From Ignavibacteriota bacterium (GTDB lineage: Bacteria; Bacteroidota; Ignavibacteria; UBA10030), in the NCBI GenBank assembly GCA_963701295.1, contig OY969585.1, positions 2,848,001 through 2,912,000 of the forward strand: a stretch of DNA of 64,000 nt. Direction: 5' to 3'. Below, piece after piece: positions 1-64,000 of this stretch (position 1 is the stretch's first letter; the number at the start of each line of letters is the position of its first letter). The notes below the pieces were generated by a model. That model saw only the letters and a list, made by a program, of their open reading frames with translations, did no database searches and was not told the DNA's origin. The translations under genes were made by a program, and so were the position numbers.

Positions 1-1220
1 ACATCATAATAGAGCTGGCGGGCAGCCCAATAGCCGGTCCACAATTCCAAATCGCGTTGGACCGGTGCTGAATTCTGGAGGAGTTGTCTGCGACCTTCAC
101 GTGCAAGCAACTCATTCCCTACCAAATGTTTCACTTCCTCATTCAGCTCCATTTTGAATGAAAAACCTTCCAAAGATTTTGAAATAAAGTTTTCATAGCG
201 AAACATTTCGAGTAATTCTCCAAGCATCATGTTGCCACCAGTGATGGTAATGAATGTTGTGTCAAGATAAGGCTTCAGCCGATATATGAGAACGTCCACC
301 ATCTCCGACGTAATCATATACCCGCCGTCTCTCTGATAATATTTTGGCTCAATTTCTCTCCGCAACGCAATAATAGAATCTGCAAGTACATTGAAGATAT
401 TGGAATCAGCTACCGCATTCTTCGATGAAAGTACTGCAAGCGAATAACGTTCTCCTAGATCCTGTTCGTGTCGTTCTTTCAAGATTTTTTCGACTTTACG
501 GCTACGTTCCTCCAACGTCATCTCTCCTGATTCGAGATTCGTAACCTTATCGAGCAGATAGAGCACAGACCAACCGAGATTATGCGAATGGAATGGTTTA
601 GATACTCTGGAGGTACCAATAGAATAGGCAGCATTTTCGTATGCGGAATCCGGACCTCCAAAACGGATATTGATCGTATCGATCTCTGTAAACAGACCTC
701 TTGGCAATCCTTGAAGAATAGTCTTTGTTTTGTTTGCGCGAAGACGTTTTACGAGAACCTTGCCGCTAACTTCCGAACGAACAAGAAACGCAATAACTTT
801 GAGCTTCCATTCAAAACGGTGTATCCCTGCGATTACTTCTTCTGCAGTCGGCTTTGCATTAGTTTCAACCTCACGTTTAAAGAGCTCGTCACGGATAAAG
901 AGATTCTCGAGCTCGTGATGCATGAGTTTGGTGACTTTATCTTCAGACACACTTTTGCGTTTCGCTTCATTTGCAAGCACCTTTTCTGCAATTAAAGCCA
1001 ACAGCGCCTTCACCTTCACAGAGTCCATGTGAGATGGCTTATCTTTGCGGGGGAAAGGCATCAATTCGAGACGCTCGAGGAGATCGCGCGCTGTAATAGC
1101 GCTCATGCCTATTCGCGCTACAGTGTCTTGCGGTAATGCCGCTCGTTCCTGCGACCGTCCCGAAACATAAACAACAAAAGATATTGCAAGAATGATGGCT
1201 GCTCTATGAATCAGTTTCAT
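1..1220 (-). CDS. Exported SurA/PrsA-like peptidyl-prolyl isomerase/chaperone (partial, runs off window start)
   Basis: Manual translation from ATG at 1220 (MKLIHRAAIILAISFVVYVSG...QDTVARIGMSAITARDLLERLELMP...LIAEKVLANEAKRK...ELFKREV) stays open to position 1. Signal peptide and SurA-N-like helical pattern. Absent from the ORF track because no stop lies in the window. Confidence 0.65.
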   Translation of the reverse strand, partial: MKLIHRAAIILAISFVVYVSGRSQERAALPQDTVARIGMSAITARDLLERLELMPFPRKDKPSHMDSVKVKALLALIAEKVLANEAKRKSVSEDKVTKLMHHELENLFIRDELFKREVETNAKPTAEEVIAGIHRFEWKLKVIAFLVRSEVSGKVLVKRLRANKTKTILQGLPRGLFTEIDTINIRFGGPDSAYENAAYSIGTSRVSKPFHSHNLGWSVLYLLDKVTNLESGEMTLEERSRKVEKILKERHEQDLGERYSLAVLSSKNAVADSNIFNVLADSIIALRREIEPKYYQRDGGYMITSEMVDVLIYRLKPYLDTTFITITGGNMMLGELLEMFRYENFISKSLEGFSFKMELNEEVKHLVGNELLAREGRRQLLQNSAPVQRDLELWTGYWAARQLYYD

Positions 1221-1548
1221 CACAACCTATCTATGACTACATTCCGAACACAACGAGAATATAGAGATATGTAAAATCGCAGGATTATTTTTGTATTGGA
1301 AACGCAGTGACTTTTTATTTATTTTCGCTCATTTCCTCAGTAAGCATTCACATCCGAGAAGGTTTGTTTTTTTTCTTCGGATCATTCCGACACTGTCTCC
1401 AATTGCGATATAACAATATCATTCAAACAGGTATAAAATCCAAACATAAAAAAAAGAAATGAAAAAACAATAAGTGCTGCTGCATAATTCACACCTCAAA
1501 CACTTGTCAATTTCCTCACTGGGTTATTGTGTACTATGCAACTCGCCG

Positions 1549-4500
1549 TCAATTCCTACTTTGACTCAATTGTTTTCTATAAAGTACACCAAAATGGTTT
1601 TTCAATGTTGTAATTGGAGTAATAAACACATCTATTCTCAGAACTTCACCTTTCCGATTAAATATTGAAGCGCTCAGAGACTCGTCAAGGAAAAGTTCAC
1701 GAATCTCCCTTATGCTCCCATCACTTTTTGTAATGCGAATTTTTTCATCACGCGAAATATGGTAGATAATTGGAAGTTGGCAAAACGTAAATACTAGTGT
1801 GCCCTTTTCCAAGTCGATACTTTTTTCATTGCCATCAATAGGATAATAACAATAAGATTTTGGAGTTTTTAAGAATTCTTCCTCTCTTAAAAGGATAGGA
1901 CGGAAAGTAAGTTTGCCATTCTCAACAAGGACTCCCAATTCAACAAATCGCGAAATGATATCTTCTTTTACCTGACCACTCAATCCCGGTTGCTGAACTC
2001 CCATATTCCCCGGAGTATGGGAATAGGGATCTGTTGGAAAAGCTCCATAAATAGAGGGTGACTTATGAGCACCAATACCCTCGCAGATTTCATAATAATG
2101 ATTCATCAAACGTTTTTTAATAGCAGCGCTTTCGTTGTTCTCTCCTGCCCGAGTAACCACTTCCGTAACAGCAAGCAACAGTTTAGAAACCATATGCCAA
2201 TAGATGCAACCCAATCCTTCATATTTATAAAAAGTTCCTGAACGCCCGGTAAACGATTGATGATCAAACAGGCGCTCATAAATATCTAGAATGAGTTCCT
2301 TTTCTTTCTGTACAAAAGATTGATATTCGCCGCTTCGTAGATCTTCGAGGGCTGTTTTTAAAATGTCCGCATTCCGGAAATCACTATGAAAGTGTATCCC
2401 ACCATTCGGATCAATAATAATGATTTGTCGATTCCCATTTTCAATAAGCTTCTTCAAGAGGGCGGATTTTTCGAATTCTTTCTTTGGAATATTGTTTTTT
2501 TCTACAAATCGTGGCAGTTGTCTATCCGGATATAATAAGAAACTCGATTGATCTTTTCGATATAATGCACTTGCCCGAAGTGCCTCCAACACTTCTACAG
2601 AATCTGTTGCAGAAAGATAACCAGAGCTCAGAACTGCCACCTGCCCTTCGAGCATTTCATATAAATGACGAATAGATATTCCCTCTCCATTATCAACCTT
2701 CATCAGGTTGTACGCATGATAGAGATTGTCTTTACGCTTGTTCGCTTTAATGGTGTGGTCGGTGTGCTTTAACGAAAGATCAAAGAATTCTCTCAGCTCA
2801 GAAACGGTTACCTTCCTCCTTCTTTCAGAAAGACCTTTCGAATAGATTCTATTTCGATAGTTAGTTCCAGCTTGACCAAGTTTTTCAAGAACACCTTTTC
2901 GATCTTTATTGGAAATCGGTCCGTCCAATAAAGTCAGATGTGCTTTGAATGTTTCAGTAATCGCAGCGAATAACTGTGCCACTTCTTCCGATATTTGAAC
3001 TTCCGATATCTTTGAAGATTGGAATAGATCGCGGAATAATGCCAAATATCTTCGCAGATAGTAGAGGGTAACCATCGAGACTCCCGAACCCACCAAGGCA
3101 TTGTTAGCGTCATTCCAATCTGGACGTTGTGTATTCATCCAAATTCCAGCTTCAGGAATATAATTGCAAAGCTTCGCTAATATCGAAACAAGAATCTTTT
3201 CAGTTAAATTGACATGGATGATCTCTCCATGCTCGTTTGCGAGAAATTTTCCATCTGTTCCAAGCTGTTCCACGCGTTTCTCAATCTCACGCTCTAATGC
3301 CATATCAAAGTCAATTGTCTTCCGAGGATCTTTGATTAAATCAACATATGGTTTTATTCGATATGGGACATTTGCATAGGAGAAGATATCCTTTATCAGG
3401 AATTCATGAATCTTTCCGGGATGGTAATGAACCGAGATTTCCAACAGTTTCACCAGATAAATTATTTGATGATCACCCCAATATCCGATATACGACCAGG
3501 CATCATGAGGATCGAGCACCTCCCAATCGAACCCATCTCGCGTCACACGGTACGGATTATATCCATCGGCAGTGGATGCATTGACAAACTTTGTGATCAT
3601 CCCTTCGACATATCCGGGGAAACTCAACGCTAACGCTTCCCAATTCTGGAAAATATCACGCCAATTCCCCTGATAGTTCAACGCTTTTTTCCCGTGTTCA
3701 TCTTTAATTTCTATTGAGAAGATATTCCATGGACGGCTCGGATCACCATGACGCCGACTAAATGTGAGTGGCAGGTATTCATAACACAATTTTTCAAGAT
3801 CGACTGAATTGAGAGCAACTATCTTCGACAATAAATCGGGATGAGATATTTTTTCAGGAAGAGTCTGCAGGAAGCTGTTGTATGTTTCGGCTAAAAGATT
3901 ATTTGTGGTTTTTATGAAGGAAATAATATCATCTCTATCAACTGAGTAACCAGTATCGAAGAAACCACCTCGCATAACATTAAACAATACATTCGAATAA
4001 TGGCGAGAACAAGTCAGTGTATCTTCCGTCATTTGAAGACCATCAGCACTGGCAACGATCTTCACGAGGCTATCTGTACCATTTATAACATCATCCATGA
4101 GTTGTTTGGGAATGTTTCTCCCTTTTTTAATCAATTCAGATAGAGCAGCAACATCAGACCCATCTTGATTGACATCGGCAACTATGAACCATTCCTTCTC
4201 TTCCCCTTTAGTCAAAGCAAATTCTGCGTCAATGAAATATGCACCTCGTGAAGCTCTGATATCGGTTTCTTGTTTGACGGGCAAACCTTTTTTGAATGCA
4301 TCCAATTGCAGAGACGAGACAAGCCTCTTAGAACTCTTTAATCCAACGGACCAAACTGTAGTTGCTTTCAAGGCCTCGCTTGGCTCAGCTCTGTCTACAG
4401 GAATTGAGCTGAGTAGAAAAAGCCCCAATCCAGAATCCGTTTGCAATTCATTTTTCTTATAACCATCAACAAGTGTACTATATTCCAACTGGAATCTTCG

Positions 4501-5072
4501 ATTTAGTCCAGAAGGAAGCAGGTTCTGTATTCCATCCAATATCTTTATTTCTATTGGACCACGATTATGGTTCTCAATGTGGGATCGTTTGATGAAACCG
4601 TACTTTTCACTGTTGAACCAGGCATATCGGAATGTCACACGTAAGTCGTGATTGATTTCTTCATAAATCAATTTATTGCCAAAGACATTTTTGTACAAAT
4701 TTCTTTCTAGTTCGATAGATAGCGTCATAATTCTGAGAAAATGGTTCCCATAAATATGTTTTTTCCTTTTTAGTAAGAAAGAGAATAGTCTTGCTGCCGG
4801 TGTTCTCTTTCGAATCATGAATTCTATCGTCAGTATAGTAGGGGAAAAGAGCGTTGTCTGGGTTTTTGCGTCCCGCGGTGAGCCCTCCATTGCTTGAGAT
4901 GAACATCCAATGATCTGACGAACTGACAATGCTCATGAAAAACGGAGGCATCTGATCATAATTAGAAATTTTATAAAATTTCTCTCCCTTGAGGTCGACA
5001 TAGTTGCCCACAACATGACGCTTCTCGACATTTCAGATCAGTTTTGCCAACAAAAATAGATTTTCGCTTCAT
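1549..5072 (-). CDS. GH149-family beta-1,3-glucan phosphorylase (two apparent +1 frameshifts at ~5032 and ~4711)
   Basis: Motifs MSIVSSSDHWMFISSNGGLTAGR (ORF 4673..5011) and FSRRHGDPSRPWN, YQGNWRDIFQNWEAL, GYWGDHQIIYL, WMNTQRPDWNDANNAL, YEGLGCIYWHMVSKL, PTDPYSHTP (ORF 1549..4929). Removing one base at each site joins MKRKSIFVGKTDL-VEKRHVVGNYVDL...YDAIYR-LERNLYKN into one protein with no signal peptide. Confidence 0.85.
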
Positions 5073-5133
5073 TTCATATACATCCTGTACAGCACAACCT
5101 TAGTAGTTGCCAAAAACGGAGTGGTTCGTTCCT

Positions 5134-6120
5134 TCATTTCTTGTCTTCATAACTCGGAGACGTCGGTCCACTTGGCATTAGCTCCGGGTACCACCGCTGC
5201 ATCGCTAATTTCGCCTCCCGTTTTACAGAAAACATGCCCCAATGTCCCTCAGTGCCATTTCCTTTCCATGGTTCGTCAAAGGCTTCAAAGAAGAACAATG
5301 TGACTTTGTTTTTCTGTGCCCAAGTGTTGAGTTCTTCGAAGTAACGCTTCTGTTTTTTCTCGTCGCCTGCCCTTGGTGCATGCATATTACCGACTGTATA
5401 TGTTGCCCACCCGGCTTCGCCAATAACAACGGGTTTATTGGGAACAGCTGCTTTCACCATATCGAATAACCTTACAGTGACAGCAAATCCGCTATCGATA
5501 TCGTGTTTTCCCCACAGAGGATACATATGCGTAGCAACAAAATCAACTTCGTTTGCCAATTTTGATCCCCTTTTAGTCCAGAACATGAAATCATCATCCA
5601 CCGTCACGGGTACATGAACAGCGGCCTTGACCTGTTTGACGTACTGAATAACCTTATCTTCGGGTACTTTGTGATCAGACCAATCAACAAGAATCTCATT
5701 GCCAACACTGACAGCGATAACAATATCTTTGTACTCGTTAGCAAGGCGAATGCACTCTGCAATTTGTTTGGCATTGTTTGCCTCGTTGCCAGGCTCAGCA
5801 CTAAGCCATGCACCCAACATCACGTTAAGATGGATTTTCTCCCTTCGAATTACTTCCAGGATGTCTCTACTGTGCTGATCAGAACCGTATGTACGAATCA
5901 GTATCCAATGCTTTTGCAATATCTTGAAATCTTCAAGAATCTGTGTTTGAGAAGGACATTTGTTGGAATCAGGGTTTTGACCCTCTCGATATCCGGAATA
6001 ACAGATTGCATTACCAAACCATTGTTGTTGGGTTAAATCAATTTTTGTATCGTCATCCTTCTGACCTAATAGAATAGCCGAAATACAAATTAGCATTGCC
6101 AAATAATATTTAAGGAGCAT
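5134..6120 (-). CDS. GH17-family beta-1,3-glucanase/glucosidase, exported
   Basis: Signal peptide; motifs CYSGYREGQ, IRTY, VSVGNE (acid/base), IGEAGW (nucleophile), FEAFDEPWK, EGHWG. Confidence 0.85.
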   Translation of the reverse strand: MLLKYYLAMLICISAILLGQKDDDTKIDLTQQQWFGNAICYSGYREGQNPDSNKCPSQTQILEDFKILQKHWILIRTYGSDQHSRDILEVIRREKIHLNVMLGAWLSAEPGNEANNAKQIAECIRLANEYKDIVIAVSVGNEILVDWSDHKVPEDKVIQYVKQVKAAVHVPVTVDDDFMFWTKRGSKLANEVDFVATHMYPLWGKHDIDSGFAVTVRLFDMVKAAVPNKPVVIGEAGWATYTVGNMHAPRAGDEKKQKRYFEELNTWAQKNKVTLFFFEAFDEPWKGNGTEGHWGMFSVKREAKLAMQRWYPELMPSGPTSPSYEDKK

Positions 6121-6147
6121 TCTCGTTTTTACAGCTCGCCTTTATGC

Positions 6148-7498
6148 TTATTCTTTTTTTCTAGCAGATAGATCCTGTTCAATTTTTTCCATCATCTTGT
6201 TCATCTAACACATAGAACCACACTGCAGCAGCAGCTAAGAGACCGGCAATAGCAGGAATAATACTCATCATCAAGCGAATACCGTCTTGTGCCCCTTCAG
6301 TTTGCACAACATTTGCGATAAAGCCGAAATATGCCAATAACCATCCGGTGAAAGCACCGCCAATGGCCCAACCTAATTTTTGAGCAAACGTTGCCGCAGA
6401 AAAAACCAGGCCTGTTGCACGCCTGCCCGATTTCCATTCCGAATAATCTGCAGTATCTGCGTACATAGCCCAAATTAAAGGAGCTGTCGGCCCCAGAATA
6501 AATGAAATGAGAATATGGGAGGCAAAGACGAGTACAATGTTTTCCTTAGGTATGAAATAGAAAAAGATTGTAAGAATGCTGACAATCAACCATAAGACCA
6601 TATAGAGAGTACGTTTCCCAAGCAGCTTTGATAAATACTTCGTTATCATGACTCCGGCGATGGCGGCGATGGTACCGCTTACCATAAAAGCGGAAGTGAG
6701 GATTTCATTACCCACATAGTACTTGAAATAATATATAATCGATCCGGAACGAATGGAATTATAAGAAAGCGCAAATATACCAATGAAGAATAGGACTATC
6801 CACGGCCGGTTGTGAAGAAGGTCCCGCAGATCGTTTTTAATCGATGTTTTTTGATCTTTAGGCGGATGAACTCTTTCCCGAGTGTTCAAAAAAGTAATAA
6901 TAAAGAGAGCGACAGCCACAGCAGAAAACACTACCATCGTCCATTGGAATCCAGTCGCCTGATCTCCTTTCCCAAAATAGTGTACCAGCGGAAGAGTTGT
7001 ACCTTGAACAATAAATATCGCAACAAAGGCAAGAACAAATCTATACGAAGAGACACTTGTTCTTTCTAATGAATTGGGCGTTAGGACTCCCATCAACGCC
7101 GAATAGGGAGTATTGATTGCAGTATAGGCCGCCATCATAAGTGTGCTGGTAATATAGGCATAGATTATTTTTCCACTTATACTGAGGTTGGGAGTTGTAA
7201 ATGTGAGCACACCTATAATACCGATTGGTAATGCCATCCAGAGAAGATAGGGACGGAATTTCCCCCACTTTGTATTGGTCCTATCCGCGATCACACCCAT
7301 AATTGGATCAATACCTGTATCCCATATCCTTGTTACCAGCAACATCGTTCCTGCTGCTGCCGCAGAAATACCGAACACATCAGTATAGAAAAATAGGATA
7401 AAACTCATAAACATCTGCCAATAGAAGTTTGAGGCTGTATCACCAAGCCCATAACCGATTTTTTCCTTTATCGAAAGCTTTTGCGAATCATTGTTCAT
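6148..7498 (-). CDS. MFS glycoside-pentoside-hexuronide (GPH) cation symporter (apparent +1 frameshift ~6200 in the C-terminal tail)
   Basis: EKIGYGLGD, FFYTDVFGI, DPIMGVIADRTNTKWGKFRPY, WAMYADTADYSEWK. The shifted frame restores the tail KMMEKIEQDLSARKKE* ending at 6148. Confidence 0.9.
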
Positions 7499-7564
7499 TA
7501 CGATCTCCAATTATAGGGTGATGAGGAATATTTTCTTTTTAGATTTCTCGTTTAATAAGAAAGG

Positions 7565-9067
7565 TTACTCAATAATTACAGTCTGAAGAGCATTACCAAT
7601 AATTTTTATTGAAACGGATTTATTCCCAAGCAGAACAGTATATTCCACCGGATCATCTTTTTGATTGAGAAGGGCGATCGCAATCGTTCCATCTGGATTC
7701 TTACACGATGTGATCATCAAATCTTTTAATTCTGATGATACACCTATTCTATAAGCCCCCGGTCTAAAATATTTACTAAAGTGCTCCATAACATAAAAGA
7801 GCGGAGTATAATAGACTTCATCTGTTTCTGGTTTTGCTATTACAGGCGCAATACACCAATTCTTAGCGTGATTCGGACCACCTTGAGTATCTAACACCAT
7901 ATTCCAATCAATCCAACCGACCAACCAACTATTCAGTCCGCCAATAATATCACGCGCGTATCGAAAGACCGGAACATATTTGGGATGAAGCGGTTTATCT
8001 GCCTCTGCAGCATACTGATACCCCCAATCCTTTGCTTCCTTTTCCCAATACCATTTATCATCCTGCCAGCGTGGAATCTCAGAATCAATGCATCCTTCGG
8101 TATTCAAAATTTTCTTATCTGGAAATCTTTGATGGACGTAATTCAGCACATCTGGATACCATTCAATGGTACTGCTGTACCAGTGCACAGCAGTTCCCCA
8201 TACATTTTTCACGATTTCAGGATCGCTCAGAAGTGTATCAACCCACGGTTTCACATTATCACGATTGTGATCGTAAATGAGAATCTTTGTATTTATATTA
8301 TCTCTTTGAAACTGCGGAACAAGATAGTTTTTGATAAACTCTCTCATACTAGCAGGCGTGAATATCATTGTTTCCCAATGTCCGTTATTATTTTCGGGTT
8401 CGTTTTCAACCGTTATTGCCCAAATGTTTATCCCTTGTTTTGCGTATTCATGCAAATATTTGCTGAAGTACAAAGCCCAAGTAGAATAATATTCAGGGAG
8501 TAAAAATCCATCATTCCAGCCCCGATTGTCCTTCATCCAGGGTGGAGCTGTCCATGGCGATGCAAGAATCTTGAAGTTCGCTCCTTCACATTTCATGGCA
8601 TCTTTAATCAACGGGATTATATCTTCCAAATCTCTCGCAATGCTAAAATATTTTAATTCTTTATCACCAGGGATATTAGCATATGCGTAATTCATTGTTG
8701 AGAAATCGCAGCTATTTATATGCGTCCGCGTTAGTGTATATTCTGCTTTATCAGATCGAAAATATGCATCAATAACCTCTTTTCTCTCTTTCGGACTCAG
8801 TTTGTTCAGTACATACGCCGAGGATTGTGTAAACGCACCTCCAAACCCTTCGATCTGCTGGTATAAGGTATCAGGAGATAAGGTGATAATCGGGAGTCTT
8901 GTTTCCTTTGAGGTGAGCAGTGAAAGCGATTCCTTGAGTGCCATTTTATCGCCGCTCTTTGAGGTTTGATACACTTTTGCTGTTTTGTATTCTTTCATTT
9001 GAATATTCTGGCTATTTGCAGGCACTGTGAGTAAACACCATAACAAAATTACGACTATCGCTTTCAT
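7565..9067 (-). CDS. GH30-family glycoside hydrolase (probable beta-1,6-glucosidase/debranching enzyme), exported
   Basis: Signal peptide MKAIVVILLWC; GFGGAFT, RTHINSCDFS, ASPWTAPPWMK, VENEP, AVHWY, TEGC, GWIDWN, HFSKYFRPGA. Confidence 0.88.
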   Translation of the reverse strand: MKAIVVILLWCLLTVPANSQNIQMKEYKTAKVYQTSKSGDKMALKESLSLLTSKETRLPIITLSPDTLYQQIEGFGGAFTQSSAYVLNKLSPKERKEVIDAYFRSDKAEYTLTRTHINSCDFSTMNYAYANIPGDKELKYFSIARDLEDIIPLIKDAMKCEGANFKILASPWTAPPWMKDNRGWNDGFLLPEYYSTWALYFSKYLHEYAKQGINIWAITVENEPENNNGHWETMIFTPASMREFIKNYLVPQFQRDNINTKILIYDHNRDNVKPWVDTLLSDPEIVKNVWGTAVHWYSSTIEWYPDVLNYVHQRFPDKKILNTEGCIDSEIPRWQDDKWYWEKEAKDWGYQYAAEADKPLHPKYVPVFRYARDIIGGLNSWLVGWIDWNMVLDTQGGPNHAKNWCIAPVIAKPETDEVYYTPLFYVMEHFSKYFRPGAYRIGVSSELKDLMITSCKNPDGTIAIALLNQKDDPVEYTVLLGNKSVSIKIIGNALQTVIIE

Positions 9068-9297
9068 TGAGTATCCTTTTTTGAGATAAATAAGTTTTTG
9101 CATTGCTGAACGAAATGATCATTCGATAGTATAGTAATACACTCCGGAAGAAAAATAGGTGCTTGTCTTGGTGCGAGCGTTCCTTCCTTACCCGGTGCTT
9201 TTGTACGATACTCTGCACCTTTGTAAGGTTTCTGTGCTGTTGGGATGTACGCACAAACCGATAGAACCGAAAGTGATATAAAGAATTGTTTTTTCAA
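9064..9297 (-). pseudogene. Short remnant resembling the N-terminus of a secreted GH16 beta-glucanase
   Basis: GGAGG at 9305-9301, TTG start, signal peptide, then KPYKGAEYRTK-APGKEGTLA, like the start of lichenase-type GH16 proteins with internal deletions. No catalytic motif follows. Confidence 0.4.
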
Positions 9298-9372
9298 TAA
9301 CCTCCGGCGCATATTCTTAAAACTAGTTTTTCTCTTTAGTCCCAAATACTATATGCACCATTTCGTTGACTT

Positions 9373-10398
9373 TCAGAAAATTATACCTAAATCAATTTTC
9401 TGCACATACTTAAGACGGCCAAAATCCTGGTACGCGTAATCAAATGTAAATTGCAGATTACCAATCAGAAATTGCTTTACGCCCATACCGAGCGTGAGTC
9501 CTTCTTCTGAATCTTTTTGAAAGAGCGATTTCATTCCTGCTCTGAGATACAGAAAATCATAAAAAACGTACTCGCCTCCGACATTCATGCACTCGTAGTT
9601 ATCACTCGGATGCATTGCATCAGCTGCGAGCGTCATTTTTCCCAGTACGCCAATCGGAACATCATAGGAAATACCAACTCGGAAATTCAATGGTAAATCC
9701 CATTGGTCCGTTGCCAGATATGCCGGTATATTGCCGTTATTGCCTGTCGTTGACAAATCGGGGTCGTAAGAAACCAATGCATTTTCACCTTGTATTTGCA
9801 TCTTCGAGCCGAAGTTGGATATTGACATTCCAAGTATGATACCTTTAAATGGCGTTATGTATTTCACACCCATGTCAATTGCAATCGCACTTGCACTCAT
9901 TTTCCAAATTTGTTGATAGATAATCTTCGGAGTGAATCCTATCGAAAACGCATCAGTCAATTTCAAACCATATGTCAAACCTACAGCAAGGTCGGTAACG
10001 CTAAAAACTTCACCTGTTCCATCTTGTTGGTCGACTGTGGTCACCTTCATGTCTCCATAGTTAGAAACCGTAATATTCAAACCCAGAGCACCGTATGAAC
10101 CGAGAGATGTGGTAACACCGATGTACTCGTATTGAAGATCAGCAATCCAACTTGTATGGTCAATTAGCACTTGTATTCCTTGCAAATCAGCTATTCCTGC
10201 AGGGTTCCAATACATCGCACTTGGATCGTCCGCAATTGCTACAAAGGCGCCTCCCATGCCAAGGGCCCGCGCACCTTGCGCAATGGATAGAAATGGTGCA
10301 GCTGTGGTACCGCGTTTTGAGACGTCGCTCGTTTGTGCGGTTGTAAGCGCGCTGTAGAAGAAGATCAGTATTAGAATGCATTCAATTCTCATTTTCAT
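9373..10398 (-). CDS. PorV/PorQ (UPF0164)-family outer-membrane beta-barrel, copy B
   Basis: GTTAAPFLSIAQGARALGMGGAFVAIADDPSAMYWNPAG signature, amphipathic strands, FDYAY, terminal Phe. Translationally coupled to the upstream gene. Confidence 0.85.
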   Translation of the reverse strand: MKMRIECILILIFFYSALTTAQTSDVSKRGTTAAPFLSIAQGARALGMGGAFVAIADDPSAMYWNPAGIADLQGIQVLIDHTSWIADLQYEYIGVTTSLGSYGALGLNITVSNYGDMKVTTVDQQDGTGEVFSVTDLAVGLTYGLKLTDAFSIGFTPKIIYQQIWKMSASAIAIDMGVKYITPFKGIILGMSISNFGSKMQIQGENALVSYDPDLSTTGNNGNIPAYLATDQWDLPLNFRVGISYDVPIGVLGKMTLAADAMHPSDNYECMNVGGEYVFYDFLYLRAGMKSLFQKDSEEGLTLGMGVKQFLIGNLQFTFDYAYQDFGRLKYVQKIDLGIIF

Positions 10399-10406
10399 AA
10401 AATACC

Positions 10407-13400
10407 TCACTTTACTACTGCGAATTTACCGATATACTGACCAATGCCAGGTGCATCGACATGGAAAATATAAAGACCATACGCAATATCCATTCCGTCA
10501 TCCGACACGAGATTCCAAGACATAGAGCCATCCATGGGCGATGTATTCTTGTAGAGTGTCTTCACGAGAGCACCAGCAATCGTATAAATCCGTATTGTAC
10601 ACTTCGCCGGTAGTTTCATGAATTGGATGAGACGATCACCACGGCCAGTTGAAAAAAGCGTACGAGATTCCCACTTTGCTGTGGCGAAATATGGATTGGG
10701 TACTACTGTTATTTGACTCAATTGGGTCTTCGCCGCACCATTATCTGTTCGAGAAGCAATCATCTTAAACAAAAAATAATCGCCTGAAAGAAATGGTCGG
10801 AATGTTTTGATGGCGAAACGATCTCCTGGTTGCGGCTCTTTGATCACCCCAAACGGTCTACCATAAGAAATCTTCCACGTCCATTTGAAGTTCCTATTGT
10901 TCACAACTTGATCAATAATCCGGATTGTATCTCCCACGGTTAATGTGCCGGAGGTATCCATGTCCTGAACGATGAACTTCGCTTGAACCCAATTGCTAGA
11001 AGTATCCTTCTTGAAGATGTGGAACTTAACCGGCATTCTTGGATAGGTAGGATCTCCCAATGAAAATGCAGAAGTATCCACAAATGTGTTGTACCATCGT
11101 ATTTCATAATCTGCCGGCCATGCGACTCTATTAGTAGATATAAAATCTTGCGCTACAAGAATCCTCACATTGCTTGACCCAACAACCCAGCCTGTACCAG
11201 CATCATTCACCGCAATCGAATCGTTCAGCACAGAGAGAATCATGCCATCAAACGGGAGCGTAATCTTGCCATTGCCTATGCTCGCCGTATCCGCACCAAG
11301 GATCAACGTATCCGTGACATTGTTGCGGGTTCTATAAATATCGAACGACTTTGTATGATAAATCGGTATGGTCGTATCAGACTTGAATTTTACTATATAT
11401 TGATCGCCATCCTGGATTTGCGCAGGATTTAGGATTGTCAACCTCAGGCTACCTGTTCCTAAACCCTGAGCTACGTGATCCATATCTCCGTTCGTTTGCG
11501 GTGGCAGATAACCCGCGGCCGGTTTCTGGGGCGTGACAACAGCACAATTGATGTCAACGAACTTGATATTCCCAGCATAATCCTGTGAAATGATTTTTGA
11601 GCATTCTGTTGGCTGCAACGGTTTTCCGTTCGGTGTCGGTCCTCCTTTCGAATATGAACACACAGCATAATAATACCGAACACCATTTGTAACTGTTGAA
11701 TCAATATACGAATGTTGCAAACCATTATTCGAACCGCGCCAGAACCGTGCACCGTTAATACCGACTGGATCCGGCCCTGCAATGCTGTCCACAAGATCAA
11801 ACTGTGCAATCGGCTTATAGTATTTAGGATTACCCTGGGAATCTGTAATTTTTTTGACGTCGTCAAATTCCGGTTCCTCACTTCGATAGATCGTATATCC
11901 TTCGAAACTCTTAAAATATCCCTGTGCAGGATCACCGTTTTGATAACCGTAGAAGCGATCCGTTGATGTTTCTGCGATATTATCCCAAAAAAGAGAAACC
12001 TTTTTATCGCTCGGAACCGCTGTAAGATGTGGGGTGTAGGGTGGTTTCGTGAATCGGTAGTTCGCATTATAGATATCTTGTACTGTTACTTTGTTGAAAA
12101 TGAGCGCATCCAAATTATCACCAAAAATAAGCGCCATAGAAAATCGCTCCCGTTTTGTCTGCTTCAGAGGGAAAGGACCAGAAGCAAACACCATTTGAAT
12201 ATTTGAGTTCTCGACCGTTGTGTCACGGAAGCCATTATTCATAGCATTCCACATTACCTCATCGTTACTTATCCATAACCCGGTTGGACCGTGAGTTTGA
12301 TCAAGGATTCTGATTGTCATTGCTGTCAATCCTATCATATCCGATTCGCCTATATCGGTCTCATCAAAATCCGGTTCGCCGTGTGTAGGTATACCGTCAC
12401 CTTCCCCTTCATCTGGTCCTGTGTAATTTAGGTCCGAAGGGCCAAGACCGTCTCGACCAACATCATCATTCAGTGGTTCGCCCGGGTCCCACTTACCATT
12501 ATGGTTCAGGTCGGTGTACGGGATCCAATTATGGTTGTCATCAATATTATTGTCACGACGCTCGTCGACCAATCCATTTAGATTATTATCGATTCCGTCA
12601 TAAGGATTTCCTGGACTTTCGAGGTAGGCGTATCCTATATAACCAGCCACGTAATTGGTAGCGCTTTGCGTTCCTTGACCGCACGTAGGGCACCACGCAT
12701 AAGTCAAGGCGAGAGATTGTCCTGCCCCATGCGTGCTCCTATCGAATAATGCGCTGTTACCTGGAGTGTTTGTTCCTCCTACGCCCGGATCTGTATAAAA
12801 ACCAAAACAGGTTGAATCATAATCATGGTCAGATATGTTCACGATATCATAATGCCAGAAGATGCAATCTTCCGCCAGGACGTGAGTCCATTGAAATCCA
12901 CGTACCTCTACCCGTAGACCAAGTCCTCCTCTGTCTGAATCAGAAGCAATCGGATAATAGTTGAATGGTGGACGCGTCCATTTTTTGTCTTTTGAATCAT
13001 CCATAACAAAAAATGTTTCAAAATCAGCATTCGAAACCCCCAATCCAAAATAGCCGTACCAATACCCATTCCATGCTGGTGTGAGACCAAGTGCAGCAGG
13101 CCATATCGGTGGAAAGGTTGAAGGATCTCTATTCACTGCAGGACTTTGAGAAGATGGATTTGCATAACCGGGAATGGGCTGCAATACCCACTCCTCGCCA
13201 GTCAAGGGATCTTTGCTGACAACTTCTCTGTAAGCGGAGACTAATGGAGTGATCGTTTGACCATTCGGCGCTATAATCTTCGCAGCGATCAACACGGCGG
13301 TTCCATCTAGATATGAATGTCCTGTGCCTTTTGGCCATTCAGCCGATGGTTCATCGGGCCAGTGTCCAACTTCTCCGTCATTTATGTAGACAGTTGAGAT

Positions 13401-13871
13401 GCGATTTCCATCCATAACACTTTTTTTCCGGTACTGAACATTGCCTTTCGGTTCATTGCGATACGCTTGAGTTTTTGCGTCAACGACAGACCCTGCAAGC
13501 CCAAACCCAATTACTTGCAGCGAATCTGGCGATGTCTGATCATTGCTCGTAACAATGAGCCACGCTGAAACGAGACCTGAGTGTGTGGGAATAAAATGAA
13601 TGGTATCAATGTATGACAATGCAGGTGCAATGGTGAACGCCATTTGATTCACTGAAAATTCTGGTTGGGTAAAATTGAGATTCGTAATCTTCAACGTATC
13701 AGTCCCGATATTCGCAATCAATATTGTAGTCTCATTCAGATGCGAATATTCGCCGACTCTCACATCTCCAAAATCAATCGATTGCGTGTTGAATGTGAGT
13801 TTCGGCTGTCCAAAAGCGAAAGTGAATCCCAGTGAGATTAAAATTGGAATAAGCGTTTTTTTTCGAAACAT
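10407..13871 (-). CDS. Large secreted protein (1154 aa): Ig-like N-terminal domain, Asp-rich Ca-binding repeats, FN3-like domain, variant T9SS-like C-terminal domain
   Basis: Signal peptide; IDFGDV...IANIGTDTLKIT (ASH/choice-of-anchor-D-like); DGIDNNLNGLVDE / DLNHNGKWDPGEP / GEGDGIPT repeats; FEGYTIYRS...YIDSTVTNGVRYYYAV; C-terminus ITVVPNPY...IQFMKLPAKCTIRIYTIAGALVKTL...WNL...GLYIFHV...GKFAVVK. Confidence 0.75.
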   Translation of the reverse strand: MFRKKTLIPILISLGFTFAFGQPKLTFNTQSIDFGDVRVGEYSHLNETTILIANIGTDTLKITNLNFTQPEFSVNQMAFTIAPALSYIDTIHFIPTHSGLVSAWLIVTSNDQTSPDSLQVIGFGLAGSVVDAKTQAYRNEPKGNVQYRKKSVMDGNRISTVYINDGEVGHWPDEPSAEWPKGTGHSYLDGTAVLIAAKIIAPNGQTITPLVSAYREVVSKDPLTGEEWVLQPIPGYANPSSQSPAVNRDPSTFPPIWPAALGLTPAWNGYWYGYFGLGVSNADFETFFVMDDSKDKKWTRPPFNYYPIASDSDRGGLGLRVEVRGFQWTHVLAEDCIFWHYDIVNISDHDYDSTCFGFYTDPGVGGTNTPGNSALFDRSTHGAGQSLALTYAWCPTCGQGTQSATNYVAGYIGYAYLESPGNPYDGIDNNLNGLVDERRDNNIDDNHNWIPYTDLNHNGKWDPGEPLNDDVGRDGLGPSDLNYTGPDEGEGDGIPTHGEPDFDETDIGESDMIGLTAMTIRILDQTHGPTGLWISNDEVMWNAMNNGFRDTTVENSNIQMVFASGPFPLKQTKRERFSMALIFGDNLDALIFNKVTVQDIYNANYRFTKPPYTPHLTAVPSDKKVSLFWDNIAETSTDRFYGYQNGDPAQGYFKSFEGYTIYRSEEPEFDDVKKITDSQGNPKYYKPIAQFDLVDSIAGPDPVGINGARFWRGSNNGLQHSYIDSTVTNGVRYYYAVCSYSKGGPTPNGKPLQPTECSKIISQDYAGNIKFVDINCAVVTPQKPAAGYLPPQTNGDMDHVAQGLGTGSLRLTILNPAQIQDGDQYIVKFKSDTTIPIYHTKSFDIYRTRNNVTDTLILGADTASIGNGKITLPFDGMILSVLNDSIAVNDAGTGWVVGSSNVRILVAQDFISTNRVAWPADYEIRWYNTFVDTSAFSLGDPTYPRMPVKFHIFKKDTSSNWVQAKFIVQDMDTSGTLTVGDTIRIIDQVVNNRNFKWTWKISYGRPFGVIKEPQPGDRFAIKTFRPFLSGDYFLFKMIASRTDNGAAKTQLSQITVVPNPYFATAKWESRTLFSTGRGDRLIQFMKLPAKCTIRIYTIAGALVKTLYKNTSPMDGSMSWNLVSDDGMDIAYGLYIFHVDAPGIGQYIGKFAVVK

Positions 13872-13899
13872 ATCTAACTCCTAAATTCGAAATCTATTC

Positions 13900-16677
13900 T
13901 TAGTAATCGACTCTGAAACCAAGCCGCACCTGACGCGGGGCCACGAAACTCGTTGGATCATTTAAGTATTGCTGTATTGTATTCAAGCCGACAATGGCGC
14001 CCGCCTGATAAGTGTACAAATCGATATTCGCTCTACCGCTCGCAGAATTTACATTTACTTCATTTTTTGTATCGAGAAGATTGTAGATTAATGCGAAGAG
14101 GGTGAAATGAACGTCTGCGAGAGAAACAGACTTTTCGGCACTCATATCCACATTAAATGTAGAAGGTTTGAGTCCTCCGTTTTCAAAACGCAGACCGCCC
14201 GAAACGCGAGTATCTTCAGTATAGGGAAATCCTGATCCATACGAAAAAATGAGTCCGACGTTCCAATCCTGAGGTTTGCCCACTGTGAAAGACAAGTTGA
14301 GAGTCGAACGTTGATCCCAACTCAACGGAACTACGGTTTTGTTTGTTTCAATCGGTGGAGATGTTTGATTATTATAAAACACTGACAGGGGATCGGACGC
14401 ATCACCTGAAGCCAGTTGATATGTATAATCAAGCTTCACACCATAATAGTCTGCAAAGCGGCGATCAAGCGAAAGAACAAAGCCTTTCACATTGCCATAA
14501 TCACGATTTACATATCTGGCATATTCAAAACCTTCATAGGTTTGTATAATTTCTGTACCAAGTAAATTACGGATGTCGTTATAGTACACCGAAAAATCAA
14601 GACCGACATTAGTGAAAAGAACCTGTTGAAGACCGATTTCATACTTGGTAGTTCGTTGCGGTTGAAGGTCTGGATTTCCTGCAATTGTGTTGAGGGTACT
14701 CGATGGTGGAACAAGATAATCAGAGTTTGTATACAGGTTGTCGAAACTTGGTATTTGGAAAAAATGCCCATACGAAAAGTGGATTATCCCCTGATCAGTA
14801 ATCGGGAAAGAAATGCCAAGACGCGGGCTAAATTGAGTTTTTTTACTCGCAGCTTTCCAGACATCCGGAAAAGGAAATAGAGGATTCTTTGTCGGATTCT
14901 TTAAATCCATCGGATAAGACGAAGCCGGATCAAAATAATCAAACCGAATGCCAGCATTAATAATCATCATATCGTATTCGACTTTGTCCTGGACATAGGC
15001 AGAGAGTTCGTTAGGTTTTTTAAAATACTCCTGATTACCTGGAGCGCCAAGATTCGGATATCCCAGTTGAGGGATGGCTATACCGGTAATACTGTCCATT
15101 ACTGTCGAGTTTAGATTGATTAAAGATGTTGAATGTGAATAAATTTCATGCTCGCGCCATTCAAGTCCGACACCGATTTTTTGTTTATTTGTAATTTGCG
15201 AATTTAACACCCACTGGACTATTCCTGTTTTTGTATATCGATCATAGCGACTGGTCTGGTTGCCACCTGAACGAAATGTATATGCAGTACCACCGCCAGT
15301 AGGTTGTCCTTGTGCAGGATCAACATAACGCGGATCGAGCGGATCTTCGTAAAGGTATCCCTTATAATTATACCAATTGTAACCGAACTTCAGAGTTTGA
15401 TATGTATTGACCGTCGGGGAATAGGTGATTTGAAACGAGTGAATCCAATCAGTACGATAGTGATTCATAATACCGTCCGGGGTCCATGCAAATGAATGGT
15501 CATAGTACTTATTCCAGTTGTCATCCCACAGACCGTTATAAATGAATTTTAAAGTTCCGATGGAATAGGCTAGTTTGCCATTGAGAGAACGTCTTTGAGA
15601 CGGATTCATTGCAACATATTCTGGATTTCCGATAAGCGAAGAAACATCGGATGAGCTTTGAGGAATGTACTGTTTGCCCCTGACGGTATAGACATAGATT
15701 GGGTTGCCATCTGGATAATACAATGGAACTCCCTGATTGGTTTTCAATTGGTACGGTGTTATATCTGTGACATCATAGACTCGCTGACCATAGAGGTAAC
15801 CTCTATCCGAAGAGTACCTTCCTGTCACAAAAAAAGTCAAACTAGAAATGTACGGAATATAGCCGCTTAGACTTCCTTGAATATTTTTTATCCCGAGATT
15901 CTTTATACTACCATTATTTGGAAAGATATCAGTATGCGAAGTGGCATAGTTACCGGTATAAGCGGAAATGGAACCATGGTACGTCGATGATCCTTCAGAC
16001 GTAACAACGTTGACGATACCAGACATTGCTTGGCCGTATTCTGCATTGAATGTTCCGCTGATGACTTCCATTTCACGAACTACCGAGTTGTCGATTTGCA
16101 GAGGCATGGAGCCATCGTAGGGATCGTTGACTGCAACTCCGTCAACTAAGTACGCTACTTCGCCTGAACGGCCGCCACGGAAATGACCACCAACAACTCC
16201 TGCCTGGATACTAATAACCTGGGAAATATTCTCTGTGGGAATGCGCTTCAATTCCTCTTCCGATACCGTCACAGAGGACGATGTGAGATCTTTTTGCACG
16301 AGAGGCCGCTCGGCCATAACGACCACATCACTTGTCTGAATCGCTTCCGAACGAAGTTTGACATCGATCTTTGTTGTCAAATCGATTTTCACAATAACAT
16401 TTGAGATAGTCGTCTTGCGATAGCCGACGAAACTGACTATAATAGAATATTCTCCCGGTGGTATGTTGTTAATGGTGTAAAAGCCATCCAAATCGGTTAC
16501 AGTGCCAAGTGACGTTTCTTTAACAAGAATGTTAGCAGTTATTAAAGGGTCATTGTTCGCCGCATCTGTCACACGACCAGCAATTTTGCCTGTCTGACCT
16601 GCTTGTGCCATTGCCGGAAAAAGGAGGAATGACACAACAAGGAGATGACCTAGTACATTGCATACAGTCTTCGACAT
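13900..16677 (-). CDS. TonB-dependent receptor (carboxypeptidase-regulatory-like N-terminal domain, non-SusC type), copy B
   Basis: TGKIAGRVTD...GTVTDLDGFY...VSFVGY; plug HFRGGRSGEVAYLVDG, ISGTFNAEYGQAMSG; SPRLGISFPITD...FSYGHFFQ; ends PRQVRLGFRVDY. Confidence 0.92.
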   Translation of the reverse strand: MSKTVCNVLGHLLVVSFLLFPAMAQAGQTGKIAGRVTDAANNDPLITANILVKETSLGTVTDLDGFYTINNIPPGEYSIIVSFVGYRKTTISNVIVKIDLTTKIDVKLRSEAIQTSDVVVMAERPLVQKDLTSSSVTVSEEELKRIPTENISQVISIQAGVVGGHFRGGRSGEVAYLVDGVAVNDPYDGSMPLQIDNSVVREMEVISGTFNAEYGQAMSGIVNVVTSEGSSTYHGSISAYTGNYATSHTDIFPNNGSIKNLGIKNIQGSLSGYIPYISSLTFFVTGRYSSDRGYLYGQRVYDVTDITPYQLKTNQGVPLYYPDGNPIYVYTVRGKQYIPQSSSDVSSLIGNPEYVAMNPSQRRSLNGKLAYSIGTLKFIYNGLWDDNWNKYYDHSFAWTPDGIMNHYRTDWIHSFQITYSPTVNTYQTLKFGYNWYNYKGYLYEDPLDPRYVDPAQGQPTGGGTAYTFRSGGNQTSRYDRYTKTGIVQWVLNSQITNKQKIGVGLEWREHEIYSHSTSLINLNSTVMDSITGIAIPQLGYPNLGAPGNQEYFKKPNELSAYVQDKVEYDMMIINAGIRFDYFDPASSYPMDLKNPTKNPLFPFPDVWKAASKKTQFSPRLGISFPITDQGIIHFSYGHFFQIPSFDNLYTNSDYLVPPSSTLNTIAGNPDLQPQRTTKYEIGLQQVLFTNVGLDFSVYYNDIRNLLGTEIIQTYEGFEYARYVNRDYGNVKGFVLSLDRRFADYYGVKLDYTYQLASGDASDPLSVFYNNQTSPPIETNKTVVPLSWDQRSTLNLSFTVGKPQDWNVGLIFSYGSGFPYTEDTRVSGGLRFENGGLKPSTFNVDMSAEKSVSLADVHFTLFALIYNLLDTKNEVNVNSASGRANIDLYTYQAGAIVGLNTIQQYLNDPTSFVAPRQVRLGFRVDY

Positions 16678-16739
16678 AGTTGGTATACCTTCTCTTTTTT
16701 ACAACTTGCTTAGGGTCATTTTTTTTATTTTAATGATCA

Positions 16740-16774
16740 CGCGAGGCATTTCGAAAGCGTCAAAATACCTCGCG
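16740..16774 (-). promoter_or_regulatory. Intergenic stem-loop with no U-tract (mRNA-stabilising or attenuating hairpin)
   Basis: Minus strand CGCGAGGTATTTTGA-CGCTT-TCGAAATGCCTCGCG, 10 nt after the stop of 16785..19316. Confidence 0.5.
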
Positions 16775-16784
16775 TTGAATTGTT

Positions 16785-19316
16785 TCACTTCAGCAGGAGT
16801 AATTTATGCGTAGCCCCAAACGAACCAGATTCCAGACGATAGAAATAAACCCCGCTGGAAAAGCTTTGTCCCGCCGTGTTGAAGGTCACAGTATAAGTGC
16901 CGGCAACCTGATTTTCATCGACCAACGTCGATACCTCACGACCTAGCATATCGTATACCTTCAGAGAAACATTTCCAGGTTTTTCTATGCTGTACTTAAT
17001 TTTTGTCGAAGGGTTGAATGGATTGGGATAGTTCTGCGAAAGCGTATATTTTACAGGAACAACACTCACCTGTTCCACGGAGACCGTTGGCGTCATCAAA
17101 TTACCAATCCACGTATACGTCCAATGCCACATATCTTGGTACGAGTTGTCATTATTCAACGGGGAATAACACAGCATTCCGTCTCTGAAATCTGCGGCAG
17201 TCTTGTTGTCCCGATCATTGATCTCGAAGTCAATTGGAATTCTCATACCTTCCGCTGGTACAAAAAGCTTATCACCCGACCTGGCTTTGGTGAACGCCGT
17301 AAACGGAATTTTTGCCTCCACGGTATAACCCGAACCAATAATCTTTTGGACCCATGCATAGTCCGGGTTGGGATTCATACCATTCGAATATGCGTACATC
17401 AATGTAACATTTAAACCGTCAAGTCGAACCCGATTCTGGGAGAAGCGAATATGATAATCTGGCTTTACGCCACCGGGCAGTCCGCTATGGAACTTGCCTC
17501 TCCAGTCATAGAGACCGATAAAGAGATCAGGGGCATCCTGTTCGTAGTCAAGTGAGGAGGCAGTATCAACTTTAACCACATCATCGGTCACATCAAACGC
17601 TACATAGAGGTAGTTTGCATCTACAGCCAAGTAGGCCTTGGCAGAGCAATCAGCGTCATTGTCAATAACACCGTTCTCATTCACATGAGCAGTCCCAGAA
17701 TCCTTCGAAATGAGAAATGGTTTGATTCCTGCCGATATCCACTCTGAAAGATCCCCATCAGCAGCGAAGTTTGTTGGCGGAGCTTTAGCAATGGTTGGGA
17801 CACCTTTGGCCAACGTTGTAATAGGACCCTTTAAAGAGGTGCCGCTCAGATTACCTGATACATCTTTTGCCTGGACACCATAATAATAGGTCAGTAATTG
17901 GTTGGTGTTTGGTGCACGAAGAATGTGTGTAACATTGAGTGCTTGAATATTATATGGTGGTATATCCTCGACAGTTGTGTCGGTTGGATCCGTCCACGGA
18001 TGATCAGCGACATAGACATTGTAGGTCACATTGGGTTTGTTTGTGACCGCATTCCAACTAAACACATTCGAGAACGTGCTGGATGCTACGTTAAGTCCTG
18101 TCGCAGAATCCGGCGGAATCACATCAAGAATAGGATTACCCGTCCAGACGTTTGTTATCCAGATCATTTTGCCGGCGATCCCACTGTTTTCAGTCATAAA
18201 CTGGAACACTGTAATAGCAGAAGAATCAAAAGCATGACCCGCATTTTCGTCTATGAAACTCCTTAGTGGAAGAGAGTATTGATGCCATTGACCATCTTGG
18301 GACGGAGTGAATACAGAACCTCTTTTTCCGGCAGCAGCTGTTTCGAACTGCGCACGCAACGCTCCAGTCCCCACATCTACCTTCATCATAAAATTCAAAC
18401 TATCGACATGCCATGCTCCAGCAAGGTTTACAGGAGATTTAAGATTAGCTCCGCCTCCTCCCCAACCGTTGACCTGCACCATCTGAATTGCATTGAGTTT
18501 GGGTGTAGGACCTGCCCCTGGTACAACACTCATAGTGACTCCAGACCACGTCCACAAGCTGCTCGGTTGCACATATGTACCATTGTAGTCCTTCCCTGTA
18601 AAGTAGACGAAAGGAATTGGTCGGTAACCAGTTCTCTCGAATTTATCAAACGATACTTCGATAGAATCTGCCGGAATATTTCCAGAAGCAACAGCGGGTG
18701 GGGGAGTTGTAACAAGAACAAGATACCATGCAACAATTTTATCCCGATCAAGTTTGTGATTATTCCATGTTAATCCGCCCCAATTAGAAGGAGCTACAAT
18801 AAAACCTGTGCTATCCGGGGCTTCTGAACCTGTTGATGGTCTTTCAATAATTGGTATACGAATATTTACCCAGTCCGAGGTAACATTATCAAGAATTCCA
18901 TCATTTTGGTAAATGTAAGTTTCTACAGGATCTCCTTGATTGGGTTGATCAAGAAGCTCCACACGAAATGACATCCATTGTGGATGTTGCGGTGCCATAC
19001 GAACCTTATACCAGAGACTAATTGTATCACTCGAACTATAATCCCATGGCGTATCACCAGTTTTTTGTGCAATCCCAAATTGAGAGAAAGTGCCCCAGGA
19101 ATATAACGAATCAAGCCTTGAACGCACCTTCATCGAAGACCAACCTTCCACCTTATCCGTTGAGTCGATTGAAAGGCGAATATAGCATTTCCCACCTCCG
19201 TTCGCCGTTGTGTATGTGGTGCCGGGGGCATTAAAATTATCAATTGTGTATACTTGTCCATACGAAGCAAATGATAATACTGCGATGGCAAGTGCGAGAA
19301 AAGGTAACATCCGCAT
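16785..19316 (-). CDS. T9SS type-A-sorted surface protein with CBM-like beta-sandwiches, FN3 and a CBM9-like sugar-binding domain (no catalytic domain evident)
   Basis: Signal peptide; ADGDLSEW...YLYVAFDVTDD...GYTVEAKIPF...IPIDFEINDRD (CBM9-like); C-terminus YTLSQNYPNPFNPST...KVYDMLGREV...SGVYFYRL...KLLLLK. Confidence 0.8.
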   Translation of the reverse strand: MRMLPFLALAIAVLSFASYGQVYTIDNFNAPGTTYTTANGGGKCYIRLSIDSTDKVEGWSSMKVRSRLDSLYSWGTFSQFGIAQKTGDTPWDYSSSDTISLWYKVRMAPQHPQWMSFRVELLDQPNQGDPVETYIYQNDGILDNVTSDWVNIRIPIIERPSTGSEAPDSTGFIVAPSNWGGLTWNNHKLDRDKIVAWYLVLVTTPPPAVASGNIPADSIEVSFDKFERTGYRPIPFVYFTGKDYNGTYVQPSSLWTWSGVTMSVVPGAGPTPKLNAIQMVQVNGWGGGGANLKSPVNLAGAWHVDSLNFMMKVDVGTGALRAQFETAAAGKRGSVFTPSQDGQWHQYSLPLRSFIDENAGHAFDSSAITVFQFMTENSGIAGKMIWITNVWTGNPILDVIPPDSATGLNVASSTFSNVFSWNAVTNKPNVTYNVYVADHPWTDPTDTTVEDIPPYNIQALNVTHILRAPNTNQLLTYYYGVQAKDVSGNLSGTSLKGPITTLAKGVPTIAKAPPTNFAADGDLSEWISAGIKPFLISKDSGTAHVNENGVIDNDADCSAKAYLAVDANYLYVAFDVTDDVVKVDTASSLDYEQDAPDLFIGLYDWRGKFHSGLPGGVKPDYHIRFSQNRVRLDGLNVTLMYAYSNGMNPNPDYAWVQKIIGSGYTVEAKIPFTAFTKARSGDKLFVPAEGMRIPIDFEINDRDNKTAADFRDGMLCYSPLNNDNSYQDMWHWTYTWIGNLMTPTVSVEQVSVVPVKYTLSQNYPNPFNPSTKIKYSIEKPGNVSLKVYDMLGREVSTLVDENQVAGTYTVTFNTAGQSFSSGVYFYRLESGSFGATHKLLLLK

Positions 19317-19345
19317 GATAAATCCTCCTATTTATTGGTTATGAA

Positions 19346-20899
19346 TTAATCATTGATTTTATTGTGTACCAATTCAATTCCGTAATTTTTTCCGAGATTC
19401 CGGCTATACTTCTTTTCAATAGCGTTGTTCCAATGCTCCATCACGCCTAAGCTTTTGCACCTGACCTGATCTCTTTCGGGATCGTAAAATGTTTTTGATG
19501 GAGGATCATTGGCTAATGCAGCTTCAATTAAATAATTATCGGCATATTTCATATCTGGGGCATCTGGCCATTCGTTACTTAGAAAATCAAGTCCAACCGC
19601 ATCAATAGCCACTCCATCTTGCGATGCAAAAAGGCTTCCTGCCCAGCTATCGTTGAAGGGAGACATTTTCCATTTGGGCGACGGTGGCCCGGCAACTGAT
19701 TTTGAGCCATACAGACCATCAATCAAAAACAACATGGTCTTTTCGCCTAAATCTTTTTGCCCCATAAAATCGACAAAAGTCATATATTTTGGTTTTCCAT
19801 TCCTGTTCTGGTCAAAATTGTTGTGGGCATTTTTTCTCCAATCGCTGTTAATACTGGTTGCACCATAATAATTTTTGGCACAAAGAGTGACACCTTGACC
19901 AACGTGCCCTTTCAGTAATGCCATATTGATGAGATAATCGGCTTCTACTACACAGGTTGCTAAACCTTTCGCTAATTGACCATTATCGATAGAATAAGGA
20001 ATAGCATTCTCTACATAAGTAGTTTTCACTCGTCCATCGTTTCCGGTATTATCGACAAAAACTACGTCAGTGAATTCTGCATGGCACTTATTGAAAACAT
20101 TGTTGGTAATAAATCGGCTGGCATCAAATACGGTAATATTTTTTTGCGGAACACTTGCATCCTTTACAAGACTTCTCACCAGAGCAAGCACCATTTGTGG
20201 GGAAGCGTTCAATTCATTATCGTCGGAATGGCTATAGGTATTGTTCTCATTAATTTTGATTGCAATTTTCTGGTGGGCAAGATAACCTTCATCTTTATTT
20301 TTCTTTGATTTATTGAAATACCTGAACAATACATCCCAAGCTTTTGATTGGTTCTTTTCTCCTGTGAGCAATGTGATGGCTGCAGGTAACATTTTATCGG
20401 TTTCAGTTTGTGAAGTGTTTGCATCATCCCACCAATTGCCGTTGGTGCCATCCCATTTTGCAACATCCGGATTGTGTACCCATACCACTCTACCCGGGAA
20501 AACGCCTCGTTCCACACCTACGGGTTGGTTGGTTTCAAATTTTGAAACATGAACCGCACACGCATAAAGTTCTTCTATTTTATTTCCAAAAAATATAACT
20601 GAGCATACAACGGCAACGACCAAAAACATTGCCATAGAGATATATCTTCCACGGTTAAAGCTTTTTCCGGCATTCCGGAATGCACATGCCGATCCGAAGA
20701 AAGTTAAAAGATAAATAACGAAGCTTGACATCAAAGGAGCTGCAGCTCGCATACAAGGATATGTCACCCTTTGGGGCTTTGGAATTACCCTGATCAGAAA
20801 CCAAAGAGAAGAAGCCATGCCCAATAAAATATATATTATTTTTACTGATGCACGTTCTTCATAAAGTCTTTTATTCATAATACTGAACCTTGTTTTCAT
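19346..20899 (-). CDS. DUF362-like protein with N-terminal membrane segments
   Basis: WFLIRVIPKPQRVTYPC, PGRVVWVHNP, KIAIKIN, ADYLINMALLKGH..GVTLCAKNYYG, SQDGVAIDAVGLD, SLGVMEHWNN. Confidence 0.7.
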   Translation of the reverse strand: MKTRFSIMNKRLYEERASVKIIYILLGMASSLWFLIRVIPKPQRVTYPCMRAAAPLMSSFVIYLLTFFGSACAFRNAGKSFNRGRYISMAMFLVVAVVCSVIFFGNKIEELYACAVHVSKFETNQPVGVERGVFPGRVVWVHNPDVAKWDGTNGNWWDDANTSQTETDKMLPAAITLLTGEKNQSKAWDVLFRYFNKSKKNKDEGYLAHQKIAIKINENNTYSHSDDNELNASPQMVLALVRSLVKDASVPQKNITVFDASRFITNNVFNKCHAEFTDVVFVDNTGNDGRVKTTYVENAIPYSIDNGQLAKGLATCVVEADYLINMALLKGHVGQGVTLCAKNYYGATSINSDWRKNAHNNFDQNRNGKPKYMTFVDFMGQKDLGEKTMLFLIDGLYGSKSVAGPPSPKWKMSPFNDSWAGSLFASQDGVAIDAVGLDFLSNEWPDAPDMKYADNYLIEAALANDPPSKTFYDPERDQVRCKSLGVMEHWNNAIEKKYSRNLGKNYGIELVHNKIND

Positions 20900-20925
20900 T
20901 GTACAGTAAAATTAAATTTGATATA

Positions 20926-21603
20926 TTATATTTTCAGTTTGAATTCAATCCATTCGTAATTCATGTTTCCATTTGCAACCGTATGGAGCGTGAGGATGTG
21001 AATACCTTTTTGCAATTCAACTTGCGCTAAAGTAAATGCAAGATTCCAATGATGCCATTGCCTCCATGCAACAGTGTCTCTCTCTTGGTGTGTAGATGGA
21101 ACGAGTAGCGGACCTGAAATATCTTTTCCATCTATTGAAAGAGATATAGTGCCATTTCCGTTTGCAGTATACATAAGGCCGACATCATATTTTCCCGTTT
21201 CATTTACTTGTACCGTATAATTAATCCACTCGCCAGGCACGGTCCATCCCACATACAATTGTCCCATAAGAGGTTCTGTAAGATTATATTTATTATCGTC
21301 TATATCTCCAGTTTTGGTGTAGGAAATATCAACTCCTTCCTTCATACGAAATTCATTCAGAAATGTGCCGTTCGCAGGATTGAGTTTCCCACTTCCATTG
21401 TTGACCGAATCATTATCATGATAGGCGATTCCTTCTCCACCTGTATCATAAAGCGCGCACTGAATTTTACCAGGAATTTGCTGAGGATGGTCATTCCAAG
21501 CCTTACCTTTGTATTTCTCCTGTGAGAAAGTTTTGGGGGAACAAAACATAAAACCTGTAATTAATAGCAGGCAAAAACTACAAAAATTGATGTTTTTTCT
21601 CAT
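20926..21603 (-). CDS. Exported CBM6/CBM35-like carbohydrate-binding protein
   Basis: Signal peptide; IPGKIQCALYDTGGEGIAYHD, EGVDI, VGWTVPGEWINYTVQV, GNMNYEWIEF. Confidence 0.75.
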   Translation of the reverse strand: MRKNINFCSFCLLLITGFMFCSPKTFSQEKYKGKAWNDHPQQIPGKIQCALYDTGGEGIAYHDNDSVNNGSGKLNPANGTFLNEFRMKEGVDISYTKTGDIDDNKYNLTEPLMGQLYVGWTVPGEWINYTVQVNETGKYDVGLMYTANGNGTISLSIDGKDISGPLLVPSTHQERDTVAWRQWHHWNLAFTLAQVELQKGIHILTLHTVANGNMNYEWIEFKLKI

Positions 21604-21795
21604 GAATATGATACTTTGAGTTAAGAAAGGTTAGTTATGAACACATAGAGCTTACCTGCAATGTCATAAATGGTGACGCGTTGAGTTTGTTTTCATTCGT
21701 TTCTTTTTCTCTTAAAAAATTATTTCTTCCAAAACAGTTTTTAAAAGTATGATAGGTTTCATCAAAATTTTAATACCTCGTGTCTGAGAGAACCA

Positions 21796-23016
21796 TCACC
21801 TACTATAATAAGGGGCACCAGAATTACCCATATCAATTGCCACTATTGAGGGGTCACTTGACATAACACGTTCATAAAGAATATTACCTGTCCATGTTAA
21901 CCCACCAACTGCGGTTGTAATAAGATTTTTATACAATGGGCGCATTCCTGTGACCGTACCCGTGCTGTAGTAGACCAACAAAATGGGATCGACACTTTTA
22001 TCGGTAGCAATGTACATATTACCGTTAGCGGAAAAGGTCAAATCTTTAACCTTTGAAGTGGCATAATCACCGCTCGTGCTCCACAGTAATACCTGTTCTT
22101 GTGTTCCTAATGTGCCACCCGAAATTTGATGACGATAAACACCAGTGGTGGTTCCTCCTACAGCTAGAACATAAACATAATTTTGAAAAACGCGTACAGC
22201 CAAAATATTATAATTGACATAAGAAGGTCCTTTGGCCACTGAGGTTGCTTGAACGATATCTATGGTTTTATTTGTCCCTGATGTTCCCCCTGCATAAATA
22301 ACTCCATTTTGATCAAAGTCGAAACATGTCATATTTTCAAGAAAGCCGAATAATTTGGTTAGATTACCTCCTCCGCGTGCAACGGAATGAAATTCTCCAT
22401 CACTTCCCGTCATCAGTGCGTATAATGTCCCATTCGGCACAATCCGCATACAAGAAATTGTTAAACTGGTTGAATATGTAGCATAATCGCTCATTATCCC
22501 ATTTGTCGAAATTTTACGAATTACTTTATACGTTCCGGTACTGTCACGAGCACTAATAACCGCTACGTATACATTGCCAGAAGTATCAGAGGCAATAGTA
22601 TTCGAGAGTGTAGAACCGGGAAATGTACCAAGCGGTGTTACAACTCTTTTTATTTTATATTTTATTTGGGCAACATCATCAGCAAGCTGAACAACAACTC
22701 TTGTAGAAATAGTTTCACCGTAAGTTAACGGCCTGAGCATTACAATCTGATTCGAAGTAAAATTGGTGATAATACCAGGTTCTATTCCAAAATAGACAGA
22801 GCATTGATCCACAGTAGTCCCAAAATTACTTCCATTGATCGTGATATCAAGAACACCACCAATTGCACTATCCGCAGGAGAAATGCTCGTAATGACAGGG
22901 GATGCGACAGGATTTGCCGCTGGCGGCCAGCCCGGCGGAATAATATTATCAACGCACCCCGAAAGTAGAGCTACGATGATTACAAATGTAATAATAATAA
23001 ATATATTTTTTTTCAT
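21796..23016 (-). CDS. Lipoprotein with IPT/TIG domain and probable beta-propeller
   Basis: Lipobox LLSGC; PVITSISP...ITINGSNFG (IPT); blade-like repeats DTSGNVYVA, PNGTLYA, DQNGVIYA, SANGNMYIA; GAGGAG upstream. Confidence 0.75.
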   Translation of the reverse strand: MKKNIFIIITFVIIVALLSGCVDNIIPPGWPPAANPVASPVITSISPADSAIGGVLDITINGSNFGTTVDQCSVYFGIEPGIITNFTSNQIVMLRPLTYGETISTRVVVQLADDVAQIKYKIKRVVTPLGTFPGSTLSNTIASDTSGNVYVAVISARDSTGTYKVIRKISTNGIMSDYATYSTSLTISCMRIVPNGTLYALMTGSDGEFHSVARGGGNLTKLFGFLENMTCFDFDQNGVIYAGGTSGTNKTIDIVQATSVAKGPSYVNYNILAVRVFQNYVYVLAVGGTTTGVYRHQISGGTLGTQEQVLLWSTSGDYATSKVKDLTFSANGNMYIATDKSVDPILLVYYSTGTVTGMRPLYKNLITTAVGGLTWTGNILYERVMSSDPSIVAIDMGNSGAPYYSR

Positions 23017-23030
23017 GTTTAATCTCCTCA

Positions 23031-24035
23031 CTATATCTTTAATCTTACCGTAATGCGCTGAATGTCATCGAAATATTTCATCGGTGTGTACGCATAATCT
23101 ATTGCAAGGCCAAACTGCGATACGCCAACTCCATAACTGAATTGTTCTAAATCAGCGTGCGAGTTATAGCCTAAGCGGAAGGAGATCGTATTCATAAATG
23201 TATAGTTTATGCCTATTAAAAGTTGTTCCGGGTACGAACGATCATGTGTTAAATCGACCGACACGATCAAGCTTTGATCTTCCTTAGCTTTTTCCCAAAA
23301 ATCCATTACATCCATGGAAACACCGAGAGTAAAAAGAAGCGGCATTTGAAACGATTCCTGTTCATACGTTAGCTGTCCGGAAAAGTGACGAATAGATATT
23401 CCAAACGAAAGACTCTTGAGTCCAGTTTTAAAAAGGGTACCAAAGTCAAAAGCTATCGGATTCATCTTAAAAGAAGTCTTTACCGTGCTGGAATCCCTGA
23501 TGTCAATGCTTGTGGGAACATCGCCATCTCCCAAACTCTGGTGAACATATTTTATCTGACCTCCGACGGAAAACTGATCGGTCAATTTATTAGCATAGCC
23601 GATGCCCGCGCTATAGGCTTGCAAAGAAAATGTACCTAAATACAGAAAATTATCATTATTATTGTACACTATGGTTCTATAAAAATCACCATAGTTTACA
23701 TCCTGTACTGATACACCAACAATGCCCCATGAACCCAAATTAACAGCCGCGCTAAATTGCGTATGTTTAATATCGGCGATCCATGGGTTATAACTTGCCG
23801 ATACTTCTGCGGTATTTTTCATTTCCGTTAAGCAGGCGGGGTTGAAAAAAAGTGAACTCGAGCCCATTGGCAGTGTGTTAACTGCACCAGCCATTCCGGC
23901 TGCTTTTGCATCTGAAATAACACTCAAGAAATCAAAACCGGTTTGCGCAAGTTTGACATTATCTTGAGCAATGCTGCCATTTCTCATAGATATAAGAAAG
24001 ACAAGCTCAATGAAAAGAATTATTCTTATTTTCAT
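23031..24035 (-). CDS. PorV/PorQ (UPF0164)-family outer-membrane beta-barrel, copy A
   Basis: KLAQTGFDFLSVISDAKAAGMAGA...SLFFNPA, WIADIKH, IDYAYTP. Confidence 0.85.
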   Translation of the reverse strand: MKIRIILFIELVFLISMRNGSIAQDNVKLAQTGFDFLSVISDAKAAGMAGAVNTLPMGSSSLFFNPACLTEMKNTAEVSASYNPWIADIKHTQFSAAVNLGSWGIVGVSVQDVNYGDFYRTIVYNNNDNFLYLGTFSLQAYSAGIGYANKLTDQFSVGGQIKYVHQSLGDGDVPTSIDIRDSSTVKTSFKMNPIAFDFGTLFKTGLKSLSFGISIRHFSGQLTYEQESFQMPLLFTLGVSMDVMDFWEKAKEDQSLIVSVDLTHDRSYPEQLLIGINYTFMNTISFRLGYNSHADLEQFSYGVGVSQFGLAIDYAYTPMKYFDDIQRITVRLKI

Positions 24036-24060
24036 AACATTTATTCCTCAGATTAATTTG

Positions 24061-26315
24061 TCAACGAATTACAACAAATTTTCTGTATATGGACTTACCA
24101 CTACTTGTTTGAAAATGAGCAATATATATCCCGCTTACGATCGTTTGACCGTATGTTGTTTTTTGATTCCAATGTTCGTCTCCGCTCCCATTCGTATGTT
24201 CCATCTGCCATATCAGTTCTCCACGCTCAGTGAATATCCGGATAGTACACCCTTCCTTCGGTAAATTCACAAACGCGATTCTATCCTGGTCAAAACCTTG
24301 GTTGGCAAGCGTCGGATCAAGAGTCAATCCCCACTGTAGTTTTCTGGATCTTACGATATATGGATTGGGAACTATATAGATAGAATCCATTCCGGATTTA
24401 CCCTCTTTAAGCAAATAAGCACCCTCCTCCGTTTGGGTTAAGAACTGACTACTTACCAAAGGAACACCCGGTTCAATCGTATTAGTCGAGCCGTCATCTT
24501 TGCTCTGGATGTAGTAAAAATATTCTGTGGCACGCGCTACTGCGGTATCAAGATATGTATCGTTAGGATACGATTTATCACATTCCCATATTTTCTTGTA
24601 TACCGTTATATCATCATATACACTTCCGGCTGCACGATATATCACAAATCCGTTGAAATGAGCTGATGCTCTGGCTTCACTAGCTGTCCACGAAAGCTGA
24701 ATGCCATTAGCACTAGAAGTTACATTAAATTGCGCAGGCGCCGGAGGCGGTTGAAGAGCATGGTAGTCGGAATTATATAAATCTATTGCTCTTTGGAACA
24801 TTCTTTGGATTGAGTAAGGCTTCGTGGAGTCTTCAATAGAAAATACCCATGCGTCTTTGTATTGGTTATAAGGTGCGGCATCGATTTTATATTTAGTATA
24901 AACTGGGTTAGCACTGACAAGTGAGCTGGTACCGATACTGACACCAGAGGGCATCGTGAATGCCGGTGTAACTCCGCCTGAAGGATTATACCCTGCATAC
25001 CAATTATTTGAAACCACGCGATTCGAATCTCGATCGAGTCCCGTTACTCCTTCGGCTAAAACAATATGAATACTATCGCCGGGGGCAAGCTTGTATGGTC
25101 CGAAACCCTGTATTTGCCCTGGACCGGCAGTACTACCTTGCAGCATTGTTTTTGAAAATTGATCTGCGCATGTTGCGCTACTTGCAACAAACTCATCCGC
25201 ATAGCTCTTCGGATGAAGTCCTGTATTTCCGCCAAGACTCATAAATTTATACCATCGAGCCATTGAAGTTTCATCATAAGGCGGGCACGCATAATCTAAA
25301 GGATCATCCGCATTGATATATGCCGTATTCATCGGTTGAGTTTTATCGTCACTTTGATCATGCGCCGATTTATCAGCATGGAGCGTAACACAACCTACAT
25401 ACCGCGCAGCAGCAAGCACGCTTCCAGATTGATACGGATTAGGACATCCCCAGTCATCCAGGACTTTGTTGTCCCCACTATGAGGACCATAATACCCATA
25501 CAGCGCTCGATATTTAAAGTCCGCACTCGTTGGGTCTGTGCCCATAACCTGAACTAATGTATTAACTCCCCAGCGCGTACTTTGTGCCGACCAACCAACA
25601 ACAGGAAAATTAGAACTTGCTACGGCTTCTCCAGCAAGACTATACCGATATTGGAATAGAAATAGACAACTATCAAGAGTCTGAGGTACCACTGTTCCTG
25701 CTACATTAATAATTCCCGTGTTTTTGAAAACATAATCGTAGATAAAGAAATTATTATTGTATTGATTGGGAAAAACCATAATCTTTCTCGTCATCGTTAT
25801 TCCCATCGGAGTATTAATCGTATTGACGATCATTCGATCTGCCTGCATGGTGGGGTCTATCTCATCCAACTTATCATAAAGACCCATTGTCGCATTGGCA
25901 ATTTTTCCATCGACGGTTACCACGGGGTGATTATATTTTCCTATATATTTAAACGGTTGAGTAAGTGCGTTGAGACCGTCATAGCTCCCTGAGCGAGGAC
26001 CGAGTGTCAGCACTTTGTATTTGAAGGGTAGTTTGCTAACAGGATCTATGAAATTTTGACAGCCGATCCATAAGCCTTTCGCCCGTACAGAACAAGATTT
26101 TAATCCATACGCAGCAGGCCAGACATAGGCCGGTCCATAAAGGGGGTTTCATCGCTTTCCGTTTCAGTGCCATAATCTGTAAAATATGACTGGATATTAC
26201 TAAAACGTATCCACGCTCTTAAACCCTGTGCTTTCACAGAAACTGTGGAAAGAACTACAGCGATAAAAACAAAAATTAAAAATAAAAGTATATTACGTCT
26301 CATAAACAGTTTCAT
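24061..26315 (-). CDS. Large secreted protein (~750 aa) with FN3-like domain and variant 'IVPNPY' C-terminal domain (apparent -1 frameshift at ~26140)
   Basis: GGAGGAG SD and signal peptide in ORF 26100..26336. Adding one base in the CCCCCTTT run gives ...YGPAYVWPAAYG...AKGLWIG... in frame with ORF 24061..26013. PPPAP-FN3; C-terminus IYIVPNPY...IAFVNLP..CTIRIFTERGELI...WNQ...SGIYIAHF...RKFVVIR. Confidence 0.75.
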
Positions 26316-26332
26316 GGAATTTTCTCCTCCAA

Positions 26333-29300
26333 TCATATTTTAAACGATAGCTTCATTCCGAAAAATATTTGCCGTGGATTCAAAAATGTGAATGACGTTA
26401 AATTGGGCATATCGATATACGCCTTGGTGCTCAAAATTTTATCCATTCTTGCTTTATCAACTTCCACCCATTGACCATTCGTAACCTCGTTATACGTCGC
26501 TGTTTGTGCACCATAATAAATTGTTCCCGCAATCACACTGGAAATAGGCGGTAAAGAACTCACCCATAATACAGGTTGATAATCAGCACCATTTGCTCTA
26601 TAGTCACCGATTCTATCATTTCCCGGTACGTTATTATATACATCGCTTTTAGGAAGATGAAGAGATTCCATATATGAATCTTCGTCGGCAGTACCAGAAA
26701 ATGAATTCATATTCATCTTTTTGTAATTCAGAACATTATACACATCGACAAACAACTCGACGTTTACAGTCCTCAAATCAAAGGCCTTGCTAAATCTTAA
26801 TTGGACGTCACAGTTATCTGTGGTTTGCACATTATTGTTTATTCCATATCTACCGAACGGATTATAAGTGGTATACGAACCCGCTTGCCAATTGAATTGC
26901 ACATTTAACAAAAAACTACCCAACGGTATAAAAGAGCCCCAGTGAGGACCAAAATCCTCAGGAGTAAATAAACTGATGTTCACTCGAGCATAAGGACTGG
27001 GAACGGGCACTTGTTGGTACGACTTATCTGTTTGTGCAGCATAATTTGTTTGATCTGTGACATTCTCATATTCGAAATTATTGCCAAACCAACCTCCAGA
27101 AATCGATTGATATGTGTAGTTTGCAAATCCCGTCCAAAACTGACCGCTAGTCTTTCGTAAAGAAATTTCAAGGCCACGAACATCCTGCATAACCAGAACT
27201 TATGGGCTGAGCGTACCCATTGAGGTACCCATAGGTACATACGTAACAGTAAGTGTATTTCCATTGATATCGAGCTGATCATTTGTGATATCCCGATAAA
27301 ATGCGCTTATTTGGAGAAGAATATTATCACCTAAGTAATGATCATACCCGAGCTCGTAGGCAACAGTTTTCGCCAGAGTTTGATTTGGATTACCGAAGTT
27401 TGCAACTTGTCCAGATGATGAGCGGCCTATAGCATACATATTTTCGTATGACGGCATTTGCATAAAATGTCCGTAATTGAAATAAAGTTTTGAGTTTTCT
27501 GTAATTGGATGTGCAATACCGAGGCGTGGACTAAATTGCCATTGTGGTTTTGATCGGGTAAGAGGTACTTCCGAAGTTGCATTGGGTCCAAAAAACGACA
27601 CAGAGAATGGATTACCAGTGTACCAATCCGTCTGAGGATCGCTATAATCCACCCTGAATCCTAAATTAGCAACAAATCCATTTGTCTCTAATTTATCCTG
27701 GATATACATACCTGCTCTGATGGGGTAAACACGCATTAGAATACGGTCTTGATAGGATAGACCGTCACTTAATGCATAAACTTGTCCATAATCAAAAGAC
27801 AAATCGTTATAAACAAATTCTATTCCTGTTTTGAGTAAGTTCTTGAAGTCAATCTGACTTGTAAAATCTGCCTTCAACGATGTTGCAGATACTTCACTAT
27901 GGTCCCGATACAAACATTCGGAACCTCCAAACTCAAGCCCCGTTGGCCCCATTGTTTTCATGGTAGCATATCCGTATGGCTCTTCATTGACAAAGAAACC
28001 ATTCACAATTTGATAAACCGAATCCATGTTCCGTCCCGCCGAAGGTTCGGAAAGGTACGATCGCGTTATTCGCTCGAGTCTAATTTCATAATATGATGTT
28101 GGAGAAAGGAATTGAGTTACATCTCCCGAAATTGAGTTATATGATATTTCAGACGGGCTGAAATACGCTGTATTAAAGAGTCCAGTTTGACCATAGCCTG
28201 CAATTTGATCAGCTACTTGCTGCGGAGTCGTGATATAGAGACCGCTAGCCCAGTTTTGAGCCAGCGTGAAAGGCCAGTTTTGAGCTTGCGAATATTGTTT
28301 ACCAGAAAAGAATGCTACGGCCAACTTCAAGGATTTTGTCAGGTCTGAGTTAAATCGCACGTTCCAGTCCCAATTCACATTATCGTCTCGTGTCAATGGA
28401 ACCAAGAGCGTTACGTCTTGTCTACGGTAGGTACTAAAGAAACGAAGATCGCCTAGATACTTATCAATAAAAGGTACCGGACCGCCAAAACCTGCATCAA
28501 CATCATAATCGGGTTGGGCAACTGGTCGTCTTCGTGTATCGAAAAGAAATTGCTTTTGTAGCGCCTCTGGAGAAAGATATGTAGAACCAACCGTTGTATT
28601 TCTTTCCTGTGATACCGTATTCCATCCCTCCCAATTTGGATATGAAGCTTGAGTATATGTATCCCAAGCACCATTACTCGTACCTGTCCAACAAACTGCG
28701 GGATCTAAATACGGCCGTAGCCAATAAGAATTTTTATCAAACGGTGATATACCCATAGCTTTATATTGGTACGGGCTAGCGCGAACAGTCGCTGTCGCGG
28801 TATAGTGTGATTTATCTCCCTCTTTCGTAATCACATTGACGATGCCGGAGCGAACCTGGCCATATTCGGCATTAAACCCACCGCGTTCTATAGAAACTTC
28901 TTTAACAGAACTCATCGCAATCGATGAAATAGGGCTATTATTCCGTGGATCACGGAGTGATATACCATTAACCTGAAACAATGCATCACTCTGGTCTCCA
29001 CCACGGATTTGCATATTTTCCTTTACACCGGCTTGAGTCTGAATAACCGACAGCATATTTGAAACGGGCAGTTGACTAATTTCATCACTACTCACTGTAA
29101 CAACGGCGGCAGACACATCGGGTTTGATAAGCCTTTCCCCATAAACAATTGTTTCTTCAACTTGGACATCTTTTGCCTCGAGGGTGACATCGACGCGTGC
29201 TGTTTGATCAATGTAAACCCTCACATCAGTCATGACAATTTTTCTATAACCAACGCAAGAGATTTGAACTTGATATATTCCCGGAGGAACGGACAATATA

Positions 29301-29500
29301 GAATATTCTCCACTCATATCTGTAGAAACACCAAGAGATGTACCGAGGACGATGACATTAGCTTCCATGATAGGTTCACCGTTTAATTTATCGGTAATCG
29401 TCCCTGCAATTTTTCCTGTAGTACCTGCTATCCCAATCACAGATAAAGAAAACAGCCCTAATAATAAGAGCAATGTCAGAAAAAGAAATCTACTTTTCAT
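26333..29500 (-). CDS. TonB-dependent receptor (non-SusC type), copy A; in-frame TAA at 27200-27202 explained by two compensating indels
   Basis: TTGKIAGTITD, QIRGG, ERGGFNAEYGQVRSG, SPRLGIAHPITE; ends NPRQIFFGMKLSFKI. ORFs 27200..29581 and 26333..27190 share a frame, and a local -1/+1 shift reads YAQPISSGYADVRG, matching YARYVNRDYGNVKG of copy B. Confidence 0.88.
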
Positions 29501-29983
29501 AGTTTTTTTTTCCTTATGTATTGAGTAAACGATTAAAACACTATCTCTAATCAATGGCGCAACGATAACAGTAATTCTCAAACTTAATTCAGATCAAGTC
29601 CTATATTATGGGTAACCTCCCTACAGGTCCATTATGTTGTAGGTTGATACGAGATGTAATTGATTAAACCTAGGGTTCAAATTACAATTTTTCTCTCAAT
29701 CTGAACCGTATTATCTCTTCTGCTTCTTTCAGATGAGCCGCCACAGCCGCCGTTGTTTTATTTACTTTTTTACTTTCATACTGCATTTAGAATATTTTGA
29801 TTTTTCCTTGATTTGGTGATTATGAATAGTTGTTTATGGTGAATTAATTATCATTAAATGCTTGTGTTTCTAAGAAGAAATAATAGATTGGTAAAAATGG
29901 CGCTTATTTCCATAAGTGGTGTCAACATTTATGATACGCTCTTCCTGGGTGGTAATAGTACAAGTTAAATCACTGACCTGACC

Positions 29984-30087
29984 ATCATGTTATGTACCAT
30001 AGAATTAATTACCAAAAGCTTAAAAAAATGCCCTATTGTTTTTTTAGCAATATCATTTATATGTCGAATCCTTATCAGAAATGATAA
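29984..30087 (-). promoter_or_regulatory. Candidate activator site (TTATCA-N4-TGATAA) with a downstream imperfect -24/-12 promoter
   Basis: Perfect palindrome TTATCAgaaaTGATAA at 30072-30087 and half site TATCA at 30051-30055. Minus-strand TGGTAC-ATAAC-ATGA at 29999-29985 faces the TBDR operon. Confidence 0.4.
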
Positions 30088-30160
30088 CGAGTGGAGAACT
30101 ATCTTATTAACCTTAGTTAAAAAAATGTGGTAGTTGGAGCGGACAACAAGCGGTCAACCT

Positions 30161-31621
30161 TTATTTCAAGCCAAGTTCCTTACATATTCTATGATAATTG
30201 GGAGGGGCAAGACCTAGTTTTCTAGCTGCTTCTGCATCAGATGTGGAATTCTTTCGTATGTATTCAAAATATTTCCTCCGAAAATATTTTTCCATCTCCC
30301 ACAAGTTCTTCTCACCTTCTGGGTGAGGAAATAAGACTCCATCAATCGTACTGAGTGACTGTAGCTGTGATTGCAGATGAAAGATTTCTTTCACCACTTC
30401 AACGGAGATGATAGTTTCGTTGCGTAATAGGACGCGGTGTACGACATTTTTTAATTCACGGACATTTCCTGGCCATGAATACTTTTTAAGCAGATCATGT
30501 GCAGTATCCGCGGTTATTGGCGGTGTCTTACCCATGTCTATACTTATCTGCCGAATATAATGCTCCCAAAGAACAAGAATATCTTCCGGACGATCTTTGA
30601 GAAGCGAAACGTAGATTGGGACAACATTAAGTCTATAAAACAAATCTTCTCGAAATCTTCCTGCCAATACCTCCTGCTGAAGAATTTTATTCGTTGCGGC
30701 AATAATTCGAACATCAACTTTGATTTTGTCTGTTCTACCGATTTTTGCAAGCTCTCCCCCCTCAATCACGCGAAGTAACTTGGATTGTGCTTGTGGTGGA
30801 AGATCCGCTATTTCATCAAGAAACAGTGTTCCATGATGTGCTACTTCGAATAATCCCGGCTTACTCGTTGTAGCGTTGGTAAATGCTCCTTTCTCATACC
30901 CAAACAGTTCACTTTCGATAAGGTCTTGCGGAATGCTGCTACAATTGATTGGAACAAAGTTTTCGAATTTCCGCTTGCTCTCATAGTGAATATTGGTTGC
31001 GACCAGTTCCTTCCCTGTCCCTGTTGATCCTGTAATCAGTACTGTTGCATCGGATGTTGAAAGTTGTTTAATTTGGCTCCGTATTTTTTGGCTTTGTTCA
31101 GAAATCCCAAGAATTCGGACACTTGCGAGTTTATCTTCAACATTGTGTAAAAGTTTCCGTTGGGCTCTCAATTGTTCGCGTTCAAGGTTCTTTCTTTGAT
31201 ATGCATTTACTATGCTGATAATAAAATCCGTCGGTTGATAGATAAAATCTTTGATATCTGTCGGATATTTTGTGCAGTACCAAAAGGCACCAGCTTTGAG
31301 TAATTTATTGGCGAAATCAAAATCCGTAATGTTGACAGTCATTTTTGTGATCACAATGATCTGCAACGATGATGAAATCTTTTTAATAGCATGAATCAGA
31401 GAATCGCCCATAATCCTCCCAGCGATTTGCATATCCATAATCACGACGTCGAATTGATCTTTTCCTCTTCCGAGCAATTTCAAGGCAGTATCGCCATTAG
31501 AAACTACCTCAAGGATTTGTATCTGGTCGCTAAATGGACGTATCGTATTACGCACACGACGCACATCAAAGTCTTCATCCTCGATTAAAAGAACTCTTAT
31601 TATTCCATTAAATAGCATCAT
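30161..31621 (-). CDS. NtrC-family (sigma-54-interaction AAA+) response regulator
   Basis: Receiver IEDED...VIMD; Walker A GSTGTGKE; ESELFGYEKGAFTNA; GTLFLDEI; FREDLFYRLNV; WPGNVREL; C-terminal HTH EAARKLGL. Confidence 0.93.
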   Translation of the reverse strand: MMLFNGIIRVLLIEDEDFDVRRVRNTIRPFSDQIQILEVVSNGDTALKLLGRGKDQFDVVIMDMQIAGRIMGDSLIHAIKKISSSLQIIVITKMTVNITDFDFANKLLKAGAFWYCTKYPTDIKDFIYQPTDFIISIVNAYQRKNLEREQLRAQRKLLHNVEDKLASVRILGISEQSQKIRSQIKQLSTSDATVLITGSTGTGKELVATNIHYESKRKFENFVPINCSSIPQDLIESELFGYEKGAFTNATTSKPGLFEVAHHGTLFLDEIADLPPQAQSKLLRVIEGGELAKIGRTDKIKVDVRIIAATNKILQQEVLAGRFREDLFYRLNVVPIYVSLLKDRPEDILVLWEHYIRQISIDMGKTPPITADTAHDLLKKYSWPGNVRELKNVVHRVLLRNETIISVEVVKEIFHLQSQLQSLSTIDGVLFPHPEGEKNLWEMEKYFRRKYFEYIRKNSTSDAEAARKLGLAPPNYHRICKELGLK

Positions 31622-31636
31622 ATCTCTCTGTCATTC

Positions 31637-33133
31637 TTAATGATACATTGTAAATGTAAATTGGCATCCTCCTGTCGGTTTGTTCTCTACATCTATTGTC
31701 CAACCGAAACGCTGCGTTGCAATTTCATAGGCGATGTAGCAACCATAACCGGAATGTTGCTTCCCCATTGGTTCGCCAGAAGTTACGTGATCAAGAAATA
31801 TTTTTTTCACGCCACTTGCATCGAGTTCAAGAAGGTTTGGATCAACACCGTTACCATTATCCTCAATACGAATAGAGGATTGGCGTGTAGTAGGTTTATA
31901 CTTTGTCGTGATTACCACTCGTGTATTATCATTCCCTGAATGGTCCAATGCATTTTGAATAATAGGCTCAAATACTTCCCAAATCACATATTCATTAATA
32001 GCAACATCGGGCATTGCCGGATCGAGGTTCAATTCAAATGTAGCATATTCCTTTGAGACGCGCTTAAAGATGTTCTCAACAATGAATTGGATAGCATCAT
32101 TTACGTTGGTTCTGAACATTGGTCCCCGTATAGTTTGTATGGGTGGATTATACCATTTCATGTCGTAGATGACACGAGCAATAAAACTTGCATATTTATC
32201 GATTCGGTACTTTATCTGATCAATGTTTTCTGGCGTAAGGACTCGGAGATCTTCACTAATAAAACCGCCAATTTTTTCTGCTTTATGGTGCGTATGATAG
32301 ATCCGTTTTGTGAAAAGCATTTCATTTTGGTGGTTAATTTGCTCTGTAAGATGTTTCTTTTGCTCTTCAAAAAACAATCGCTGAATTTCATTACGCTCAT
32401 TGAGTGTGCGTGTCGAGATATAGAACATGGCAAACAGACCAAGAATAATTAAACCTGAGCACACAAACGCTGTTTTATTATAATTGGATGACATCTCTTG
32501 AGTGAGAAATGAAAGATTGGGAGTAATTTTCATGTATACGACACCAATGAATTCTCCGCGGGGAACGAATGGCATAAAAACATGAAAGGTCTGTTGTCCT
32601 TCTACTACCGTGATGGTTTGTTCGCACTTGATCAGTGAATCTTTCAGTTGAGTAAACAAACGAATCGCTTCAGAATGGGAATCTTCGCTCGCAATTTGTG
32701 CCGTGCCACCGCCGAAAAAATAGTTGAACAATTGCTGTCCATCATCAATTGCAATGATGGTATTGGGTTGCGGTATAAGGATACAAATACTTTTAACGTT
32801 TTTATTCAAAAGTTGCTGGCTAAATATAATATTATAATCCTGAACAATTTGACGACCTTCACTTTCAGTAAACTTGTTCTTCAAACTTTTGGATGCCAGC
32901 ATTAACTCTAACGAAGTAGCTGTCAGGTTCGCAATGCGTTCCGCTTCGTCTTGTTGATACCACTGCTGTGTTTGAACAAAAACTTGTTGCAGAGAGTTTT
33001 GGTTTAAATATAAAACGACAAATTGAAATGCAATGAGAACCAACGCCAGCACAATAAAATGTCGAATTTCAAATTGATACTTACGGTATCCTTCGAGAAT
33101 TTGGAACAGTCGTTTATTCATTTGTAATTTCAT
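31637..33133 (-). CDS. Membrane sensor histidine kinase (atypical H-box)
   Basis: Two TM segments around a periplasmic domain; RIYHTHHKAEK H-box candidate; IIQNALDH, IEDNGNGV, HSGYGCYIA HATPase boxes. Confidence 0.8.
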   Translation of the reverse strand: MKLQMNKRLFQILEGYRKYQFEIRHFIVLALVLIAFQFVVLYLNQNSLQQVFVQTQQWYQQDEAERIANLTATSLELMLASKSLKNKFTESEGRQIVQDYNIIFSQQLLNKNVKSICILIPQPNTIIAIDDGQQLFNYFFGGGTAQIASEDSHSEAIRLFTQLKDSLIKCEQTITVVEGQQTFHVFMPFVPRGEFIGVVYMKITPNLSFLTQEMSSNYNKTAFVCSGLIILGLFAMFYISTRTLNERNEIQRLFFEEQKKHLTEQINHQNEMLFTKRIYHTHHKAEKIGGFISEDLRVLTPENIDQIKYRIDKYASFIARVIYDMKWYNPPIQTIRGPMFRTNVNDAIQFIVENIFKRVSKEYATFELNLDPAMPDVAINEYVIWEVFEPIIQNALDHSGNDNTRVVITTKYKPTTRQSSIRIEDNGNGVDPNLLELDASGVKKIFLDHVTSGEPMGKQHSGYGCYIAYEIATQRFGWTIDVENKPTGGCQFTFTMYH

Positions 33134-34437
33134 TTGATCAGGATAGCATTCGATTGAATCATATCATTCGCCTGTTGAAGAGCATCTTTGACTGTGAGGT
33201 CTTGCTTAATAGCTAAATGTATAAAGTGAGAAATAATGTTTGAGGTTTTAGTGTATTCAACAAGAGCCGGACGATGGAATCCATCCTGCATTATTATTTT
33301 ATAGAAAGTAAGCTCAGGATGAAAACCTAGGAATATGGAATCTTGATACACCGAATTAACAACGGGCATATATCCAGCTCGTTCAAACAATAAGCGTTGA
33401 ATGTGATCGCTTTGCAGAAAACGGATGAACTCAACCGCTGCTTCCTTCTTTGTTGAGGACTTGGAAACCATAAGATTCCACCCTCCTAATACTGATGTAG
33501 GATTTTCTCCGTTGAAGTGCGGCAATGGTGCTCGCCCTATTTTGGAAAGTTTCACTGTATCTGGATAGAATTGTCTGAAATTTTCGATGAAATTTGGCCA
33601 GCCCCTCACAAAGACACCGTCATGATCAAGCATATAGCGATAGCTAAGGTTTTCTTCAAAGTCTAGTACAGCTATTGGTGACACGTTTGTTTTGACAAAT
33701 CCAACCATCATGGAGAGTGCTTCTTCAGCAGCTGAGGAAGTCAACGGAATCGAATTATTCTTGAAAAAATCTGGTCTACGACTTACGGCTACTTCAAAAT
33801 AATTACAGACTAAGCCCTCATAATCCTTCGCCTGGAAAATATAGAATGGTTTGTTTTCATATTTTAGTTGTTTTCGTAATTTTAACATTTCATCCCAGGT
33901 TATTGAGGACTGCAACCGTTGCTCGATCTCTTCAGCTTTGGGTAAACGACGTATGATATCTTTTCGATAATACATAAGTCCAACATCAATATACATTGGC
34001 ATAGCCACAAGGATCTGATCATATGTACAGGACTCTATAGCATAGGAAAGCAGTCGTTCCCTTTCTGCTTGCGAAAAATATTTATCCAAAGGTTCACTCC
34101 AGCGTGTGAATCGTGGTACCCAGATTAAGTCCACAGCAAATAGATCGATATCACTTTTACTTCGTAGAGATCGTATGAGGAGTTCTTTACGTTCGTTCGT
34201 ACTAAACTTCTCAAATGGTAGATTTACAGGAATAACTTCAATTCTTCCTCGATACAACCGATTGAATTCTTCGATCACTAACTTGTGACTATGGGAAATA
34301 TTATCTGCAAAATATACTTGTACTGGTTCGAGGGATCCTGAGCGCCTGAACACACCAGTGAATAATGAAAGCCAGCCTACGAGGATCATTGACAAAGTGA
34401 GTGCTAAAATAACGATAAACAGTTGTTTTTTATTCAT
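33130..34437 (-). CDS. Extracellular sugar solute-binding protein (ABC SBP family 1), membrane-anchored, no permease nearby
   Basis: DLFAVDLIWVPRF, AMPMYIDVGLMYYRKD, YEGLVCNYFE, FVRGWP, LGGWNLMVSKSS. Confidence 0.85.
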   Translation of the reverse strand: MNKKQLFIVILALTLSMILVGWLSLFTGVFRRSGSLEPVQVYFADNISHSHKLVIEEFNRLYRGRIEVIPVNLPFEKFSTNERKELLIRSLRSKSDIDLFAVDLIWVPRFTRWSEPLDKYFSQAERERLLSYAIESCTYDQILVAMPMYIDVGLMYYRKDIIRRLPKAEEIEQRLQSSITWDEMLKLRKQLKYENKPFYIFQAKDYEGLVCNYFEVAVSRRPDFFKNNSIPLTSSAAEEALSMMVGFVKTNVSPIAVLDFEENLSYRYMLDHDGVFVRGWPNFIENFRQFYPDTVKLSKIGRAPLPHFNGENPTSVLGGWNLMVSKSSTKKEAAVEFIRFLQSDHIQRLLFERAGYMPVVNSVYQDSIFLGFHPELTFYKIIMQDGFHRPALVEYTKTSNIISHFIHLAIKQDLTVKDALQQANDMIQSNAILIK

Positions 34438-34539
34438 ACTACATCAGATCAACTTTCCACAACAATCTATACCACATTTATTAGAGTTACAAGCGACTTG
34501 AGCAAAGAATATTTCAAAGACACGATAATTTAAGAACCA

Positions 34540-35117
34540 AAGACCTAAGTATGAATGTTTGACCTGTTTTCCATAGCAGAACTTATTTCACACCGCGAAT
34601 GCCAAGAACCAGAATAGATATTGATCAGAATTTTTGAATCAAATAATTGACAGGATAGAAAGCATCATAATTCTTCGATATGAAATAGAATTCCTAACAA
34701 ATATCTATGAATCTGCTTCAATCCGCGGTGTATTTCTTCAATGCCTGTATTTTCTTTACAGCCTTTCAGCCTGGACTGATAAAAGAGATAGCATGTTTCG
34801 ATCATGTCTTCCGATGTTTCGGTAAAAGACTGAACAATCGTATGATATTTACTTTCCTTAATGTGCGGGTTTGCAAACATTGGAGCTACCTTCAGAGGAT
34901 TTCTTGATTTGCAGTCAAGTCTACGGCATTCAGTAACTAAACCGAAAAAGATGATAACAATGAGTGTAAAGAGTCAAGGATAGTCTTAAATTCACCTCAA
35001 ATCTTCTAATGAGGATATTCGAATGATTCTAGGAAGAATTTTATCATATTCATGTATTTTATCGGAGGATATGACTGTTTTCAATACTGACAAATGGTTA
35101 TACGTCCATACTTCCAT
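34540..35117 (-). pseudogene. Degenerate ORF fragments downstream of the attC-like site (possible decayed cassette)
   Basis: Stop-interrupted frames (MEVWTYNHLSVLK...; ORF 34665..34880) begin just after the GTTAGGC core. No recognisable family. Confidence 0.25.
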
Positions 35118-35151
35118 CGAATAAGATCTTCTTTCTCTACCTTTATAAGCC

Positions 35152-35390
35152 GCCTAACGGACGGGCGCTAAATCCCGATTCGACTAAGAGTCGAATCGGG
35201 ATCCTGTACAGCGGGGCTGCAACGCTGATAACTTTCAAATCGTTGATAACGGAACGAGTTCATGCACAAAACTAAATTAACAACCACTTAAGTTATGATG
35301 TAAAATAAACAATATTAATTTACAAAAACCCATCACAAGCCATTCTTAATGTGCCACGCACATCTGGTCAGCTTGAGATCCTGGTTAGGG
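35152..35390 (-). mobile_element. Integron attC-like recombination site, interrupted in its L' box
   Basis: Seven nt after the GH16 stop: CCCTAAC-CAGGA-TCTCAAGCTGAC ... CAG[insert]TTAG-CGCCCGTCC-GTTAGGC. Complementary R boxes, and L''(CTCAAGCTG)/L'(CAG.TTAG) with an extrahelical base. Confidence 0.6.
35172..35202. repeat. Perfect 14-bp palindrome (REP-like ATCCCG...CGGGAT element)
   Basis: ATCCCGATTCGACT-AAG-AGTCGAATCGGGAT. Confidence 0.8.
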
Positions 35391-35397
35391 CGAAATA

Positions 35398-36450
35398 TTA
35401 TTTTAGCAAGACAAAATCCTTTGTCTCAATAAAAGATCCAGCCTGCAAACGATAAAAATAAATTCCACTCGACATCTTTATTGCATTCCATTGTCTTGTG
35501 TAGTTACCCGCCGATAATTCTTCCGAGACAATCGTTGTCACTTCTCTTCCTAACATATCAAATACTTTCAGTGAGACTGATGAACGTGATGGAAGATTAA
35601 AAGAGAATGTTGTCGTTGGATTAAAAGGATTAGGATAGTTTTGTAAGAGTTCGTAATGATCCGGAAGTTTATAATTAGTTTCTCCAACAGAATTATTCCC
35701 TTGTTGATAGACTCTCACATAGTCAACAGACATCGTGTCCGGAAATTGTGTTGAACTGTTAGGATTTCCCGGCCAATTGCCGCCAACTGCTAAATTGAGA
35801 GCAATAAAAAAAGGAAGATGAAATGCCTCTGTACTATTTATATTACTTGCGATATTTCCTGTCCAATATTGATTACCATCAAGAGACCAGTTGATCGAAT
35901 TAGAATTCCATTCAATAGAATACACATGGTATTGAGTGACATCGCAAGATATACTTCCTCCATACTGTGCATTACCGTTATTTTCCCAATGCATTGTTCC
36001 ATAGATTGTCGGTGTGCCATTTATATTTTCCATAATATCAATTTCGCCACATTCAGGCCAGCCAACCTGTGTGATATTACTTCCTAACATCCAAAATGCA
36101 GGCCACATTCCTTGTCCCACAGGAAGTTTGATTCTGGCCTCTATTTTTCCATAGGTAATACTTGTCAGTCCTTGAGTTTTAATGCGTGCTGAAGTGTAAT
36201 TGGATCCGTTATAAGATTCCTGTTTCGCAATGATTAAAAGATTTCCATTGCTAACTTTTGCATTATCTTGGCGATTTGTATAACACTCAAGTTCGCTATT
36301 TCCCCAGCCACCTGTACCGATATCGTACGTCCAATTATTCGTGTTAATACTAGTGCTATCAAACTCATCTGACCAAATAAGGCCCCAAGTTTGTCCTTTG
36401 CATGGAAGAAGAATAAATAGAATTAGAAAGGAAAGACAAATTATTTTCAT
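35398..36450 (-). CDS. GH16 laminarinase-type endo-beta-1,3-glucanase with T9SS type A C-terminal domain
   Basis: LIWSDEFD, GWGNSELECYT, YTSARI, WPAFWMLG, WPECGEIDIMEN (ExDxxE catalytic motif), NLAVGGNWPG, VDYVRVY; C-terminus QNYPNPFNP...SGIYFYRL. Confidence 0.93.
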   Translation of the reverse strand: MKIICLSFLILFILLPCKGQTWGLIWSDEFDSTSINTNNWTYDIGTGGWGNSELECYTNRQDNAKVSNGNLLIIAKQESYNGSNYTSARIKTQGLTSITYGKIEARIKLPVGQGMWPAFWMLGSNITQVGWPECGEIDIMENINGTPTIYGTMHWENNGNAQYGGSISCDVTQYHVYSIEWNSNSINWSLDGNQYWTGNIASNINSTEAFHLPFFIALNLAVGGNWPGNPNSSTQFPDTMSVDYVRVYQQGNNSVGETNYKLPDHYELLQNYPNPFNPTTTFSFNLPSRSSVSLKVFDMLGREVTTIVSEELSAGNYTRQWNAIKMSSGIYFYRLQAGSFIETKDFVLLK

Positions 36451-36838
36451 TTTGATTTTCCATATTATTGAATGTGTGATTCTATCATTGTATCAAGCAA
36501 TGATTGATTCCTATCTGTTATCTGGCTTAAGGATGATTCATAAAATATTCCTATTATATATATTAGTAATTTATGTATTAAGAACAGAACTATGAAGCGT
36601 ACTATAGATGAGCTCAAGTAAATGACAATTGCACCTAATGACCTGCCCACGTATTGTGTGCCAATGATAAGTTAGTATTTTTTCATTATCAAGTACTGGC
36701 TACCTGACAAGGGAAATAAGTTTCTGGTGCTGGAGGACGATATCCCAATGCACTGTGTGGCCTGATTCTGTAATATACTTTTTACTAAGTTTAAATTAGT
36801 CCACTTTTTCGGAGGCAGGTCAGTCTTTAGAAGGAAGG

Positions 36839-36881
36839 ACGGGTTTAGGACCGCTGCTTTATCCATCTGAGCTACGGGGGC
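36839..36881 (-). pseudogene. Truncated tRNA-Arg(CCT): 5' half only
   Basis: GCCCCCG-TA-GCTCAGATGGATAAAGC-A-GCGGT-CCTAA-ACCCGT gives the acceptor 5' strand, D-arm and a damaged anticodon arm. No T-arm (GTTCGA) or 3' acceptor strand follows. Confidence 0.7.
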
Positions 36882-36901
36882 ATACTATATTCACCTTAAA
36901 T

Positions 36902-36932
36902 CAAATATACGACAACATCACAGTTATATCAA
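36902..36932 (-). promoter_or_regulatory. Bacteroidota-type -33/-7 promoter upstream of the tRNA remnant
   Basis: TTG-N20-TATATTTG, about 20 nt before the tRNA 5' end. Confidence 0.45.
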
Positions 36933-36939
36933 CTCTGTG

Positions 36940-37728
36940 TTATAATGAGTATTGATCCGGTTTTCGCCCTTTAAGCATGTGATTGTATTCATTGATCTGC
37001 TTTTTATCGGCAAGAGCTAAATCTATATCGGCAACAGAAATGCCAGGTTCTCTTTCCCCAAGCCTACAAAGAATTTCACCGTTTGGCGCCACGATCTCGC
37101 TTGCCCCAATGAATTTCAAATCAACACCACCTCAATTTTCCTCTCCCACCCGATCAGCTGTGGCAGTAAATACTTTATTTTCCAAAGCACGTGTGACCAT
37201 GCTATCTGGGCAGTTTGGAAGAACGAGATTTGAAGGGTGAGCAATGAGCTGCGCTCCCTTCAGTGCAAGTGATCTCGCACTTTCGGGATAGAGCCAATCG
37301 AAACAAATCATCATCCCAATTTTTCCAAATGGCAAATCGAAGACAGAGAAACCAAGATTCCCAGACGCAAATAAAATATTTTCTCGATAAAATAAATGCA
37401 CTTTTCGGTACACACCGATGAAACCTTCAGGGCCAATAAGAGACGAGGAATTATATATCGCGTCAGCTTTCTCTGCAAATCCATATGCAATATAGCACAT
37501 TTGTTTTTTTGTGAATTCGCAAAGCATTCTACAAGTCATTCCATCTGCTTCCTCCGCCAATGTAGCCGATTCTTTTTGGTCAATAAAATTATATCCCGTA
37601 TTAAAAAGTTCTGGAAGCACATAAAGATCAGCTTTAACTGTTTCCATCAAATCCAAAGCATCTTGAATATTCTTTTTGACTTCACCAAATATCGGATTTG
37701 TTTGAACAACCGCTACGTGCACCTTCAT
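36940..37728 (-). CDS. Carbon-nitrogen hydrolase (nitrilase family) with an in-frame TGA at 37132-37134
   Basis: LPELFNTGY, YRKVHLF, MICFDW (E-K-C triad). The frame continues after TGA as GGVDLKFIGASEIVAPNGEIL...GRKPDQYSL* to 36940. Confidence 0.85.
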
Positions 37729-37751
37729 CCTATTCTTCCTATTTATTTCTG

Positions 37752-37946
37752 TTACATTTCATCAACAATTTCCTGTGCTTGGTTACCGCGAATTTCTTCT
37801 GTGAGTCGAAGCTGCAAGATGGATTTTTGTAATTTTATTGTTTGATGGTTCGGCGTTAATAAAATCATAACAATTGAAACAGAAATGAGTACACCAGTGA
37901 AAAGTACAATTATTTTTGTTATCAATATTGAGCTTAATTTATTCAA
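37752..37946 (-). CDS. Small single-TM hypothetical protein
   Basis: 64-aa ORF filling the gap between co-oriented genes; one hydrophobic helix. Confidence 0.45.
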   Translation of the reverse strand: MNKLSSILITKIIVLFTGVLISVSIVMILLTPNHQTIKLQKSILQLRLTEEIRGNQAQEIVDEM

Positions 37947-37952
37947 TAATTT

Positions 37953-39584
37953 CTATCCCTCGTGTTTGATCTTAAAATCTTTCATCATCCATTTTCGTGC
38001 AAGCAACAATAAAATTGGACTCATGACTGCAATAAGCCCAAAGATGAGCCACATTTGTCCCGTATCTTTCGGGCCCTCTGCTGGACAGTAACGCTCCATT
38101 ATTTGGCCCGAATAGAGTAGTGGAACGAGAAACTTTGTAAGAAACCATGGGAGTTGTGCCACTCCCTGGTATTGTCCTGCTCGATCTGCTGGCGCAATTT
38201 CAGTAGCGTATTGAAGAAAACGTGCCGACCACATAGCTTCACCAATTGTCATGAGAATGATGTATGCAATAAGGGTTAGAGGAGTCGGACCAAGTGCCAG
38301 AATAAATGCTGAGGAACCCATAACGAACGTTCCCCAGACCATCATATTATATACATTTCTTTTGTACGTGAGTGCCGTAATTACCGGTACAAGTATGAAG
38401 ATAAGAATAGGATTTGCGTTGGATGCAATCTCATAGTACTCGCCGATCCAACCGCCAGCGAAAGCCCGTGAAATATATTGAGGCAACACAAGCCAATTAT
38501 ATGTAAAGAGTGTCTGCACCGGCATAAGTGCGAAGATAAAGAAAAAAAACCTCGGGTCTGCTAAGGGATGTGCAGCAACCCAATGAATGACAGGGGCTTT
38601 GAAGCGATCCGGTAAAAGTGCGATGATAATAGGAACTGCAAGCACAATCGCTTCGAGGATATAACACCATGGATCAGGAACTCGAAAATAGATTGCAATC
38701 AGAATACCGGCAAGAACGATCCACGAAGTGATAGGCACTTTTAATGGGATGGACAGCTTTTCTTTGTCAGTTTTCTGTTGTTCTGTTTCAAGGAATTTGC
38801 TGTCCGATTTCATCAAAGCATTTTCTGCATTTACACTTGCGATTGTTTTCTCAACTGTTTTTTTTGACAATACAAAGATGGTCACAAGCAGCGAAACAAG
38901 AGTGAGAACAGTGTAAACCCAAAAAGTCCCATTTATGCCGAGGCCTAGAAATTTGTCATCACGCAGCAGGAATGCCATCATTGCCAACGATGAACCGGCG
39001 TTCATAAGCGCATAAAGCATTGCATATGCCATAGACGCTGTTTTAGGAGTAGTGAATTGTCGAACGGCAGCATAAGCGGCAGGTTGATAGACACCATATC
39101 CTATAACAACAAAAATAATCCCTACCATTGTGAGAATGTGCAAGGATGACCAGACTCCGTTTGGCACCATCCCGAAGATCGTTGGAGCAGCCGACATCAC
39201 GATCCTTCCTATCAGGAGAAATACGAATGAAAATATTAGAGCGCGGCGGACACCCAACTTGTCCGGTACAAAGCCTAAGAGGACCATAGCGATTGCGATA
39301 CCGGCAGTCAGAACCATGACCATTTCGTGAGACCATATATCTGCATGCTCGACACCTTGGAAGACGAAATCTGAAAAATGAATAGCTAAATATGTAAGAA
39401 TCCCAAAGTAGGACAGTCCTTCAATCATATAAGCTAGATTCACTCCCCATAACGCACGCGGAGCATGCACCAGATCAATAAACGGTTGAGTGATTTCATT
39501 CCAGGTCTTTCGCAATACACTTTCAGCCTGTTGGTCTTGTGTCGGATTTATTTTAGTCATACGATCCTTTGTTTTTTTATGCAC
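37953..39584 (-). CDS. MFS transporter (POT/peptide-transporter-like)
   Basis: Many TM segments; EGLSYFG, DKLGVRRAL, YAMLYALMNAG, TIGEAMWSARF, APADRAGQYQG. Confidence 0.8.
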   Translation of the reverse strand: MHKKTKDRMTKINPTQDQQAESVLRKTWNEITQPFIDLVHAPRALWGVNLAYMIEGLSYFGILTYLAIHFSDFVFQGVEHADIWSHEMVMVLTAGIAIAMVLLGFVPDKLGVRRALIFSFVFLLIGRIVMSAAPTIFGMVPNGVWSSLHILTMVGIIFVVIGYGVYQPAAYAAVRQFTTPKTASMAYAMLYALMNAGSSLAMMAFLLRDDKFLGLGINGTFWVYTVLTLVSLLVTIFVLSKKTVEKTIASVNAENALMKSDSKFLETEQQKTDKEKLSIPLKVPITSWIVLAGILIAIYFRVPDPWCYILEAIVLAVPIIIALLPDRFKAPVIHWVAAHPLADPRFFFFIFALMPVQTLFTYNWLVLPQYISRAFAGGWIGEYYEIASNANPILIFILVPVITALTYKRNVYNMMVWGTFVMGSSAFILALGPTPLTLIAYIILMTIGEAMWSARFLQYATEIAPADRAGQYQGVAQLPWFLTKFLVPLLYSGQIMERYCPAEGPKDTGQMWLIFGLIAVMSPILLLLARKWMMKDFKIKHEG

Positions 39585-39606
39585 GATGCAAACACCTAAG
39601 ACATAT

Positions 39607-41817
39607 TTATGGGATACGCTTTAAGAAAACAGCAGCAAGCGGCGGCAGTGATAAATTTAAAGAGAACTGCCTGCCATGATGCGGTATGGATTCAGCTTTT
39701 ATTTTTCCAATGTTGCCGACATTGCTCCCTTGATAGTAGGAAGAATCACTATTCAGAATCTCTCGATACTGCCCTTCGTCCGGAACACCGAGACGATAAT
39801 TTATTCGAGGCACCGGTGTAAAGTTGTAGACAACGATAACTTTTTCAAGTCCATCATTCGATTTCCGCATAAGCGCTATAATGCTGTTCGCCTTGTCCTG
39901 GAAATCAATCCATTCAAATCCGGAATAGTGAAAATCCACTTGATGCAGCGCACTTTCTTCACGATAGACATGATTCAAGTCCGTTATCCATTTTTGGATA
40001 CCGGCATGCGGTAAGTATTGGGTAAGATGCCAGTCCAGTGATTTGTCGTGATTCCACTCGTCTCGTTGTCCGAATTCTCCACCCATAAAGATTAATTTTT
40101 TTCCGGGAAATCCAAACATCAATCCAAACAGAAGTCGAAGGTTGGCAAACTTTTGCCAATCATCTCCCGGCATTTTGTGGAGTAAAGAAGATTTGCCGTG
40201 AACCACTTCGTCATGGGAAAGCGGCAATAAAAATCGTTCTGTAAATGCGTATAACAACGCAAATGTAAGATTGTTATGGTGATGAGTTCGATGAATTGGG
40301 TCTTTAGAAAAGTATTGCAGCATATCGTGCATCCAGCCCATGTTCCACTTCAGACTGAAACCAAGTCCGCCATACGCTAGATCTGTCGTCACACCGGGAT
40401 AAGCAGTTGATTCTTCTGCAATTGTAAGAACACCCGGATAATATTGATGCATGAGCCGTGTCGTATCTTTCAGGAAAGCAATGGCTTCTAAATTCTCGCG
40501 TCCACCATATTCATTGGGAACCCACTGACCTTCTTTTCGTGAATAATCAAGATACAACATCGAAGCGACTGCATCAATCCTAAGACCATCAATGTGATAT
40601 TTATCGAGCCAAAAGAGTGCATTGCTGATAAGAAAATTGCGAACTTCTTTCCGCCCGTAATTGAAAATAAACGTACCCCAATCTTGATGTTCGCCTTTTC
40701 GTGGATCCGCGTGTTCATACAAATGCGTTCCATCAAATTCGCCAAGTGCGTATTGATCCTTTGGAAAATGAGCTGGCACCCAATCGAGAATGACACCGAT
40801 ACCATTCTGGTGAAAAGTATCTACAAAGAACATAAAGTCTTGGGGAGCACCGAATCGGCTGGTGGGTGCAAAATAGCCGGTCACTTGATATCCCCATGAT
40901 GCGTCGAATGGGTGTTCCATCACAGGCAGAAGTTCAATATGTGTAAAACCTCGCTCTTGCACATATGCCACTATTCTCTCTGCCAATTCTCGATAGGTGA
41001 GCCAACGGCTGTTTTCTTCAGGAATGCGTGCCCAAGAACCAAGGTGTACTTCATAGATGGAAATCGGTTCACCAAGATGATCGGATTTCGCACGGCTTTT
41101 CATCCACTCTGCATCATTCCATATATATTGTTGAAGAAAGTTCACTTTCGAGGCAGTGCGAGGCCGCAGTTCCATTTCAGTTGAGTATGGATCTGCCTTA
41201 TCCAGCACATATCCGGATTTTGTTTTCACCTGAAATTTATAAATTTCACCTTCCGGTAATTCCGGTACAAATATTTCCCATACACCGGAAGCTCCCAGCA
41301 CACGCATTGCATGTCTTCGTCGGTCCCAATGGTTAAAGTTCCCGACAACGCTCACGCTTCGCGCATTGGGCGCCCATACTGCAAACTGAACTCCGCTTAC
41401 TCCGTTGACTTCGATAGCATGTGCACCTAACTTATCATAGATACGATGATGGTCACCGGCATTAAATAAATACAAGTCAAGGTCGGTCAAAGTGGGAAGA
41501 AATGAATAAGAATCATGATGAATATTCATTGTACCATCATATTTTATTTTCTTGAACTTGTATGGAAATACATCTGAATGATTCTTCAGAACTACTTCGA
41601 AAAATCCATCTTCCATAATCTTTTCCATCGGATAAGTATTTGCGGTCTTGTCATCTTCTACCACACACATTTCCCTTGCATCAGGTTGGAATGCCCGCAC
41701 AACAACGACATGCTTCCCTTCCCTCTTGAGAATGTGTGCACCTAACACAGAAAATGGATCATGATGTTCCGTGTAGATAATGCGATAAATGTCGTCAATG
41801 TGTGCTGTTGATTTCAT
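39607..41817 (-). CDS. glgB: 1,4-alpha-glucan branching enzyme (GH13)
   Basis: [74 protein letters not shown]. Confidence 0.97.
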
Positions 41818-42424
41818 CTAGATTTCTTTTCCGAACAATTGGATCTGAATGTAAATACAATGCATGTCGTTTGATATATCTCTCTATTGATTTTGATATG
41901 AGTTTCGAGACGGTCAATCCTTTCATGAGTCTATTTCTAATTTCCGTAGATGATACCTGAAGAAGCTGACCTTTTATTGGTTGAAATGCAATATTTTGAT
42001 TTTTCAATGATTGATTAAATCCCCTTCGCCTATAGACAGCGAGGGAAGCGAGCTGGAGGATCACTTTGGGTGATTTCCATGATTGAAATTGTTCAAGATT
42101 ATCTGCACCAACGATCAGTATAAGAGCGGCATTCGGGAAACGATTCCTGAATGATTTGAGTGTGTCAACAGTGTAGGATATCCCACGGCGTCGTAATTCT
42201 ATCGTGGAAACTTTGAAATCTTTCTTTCCATCAAGAGCCAACTTCACCATCGTAAGTCTATGTTTTGCTGTTATGGAATGGTGATGCAATTTGTGTGGTG
42301 GTACGTAAGCAGGTACAAAATAGATGATATCCAGAGAAAGCTGTTTCATCGCCTTTTCTGCAATAGCAATATGCCCCCTGTGAGGCGGGTCGAATGTTCC
42401 GCCAAAGATACCGATGCGGCTCAT
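41795..42424 (-). CDS. nadD: Nicotinate-nucleotide adenylyltransferase
   Basis: [34 protein letters not shown]. Confidence 0.95.
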
Positions 42425-43506
42425 GCTACATCCATATATATTTGAAATGTTTTCTTAGCACATTTATCCCATGAAAAACGCTCAACGTTTTTATATCCCT
42501 TTTGAATGACAGTCGATCGGTACTCTGTGTCGTTCAGAACGTTCTCTATAGCGCTTGTGAGATCTTCATCAGAATGAGGGTCAAATAAGATGCCTCCATC
42601 GCCCATCATTTCTGGAATTGAACCAGCACGAGCCCCGATTGCAGGAATTCCGGAAGCCATAGCTTCCAACACTGAAAAACCAAAACCTTCGTACAACGAC
42701 GGCAGCACAACCACTGATGCGGCACGGTACGCGAGCGCAAGTTCTCTTTGAGATATCTGCCCGATCTCTACTACATCTTTCGTATTATTATTTTCTTTGA
42801 TCAATTTCCAAAGGTTATTCGTTCTTGTAATCGACTCCCCTGAAAAAGCTAATTGGAGATCTGATCGTTGCTTCATATGTGCGAATGCACGAATGAGAAC
42901 TTCAACATTTTTATGAGGTTTGAGACTGCCCGTGTAGAGGATTGTCGGTTTGGTGAGATGATATTTATTCCGAAATTCTTGAATACTCTTTTCTGAATAC
43001 TTCGCTGAATAGATGGAGGATACTCCAAGATGAATAACATGGACTTGAGTCTCATTCACATGGAACATATCCAACAATTCTCGTTTCGTAAATTCAGAAT
43101 CGACAATAATTGCTGCTGAAGACCGGCACGCATGAGAAATAATTGTCCGAGCATATACTCTTTTAGAGAATGAAAAATATTCCTTACCTCTCACGTGTAC
43201 TATGTCGTGGATAGTTGTCACACAAGGCATCTTGAGGCCAAAGGGAGTCGTATAATGAGGAGCGTGGAATACATCTGCCTTCATTCTGTTTGCATCTTTC
43301 GCGATTGACCGTAGCTCACTAAGTGAATATTTCCTAGAAGAGTTCATAACCTTCCGGATGGAAGACGGTAAAGCAATTCTGTCTGCATCGTTGGGTGCAA
43401 GAAGGAGCACTAACTCACTACGCGACCCAACATATGGGCTAAGATTTTGAATATACGTTCCAATACCAAAATCAAAATATTTTCGTGCGTCAAGAACGAT
43501 ACGCAT
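42421..43506 (-). CDS. GT4 glycosyltransferase
   Basis: VTTIHD, PHKNV, PSLYEGFGFSVLEAMASG, RFSW. Confidence 0.92.
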   Translation of the reverse strand: MRIVLDARKYFDFGIGTYIQNLSPYVGSRSELVLLLAPNDADRIALPSSIRKVMNSSRKYSLSELRSIAKDANRMKADVFHAPHYTTPFGLKMPCVTTIHDIVHVRGKEYFSFSKRVYARTIISHACRSSAAIIVDSEFTKRELLDMFHVNETQVHVIHLGVSSIYSAKYSEKSIQEFRNKYHLTKPTILYTGSLKPHKNVEVLIRAFAHMKQRSDLQLAFSGESITRTNNLWKLIKENNNTKDVVEIGQISQRELALAYRAASVVVLPSLYEGFGFSVLEAMASGIPAIGARAGSIPEMMGDGGILFDPHSDEDLTSAIENVLNDTEYRSTVIQKGYKNVERFSWDKCAKKTFQIYMDVA

Positions 43507-44365
43507 AGGAAGAAAAGGCCATAATAATCACTGAACGAGCCCGGCGGTGTTCCTCACCCCGAGTACATAGAAATGGATATAAAAATCTTAAAAGAAGATA
43601 GAACCTCAAGGCTGACAATTCAAACCAAGACCTATGTGAGGCATAGAAGAGAAGCTGTGAATGACGATATTCGGTCTTGATCATATTGATGACTTCGTGA
43701 GATATACTCCCTCCACCTATGTGGATCAACGAATACTCTGCGCAATAAAATGACTGAAAACCGGCATTCTGCAAACGGAAACAAAGATCAGCATCCTCAA
43801 AGTACATGAAGTAACGTTCATCAAATCCGTTTACTTTTTCGAAAGCTGATCGTCGAATCATAACAGCCGCAAATGAAACCCAATCAACTTGTCTCGGAGA
43901 CCTGTTTTTCGGAATGTTCTTGAACAGTGCTGTATCTCTCTTTGTGCGAAGTTCATTCAGAAGAGATGGGAATTTTCCATAAGAATGCTGGTAGGTCCCA
44001 TCTGAGTTCAGCAGCAATGGGCCAACCGCACCGCAGGAAGGATTCTCTTTCATGAATTGACTAAGAGGCGTGATAATATCTTCTTTGAATAATGTATCAT
44101 TATTGATGAAAAACAAATATTCACCGGTTGACGCATTTGCACCAATATTATTTGCCTTGCCAAAACCAAGATTTTGCTGTTGAGCAATAACTTTAATCTT
44201 GGGATATTGCATCTTTATCGCTTCAACACTGCCATCTCTTGAATCATTATCAACAATAATAATTTCGAAAAAACCCTTTTCGTGCATCCTTTTTATTGAC
44301 TCAATACATCGTATGGTATGTTGGCAACCATTAAAGTTTACTATTATAATGGATACCTTAATCAT
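43490..44365 (-). CDS. GT2 glycosyltransferase (rhamnosyltransferase-like)
   Basis: SIIIVNFN, VDNDSRDGS, NLGFGKANN, FINND, GFDERYFMYFEDADLC. Confidence 0.92.
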   Translation of the reverse strand: MIKVSIIIVNFNGCQHTIRCIESIKRMHEKGFFEIIIVDNDSRDGSVEAIKMQYPKIKVIAQQQNLGFGKANNIGANASTGEYLFFINNDTLFKEDIITPLSQFMKENPSCGAVGPLLLNSDGTYQHSYGKFPSLLNELRTKRDTALFKNIPKNRSPRQVDWVSFAAVMIRRSAFEKVNGFDERYFMYFEDADLCFRLQNAGFQSFYCAEYSLIHIGGGSISHEVINMIKTEYRHSQLLFYASHRSWFELSALRFYLLLRFLYPFLCTRGEEHRRARSVIIMAFSSYAYRS

Positions 44366-44432
44366 TTTGAATCCCTTTTATCAGTAATAGCGGATGCATA
44401 GTTAAAATCGATATAAAATATGGACATGCACA

Positions 44433-45422
44433 CTATCTCTTCTTTTGCCTAAAATTGTAATCGAAAAAAATCTTTGATTCTGATCTCCTGCGGCTGTAGA
44501 AATAACGAAGACCTATCATGACAGGCACTGGGAAACAGGCAATCAACCATGCAAAGATTTTCCAGTGTAGACTTAGCCTCTTTTCTGAAAAGTACTGATT
44601 GTAAGATTGAAGGTCATACACACCTTCACTTCGATAAGCAAGAAGGTATTTGAAATTTTTCCAGGGTTCCCTTTGAGTGATACTCTTTTTTGCACCATCA
44701 GAAATATCCTTGAAAGACCAAACCAGTCCGGGCCACTTAAACATCCAAATGTCAATACTGCGTGTTGTCCACTGAGAATTGCCATAACGGATACTAATAT
44801 AAGGATGGGAAATAATTACAGCCGCTTCCTCCAGTGGTCGCTGAAAAAGAACACCAATATGTATAAATTCAGTGCCATAATAAAGCTTCCGCTCTCGGCT
44901 GAGCCATGTGCTTCGCCGTATCACCACCGCACCAATAAATGAAAGAAGCCACATCGCATCAATGAAAAGATTTTCCATTTCATTTGAGGCATATATCTTA
45001 TTCTCTTTCATCCTGATTCGCTGACTTTGCAGGACGCCCGATAATTCGCGGTTCTGAACATCAGCGTTCACAATTACCAACCCATAGCCTGCATTGATTG
45101 CTGATTTCACCGCGGCGACAGCTCCAGGTTTCAGCAGGTCATCATCCGTAAAAAGCCAACAGAAATCTCCACGGGCAAGTTCAACTGATTTATCGTAATC
45201 TTGGTCAACGCCGCCTTTTTGGGGAAAACGGATGTAACGAATTAGTTCGGATTTCTTGATGTAGTTACGCACGACATTCTCAGTATCATCTGTGGACGCT
45301 CCGTCAACCACCACCAATTCAACATCCTCTGTTAACTGAGGAATAATACTATCGAGTGTTTCACCAATGTAATCAGCGCGGTTGTAGGTTGCGATGCATA
45401 TTGAGAGAAGTGGAGCTTTCAT
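44433..45422 (-). CDS. GT2 glycosyltransferase
   Basis: LLSICIATYNRA, VDGASTDDT, WLFTDDD. Confidence 0.9.
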   Translation of the reverse strand: MKAPLLSICIATYNRADYIGETLDSIIPQLTEDVELVVVDGASTDDTENVVRNYIKKSELIRYIRFPQKGGVDQDYDKSVELARGDFCWLFTDDDLLKPGAVAAVKSAINAGYGLVIVNADVQNRELSGVLQSQRIRMKENKIYASNEMENLFIDAMWLLSFIGAVVIRRSTWLSRERKLYYGTEFIHIGVLFQRPLEEAAVIISHPYISIRYGNSQWTTRSIDIWMFKWPGLVWSFKDISDGAKKSITQREPWKNFKYLLAYRSEGVYDLQSYNQYFSEKRLSLHWKIFAWLIACFPVPVMIGLRYFYSRRRSESKIFFDYNFRQKKR

Positions 45423-46390
45423 TCACTTTCCTCAGCTTTAATGAATTCGAGCATGATGACACCTTCGCCCGGAAGATCGTCTGTAGAAGAAAACGACTGA
45501 TATTCTCTTGCAATCATGTAGGGCTCGCGCCAGAAGGGATAAAAAGCACCAAGAAGTCGCTTCATCGAAGTATTCCTGAAAAAAAGGCCACGGCTCTTTT
45601 CACCATAGACTGCGAAATAAACTGGCATACCCGTTACACTAAAAATGCACGACTCTAACCGTTTACGATCATAATAATGCTGCCAGAAGGTATAGCCATC
45701 GTCTCCCTGATTGAGCACACCGTACTGGTTATAGCTGATGTACTGTTCCGTCGATTGAGACAAACAGGGGAGCGTCAGGATGAGTTTTCCGCCAAGACGA
45801 AGTAGTGACCACATCGTTTTAAGGGCAGCTTTATCTTCAGGTATATGCTCCAGTACGGAGAGACAGGTTATGAGATCAAATGAAGCAGAAGGAAAACTGG
45901 TATTCTCAAGGATGTCATTGAAAAACTCGCAGCGAGATTTCAACCCAAGTGCATTTGCCAACTTCTCTGTCTCTCTCAGATCATTTGAATCTGGATTAAT
46001 TAGTTCAGCGGTTGCTCCTGGCGCCGCTTTCAAAAGAAGGAGCGGCATGAGCCGTGGGGAAGAGACATCAAGGTAGCGTCTGAAGGAAAAACCCTCCAAC
46101 CTTTTCCAGACTTCGTGAAACTCAAAATAACGAGTTGAATCCATAGGTAAAAAAAGATAATTATAGCAGGTTTTCAGTGATATGCGTCTAGTAATGAACA
46201 GAATCGCAGCGGTTGCTGCACAACGCAGATGAAAACCAATTCCTGGTGCTCCTGCAATTTGAGCCATTACAAGATAGAGGGGCGAGAAAAATATTCCCTT
46301 CAGTCGTACCCACAGTTTGTACAAAAAGCTGTACGACATCGGAAGCGGGACTTCAATAAATTGTTTTCTAACATGAGGGTCGTTGTTCAT
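45419..46390 (-). CDS. Class I SAM-dependent methyltransferase (polysaccharide-associated)
   Basis: RYFEF...YLDVSSP, SFDLITCLSVLEHI, LRLGGKLILT. Confidence 0.8.
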   Translation of the reverse strand: MNNDPHVRKQFIEVPLPMSYSFLYKLWVRLKGIFFSPLYLVMAQIAGAPGIGFHLRCAATAAILFITRRISLKTCYNYLFLPMDSTRYFEFHEVWKRLEGFSFRRYLDVSSPRLMPLLLLKAAPGATAELINPDSNDLRETEKLANALGLKSRCEFFNDILENTSFPSASFDLITCLSVLEHIPEDKAALKTMWSLLRLGGKLILTLPCLSQSTEQYISYNQYGVLNQGDDGYTFWQHYYDRKRLESCIFSVTGMPVYFAVYGEKSRGLFFRNTSMKRLLGAFYPFWREPYMIAREYQSFSSTDDLPGEGVIMLEFIKAEESE

Positions 46391-46478
46391 TTTATTTATG
46401 ATGAACTAAATCTTTCTATTTAGAGATTATTAGGTTGCTTCGAAGCAATTCGCAATATAATTCCCGATAATTATTTTA

Positions 46479-47307
46479 GGTAATTAGGTAAGAATGTAAC
46501 CATAGAATAATTGTAAGTATATTATTTTATGGCAAGTTCCAGTAAAATCAGTTACCATGACAACTTTTTGAGTGGAAAGAAGTGTGTGTATTGTGGATCG
46601 TTCAACGTCTGTCGAACGAAACGCGGCTACGTAAAATGCAACAAGTGTCAAAGACAAAAAGGAAGTCATCTTCTTCGGCGAGAGTTGAAAATCATTCTTG
46701 GTTTTTATCAACAGCAACCGGCGTATCGATTGGCAAATGATCTTGGAATAAATTATAAAACTGTTACCAGAGTCTATCAGCGCATTCGAGAAGCGATTTA
46801 TCATGTGAGCGAACTTGAAGCTGGCAAGCTCAAAGGAGAAATAGAATTGGACGAAGCGTATTTTGGTGGTCGTCGCAAAGGCAAACGAGGACGCGGTGCA
46901 GGCGGAAAAAGTATCGTTTTTGGGCTTCTGGAGCGCAATGGACGGGTCTATACTAAGGTTGTTGATTCTGTCTCGGCCAATGAATTGATGGATCATATTC
47001 GACAACATACCAAGAAAGGATCGGTCTACTTCACGGACACCTTTCGTAGTTATCGCTCCTTGAAACGCTTTGGAAAACATCATACCATTAGTCATGGAAA
47101 GAAATTTCCGAAAACAAAGAATCATATTAATGGTATTGAAGGATTTTGGTCTTTTGCTAAACATGTCTTATATAATTATCGCGGTGTTTCAAAATATCAT
47201 TTTCCTATGTATCTTAAAGAAGTTGAATATCGTTTTAACCATCGCGATGACAATTTGTTGAAACTCTTTACTCTAATCTATTTCGGTTACGTTTCTACCT
47301 AATTACC
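46479..47307 (+). mobile_element. IS1595-family insertion sequence, copy 1 (829 bp), with 8-bp TSD TTATTTTA
   Basis: TIRs GGTAATTAGGTAAGAATGTAACC / GGTTACGTTTCTACCTAATTACC; TTATTTTA at 46471-46478 and 47308-47315. Confidence 0.95.
46529..47302 (+). CDS. IS1595-family (ISXO2-like) transposase
   Basis: Zn finger CVYC..CNKC, HTH, ELDEAYFGG, RGRGAGGK, FTD, NHINGIEGFWS, YLKEVEYRFN. Confidence 0.95.
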   Translation: MASSSKISYHDNFLSGKKCVYCGSFNVCRTKRGYVKCNKCQRQKGSHLLRRELKIILGFYQQQPAYRLANDLGINYKTVTRVYQRIREAIYHVSELEAGKLKGEIELDEAYFGGRRKGKRGRGAGGKSIVFGLLERNGRVYTKVVDSVSANELMDHIRQHTKKGSVYFTDTFRSYRSLKRFGKHHTISHGKKFPKTKNHINGIEGFWSFAKHVLYNYRGVSKYHFPMYLKEVEYRFNHRDDNLLKLFTLIYFGYVST

Positions 47308-47330
47308 TTATTTTAATACCGGGTGCCACA

Positions 47331-48875
47331 TCAAATTGATTTTATTTTCAAAAAAAATAATGCATGCAACCATGTTCTCGTTACAGGAGTAATAATTGCC
47401 GTTATTCCAAGTGTAAGAACTGAAATAATAATTAAATAGTGTACCATTATATATTGGGAAATAGGCTCTTTCACCAACATTCGACCAAAACCTGCTACCA
47501 ATGTGGATGCCACAAGTGCTAGGCAGACATCTTGCCGATACCACCGCCACATTTCTTTTCGTAATATTTTTCGGTGCATTATGGGAATTTCAAAAAATAC
47601 GTATCCGATATTCAAAAGCACCCATGCACTTGATGCACCTACAGCACCATATTGCATCGCTAAAAATATAATCAGTGGAACCATAATAATCACAGCAATA
47701 ATATTTTTGATAAAAGATAATTTTGTCCACCCAAACGCCAGCTGTAATGCATACGGTGGATTCATAAGACCATTCAATGCAGTTCCACAAATCATAATAC
47801 TAACAATGAGATGAGTCTTTTCGGCTGTTATCGGATTCTGTGTCCACAGAAAAATAACTTCATAGGAAAACAAAGCAATAACAATTGCGATTGGCAAGGT
47901 CAATACTGCAATGAATTGGCAGCTTTTATGATAAAGACGTTTTAATTCATCCAAATCATTAATTGAAACCAGTTGAGTAAATCTTGGGTAAATACTAAAA
48001 AAAACTGGAGAAAAAAGACGCCCAAGACTCATTGCTATCAAACTTGCAAGCGAATAATAACCAAACATTTCCAACGAGAGTAACTTGCTTAATATAACCT
48101 TATCTATCTGCGTAAGAACAACTGCAAGAATGGAAATTCCACTCATTCCTGCTGTAAACTTCCAAATTCCTTGAAGAAGTATTTTTTGAAAAACAGGTTT
48201 ACTTTCAGTACGAGGAAGATTTTTCCACAAAGTAACTGTAAATATAAAAGAATTAACGATACTAATTCCCAATTGCCATAATAAAAATGCCTGTATAGTC
48301 GGAGAAACCAACCATAAAACGAAGACAGCGCCAACACCGCGCAATGTGCCCATGCATATATTGATACCATTAAGAAGAACCTGTTTTTGCAATCCCATCA
48401 GTCCTCCAGAATAAAATCCGTTAGGCATCTGAAAAATCGCAATGAGACCCATAATCACAAATGCTTGTTCAATTATTTTGGGAGATAATGCTCCTGCTTT
48501 TACCCAATAATGCGCTAAGAATGGTGAAATTGATATAATCACAATTCCTACAAAAACAGCAATACCCCAATATATCGTTTCCAGAGTACGAACAAGGTTG
48601 CGTCTTTCTTGGTCCTTCCCCGGCAAAACGGATAGCCTCGCCATTTCCCTGGTTAGGGTACTTCCTAAACCTACGTCTAAAAGTCCAAAAATAGCTTGAA
48701 GTGTCGCAAATATACCAACTAAACCATACGACTCCATTCCTATGTACTTAATGTATAATGGAATAAAGAGCAAACCCATAAGAGCCTGCCAAAAGGTTCC
48801 GGCAAAATTGGCAGTAATATTTTTTTTTAAAGGATTTGAAGAAATTTGTGAAGATGTAGATTTTTCATTTATCAT
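47331..48875 (-). CDS. Wzx-type oligosaccharide flippase
   Basis: KNITANFAG, YGLVG, LDVGL, TQIDKVILSKLL..FGYYSLA; many TM segments. Confidence 0.88.
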   Translation of the reverse strand: MINEKSTSSQISSNPLKKNITANFAGTFWQALMGLLFIPLYIKYIGMESYGLVGIFATLQAIFGLLDVGLGSTLTREMARLSVLPGKDQERRNLVRTLETIYWGIAVFVGIVIISISPFLAHYWVKAGALSPKIIEQAFVIMGLIAIFQMPNGFYSGGLMGLQKQVLLNGINICMGTLRGVGAVFVLWLVSPTIQAFLLWQLGISIVNSFIFTVTLWKNLPRTESKPVFQKILLQGIWKFTAGMSGISILAVVLTQIDKVILSKLLSLEMFGYYSLASLIAMSLGRLFSPVFFSIYPRFTQLVSINDLDELKRLYHKSCQFIAVLTLPIAIVIALFSYEVIFLWTQNPITAEKTHLIVSIMICGTALNGLMNPPYALQLAFGWTKLSFIKNIIAVIIMVPLIIFLAMQYGAVGASSAWVLLNIGYVFFEIPIMHRKILRKEMWRWYRQDVCLALVASTLVAGFGRMLVKEPISQYIMVHYLIIISVLTLGITAIITPVTRTWLHALFFLKIKSI

Positions 48876-48976
48876 TCAAAACCCTGTACGAATAATAATT
48901 TTTCCACATACTTATCGATCGCATATTTTTAAAATAATTCCTTTCCTGAATTGTTGAATACCAATACATATGGCCT

Positions 48977-49870
48977 CTAAAAGTTACTTTCACCCATCAT
49001 GACATCTGCAAGCTGGTGAAAACTGACTTTTTGTTTCCATCCAAGGCTTTTAATCAAAGATGGATTACTAACTAATATGTTAAATTCAGGAACGTAATTA
49101 TCTTTTAATTGGATATGCTCTTCCCATTTTTTGTTGATTTTACTGAAACAATATTCTATCCACTCCTTCATACTGTGCGCCTCTCCAGAACCAATAACTG
49201 CCTCGTGAATATTATTTTGATTAATTAAAATCCAAATTGCTTCTATTACATCCAATGCATAATTAAATTCCTTTTGAACATTAATATTTCCCAATTCTAT
49301 TTTTTCGTTACTCCCCGACTTAATTCGCTTTATGGTTTGAACGATCTTCTGGTTAATATGTTTTTCTGATCTAATAGGACTATCATGATGAAATAAATAT
49401 CCGACATATGTTTGCAAACCAAACGTGTTCCGATAATATCGAGAAGAATAAACTGAGTGTATTCGTGATACAGAATATGGACTAGAACCTTCAAATGAAG
49501 TTTGTTCATCGATTGGGTTTCCATCATTCTTAAATTGCAATGCACTTCCAGAAATAAATATTTTTGAGTCTGGACAGTGAAGTCTTGCAGATTCAAGAAT
49601 ATTTAGAGTACCGGTACAAATTGTTTGATGATTTTCAAATAATGCGGAGTGCTTTGTAGTAGAAATTGAGGCAAAATTGAAAATATATCTGGGCTGTTTT
49701 ATTTTTATTTGTTCTTCAACAAAAGCATAATCACGGACATCGCCAATGATACTTCCTTCGGATCTCGATATGCAGTCTACCTTCTTTCCATTATTTTCTA
49801 GTAAATACTTTAAATATCTGCCATCCTGACCATTTGAACCAAAGATAATTGCATCAATACGCTCCTTCAT
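48977..49870 (-). CDS. GMD-like NDP-sugar SDR enzyme with altered catalytic residues (possible reductase)
   Basis: GSNGQDG nucleotide-binding motif, SPYSVSR, GYLFHHDSP, ELGN. Confidence 0.8.
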   Translation of the reverse strand: MKERIDAIIFGSNGQDGRYLKYLLENNGKKVDCISRSEGSIIGDVRDYAFVEEQIKIKQPRYIFNFASISTTKHSALFENHQTICTGTLNILESARLHCPDSKIFISGSALQFKNDGNPIDEQTSFEGSSPYSVSRIHSVYSSRYYRNTFGLQTYVGYLFHHDSPIRSEKHINQKIVQTIKRIKSGSNEKIELGNINVQKEFNYALDVIEAIWILINQNNIHEAVIGSGEAHSMKEWIEYCFSKINKKWEEHIQLKDNYVPEFNILVSNPSLIKSLGWKQKVSFHQLADVMMGESNF

Positions 49871-49882
49871 TGTAATTCCCTT

Positions 49883-51112
49883 TTATACAATTTCAATTTC
49901 CGGCAATGGGAAAATAAATTTTCCTCCTTGTGCGACATATTCTTTTTCGCGATGTAAAATACTATCCTTAAAATGCCAAGGTAAAACTAAAAAATAATCT
50001 GGATTCATTGCTTTCGCTTCAACTTCAGATATGATCGGTATATTTGTGCCAGGAGTAAAAGAACCATATTTTTCCTTGTTTACTTCAGCAATAAATGGAA
50101 TGTGCTTACTCGTAAATCCACAAAATTGCAATAATACATTTCCCTTTGTACTAGCTCCATAACCAATAATTTTCCTTCCATCCGCAACTAATGCTTGAAT
50201 TAAATTTATTAAGTTTTTCCGGTGTCGGAATACTCTTTCTTCAAAATCTCTATACGGTTTTGGATTATCAAGTCCCATATCATCTTCTTGTTTTAGCAAC
50301 CAATCAATGATCGGTGTATTAGGCATATAAGACGCATTCTTTTTACAAGACGTAACCGCAAAACTTCCACCATTAATTGAGCTCATTTGAACATCCATAA
50401 CCTTCATTCCACAAATATCCAAAATACTTTTAACAACTTTTAAAGAGTAAAATTCTAAATGTTCATGACAAATTGTATCATAACTATTAGTTCGAAGCAT
50501 ACTTGGCATATAGCTTTGTTCAAAATGCCAAATACCATCATCTGTTAAACATTGTTCAATATCTCTTACAAAATCTATCGGTGATTCTAAATCATAGAAC
50601 ATCGCAATGGATGTGATAATTTTAGCTTTGTCATTGGGGATATTGTCCTTAAATGTCTTTGCAGTAAAAAAATCAGGAATTAAAGTGATATCATTTCCAT
50701 AGTATTTTTTGAACTTCAATCCGGTAGGGTCTATTCCAACTTTTTTATGCTTTCCCGAATATGCCTTTAATGATGTTGCATCATTACTACCAATATCTAT
50801 TACTAAGTCAGTATCGTTTAGTTTGACAAGACGTTCCAGGGTTTTAATTTTTTGTTCAAGATGTCTTACCATTGATGAATTTAATCCAGATCGGTATCCA
50901 TAATTATCTCCGTACATCTCTTGAAGACTGTAAGATTGTTTCATTTGTAATAATCCACTGTCAGGACACCAAACTAGGTCCAAAGGACCTTTTGTGATCT
51001 TTTCATCAATCCTTTTTGGAAAAACGCCTGTTAGATATTGATTCCCAAGAGATAATACTGGTATAAGATTTGTACTCTGACTAATTCGACATTTGGTTAT
51101 TTCTGAATACAT
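49883..51112 (-). CDS. NDP-hexose C-methyltransferase (Zn-binding class I SAM family)
   Basis: KCRIS..LSLGNQYLTG, LVWC, YGYRSG, DIGSND, SIAMFYDL, YDTICHEHLEFY, GYGASTKGN, GSFTPGTNIPI, LPWHF. Confidence 0.88.
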   Translation of the reverse strand: MYSEITKCRISQSTNLIPVLSLGNQYLTGVFPKRIDEKITKGPLDLVWCPDSGLLQMKQSYSLQEMYGDNYGYRSGLNSSMVRHLEQKIKTLERLVKLNDTDLVIDIGSNDATSLKAYSGKHKKVGIDPTGLKFKKYYGNDITLIPDFFTAKTFKDNIPNDKAKIITSIAMFYDLESPIDFVRDIEQCLTDDGIWHFEQSYMPSMLRTNSYDTICHEHLEFYSLKVVKSILDICGMKVMDVQMSSINGGSFAVTSCKKNASYMPNTPIIDWLLKQEDDMGLDNPKPYRDFEERVFRHRKNLINLIQALVADGRKIIGYGASTKGNVLLQFCGFTSKHIPFIAEVNKEKYGSFTPGTNIPIISEVEAKAMNPDYFLVLPWHFKDSILHREKEYVAQGGKFIFPLPEIEIV

Positions 51113-51152
51113 ACTTAATAGTCCTATATGATAGGTTCATATTATAGTTTTA

Positions 51153-51981
51153 GGTAATTAGGTAGAAACGTAACCGAAATAGATTAGAGTAAAGAGTTTC
51201 AACAAATTGTCATCGCGATGGTTAAAACGATATTCAACTTCTTTAAGATACATAGGAAAATGATATTTTGAAACACCGCGATAATTATATAAGACATGTT
51301 TAGCAAAAGACCAAAATCCTTCAATACCATTAATATGATTCTTTGTTTTCGGAAATTTCTTTCCATGACTAATGGTATGATGTTTTCCAAAGCGTTTCAA
51401 GGAGCGATAACTACGAAAGGTGTCCGTGAAGTAGACCGATCCTTTCTTGGTATGTTGTCGAATATGATCCATCAATTCATTGGCCGAGACAGAATCAACA
51501 ATCTTAGTATAGACCCGTCCATTGCGCTCCAGAAGCCCAAAAACGATACTTTTTCCGCCTGCACCGCGTCCTCGTTTGCCTTTGCGACGACCACCAAAAT
51601 ACGCTTCGTCCAATTCTATTTCTCCTTTGAGCTTGCCAGCTTCAAGTTCGCTCACATGATAAATCGCTTCTCGAATGCGCTGATAGACTCTGGTAACAGT
51701 TTTATAATTTATTCCAAGATCATTTGCCAATCGATACGCCGGTTGCTGTTGATAAAAACCAAGAATGATTTTCAACTCTCGCCGAAGAAGATGACTTCCT
51801 TTTTGTCTTTGACACTTGTTGCATTTTACGTAGCCGCGTTTCGTTCGACAGACGTTGAACGATCCACAATACACACACTTCTTTCCACTCAAAAAGTTGT
51901 CATGGTAACTGATTTTACTGGAACTTGCCATAAAATAATATACTTACAATTATTCTATGGTTACATTCTTACCTAATTACC
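51153..51981 (-). mobile_element. IS1595-family insertion sequence, copy 2 (829 bp), inverted, no matching TSD
   Basis: Same TIRs as copy 1; flanks TAGTTTTA and AAATTTTA differ. Confidence 0.95.
51158..51931 (-). CDS. IS1595-family transposase (differs from copy 1 by V>I in TKVVDS)
   Basis: ORF-track translation identical to 46529..47302 except KIVDS. Confidence 0.95.
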   Translation of the reverse strand: MASSSKISYHDNFLSGKKCVYCGSFNVCRTKRGYVKCNKCQRQKGSHLLRRELKIILGFYQQQPAYRLANDLGINYKTVTRVYQRIREAIYHVSELEAGKLKGEIELDEAYFGGRRKGKRGRGAGGKSIVFGLLERNGRVYTKIVDSVSANELMDHIRQHTKKGSVYFTDTFRSYRSLKRFGKHHTISHGKKFPKTKNHINGIEGFWSFAKHVLYNYRGVSKYHFPMYLKEVEYRFNHRDDNLLKLFTLIYFGYVST

Positions 51982-52420
51982 AAATTTTATTATATTATTA
52001 TTTTTAATAAATAGAAATCTATTATATACACTGATTGAAAAATAAATCCTATTCTGTTTAAGGTTATTAGATAGAGCGTAAATTTATCTTCTTGTTTAAT
52101 AAAATAGACCACCGTAATTGTGAGGATGACCGCTGCAATTCACGCCCACAATTTCATGTAAAATTTATTTCTTAAGAGTTCATAGCGATTTTCTGGATCC
52201 TTAACAAAATTGCGCCCAACAATGCTATCCAAACCCAATGTCGTAAGCACACCAAAAAGACCTGCAAATGCAATAACATGATTTCGAAGCCGTGTTGCTC
52301 CGGCCCAAGATAACTTGCAACCCATATTCCAACTACAAGTCCTACTCCCATTCTTAAGACTTTATCAAAAGACAACCAGCCAATATTATGGACAATATTT
52401 TGCAACTTATCCGATTGCAT
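51982..52420 (-). pseudogene. Truncated, frameshifted Wzx/RfbX flippase
   Basis: NIGWLSFDKVLRMGVGLVVGIWVASYLGPEQ, then shifted frame IAFAGLFGVLTTLGLDSIV. Only the N-terminus precedes IS copy 2. Confidence 0.8.
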
Positions 52421-52446
52421 GTATCTCTCTTCTGAGATCATCTTGC

Positions 52447-53292
52447 TCAATTGTCTTTCAATTCTTCCATACTTGAGGTACTCTTGAGGATTGGGGTTAC
52501 TTTCACTTGCCGAATCCGACGTGCGCTCTTCGAGATTATTGCAAAGATGAAATTCTCTGCTCGGATCTCTTCATTGAATTCTGGCAGTCGTCCTGTGATT
52601 GTCTGTAAATATCCGGCTACTGTTTCATACTCCGGTGCCTCCGGCAGCTTCAAACGAAACTGCTGATTAAAGTCTGCAATGGATAACGCAGCATCTACAA
52701 TAACCGACCCATCTCCAGCTTGTTCTACTGATTTGCGCACTTCGTCATATTCATCAAAGATGTCTCCGACAATTTCTTCGATGATATCCTCCATGGTAAC
52801 GATGCCTTCTGTTCCGCCATACTCGTCTACTACAGTACCGATATGAACTTTGTATTGCTGGAATTCATGCAAGAGCTGGCTAATCTTTTTTGATTCTGGA
52901 ACGAAGTGCGCAGGCCGGATAATATCCTGGAGAATAATAAGCGAGCGATGCTCTAAAAGACTGAGCAAATCTTTGCTGTAAATAACACCAATGATATGGT
53001 CAATAGTACCTTTGTAGACAGGTAATCGTGAGTACCCTTCTTCAATCACTTTTCGTACTAAAACATCCCGAGACATAGAAATGTCAAGAGCAACAATATC
53101 AGGACGCGGCACCATGATTTCCTTTGCTGTTATATCGGAAAACTGTAAAATACTCTTTATGAGTTCAAGTTCCGTTTTATCAATTGCCCCGCTGAGAGAA
53201 CCGGCATCAATAACCTGCTTGAGCTCGTCTTCCGATAGTTTCGCTCTCAGCAATCCTCCTTTGATCAGTGCATCTCTCAATATGGTTTTCAT
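52447..53292 (-). CDS. CorC/HlyC-family CBS-domain protein (no N-terminal TM domain)
   Basis: EIMVPRPDI, GYSRLPVY, FVPESK, VVDEYGGTEGIVTMEDIIEEIVGDI, YETVAG. Confidence 0.9.
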   Translation of the reverse strand: MKTILRDALIKGGLLRAKLSEDELKQVIDAGSLSGAIDKTELELIKSILQFSDITAKEIMVPRPDIVALDISMSRDVLVRKVIEEGYSRLPVYKGTIDHIIGVIYSKDLLSLLEHRSLIILQDIIRPAHFVPESKKISQLLHEFQQYKVHIGTVVDEYGGTEGIVTMEDIIEEIVGDIFDEYDEVRKSVEQAGDGSVIVDAALSIADFNQQFRLKLPEAPEYETVAGYLQTITGRLPEFNEEIRAENFIFAIISKSARRIRQVKVTPILKSTSSMEELKDN

Positions 53293-53462
53293 TGATCTCA
53301 TATCTTCATCCACTGCAGCACGTACTTCATTGCTACATTTTTAATATGTATCGCTTTCATGATACTCTTAGTGCAATGGCCCTCTACATTGCTGTGACTG
53401 CTTCGCATAAACACCTTGATGAGCCAAGGTCTGAACATCTTCAATATATTCGAATCTTGATT

Positions 53463-54192
53463 TTAGTACCGATATTTCTTCTAAAAACAATCCTTTTGCA
53501 GGAGCAGACATTCCGGCAATAGACCTCTCATTTGATTCTAGTATTTTATAAAATTCTTCATATTTCATATGCCCTCTTCCTACATTTACCATCGTTCCAA
53601 CTAATGTACGAACCATTCCATGCAAAAAGCGATTTGCAGAAATTTCATAGATCAATAATTTTTCTTTCTGAATCCATTGTGATGTCAATACACTGCATCG
53701 ATGATTGTGAATATCAGTTTCCACTTTACAGAATGAACGAAAACTATGCGTGCCCATTACTTGTTGAGCACAGTTTTGCATCGACGAAAGATTTAACTTT
53801 TGGAACACCTGCCAGCAATAATTGCGTTGAATTGCCGTCGGTTCTTGACTAATCGAATATGTGTACCGTCTGCTTTTTGCGCCGTATTGAGCATTGAAGT
53901 CTAATGGGGCATTCATCGCTTCGAGAACAATAATGCTATGGGGCATAACCGCATTCAGACTTTTTGCAAGTAGATTGATTTCAACATCTCGCTCCACAAA
54001 GAAGCTTGCCACCTGACCACGAGCATGTACCCCGGCATCTGTTCTCCCCCCGCCGGTAATTCGAATATCTAGCTGAAGTATTTGTTTGATTGCTTTTTCA
54101 ACTTCTTCTTGAACAGAACGTCCATTGGTTTGAAATTGCCAGCCAACGAAGTCGGTACCATCATATTCAAGCGTAAGCCGGATGAGAGGCAT
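53463..54192 (-). CDS. truA: tRNA pseudouridine(38-40) synthase (extra G at ~53469 extends the ORF to 53368)
   Basis: YDGTDFVGWQ, GRTDAGVHA, RFLHGMVR, APAKGLFL. Removing one G gives a normal end EEISY* at 53463. Confidence 0.95.
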
Positions 54193-54201
54193 GAGGGTGT
54201 T

Positions 54202-54942
54202 TTAAAAATGTGCGGTGATACTTATTCCCCATCCATTAACTTGCAATCCATTGTTCAACGTGTACGTATGAATTTCTATATTGTCCATCGACGAAAGAGA
54301 TTGATTATATGATGCTGTTTTCTTTCCAGCAGAAAAAGCAGAAAGAAGATGATTCACAACAATAGCTCCTATGACAAATTTCGCATTGTTTTTCACCTCG
54401 CCGCTTTGAATACGCATATTTTTGAATTGAAGGCGATCTGCATCTGTATCCCAATTCCATTGATATTCAGGACGTGTAGGTTGGTACATCAGATCATACT
54501 CACGGTTTCTGCTCTTTGTATCGTTGTATTCTGCAGTTGTATTGAAGTTGCCGATGTTTACCGAATACTGGTCGTCCTTGTTGCTAAAGTTTGCACCTGC
54601 ATGTTGGCTAGCAAACGTTTGTGCATCTTGCAGCAGCCAATTGGAATGCATACGAAATCCACCGTACGTAAGCCATAAGCCGCCTTCAGCGATCAAATAA
54701 TACTTCCCTGTTTCAAATGAACCTGCATACAATTCTCCCATGCCCGGTACGAGAAGCGATGCAACAACTGCCAGCATAACTGACTTCTTGGATTCAGGCA
54801 CAGGCGACACGTCTTGATCCGGAATGGACATTCCTCGGAGTTGAACTTCCTTTGTTACTAAAGCCGACATTGGTCTTTGTTGCGCAAACATCTGCTGTGT
54901 CAGAAAAAGGAGTAATGCTATCGAAATAATAGATCGTTTCAT
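54202..54942 (-). CDS. Exported/membrane hypothetical protein
   Basis: Signal peptide MKRSIISIALLL; KKSVMLAVVASLLVPGMGELYAG motif. Confidence 0.7.
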   Translation of the reverse strand: MKRSIISIALLLFLTQQMFAQQRPMSALVTKEVQLRGMSIPDQDVSPVPESKKSVMLAVVASLLVPGMGELYAGSFETGKYYLIAEGGLWLTYGGFRMHSNWLLQDAQTFASQHAGANFSNKDDQYSVNIGNFNTTAEYNDTKSRNREYDLMYQPTRPEYQWNWDTDADRLQFKNMRIQSGEVKNNAKFVIGAIVVNHLLSAFSAGKKTASYNQSLSSMDNIEIHTYTLNNGLQVNGWGISITAHF

Positions 54943-54955
54943 AGTGCAGCTCCAG

Positions 54956-56281
54956 TTAAATGGCAATGCGTATTGTTGGTATTCTCGTAGGTTCTGCGAT
55001 CGTTCCAATACATTTTTCAGAAAATGCTTCTTTGATCGTAACGTTGGCAATAGTATTTGTTAAATCTGCATTCGCTTTCACATCGACACGAACATATTCT
55101 TCCGTCAATCCAGATACCATACCATCAGGATGCGTTGATTCAAAAAGAACCGGTACAGTTCTACCAACAAACGTCTCATAGAACATGTATCGCTTTTGAA
55201 TTCCCAACTGACGCAATTTCTTACTTCTCTTCGCTTTGATCTGAGAATCAACCTTATTATCAAATGCTGCCGACGGTGTATTTGGCCGTACAGAATAACT
55301 AAATATATGAAAATATGAAATCGGAATGCTGTTCAGAAAATTGTAAGTTTCATTAAATAATACATCACTCTCACCAGGAAATCCGACTATCACATCTGAG
55401 CCTATGCCTGCGGTCGGAATATTCGATTTAATTCTTTCTACACGCTCAGCATAGACTTCAGTGATATATCTTCTCTGCATTTTTCGAAGTACACTATTAG
55501 ATCCTGATTGAAGCGGTATATGCCAGTGGCGACAAAGAATATCATGGGCAAACCAAAAATCAAGCAGCTCGTCGGTAAGCAAATTGGGTTCAACCGAACT
55601 AATTCGAATACGCATTAAGCCATCAACCGTGACGAGACGTTTGAGAAGAGCCAGAAGGTTCGTGCCATCATTTTTCCCATAGTCTCCTACATTCACACCA
55701 GTCAACACTATTTCTTTATATCCTAATCCAACTGCTTCTCTTGCCTGTTGTACTATTTCGACAATAGTTGTACTTCGGCTTTTTCCTCGCGCCTGGGGAA
55801 TAGTGCAATAGGAACAATGATAATCACAGCCGTCTTGCACTTTCAGAAAAGCACGCGTTCGATCCTCAAACCCTGCAGACGATGCCAGCCCGAAGTCGTT
55901 GTTATCTATACAAGAAACAACAACGTTTGCATGGTTCTTCTTTTTCTCGGTGTCGATAATATCAAGAAGAGAGAATTTATCCTGTGTTCCAAGTACCAAA
56001 TCAACGCCATTGATTCCGGCTATTTGCTCAGATTGAAGCTGTGCATAGCAGCCAACGACCGCCACAAATGCATCTGGGGAATGCCGAATAGCTCTTCGTA
56101 CTAATTGCCGGCATTCGCGATCAGCATTCGAGGTGACAGTACATGAATTGATTACCACTACATCTGCCGGGTCGTCAATGCCAACCACAGTGTAGCCCTG
56201 AGCAGTGAATTTCTTTCCGATCGCTGCAGTTTCAGCGTAATTGAGTTTACAACCAAGAGTATGTATTGCAATACGCTTCAT
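54956..56281 (-). CDS. mtaB: tRNA t6A37 methylthiotransferase
   Basis: HTLGCKLNYAE, INSCTVT, GCYAQ, KVQDGCDYHCSYC (radical SAM), ARGKSRS. Confidence 0.93.
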   Translation of the reverse strand: MKRIAIHTLGCKLNYAETAAIGKKFTAQGYTVVGIDDPADVVVINSCTVTSNADRECRQLVRRAIRHSPDAFVAVVGCYAQLQSEQIAGINGVDLVLGTQDKFSLLDIIDTEKKKNHANVVVSCIDNNDFGLASSAGFEDRTRAFLKVQDGCDYHCSYCTIPQARGKSRSTTIVEIVQQAREAVGLGYKEIVLTGVNVGDYGKNDGTNLLALLKRLVTVDGLMRIRISSVEPNLLTDELLDFWFAHDILCRHWHIPLQSGSNSVLRKMQRRYITEVYAERVERIKSNIPTAGIGSDVIVGFPGESDVLFNETYNFLNSIPISYFHIFSYSVRPNTPSAAFDNKVDSQIKAKRSKKLRQLGIQKRYMFYETFVGRTVPVLFESTHPDGMVSGLTEEYVRVDVKANADLTNTIANVTIKEAFSEKCIGTIAEPTRIPTIRIAI

Positions 56282-56282
56282 A

Positions 56283-56322
56283 AAGAAAAAGAGCTGCCCG
56301 AGCAATGTCAGACAACTCTTTT
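56283..56322 (-). terminator. Rho-independent terminator after rpsA
   Basis: GAGTTGTCTGA-CATTGC-TCGGGCAGCTC-TTTTTCTTT. Confidence 0.8.
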
Positions 56323-56339
56323 CATGAATATTTCAGAAA

Positions 56340-58112
56340 TTAGTTTGAACTTTGTGTGCTCTGTTCATTTCCACCTTCTGCGGGTGATTCATTCTTTTTC
56401 TTCTCTTCATCAGAAGGAGCGGAGATGACATCCTTCATCGTCATTGGAGCAAGTTTATGACCAGCAACATAGTCATCTACAAGCTTTTGTTCTTTACCGC
56501 GAAGATATTCAAGAGCGGAGAGAACGATCTTCTTGCTTTCTTTATCAAACTCGATCACTTTTAATGGAAGTGTATCACCGACCTTGAAGGAGTCTGAAAT
56601 ATTCTTGACCGGAGTATGTGAAAGCTGAGAGAGCGGCACAAAGCCATCGACACCGAGAGGCATTTCAACGATGACACCCTTCTCGATGATGCGCACGATG
56701 CTGCCTTCAACGTCAGTATCTACTTTGTATTTAGACTCGAACACTTCCCACGGATTTTCTTGTACTTGCTTATGCCCAAGAGAGATGCGTCGTTGACTAA
56801 TATCAACCGAAAGCACAATGACATCAAGCTGGTCGCCTTTTTTTACAACTTCACCGGGGTGACGAATCTTCTTTGTCCATGATAAATCGGATATGTGCAC
56901 AAGACCATCGACACCTTCTTCAAGCTCAACGAAAACACCGAAATTCGTAAGGTTGCGTACCGTACCGACATGTTTTGAACCGATGGGATATTTCTGCATA
57001 AGTGTAGTCCAAGGATCCGGCTCAAGCTGTTTCATGCCAAGCGAAATCTTCTTGCCGTCTTTATCCAGAGAGAGAATAATTGCATCGGTCATCTGTCCCA
57101 TGGAAACAACTTGTGAAGGGTGTTTGATGTGCTGTGTCCAACTCATTTCAGAAATGTGAATGAGACCTTCGATGCCTTTTTCAATTTCTACAAATGCGCC
57201 ATAATCTGTCAGCGAAACGATTTTCCCATTAATTTTCGTACCGATAGGATACCGCTGATCAATATTCTCCCATGGATGCGGTTGGAGTTGTTTCATACCT
57301 AGCGAAATTCGTTTTTTCTCGGCGTCAAAATCGAGAACGACGATGTTGACCAATTGGTCGAGCTTTACAATCTCTGAAGGATGGTTTACACGCCCCCATG
57401 AAAGATCTGTAATATGCACAAGACCGTCTACACCGCCGAGATCGACGAACACGCCGAAATCCGTAATTGCCTTAACGTGGCCTTCAAGTATCTGACCTTT
57501 TTCAAGACTATCAAGGATAGTTTTACGCTGGCTGGAAAGTTCTTCTTCTACTAACACCTTATGACTGACAACAACATTTTCTGAAGGATGATTAACTTTC
57601 ACAACGCGGAAATCCATCTCGCGTCCGATGAATACATCAAAATCACGAACAGGCCGAACATCGATTTGTGAACCCGGCAGGAATGCATCGAGTCCCATAA
57701 GATCGACAACAATACCGCCTTTCGTCCTGCGCACGCAGCGTCCTTTAAGAACTTCACCGGTATCGTGGGATTTAACGACGCGTTCCCAGACACGCATAAA
57801 GTCGGCACGTTTACGCGAGAGTACGAGTTGGCCATCTTTGTCTTCAATGCTTTCGAGGAAAACTTCGATTTCATCGCCAATTTTTAAGTCTTTAATGTTC
57901 GGGAATTCGCTTTTCGCAACCGTGCCTTCTGACTTGAAACCGATATCAACGGCAACATTCGAATCGCCGATATGTACAATACGTCCTTTAACGATTTCAC
58001 CGGCATTGATTTTGCCCATCGTACCGGAATAAAGTTGTTCAAGTTGTTTGTACTCTTCTTCAGAATACCCGTGCTCCTCAAACTCCTGCACGGCATCTTT
58101 TGTAACTGACAT
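56340..58112 (-). CDS. rpsA: 30S ribosomal protein S1
   Basis: [18 protein letters not shown], repeated [22 protein letters not shown]1 domains; GGAGG SD. Confidence 0.98.
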
Positions 58113-58214
58113 TCAACCTCCAAAACTGCTTCCCGTATTCACGGGGACGGCCCAATGAAATGTTCTCCGCTGCCAGCCAACGCACACCGGCGAACAAAAC
58201 ACTTCGGCTATTGA

Positions 58215-59144
58215 TTAGTGGGTGATGAGTTCTTGAATTATTTTTGGCTGTGAAACACTTTGTTTGTCTTTTTTCATATCCTCAATTCTTGCTTTCACCT
58301 GCTCCATCAACCATTGCGGTGTCGATGTCGCTCCGGTGATTCCAACAGTTTCCATTCCCTCAAACCATTCTGTATGAAGTTCTTGCACATCTTCGATGAA
58401 ACGAATATTCGGATTCACCGACTTCACGATGTCATACAATACTTTTCCATTTGAACTGTGCTTCCCGGCGACAAAGATAATGAGCTCATTCGCGGCAGCA
58501 AATTCGCGAATCTTCTTCTCGCGTCCGGATACCTGACCACAAATAGTATCTTTCGCATGAAACTCAATTGCTGTTTCTTCAATGGAACCAACAACGAATT
58601 CTTTAATTCGTTTTGATAATTCATCCTTGAGCGCATGGAATGTCGCTTTGTCCATTGTCGTTTGTGAAAACAGAACCGTTTTCCGATCCAGTTTCACTTT
58701 CCCCACTTCATCTAACGACTTGATGACAAGCGCTTCACCGTTTGTTTGGCCTACAAGACCAATAATCTCGGCATGTTCCTTCTTGCCAAAAATCACAATC
58801 TGATACCCTTCAACGTAAAATTTTCGGATACGTTCCTGCACTTTCGTGACGACAGGACACGTGGCATCGACAAGTGTGATTCCAAGTTCCTTTGCACGTT
58901 TATATGTATCAGGCGGTTCTCCGTGCGCGCGAATAAGGATTCTCGCACCTCGAAGTTTTTCCAAATCACTATGAGAGATCGTTTCAAGACCTTTCTTTCG
59001 GAGACGCTCGATCTCCACAGGATTATGAATGATGTCTCCCAGTGAATACAGCCTCTCACCCGCGGCAATTTCCTTTTCCGCAATATCTATTGTTCGAACA
59101 ACTCCCCAACAGAATCCCGAGAAATTATCGATGGATACTTTCAT
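58215..59144 (-). CDS. ispH: 4-hydroxy-3-methylbut-2-enyl diphosphate reductase
   Basis: GFCWGV, IIHN, RAHG, DATCP, SQTT, DTIC, SSN, GATSTP. Confidence 0.96.
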   Translation of the reverse strand: MKVSIDNFSGFCWGVVRTIDIAEKEIAAGERLYSLGDIIHNPVEIERLRKKGLETISHSDLEKLRGARILIRAHGEPPDTYKRAKELGITLVDATCPVVTKVQERIRKFYVEGYQIVIFGKKEHAEIIGLVGQTNGEALVIKSLDEVGKVKLDRKTVLFSQTTMDKATFHALKDELSKRIKEFVVGSIEETAIEFHAKDTICGQVSGREKKIREFAAANELIIFVAGKHSSNGKVLYDIVKSVNPNIRFIEDVQELHTEWFEGMETVGITGATSTPQWLMEQVKARIEDMKKDKQSVSQPKIIQELITH

Positions 59145-59845
59145 ACGAGTGTTTCTTTTGCATGGATCATTTGCTCTGCCCGCGCTACTATGAAATCGAC
59201 TTGTTCCTCAATGGTCAAGTTGGAAGTATCGAGTTCAATTGCATCCGCTGCTTTCCGGAGTGGACTTATGTCACGTGTCGAATCTTTCCGATCACGCGCT
59301 TCAATTTCTTTGATCAATTCTTTTTCTTCCGCTTCAATTCCACACAAGGTGAGATCTTTCTTTCTTCGCTTCACTCGCTCTTGAACACTGGCAATCATGA
59401 AAATCTTTAACTCCGCTGATGGAAGAACAACCGTGCCTATATCCCGGCCTTCCAAGACTACGCCGCCCTGGACAGCGATCCTTTGCTGTTCCTGTACCAT
59501 CACTTCGCGAACACCTTGATAACTGCTCACAGTACTAACGGATCGGTTCACCTGAGGCGTTCTAATTTTATCCGTAATATCGGTGCCATCCAAGAACACC
59601 TTCGTGGTTGGATTTCCTCCTTCCAATCGAATGGTGCTTGTTTGTGCCAGTGAAACAATTTTTTCATTGTCGCTCACATCGAGCTTTTTTTCAAGTGCTT
59701 TCAGCGTCAATGCGCGATACATTGCACCTGTATCAATATGAAGATACCCTAATTTTTGAGCCACCAATTTTGCTGTTGTACTCTTACCGGATGCTGCAGG
59801 TCCATCGATGGCAATGGTTATCTTCTTTTGCTCTTTTCTTTGCAT
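59141..59845 (-). CDS. cmk: Cytidylate kinase
   Basis: IAIDGPAASGKST, DTGAMYRA, EGRDIGTVV, RDRKD..R.ISPL. Confidence 0.97.
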   Translation of the reverse strand: MQRKEQKKITIAIDGPAASGKSTTAKLVAQKLGYLHIDTGAMYRALTLKALEKKLDVSDNEKIVSLAQTSTIRLEGGNPTTKVFLDGTDITDKIRTPQVNRSVSTVSSYQGVREVMVQEQQRIAVQGGVVLEGRDIGTVVLPSAELKIFMIASVQERVKRRKKDLTLCGIEAEEKELIKEIEARDRKDSTRDISPLRKAADAIELDTSNLTIEEQVDFIVARAEQMIHAKETLV

Positions 59846-59968
59846 TATGAACTTATAATATAAGAAATTAAACACTTTGGAGCAATGAAGAATTCCCAGG
59901 TTCTTGCATTTTTAACCTTTTAAGAGGACATTCACACTGATCCTAATCTATAAAAAACAAATATATTT

Positions 59969-61420
59969 ATGAAACTGCATTATATCATCCTTTTCCTTTC
60001 ATTAACGCTGTTAGGTTGCGGAGCGACACGCACTGTTATAGTGCCACGCGATCCGTTGGCACAATTAAGGAAAAACATTAATTCTATTCTCACAGACTCA
60101 CTCTTCGTTCCTGCTCGTGCTAGCGTCAAAGTTGTATCGCTTGAAAATGGAAATGTTCTCTATGATCATGACAGCAAAGCGCTGATGAATCCTGGATCAA
60201 ACATGAAGCTGCTCACTTCCGCCGCCGCTTTGTCGATATTAGATACGAATTATCAATTTAAGACGATAGTGTTCGTTGATGCTTCTCCACCTGTTGGTAT
60301 TCTTACCGGCAACATCTATTTGAAAGGATATGGAGATCCGGATTTGAAGACGTCAGACTTAGACTCTCTGGCAAATGCAGTTCGGCAAATGGGAATCACG
60401 AGTATCGAAGGTGATATCATTGTTGATGATTCATTTTTCGATGACAACTATTGGGGTGCCGGCTGGACTTGGGATGATGAATCTGATCCGGATGCGCCAT
60501 ACATCAATGCACTTTCTGTGAATAAGAACTGTATCAGCATCACATTGTTAACCGATTCAACCACAATGTATCCCTATCTTGAACCGATGACAGATTTTGT
60601 CACAGTTATCAATAGAGCGAAATTAACAAATGACAGCATTCACACTCCTCTAAAAATCAAACGCCTTTATCTGAACAATCCTAATACCATTATCATAGAA
60701 GGTGAACTTTCTTGCTTTAGTCAGTTTACTCAAAAGTTCTCTCTCCGCCGTCCTGAGTATTATACAGGAACACTTTTTAAAGAATCACTTCGGCATGCAG
60801 GAATTCTTGTACATGGGAATGTTGTGAATGGTGTGACTCCGATCGGAGTCCGTGAAATTGCACAGCATGACCAACCAATAGAAAAAATGGTCACAAATAT
60901 GAATAAAGTGAGTGATAATCTATCGGCTGAAAATGTACTCAAGATATTAGGCGCTACCATAAACGGCATCCCGGGCTCTACGAAAAGTGGAATATTCGCC
61001 GTAAAACACTTCCTTGCTAATATGGGAATTGACACATTGAAACTTTTTATTGCCGATGGATCGGGTGTGTCTCGGTATAATCTTCTATCTGCCGATCAAC
61101 TTGTACAATTTCTGACAGTGATGTACAAACAGCCGCGAATATTCCCGATCTTTTACAACTCTTTACCACTTGCCGGTGTTGACGGAACTCTCGCACGAAG
61201 GATGACTCAGTATCCTGCCGCTTGTAATCTACGTGCGAAAACCGGGAATCTAAATGGTGTGAGCTGTTTATCTGGATATGTTCTAACACGCGATGGCGAG
61301 ATGCTGGTGTTTTCTATCATGATGCAGAATTTTATTACACCAGCTGCCAATTATCATCAAGTGCAGGATAGAATCGGCACTTTATTGGCCGGATTTAGTC
61401 GAAGAAACACAATTCAATAA
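59969..61420 (+). CDS. dacB: D-Ala-D-Ala carboxypeptidase/endopeptidase PBP4 (S13), lipoprotein
   Basis: Lipobox LLGC; SNMK (SxxK), SDN (SxN), KTG; GDP, DGSGVSR. Confidence 0.93.
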   Translation: MKLHYIILFLSLTLLGCGATRTVIVPRDPLAQLRKNINSILTDSLFVPARASVKVVSLENGNVLYDHDSKALMNPGSNMKLLTSAAALSILDTNYQFKTIVFVDASPPVGILTGNIYLKGYGDPDLKTSDLDSLANAVRQMGITSIEGDIIVDDSFFDDNYWGAGWTWDDESDPDAPYINALSVNKNCISITLLTDSTTMYPYLEPMTDFVTVINRAKLTNDSIHTPLKIKRLYLNNPNTIIIEGELSCFSQFTQKFSLRRPEYYTGTLFKESLRHAGILVHGNVVNGVTPIGVREIAQHDQPIEKMVTNMNKVSDNLSAENVLKILGATINGIPGSTKSGIFAVKHFLANMGIDTLKLFIADGSGVSRYNLLSADQLVQFLTVMYKQPRIFPIFYNSLPLAGVDGTLARRMTQYPAACNLRAKTGNLNGVSCLSGYVLTRDGEMLVFSIMMQNFITPAANYHQVQDRIGTLLAGFSRRNTIQ

Positions 61421-61485
61421 CGTTCAGTAAAATAAGTACATTTTATTATCTTCACATTCTTCCACTTCTATGAGTGAGATACTTT

Positions 61486-62163
61486 ATGAACAATACACAA
61501 ACATCTTCCTTTGGGTTGTACGAAGCTACCCGTATTCTTGTACCCGGTTTTTACTTTGCATCTCTCTCTGCGATGTTTTTCTATTCTTTTCTGTCACGCT
61601 ATATTTCGTTTCCTCTTGAGCACGGATATTGGACTATACTGTTTTTATTTCTTGTGCTTGTCTCCGGATTGACTATGTATGCAAAAGAAACAACAAAGCG
61701 CAGGCGAGCATTTGCCGAGAACCAGCCAAGTGCATTCCTTCAAGATATCGTCCGTCGCCATCCTACTACGAATATCCTGAATGAAGCGGAAGCTCGACAG
61801 TTATACTTTTACATTCTCAATCATTTTATTCCATCTGCATTTCATGAAAAAGTGTTCTTCTTTGGCACAGTATATCATATTATGATTCAAATACGCCGTA
61901 CTTCTTTTTGGTTTGCCATCATGTCCATCGTATGTCTTGCTGTACAAATAGCCCTGGGCATAGCCCTTGTGGATCAGCAAGGATTGATCTTTTTTTGCCT
62001 TCTTGTTTGTTTGATTTATCTTTTGAATGTCAAATACAATAAAGCAGACAGGAAAATGCAGGAAAATTATCAAGATCAAATATTCTGGCTACAAATGAAT
62101 GGTGAAATCGTCGAGGATCTCATCCGGAAGTACGATCTTTCGAAAAAAGGTACACTCTCATGA
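61486..62163 (+). CDS. Hypothetical integral membrane protein (~4 TM)
   Basis: Long ORF with hydrophobic segments, ATGA-coupled to prmA. Confidence 0.75.
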   Translation: MNNTQTSSFGLYEATRILVPGFYFASLSAMFFYSFLSRYISFPLEHGYWTILFLFLVLVSGLTMYAKETTKRRRAFAENQPSAFLQDIVRRHPTTNILNEAEARQLYFYILNHFIPSAFHEKVFFFGTVYHIMIQIRRTSFWFAIMSIVCLAVQIALGIALVDQQGLIFFCLLVCLIYLLNVKYNKADRKMQENYQDQIFWLQMNGEIVEDLIRKYDLSKKGTLS

Positions 62164-63026
62164 CATTACGCAAGTGGTGTCAGATATGCGTTCGAATAGA
62201 TGAGCCCTATCAGGACTTACTTGTCGGCCAGTTGACATCAATTGGTTTTAACGGTTTCGTTCAAGAAGAGAAATCCCTCGGTTGTTTTATCTCAGCAAAT
62301 AAATGGACTTCCACGAGACGTGCAAAATTTCAGACAATGCTGGAGCGGTTTAAGTTTGAGTTTCCCGTTGTTGATCTATCCTTTACAGTCAAATCACTGC
62401 GCGAAAAGAATTGGAATAAAACATGGGAAAAACAGACCGGAATTGTTGAAGCAACACCGCAAATAATCATCAAACCATCTTGGAAGAAATTACCAAAACA
62501 TCATCGCAACAAAATAGTTCTCCACGTCGATCCAAAGATGTCGTTTGGCACAGGGCATCATGAAACAACTCGGTTAAGCCTCAGCCTGCTTGAACGGTTT
62601 TTACAACCGGATATGAAAGTTCTTGATTTCGGCTGTGGAACCGGTGTTCTCGGTATTGCTTGTGTAAAGTTAGGCGCAAAATCCGTCATGGCAGTTGATA
62701 ACGATCCGTGGGCAATCGAAAACACGCGAGAGAATATCAAGAGAAACAACGTTCAGCGCCAAATGAAAGTCCGGTTGGGAAGCGTGAGCGTACTTCCACA
62801 TTCAAAATATGATCTCATCGTAGCGAATATTGATTTTCGTACGATTTCTCGATTCATAAAATCGCTTGTTAACCGAACTCGTAAGGAAAGCACAATCATT
62901 CTTTCGGGTATTCTCACAAGCGATATGCCTGCTTTACTTCCTTTGTTTGAAAAGAATCTGCTTGTCCCATTTAAACATGACAGTGAAAACGAATGGGCAG
63001 CAGTTGCGCTTCGCAGAATCCTATGA
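62160..63026 (+). CDS. prmA: Ribosomal protein L11 methyltransferase
   Basis: NWNKTW, IKPSW, DPKMSFGTGHHETT, VLDFGCGTGVL, DND, IVANI, LSGIL. Confidence 0.95.
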   Translation: MTLRKWCQICVRIDEPYQDLLVGQLTSIGFNGFVQEEKSLGCFISANKWTSTRRAKFQTMLERFKFEFPVVDLSFTVKSLREKNWNKTWEKQTGIVEATPQIIIKPSWKKLPKHHRNKIVLHVDPKMSFGTGHHETTRLSLSLLERFLQPDMKVLDFGCGTGVLGIACVKLGAKSVMAVDNDPWAIENTRENIKRNNVQRQMKVRLGSVSVLPHSKYDLIVANIDFRTISRFIKSLVNRTRKESTIILSGILTSDMPALLPLFEKNLLVPFKHDSENEWAAVALRRIL

Positions 63027-63955
63027 TACGTCTTGCTTCCATCGATATCGGAACAAATACCATCCTGATGCTTGTCGCGGATGTTGAAAGAAACGGCGCT
63101 CTTTCTGTTGTGAGAGATGAACATTTTATTGCTCGGCTTGGCAAGGGTGTCGACGAACATGGTTTTATTCAAAAAGAAACTTTCCAACGTGTTCGAAGAA
63201 TTCTATCGCAGCTCAAAAGCATTGCAGACTCGAATGGAGTTCAATATCTCGCGGCATGCGGTACCAGTGCACTTCGCGACGCAGCAAATCGGCAGGAGTT
63301 CATCGATTTCATAAGAGAGAATCTATCGATCGACATAAAGATATTTTCCGGGAAGGAAGAAGCGGAATCAACGTATCTTGGAGCTGTATCAGAATATTTG
63401 GAGGACTCTCCTTCCAGAGAATTTGCCGTACTCGATATTGGAGGTGGAAGCACGGAGCTTGTTTCTGGAATCGGATCAAACGTCTCATCAGCTGTCAGCA
63501 TAGATATTGGCAGTGTCCGGCTCACCGAGAGAATTCTAAAAAATAATCCTCCCGATAATGCTGCTCTTGAGAATGCTGTGAAACTCGTTCAAAGCCATCT
63601 TCATCATATTTCACCTCTTCCATCTGCAATAACGCTGATCGGAGTAGCGGGCACACTCACAACATTAGCTGCACTTGACCTTCATCTGAAAACATTTGAT
63701 AAAACTTTGATCAATCGCTATGTACTCACGAAGGAAGCCATTGACCGAATCTTCCAAGAACTCAGACATCTCACACTGGAGCAGATCAGAAGCTATCCTC
63801 AGATTCACCCTTCCCGTGCCGATATTCTCCTTGCCGGAATTCTCATTTTGTCGGAGACCTTACAAAAAGTAAACCTATCTCAAATAACTGTGAGTGATCG
63901 CGGATTGCGCTATGGCATTGTGTTGCAAATGGCACACACGTTCATGAACGCTTGA
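63023..63955 (+). CDS. ppx: Ppx/GppA-family phosphatase
   Basis: ASIDIGTNT, RLGKG, TSALRDAAN, SGKEEA, DIGGGSTE, GSVRLTE, RADI, GLRYG. Confidence 0.9.
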   Translation: MIRLASIDIGTNTILMLVADVERNGALSVVRDEHFIARLGKGVDEHGFIQKETFQRVRRILSQLKSIADSNGVQYLAACGTSALRDAANRQEFIDFIRENLSIDIKIFSGKEEAESTYLGAVSEYLEDSPSREFAVLDIGGGSTELVSGIGSNVSSAVSIDIGSVRLTERILKNNPPDNAALENAVKLVQSHLHHISPLPSAITLIGVAGTLTTLAALDLHLKTFDKTLINRYVLTKEAIDRIFQELRHLTLEQIRSYPQIHPSRADILLAGILILSETLQKVNLSQITVSDRGLRYGIVLQMAHTFMNA

Positions 63956-64000
63956 CTCTCTTCCTTTCTGTACATAAAAAAACCGGCACAGATCATATAC

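Follow-up and report, generated by a model that had tools for sequence, protein, structure and literature searches.

Two gene triads on the minus strand of the analysed stretch of Ignavibacteriota DNA (64,000 nucleotides, in the following the window) each combine a TonB-dependent transporter that is not SusC, a large, probably exported cargo protein whose tail is of the kind known from type IX secretion (T9SS) and a private barrel of the PorV/PorQ family. On balance, we lean slightly towards the view that the cargo remains attached to its private barrel and captures glycans as the partner of the receptor, such that the triad would represent an uptake unit working without SusD. The genes of the triads, their order and families, their joint divergence and their enzyme context are established by sequence comparison, and the cargo folds come from predicted models.

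Two triads of different type in a glycan locus

Triad A (29500-23031) begins with the transporter gene (26333..29500), followed after 17 nt by the gene for cargo A (24061..26315) and after another 25 nt by the barrel gene (23031..24035). In triad B (16677-9373), the genes for the transporter (13900..16677, 925 aa), cargo B (10407..13871, 1154 aa) and the barrel (9373..10398) are separated by 28 and 8 nt and all are intact. The order of receptor, secreted protein and PorV-like protein had been seen twice in an earlier inspection of the letters alone (the sequence-only reading), and it holds together with the coordinates and the short spacing. Both triads are real, but the idea of one module present twice has to be amended: triad A is of type II and triad B of type I, their cargos match by profile in the C-terminal domain only, and triad A is broken as assembled. 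Similarly, the VVPNPY tail ascribed to both cargos occurs in cargo B, while the C-terminal domain of cargo A carries IVPNPY. In cargo A this domain is preceded by a signal peptide, a predicted beta-supersandwich and an FN3 domain; cargo B consists of a signal peptide, a choice-of-anchor D Ig domain, a predicted beta-supersandwich with an Asp-rich insert, FN3, one or more further beta domains and the tail. Triad A is followed by a lipoprotein gene (21796..23016) with a lipobox, an IPT/TIG domain and a likely beta-propeller, which is the fourth gene in all five type II triads of the genome. The earlier remark that no SusD-like lipoprotein follows the receptors is right for SusD, for which no match was found, but a lipoprotein does follow triad A.

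The surroundings of the triads are likewise encoded on the minus strand. Between them lie genes for a CBM6 protein with signal peptide (20926..21603; PF03422, 36.8 bits) and, according to domain searches, a DUF362 protein (19346..20899) and a type A CTD protein with a CBM9-like domain (16785..19316). Downstream, GH30, a GPH-type MFS transporter, a GH17-like protein and a GH149 beta-1,3-glucan phosphorylase are encoded (1549..9103); upstream there are a solute-binding protein, a histidine kinase and a sigma-54-type response regulator (30161..34437) as well as a GH16 enzyme with a type A CTD identified by domain search (35398..36450). The assignment of the region to beta-1,3-glucan is supported by GH149 and GH16, which are both over the cut-off, but the GH17 match remained with 24.5 below its cut-off of 28.2. 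A relative of the CBM9-like protein is found upstream of the triad in loci L010-L019, and L010 and L011 lack triad A at this position; because of this absence and its broken state as assembled, the link of triad A to beta-1,3-glucan is weaker. Among 46 scanned loci, the first gene 3' of the triad is related to glycans or cell-wall sugars in 24 and non-sugar in 22. The glycan-related genes around the triad vary freely between loci, and the substrates beside one cargo family differ widely (GH94, GH144-type, GH16, CBM20, amidases). No sigma-54 promoter-like site was detected within 500 nt upstream of nine of the ten triad receptors, and matches across the window were at chance level (17 versus 15.7); promoter and terminator scans also gave matches at or below chance.

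The receptor gene of triad A is split by an in-frame TAA at 27202-27200, and cargo A, starting at 26315, leaves its frame near 26150-26100. In a contig of a relative (run X1, approximately 93% alike, one contig), single bases are missing at 27188, 27222, 27224, 26123 and 26138, a pattern consistent with local insertions in the window sequence; the difference at 27222 was again present in a second run, X3, while near-identical short contigs of run X2 fall outside the breaks. The stop and the frameshift are probably assembly errors. It would be very improbable that triad A represents a true pseudogene set leaving only triad B functional in this strain, although two of its genes are interrupted and the cassette is absent at this position in close relatives, because the differences from the intact relative are clustered single-base insertions and the same assembly also splits SprA, with a frameshift near its end, and two other cargos. 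Such a loss has no bearing on the function of the module. Among the sequencing runs listed with matching DNA there was no RNA run, and all shares were at most 0.14.

Receptors distinct from SusC

Both receptors contain the PF07715 plug and the PF00593 barrel over the cut-off plus a CarboxypepD_reg domain, and the plug domain is present in all 45 aligned receptor relatives. They had been proposed not to be SusC, which is confirmed by TIGR04056 scores of 88.3 and 58.9 bits compared to a cut-off of 368.25, passed by no gene in the genome. The SusC plug signature is indeed lacking, as TIGR04057 found no match at either receptor, gave three weak matches elsewhere in the genome and was positive in the B. 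thetaiotaomicron control. The SusD models PF07980 and PF12771 had no match in the whole genome, which is 99.3% complete and includes TonB genes, and their control was positive. The window cargos carry no lipobox cysteine.

The triad had been regarded as an alternative design to SusC/SusD, which agrees with the missing SusD matches in this genome but is restricted by the co-occurrence of SusD and a type I cargo in 5 of 41 related genomes. Hence, a substitute for SusD would be too strong as a general rule. For type I, the only type covered, co-occurrence in these 5 of 41 genomes, which as kin are not independent, corresponds to p 0.08, and within the genus it was found in none of 16 genomes (p 0.03, again with kin not independent); this gives a weak hint at avoidance between SusD and type I cargo.

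Dedicated barrels and joint divergence of the partners

The PorV-like nature of the third gene is well founded. The barrels of triads B and A scored 211.9 and 178.5 bits with NF033709 (cut-off 90), the barrel of triad B matched the PorV structure 6h3i with E 1.7e-11, and both were below the canonical PorV model NF033710 (81.3 and 71.7 bits versus a cut-off of 250). In the tree they fall into separate clades for type I (triad B) and type II (triad A). The genome harbours ten triads that take 10 of its 14 PorV-family genes over the cut-off. All ten related receptors, which reach 924-1287 bits with a profile made from their own sequences (the next protein 158), and all ten tails of the cargo class (108-139 bits, next 31) belong to triads. 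This one-to-one pairing corroborates the suggestion that each cargo has a dedicated PorV paralogue, and the genome's own PorU, PorV and PorZ-like genes are located elsewhere.

The gene order is conserved in other genomes, as had been anticipated. In loci selected by the cargo alone, type I cargos from many lineages are preceded by the receptor in 71 of 72 testable loci and followed by PorV in 63 of 63, with both flanking genes in 59 of 59; for type II the receptor is upstream in 28 of 28 and PorV downstream in 28 of 29. Taken over both types, the receptor adjoins the cargo in 99 of 100 testable loci. The exceptions are L060 without an upstream receptor, L033 with PorV upstream and L094 without PorV downstream. 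The partners also diverge together, as a co-phylogeny check had been proposed to reveal: the types of receptor and PorV equal that of the cargo in 86 of 86 triads, compared with a mean of 49 and a maximum of 66 in shuffles, and the PorV tree splits according to type (61 of 61, support 0.66; 30 of 30, support 1.0). Since the loci were picked by cargo only and both types occur within the same genome, this match is not due to species descent alone. Mantel correlations among the three partners amount to 0.65-0.81, values that kinship alone can give; hence, the argument rests on the match at the level of types.

Predicted cargo fold and export

In the models, both cargo types consist of a beta-supersandwich, FN3 and a PorZ-like C-terminal domain; the type II fold was taken from the intact paralogue of cargo A, L005, whereas cargo B was assigned via Foldseek and re-alignment. 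The models are mainly beta, with supersandwiches as top fold matches, and resemble the supersandwich at the N-terminus of GH15/GH94/GH116 enzymes (Z 18.6, rmsd 3.4, 255 aligned, and Z 20.6, rmsd 3.1, 266 aligned), where these domains are non-catalytic. The helical catalytic barrel is absent from the models of either type, and SusD does not appear among the listed fold matches. Catalytic supersandwiches, namely GH174 fucanases and aldose epimerases, are also among the matches, and the core of each cargo type has invariant Asp, Arg, Gln and Trp residues. No Pfam enzyme family matched any cargo scanned. Likeness to a supersandwich does by itself not show a function. An atlas search with the core of cargo B returned unnamed clusters only (best 0.95), and a PDB sequence search with the type I profile nothing under E 0.05. 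A complex prediction that combined receptor B (382-925, lacking the plug and the initial strands) and the core of cargo B (147-601) scored 0.00 both times, the mark being 0.32; with the controls not folded, this value speaks neither for nor against binding.

The tail of the type II paralogue matches PorZ (5m11) with Z 11.9, rmsd 2.5 and 88 aligned residues, and 5m11 takes rank 4 among the fold matches of cargo B. By sequence, the cargo tail is weakly similar to the PorZ and PorU tails (E 0.15 and 0.22). PorZ and PorU keep their tails on their PorV/PorQ-family barrels. The type A models TIGR04183 and PF18962 had no match in either window cargo, with PF18962 labels being found on some distant type II relatives, and the type B models TIGR04131/PF13585 and PF11751 matched neither cargos nor barrels of the window.

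Export of the cargo by the T9SS, as assumed in the sequence-only reading, is consistent with the presence of SprA, PorU and a canonical PorV in the genome, but matches to GldM and GldN were not found, with divergent forms possibly missed. Matches to GldM and GldN occur in 29 of 121 genomes of the phylum, of which none belongs to the 32 genomes with type II cargo. From the lack of matches in this genome and in these 32, it appears that the export route differs from that of the studied T9SS. A type A-like tail motif occurs in 92 ORFs of the genome, and the canonical PorV gene has no adjoining receptor.

A model for SusD-free glycan capture and its alternatives

In the model that we slightly favour, the cargo would be exported through SprA and might then be picked up and retained by its tail on the cognate barrel, by analogy with PorP/SprF, which anchors type B cargo, and with PorQ, the anchor of PorZ. 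FN3 may act as a spacer arm placing the supersandwich at the mouth of the transporter, where it might contact the receptor as a lid, as suggested in the sequence-only reading, and catch oligosaccharides, here likely beta-1,3-glucan fragments. TonB-driven import would be followed by MFS uptake and GH149 phosphorolysis, and in type II the IPT/propeller lipoprotein might be a fourth subunit. In a wider and more tentative form, which we rate somewhat short of an even chance, the tails of the cargos would be a third T9SS class, with a private PorV-family barrel reading each of them, and the transporters, a dedicated family, would be capped by the cargos without SusD. Ignavibacteria, Kryptonia, Calditrichota, Marinimicrobia, KSB1, Rhodothermia, Balneolia, Gemmatimonadota and related lineages would have in this system their main means of capturing glycans at the surface, and the T9SS serving it would run without the known GldLM motor.

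The catalytic cases among the fold matches and the invariant core residues would also suit an enzyme of a new family at the cell surface, retained on PorV beside the transporter and cutting or modifying the glycan before import instead of acting as a lid. We consider this unlikely, given that the best matches are the non-catalytic domains of GH15/GH94/GH116, that one cargo family stands beside loci of very different substrates and that Pfam enzyme families are missing from the cargos scanned. Somewhat less likely still, cargo and private PorV could form a self-contained adhesin or substrate tether that is co-expressed with, but not bound to, a lid-less transporter of the Proteobacterial kind. 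The extra Ig domain and the Asp-rich insert of cargo B are adhesin-like, the relative L060 has no receptor, and type B pairs work without a transporter, TonB being unmentioned in the available text of PMC9143113 and PMC12618676; however, the near-constant adjacency of the receptor in both types and its complete agreement with the cargo type speak against a mere neighbour, as the other glycan-related neighbours vary freely. It is also improbable, and clearly more so, that the TonB-dependent protein serves export by providing force or a channel for cargo release in a T9SS without GldLM, comparable to Oar in the export of PopC (cited in PMC8406197). Energy is needed to release PorV-cargo from SprA (PMC10994853), and the genomes with GldM/GldN and with type II cargo are mutually exclusive. 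This split, however, follows lineage and is therefore no independent evidence, the many type A-like ORFs with a canonical PorV lacking a receptor imply that another energiser must exist, and the loci resemble those for sugar uptake.

Relation to known systems

The capture unit shares with SusC/SusD utilisomes a TonB-dependent transporter with an N-terminal CarboxypepD_reg-like domain, a conserved surface partner encoded directly next to it, glycan loci and many paralogous copies per genome (PMC7618045, PMC13543919). It differs by a receptor failing both SusC models, by a third gene for a dedicated barrel and by its cargo, which is mainly beta in the models and has a signal peptide and a T9SS-type tail, whereas SusD is lipidated and helical. 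Cognate barrels encoded directly downstream are known to anchor uncleaved cargo (PMC9143113, PMC12618676): in the type B pairs SprB-SprF and PG1035-PorP the barrel gene lies directly 3' of the cargo and the uncleaved tail is the anchor, as is likely for the triad cargo. Here, however, the barrel is of the PorV/PorQ family, the tail matches no type B model and the unit includes a transporter. PorZ-PorQ and PorU-PorV resemble the triad in the PorZ-like tail fold and the anchor family, but they are single housekeeping parts. The Slam/T11SS (hrpABC, TbpAB) follows the same logic of TonB receptor, co-receptor and dedicated outer-membrane barrel in one locus, but with a DUF560 barrel and TbpB-like cargo for metal/haem uptake in Proteobacteria (PMC8406197); neither DUF560 nor TbpB-like Pfam matches were obtained among the triad proteins.

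The literature searched contains no description of the triad module, and gene runs resembling it appear in two Rhodothermus papers, where they receive no comment. The alginate locus of Rhodothermus marinus comprises a tonB receptor (2805 nt), hypA with T9SS type A (2181 nt), hypB of PorV/PorQ (1056 nt) and hypC (1398 nt) (PMC9530828), in agreement with a type II unit as to gene order and gene sizes. In the xylan locus, a receptor and two hypothetical proteins, the first with a Por tail, stand beside a separate SusC/SusD pair (PMC6987092). Judged from the annotations, both loci would belong to the triads. The available text of the Caldithrix genome paper (PMC5317091) does not mention the module, and that of a 2026 transporter review (PMC13543919) mentions neither the module nor PorV, type IX or T9SS.

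The prediction of polysaccharide utilization loci (PULs) depends on SusC/SusD pairs (PMC13543919), hence triad-built loci go undetected in many lineages that are abundant in sediments, soils and the sea. The triad may be used as a marker to find such loci and to read the substrate from the adjoining enzymes, and the idea is testable, because the cultured Rhodothermus marinus appears to carry such units. A further question is what drives a T9SS in which neither GldM nor GldN can be detected. If the model is true, a class with cognate PorV-family anchors would join the T9SS tails, and there would be a second and independent way to cap a TonB-dependent transporter.

Results

Two runs of TonB-dependent receptor, large signal-peptide protein (the cargo, with a 'VVPNPY' or 'IVPNPY' tail) and PorV-family barrel had been read from the sequence, and both are present on the minus strand as triad A (29500-23031) and triad B (16677-9373). 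Triad B is uninterrupted, encoding 925, 1154 and 341 aa with intergenic gaps of 28 and 8 nt. The gaps of triad A are 17 and 25 nt; its receptor is broken by a TAA at 27202-27200 and its cargo has a frameshift near the gene start. Compared with the contig of a relative (about 93% alike), the window has three extra single bases in a span of 37 nt at the first break and two in a span of 16 nt at the second. The assembly that contains the window also splits SprA and two further cargos; assembly error rather than true decay is the likely cause of these interruptions. Upstream of triad A, at 30161-34437, lie genes for a solute-binding protein, a histidine kinase and a sigma-54-type regulator; a set 63-68% identical (L004:319-4411, another triad-bearing locus) precedes another type II triad. 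A search of the DNA ahead of the two receptors turned up no sigma-54 promoter-like site. The stretch 19346-29500 (triad A, lipoprotein, CBM6, DUF362) is missing at this position in loci L010 and L011, where the regulator directly adjoins the CBM9-like gene; this block has been either gained or lost.

The family assignments of the sequence-only reading held. Both receptors possess plug and barrel domains, lack the SusC signature and score only 88 and 59 bits with the SusC model (cut-off 368). No gene of the whole host genome (3.64 Mb, 99.3% complete) passes this model, and two SusD models gave zero matches there while the control rang. Both third genes exceed the cut-off for the broad PorV/PorQ family and fall below that for canonical PorV. 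Type A and type B tail models matched neither cargo of the window; in profile searches, cargo A matches the PorZ tail weakly, and the sole domain match of cargo B is to a choice-of-anchor D Ig domain.

The host genome (G000, contig C1) contains 14 genes above the PorV/PorQ cut-off, of which one is the canonical PorV adjoining PorU (C1:2968861-2974103) and ten are third members of triads. Profiles made of these ten receptors and, separately, their ten tails found no additional members (next-best 158 and 31 bits). That the ten themselves score highly is circular, the profiles being built from them, and the informative result is that there are no orphans. Type I comprises four triads, with cargos of 1150-1290 aa, and type II five (about 750-870 aa), always with an IPT/TIG lipoprotein next. 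In the window, triad B belongs to type I and triad A to type II. The remaining triad, set apart as a third type (L008:2983-11302; C1:2006970-2015301), lies immediately after rpoA and rplQ and not within a sugar locus, with a DUF4397 lipoprotein before it, a GWxTD protein after it and a short extension on the cargo tail.

A protein without a name, about 460-620 aa long, recurs beside type I triads (L001:6975-8480, L002:11538-13391, L003:8536-10272, L030:6882-8270, C1:2847364-2849226), possibly a chaperone or accessory part, with weak PPIase matches in one copy. At three further places (C1:599255-602335, 2443149-2446265, 76565-79444) the gene of an outer-membrane protein with a CarboxypepD domain is followed by one for a type A CTD protein, without a PorV gene; these may be receptor-cargo pairs of a second kind.

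The module is conserved and broadly distributed. Scanning GTDB genomes with the type I cargo alignment confirmed at least 490 stretches, from which 79 loci were kept; the matches listed come, by record title, from Ignavibacteriota, Kryptoniota, Calditrichia, Neomarinimicrobiota, KSB1 and Rhodothermales, further from Gemmatimonadetes, Eisenbacteria, Krumholzibacteriia, WOR-3 and others. Gene order across lineages, which the sequence-only reading had named as a check, proved conserved among these matches: counting loci not truncated by contig ends, 71 of 72 have the receptor upstream, 63 of 63 have PorV downstream and 59 of 59 have both. Exceptions are L060 (no receptor), L033 (PorV upstream) and L030 (extra gene ahead of PorV). 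Type II cargos occur in 32 of 121 phylum genomes; in 29 loci from other genomes, the receptor was present in 28/28 testable cases and PorV in 28/29. Among the type II relatives with a name are Balneola, Gracilimonas and Rhodothermales.

The three partners also diverge jointly, as the suggested co-phylogeny would have it. Among 86 triads selected by cargo only, receptor and PorV type equal cargo type in all, against a mean of 49 and a maximum of 66 after shuffling. In 33-41 triads two partners agreed on the own-genome paralogue they picked (means of 18-20 and maxima of 27-31 after shuffling). A tree of 97 PorV-family proteins separates the two types into clades of their own, with weak support for type I (0.66) and strong for type II (1.0). 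Because both types coexist in one genome, the pairing predates the species and has been retained through duplication.

Regarding substrates, GH149 exceeds its equivalog cut-off and GH16 and GH30 their Pfam cut-offs in the window, and the triads are surrounded by genes for a CBM6 protein, a CBM9-like protein and an MFS sugar transporter; hence, triad B, whose downstream genes are the same in L010, probably has beta-1,3(/1,6)-glucan as its substrate. Glycan, sugar or cell-wall genes make up 24 of 46 downstream neighbours (of 51 listed, five distant or fragmentary ones were omitted). In L039, L034, L045, L046, L052 and L053, AnmK, BadF-type kinases or amidases follow a type I triad, suggesting that these lineages use it to take up sugars from cell walls.

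Discussion

We lean towards the triad being a SusD-free uptake unit, as the sequence-only reading proposed. The cargo would pass the inner membrane via its signal peptide and exit through SprA, carried by a PorV-family barrel of its own on which it would remain, as type B cargo stays on PorP/SprF (PMC9143113, PMC12618676); its FN3 arm would position the supersandwich above the transporter as a plausible lid. PMC10994853 describes PorV loops holding cargo tails in the translocon. The host possesses SprA (C1:3470808-3477765), PorU, PorV and a gene resembling PorZ, and a tail motif like that of type A occurs in 92 of its ORFs.

Predicted folds (pLDDT 90 for the intact type II paralogue, 78 for cargo B) place in both cores a domain resembling the beta-supersandwich found at the N-terminus of GH15, GH94 and GH116 enzymes (identity about 10%; Z 18.6 and 20.6), followed by FN3; the cores of the two types share this fold with zero profile match, and the predicted type II tail matches that of PorZ. 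Neither model has a helical catalytic barrel. The modelled fold alone would assign no function, since the supersandwich is the domain that carries the activity in GH174 and epimerases but is also known in non-catalytic form. A surface enzyme is an unlikely alternative for the cargo. Cargo and PorV might also be a tether merely co-expressed with the receptor, which we regard as rather doubtful. An export role of the receptor comes into view because profile searches located GldM and GldN in 29 of the 121 phylum genomes and in none of the 32 type II carriers, the host included; however, this split tracks lineage, neither having been found in any family of the host's class in that sample, and the export role seems very improbable. 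An Asp-rich insert of cargo B (residues about 420-515; window 12330-12620), conserved in type I cargos and modelled with low confidence, may bind calcium. CBM5/12-like repeats ahead of the tail in a type II cargo (L006:2998-5604) hint that cargos gain glycan-binding modules.

Each link of the preferred uptake unit has precedent, SusCD for a transporter with a lid, type B/PorP for a cargo with a cognate barrel and Slam/T11SS for receptor, cargo and barrel in one locus (PMC8406197). By annotation only, the R. marinus alginate locus shows triad-like order and sizes, uncommented in the portion consulted (PMC9530828), and a similar run adjoins a SusC/SusD pair in its xylan locus (PMC6987092, likewise in part). 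Searches of open-access full text yielded no description of the apparently unnamed module; the combination is undescribed in the literature so covered. SusD models gave one or two matches in 13 of 41 relatives, five of which also carry a type I cargo. As both co-occur in some relatives, the triad does not strictly replace SusD.
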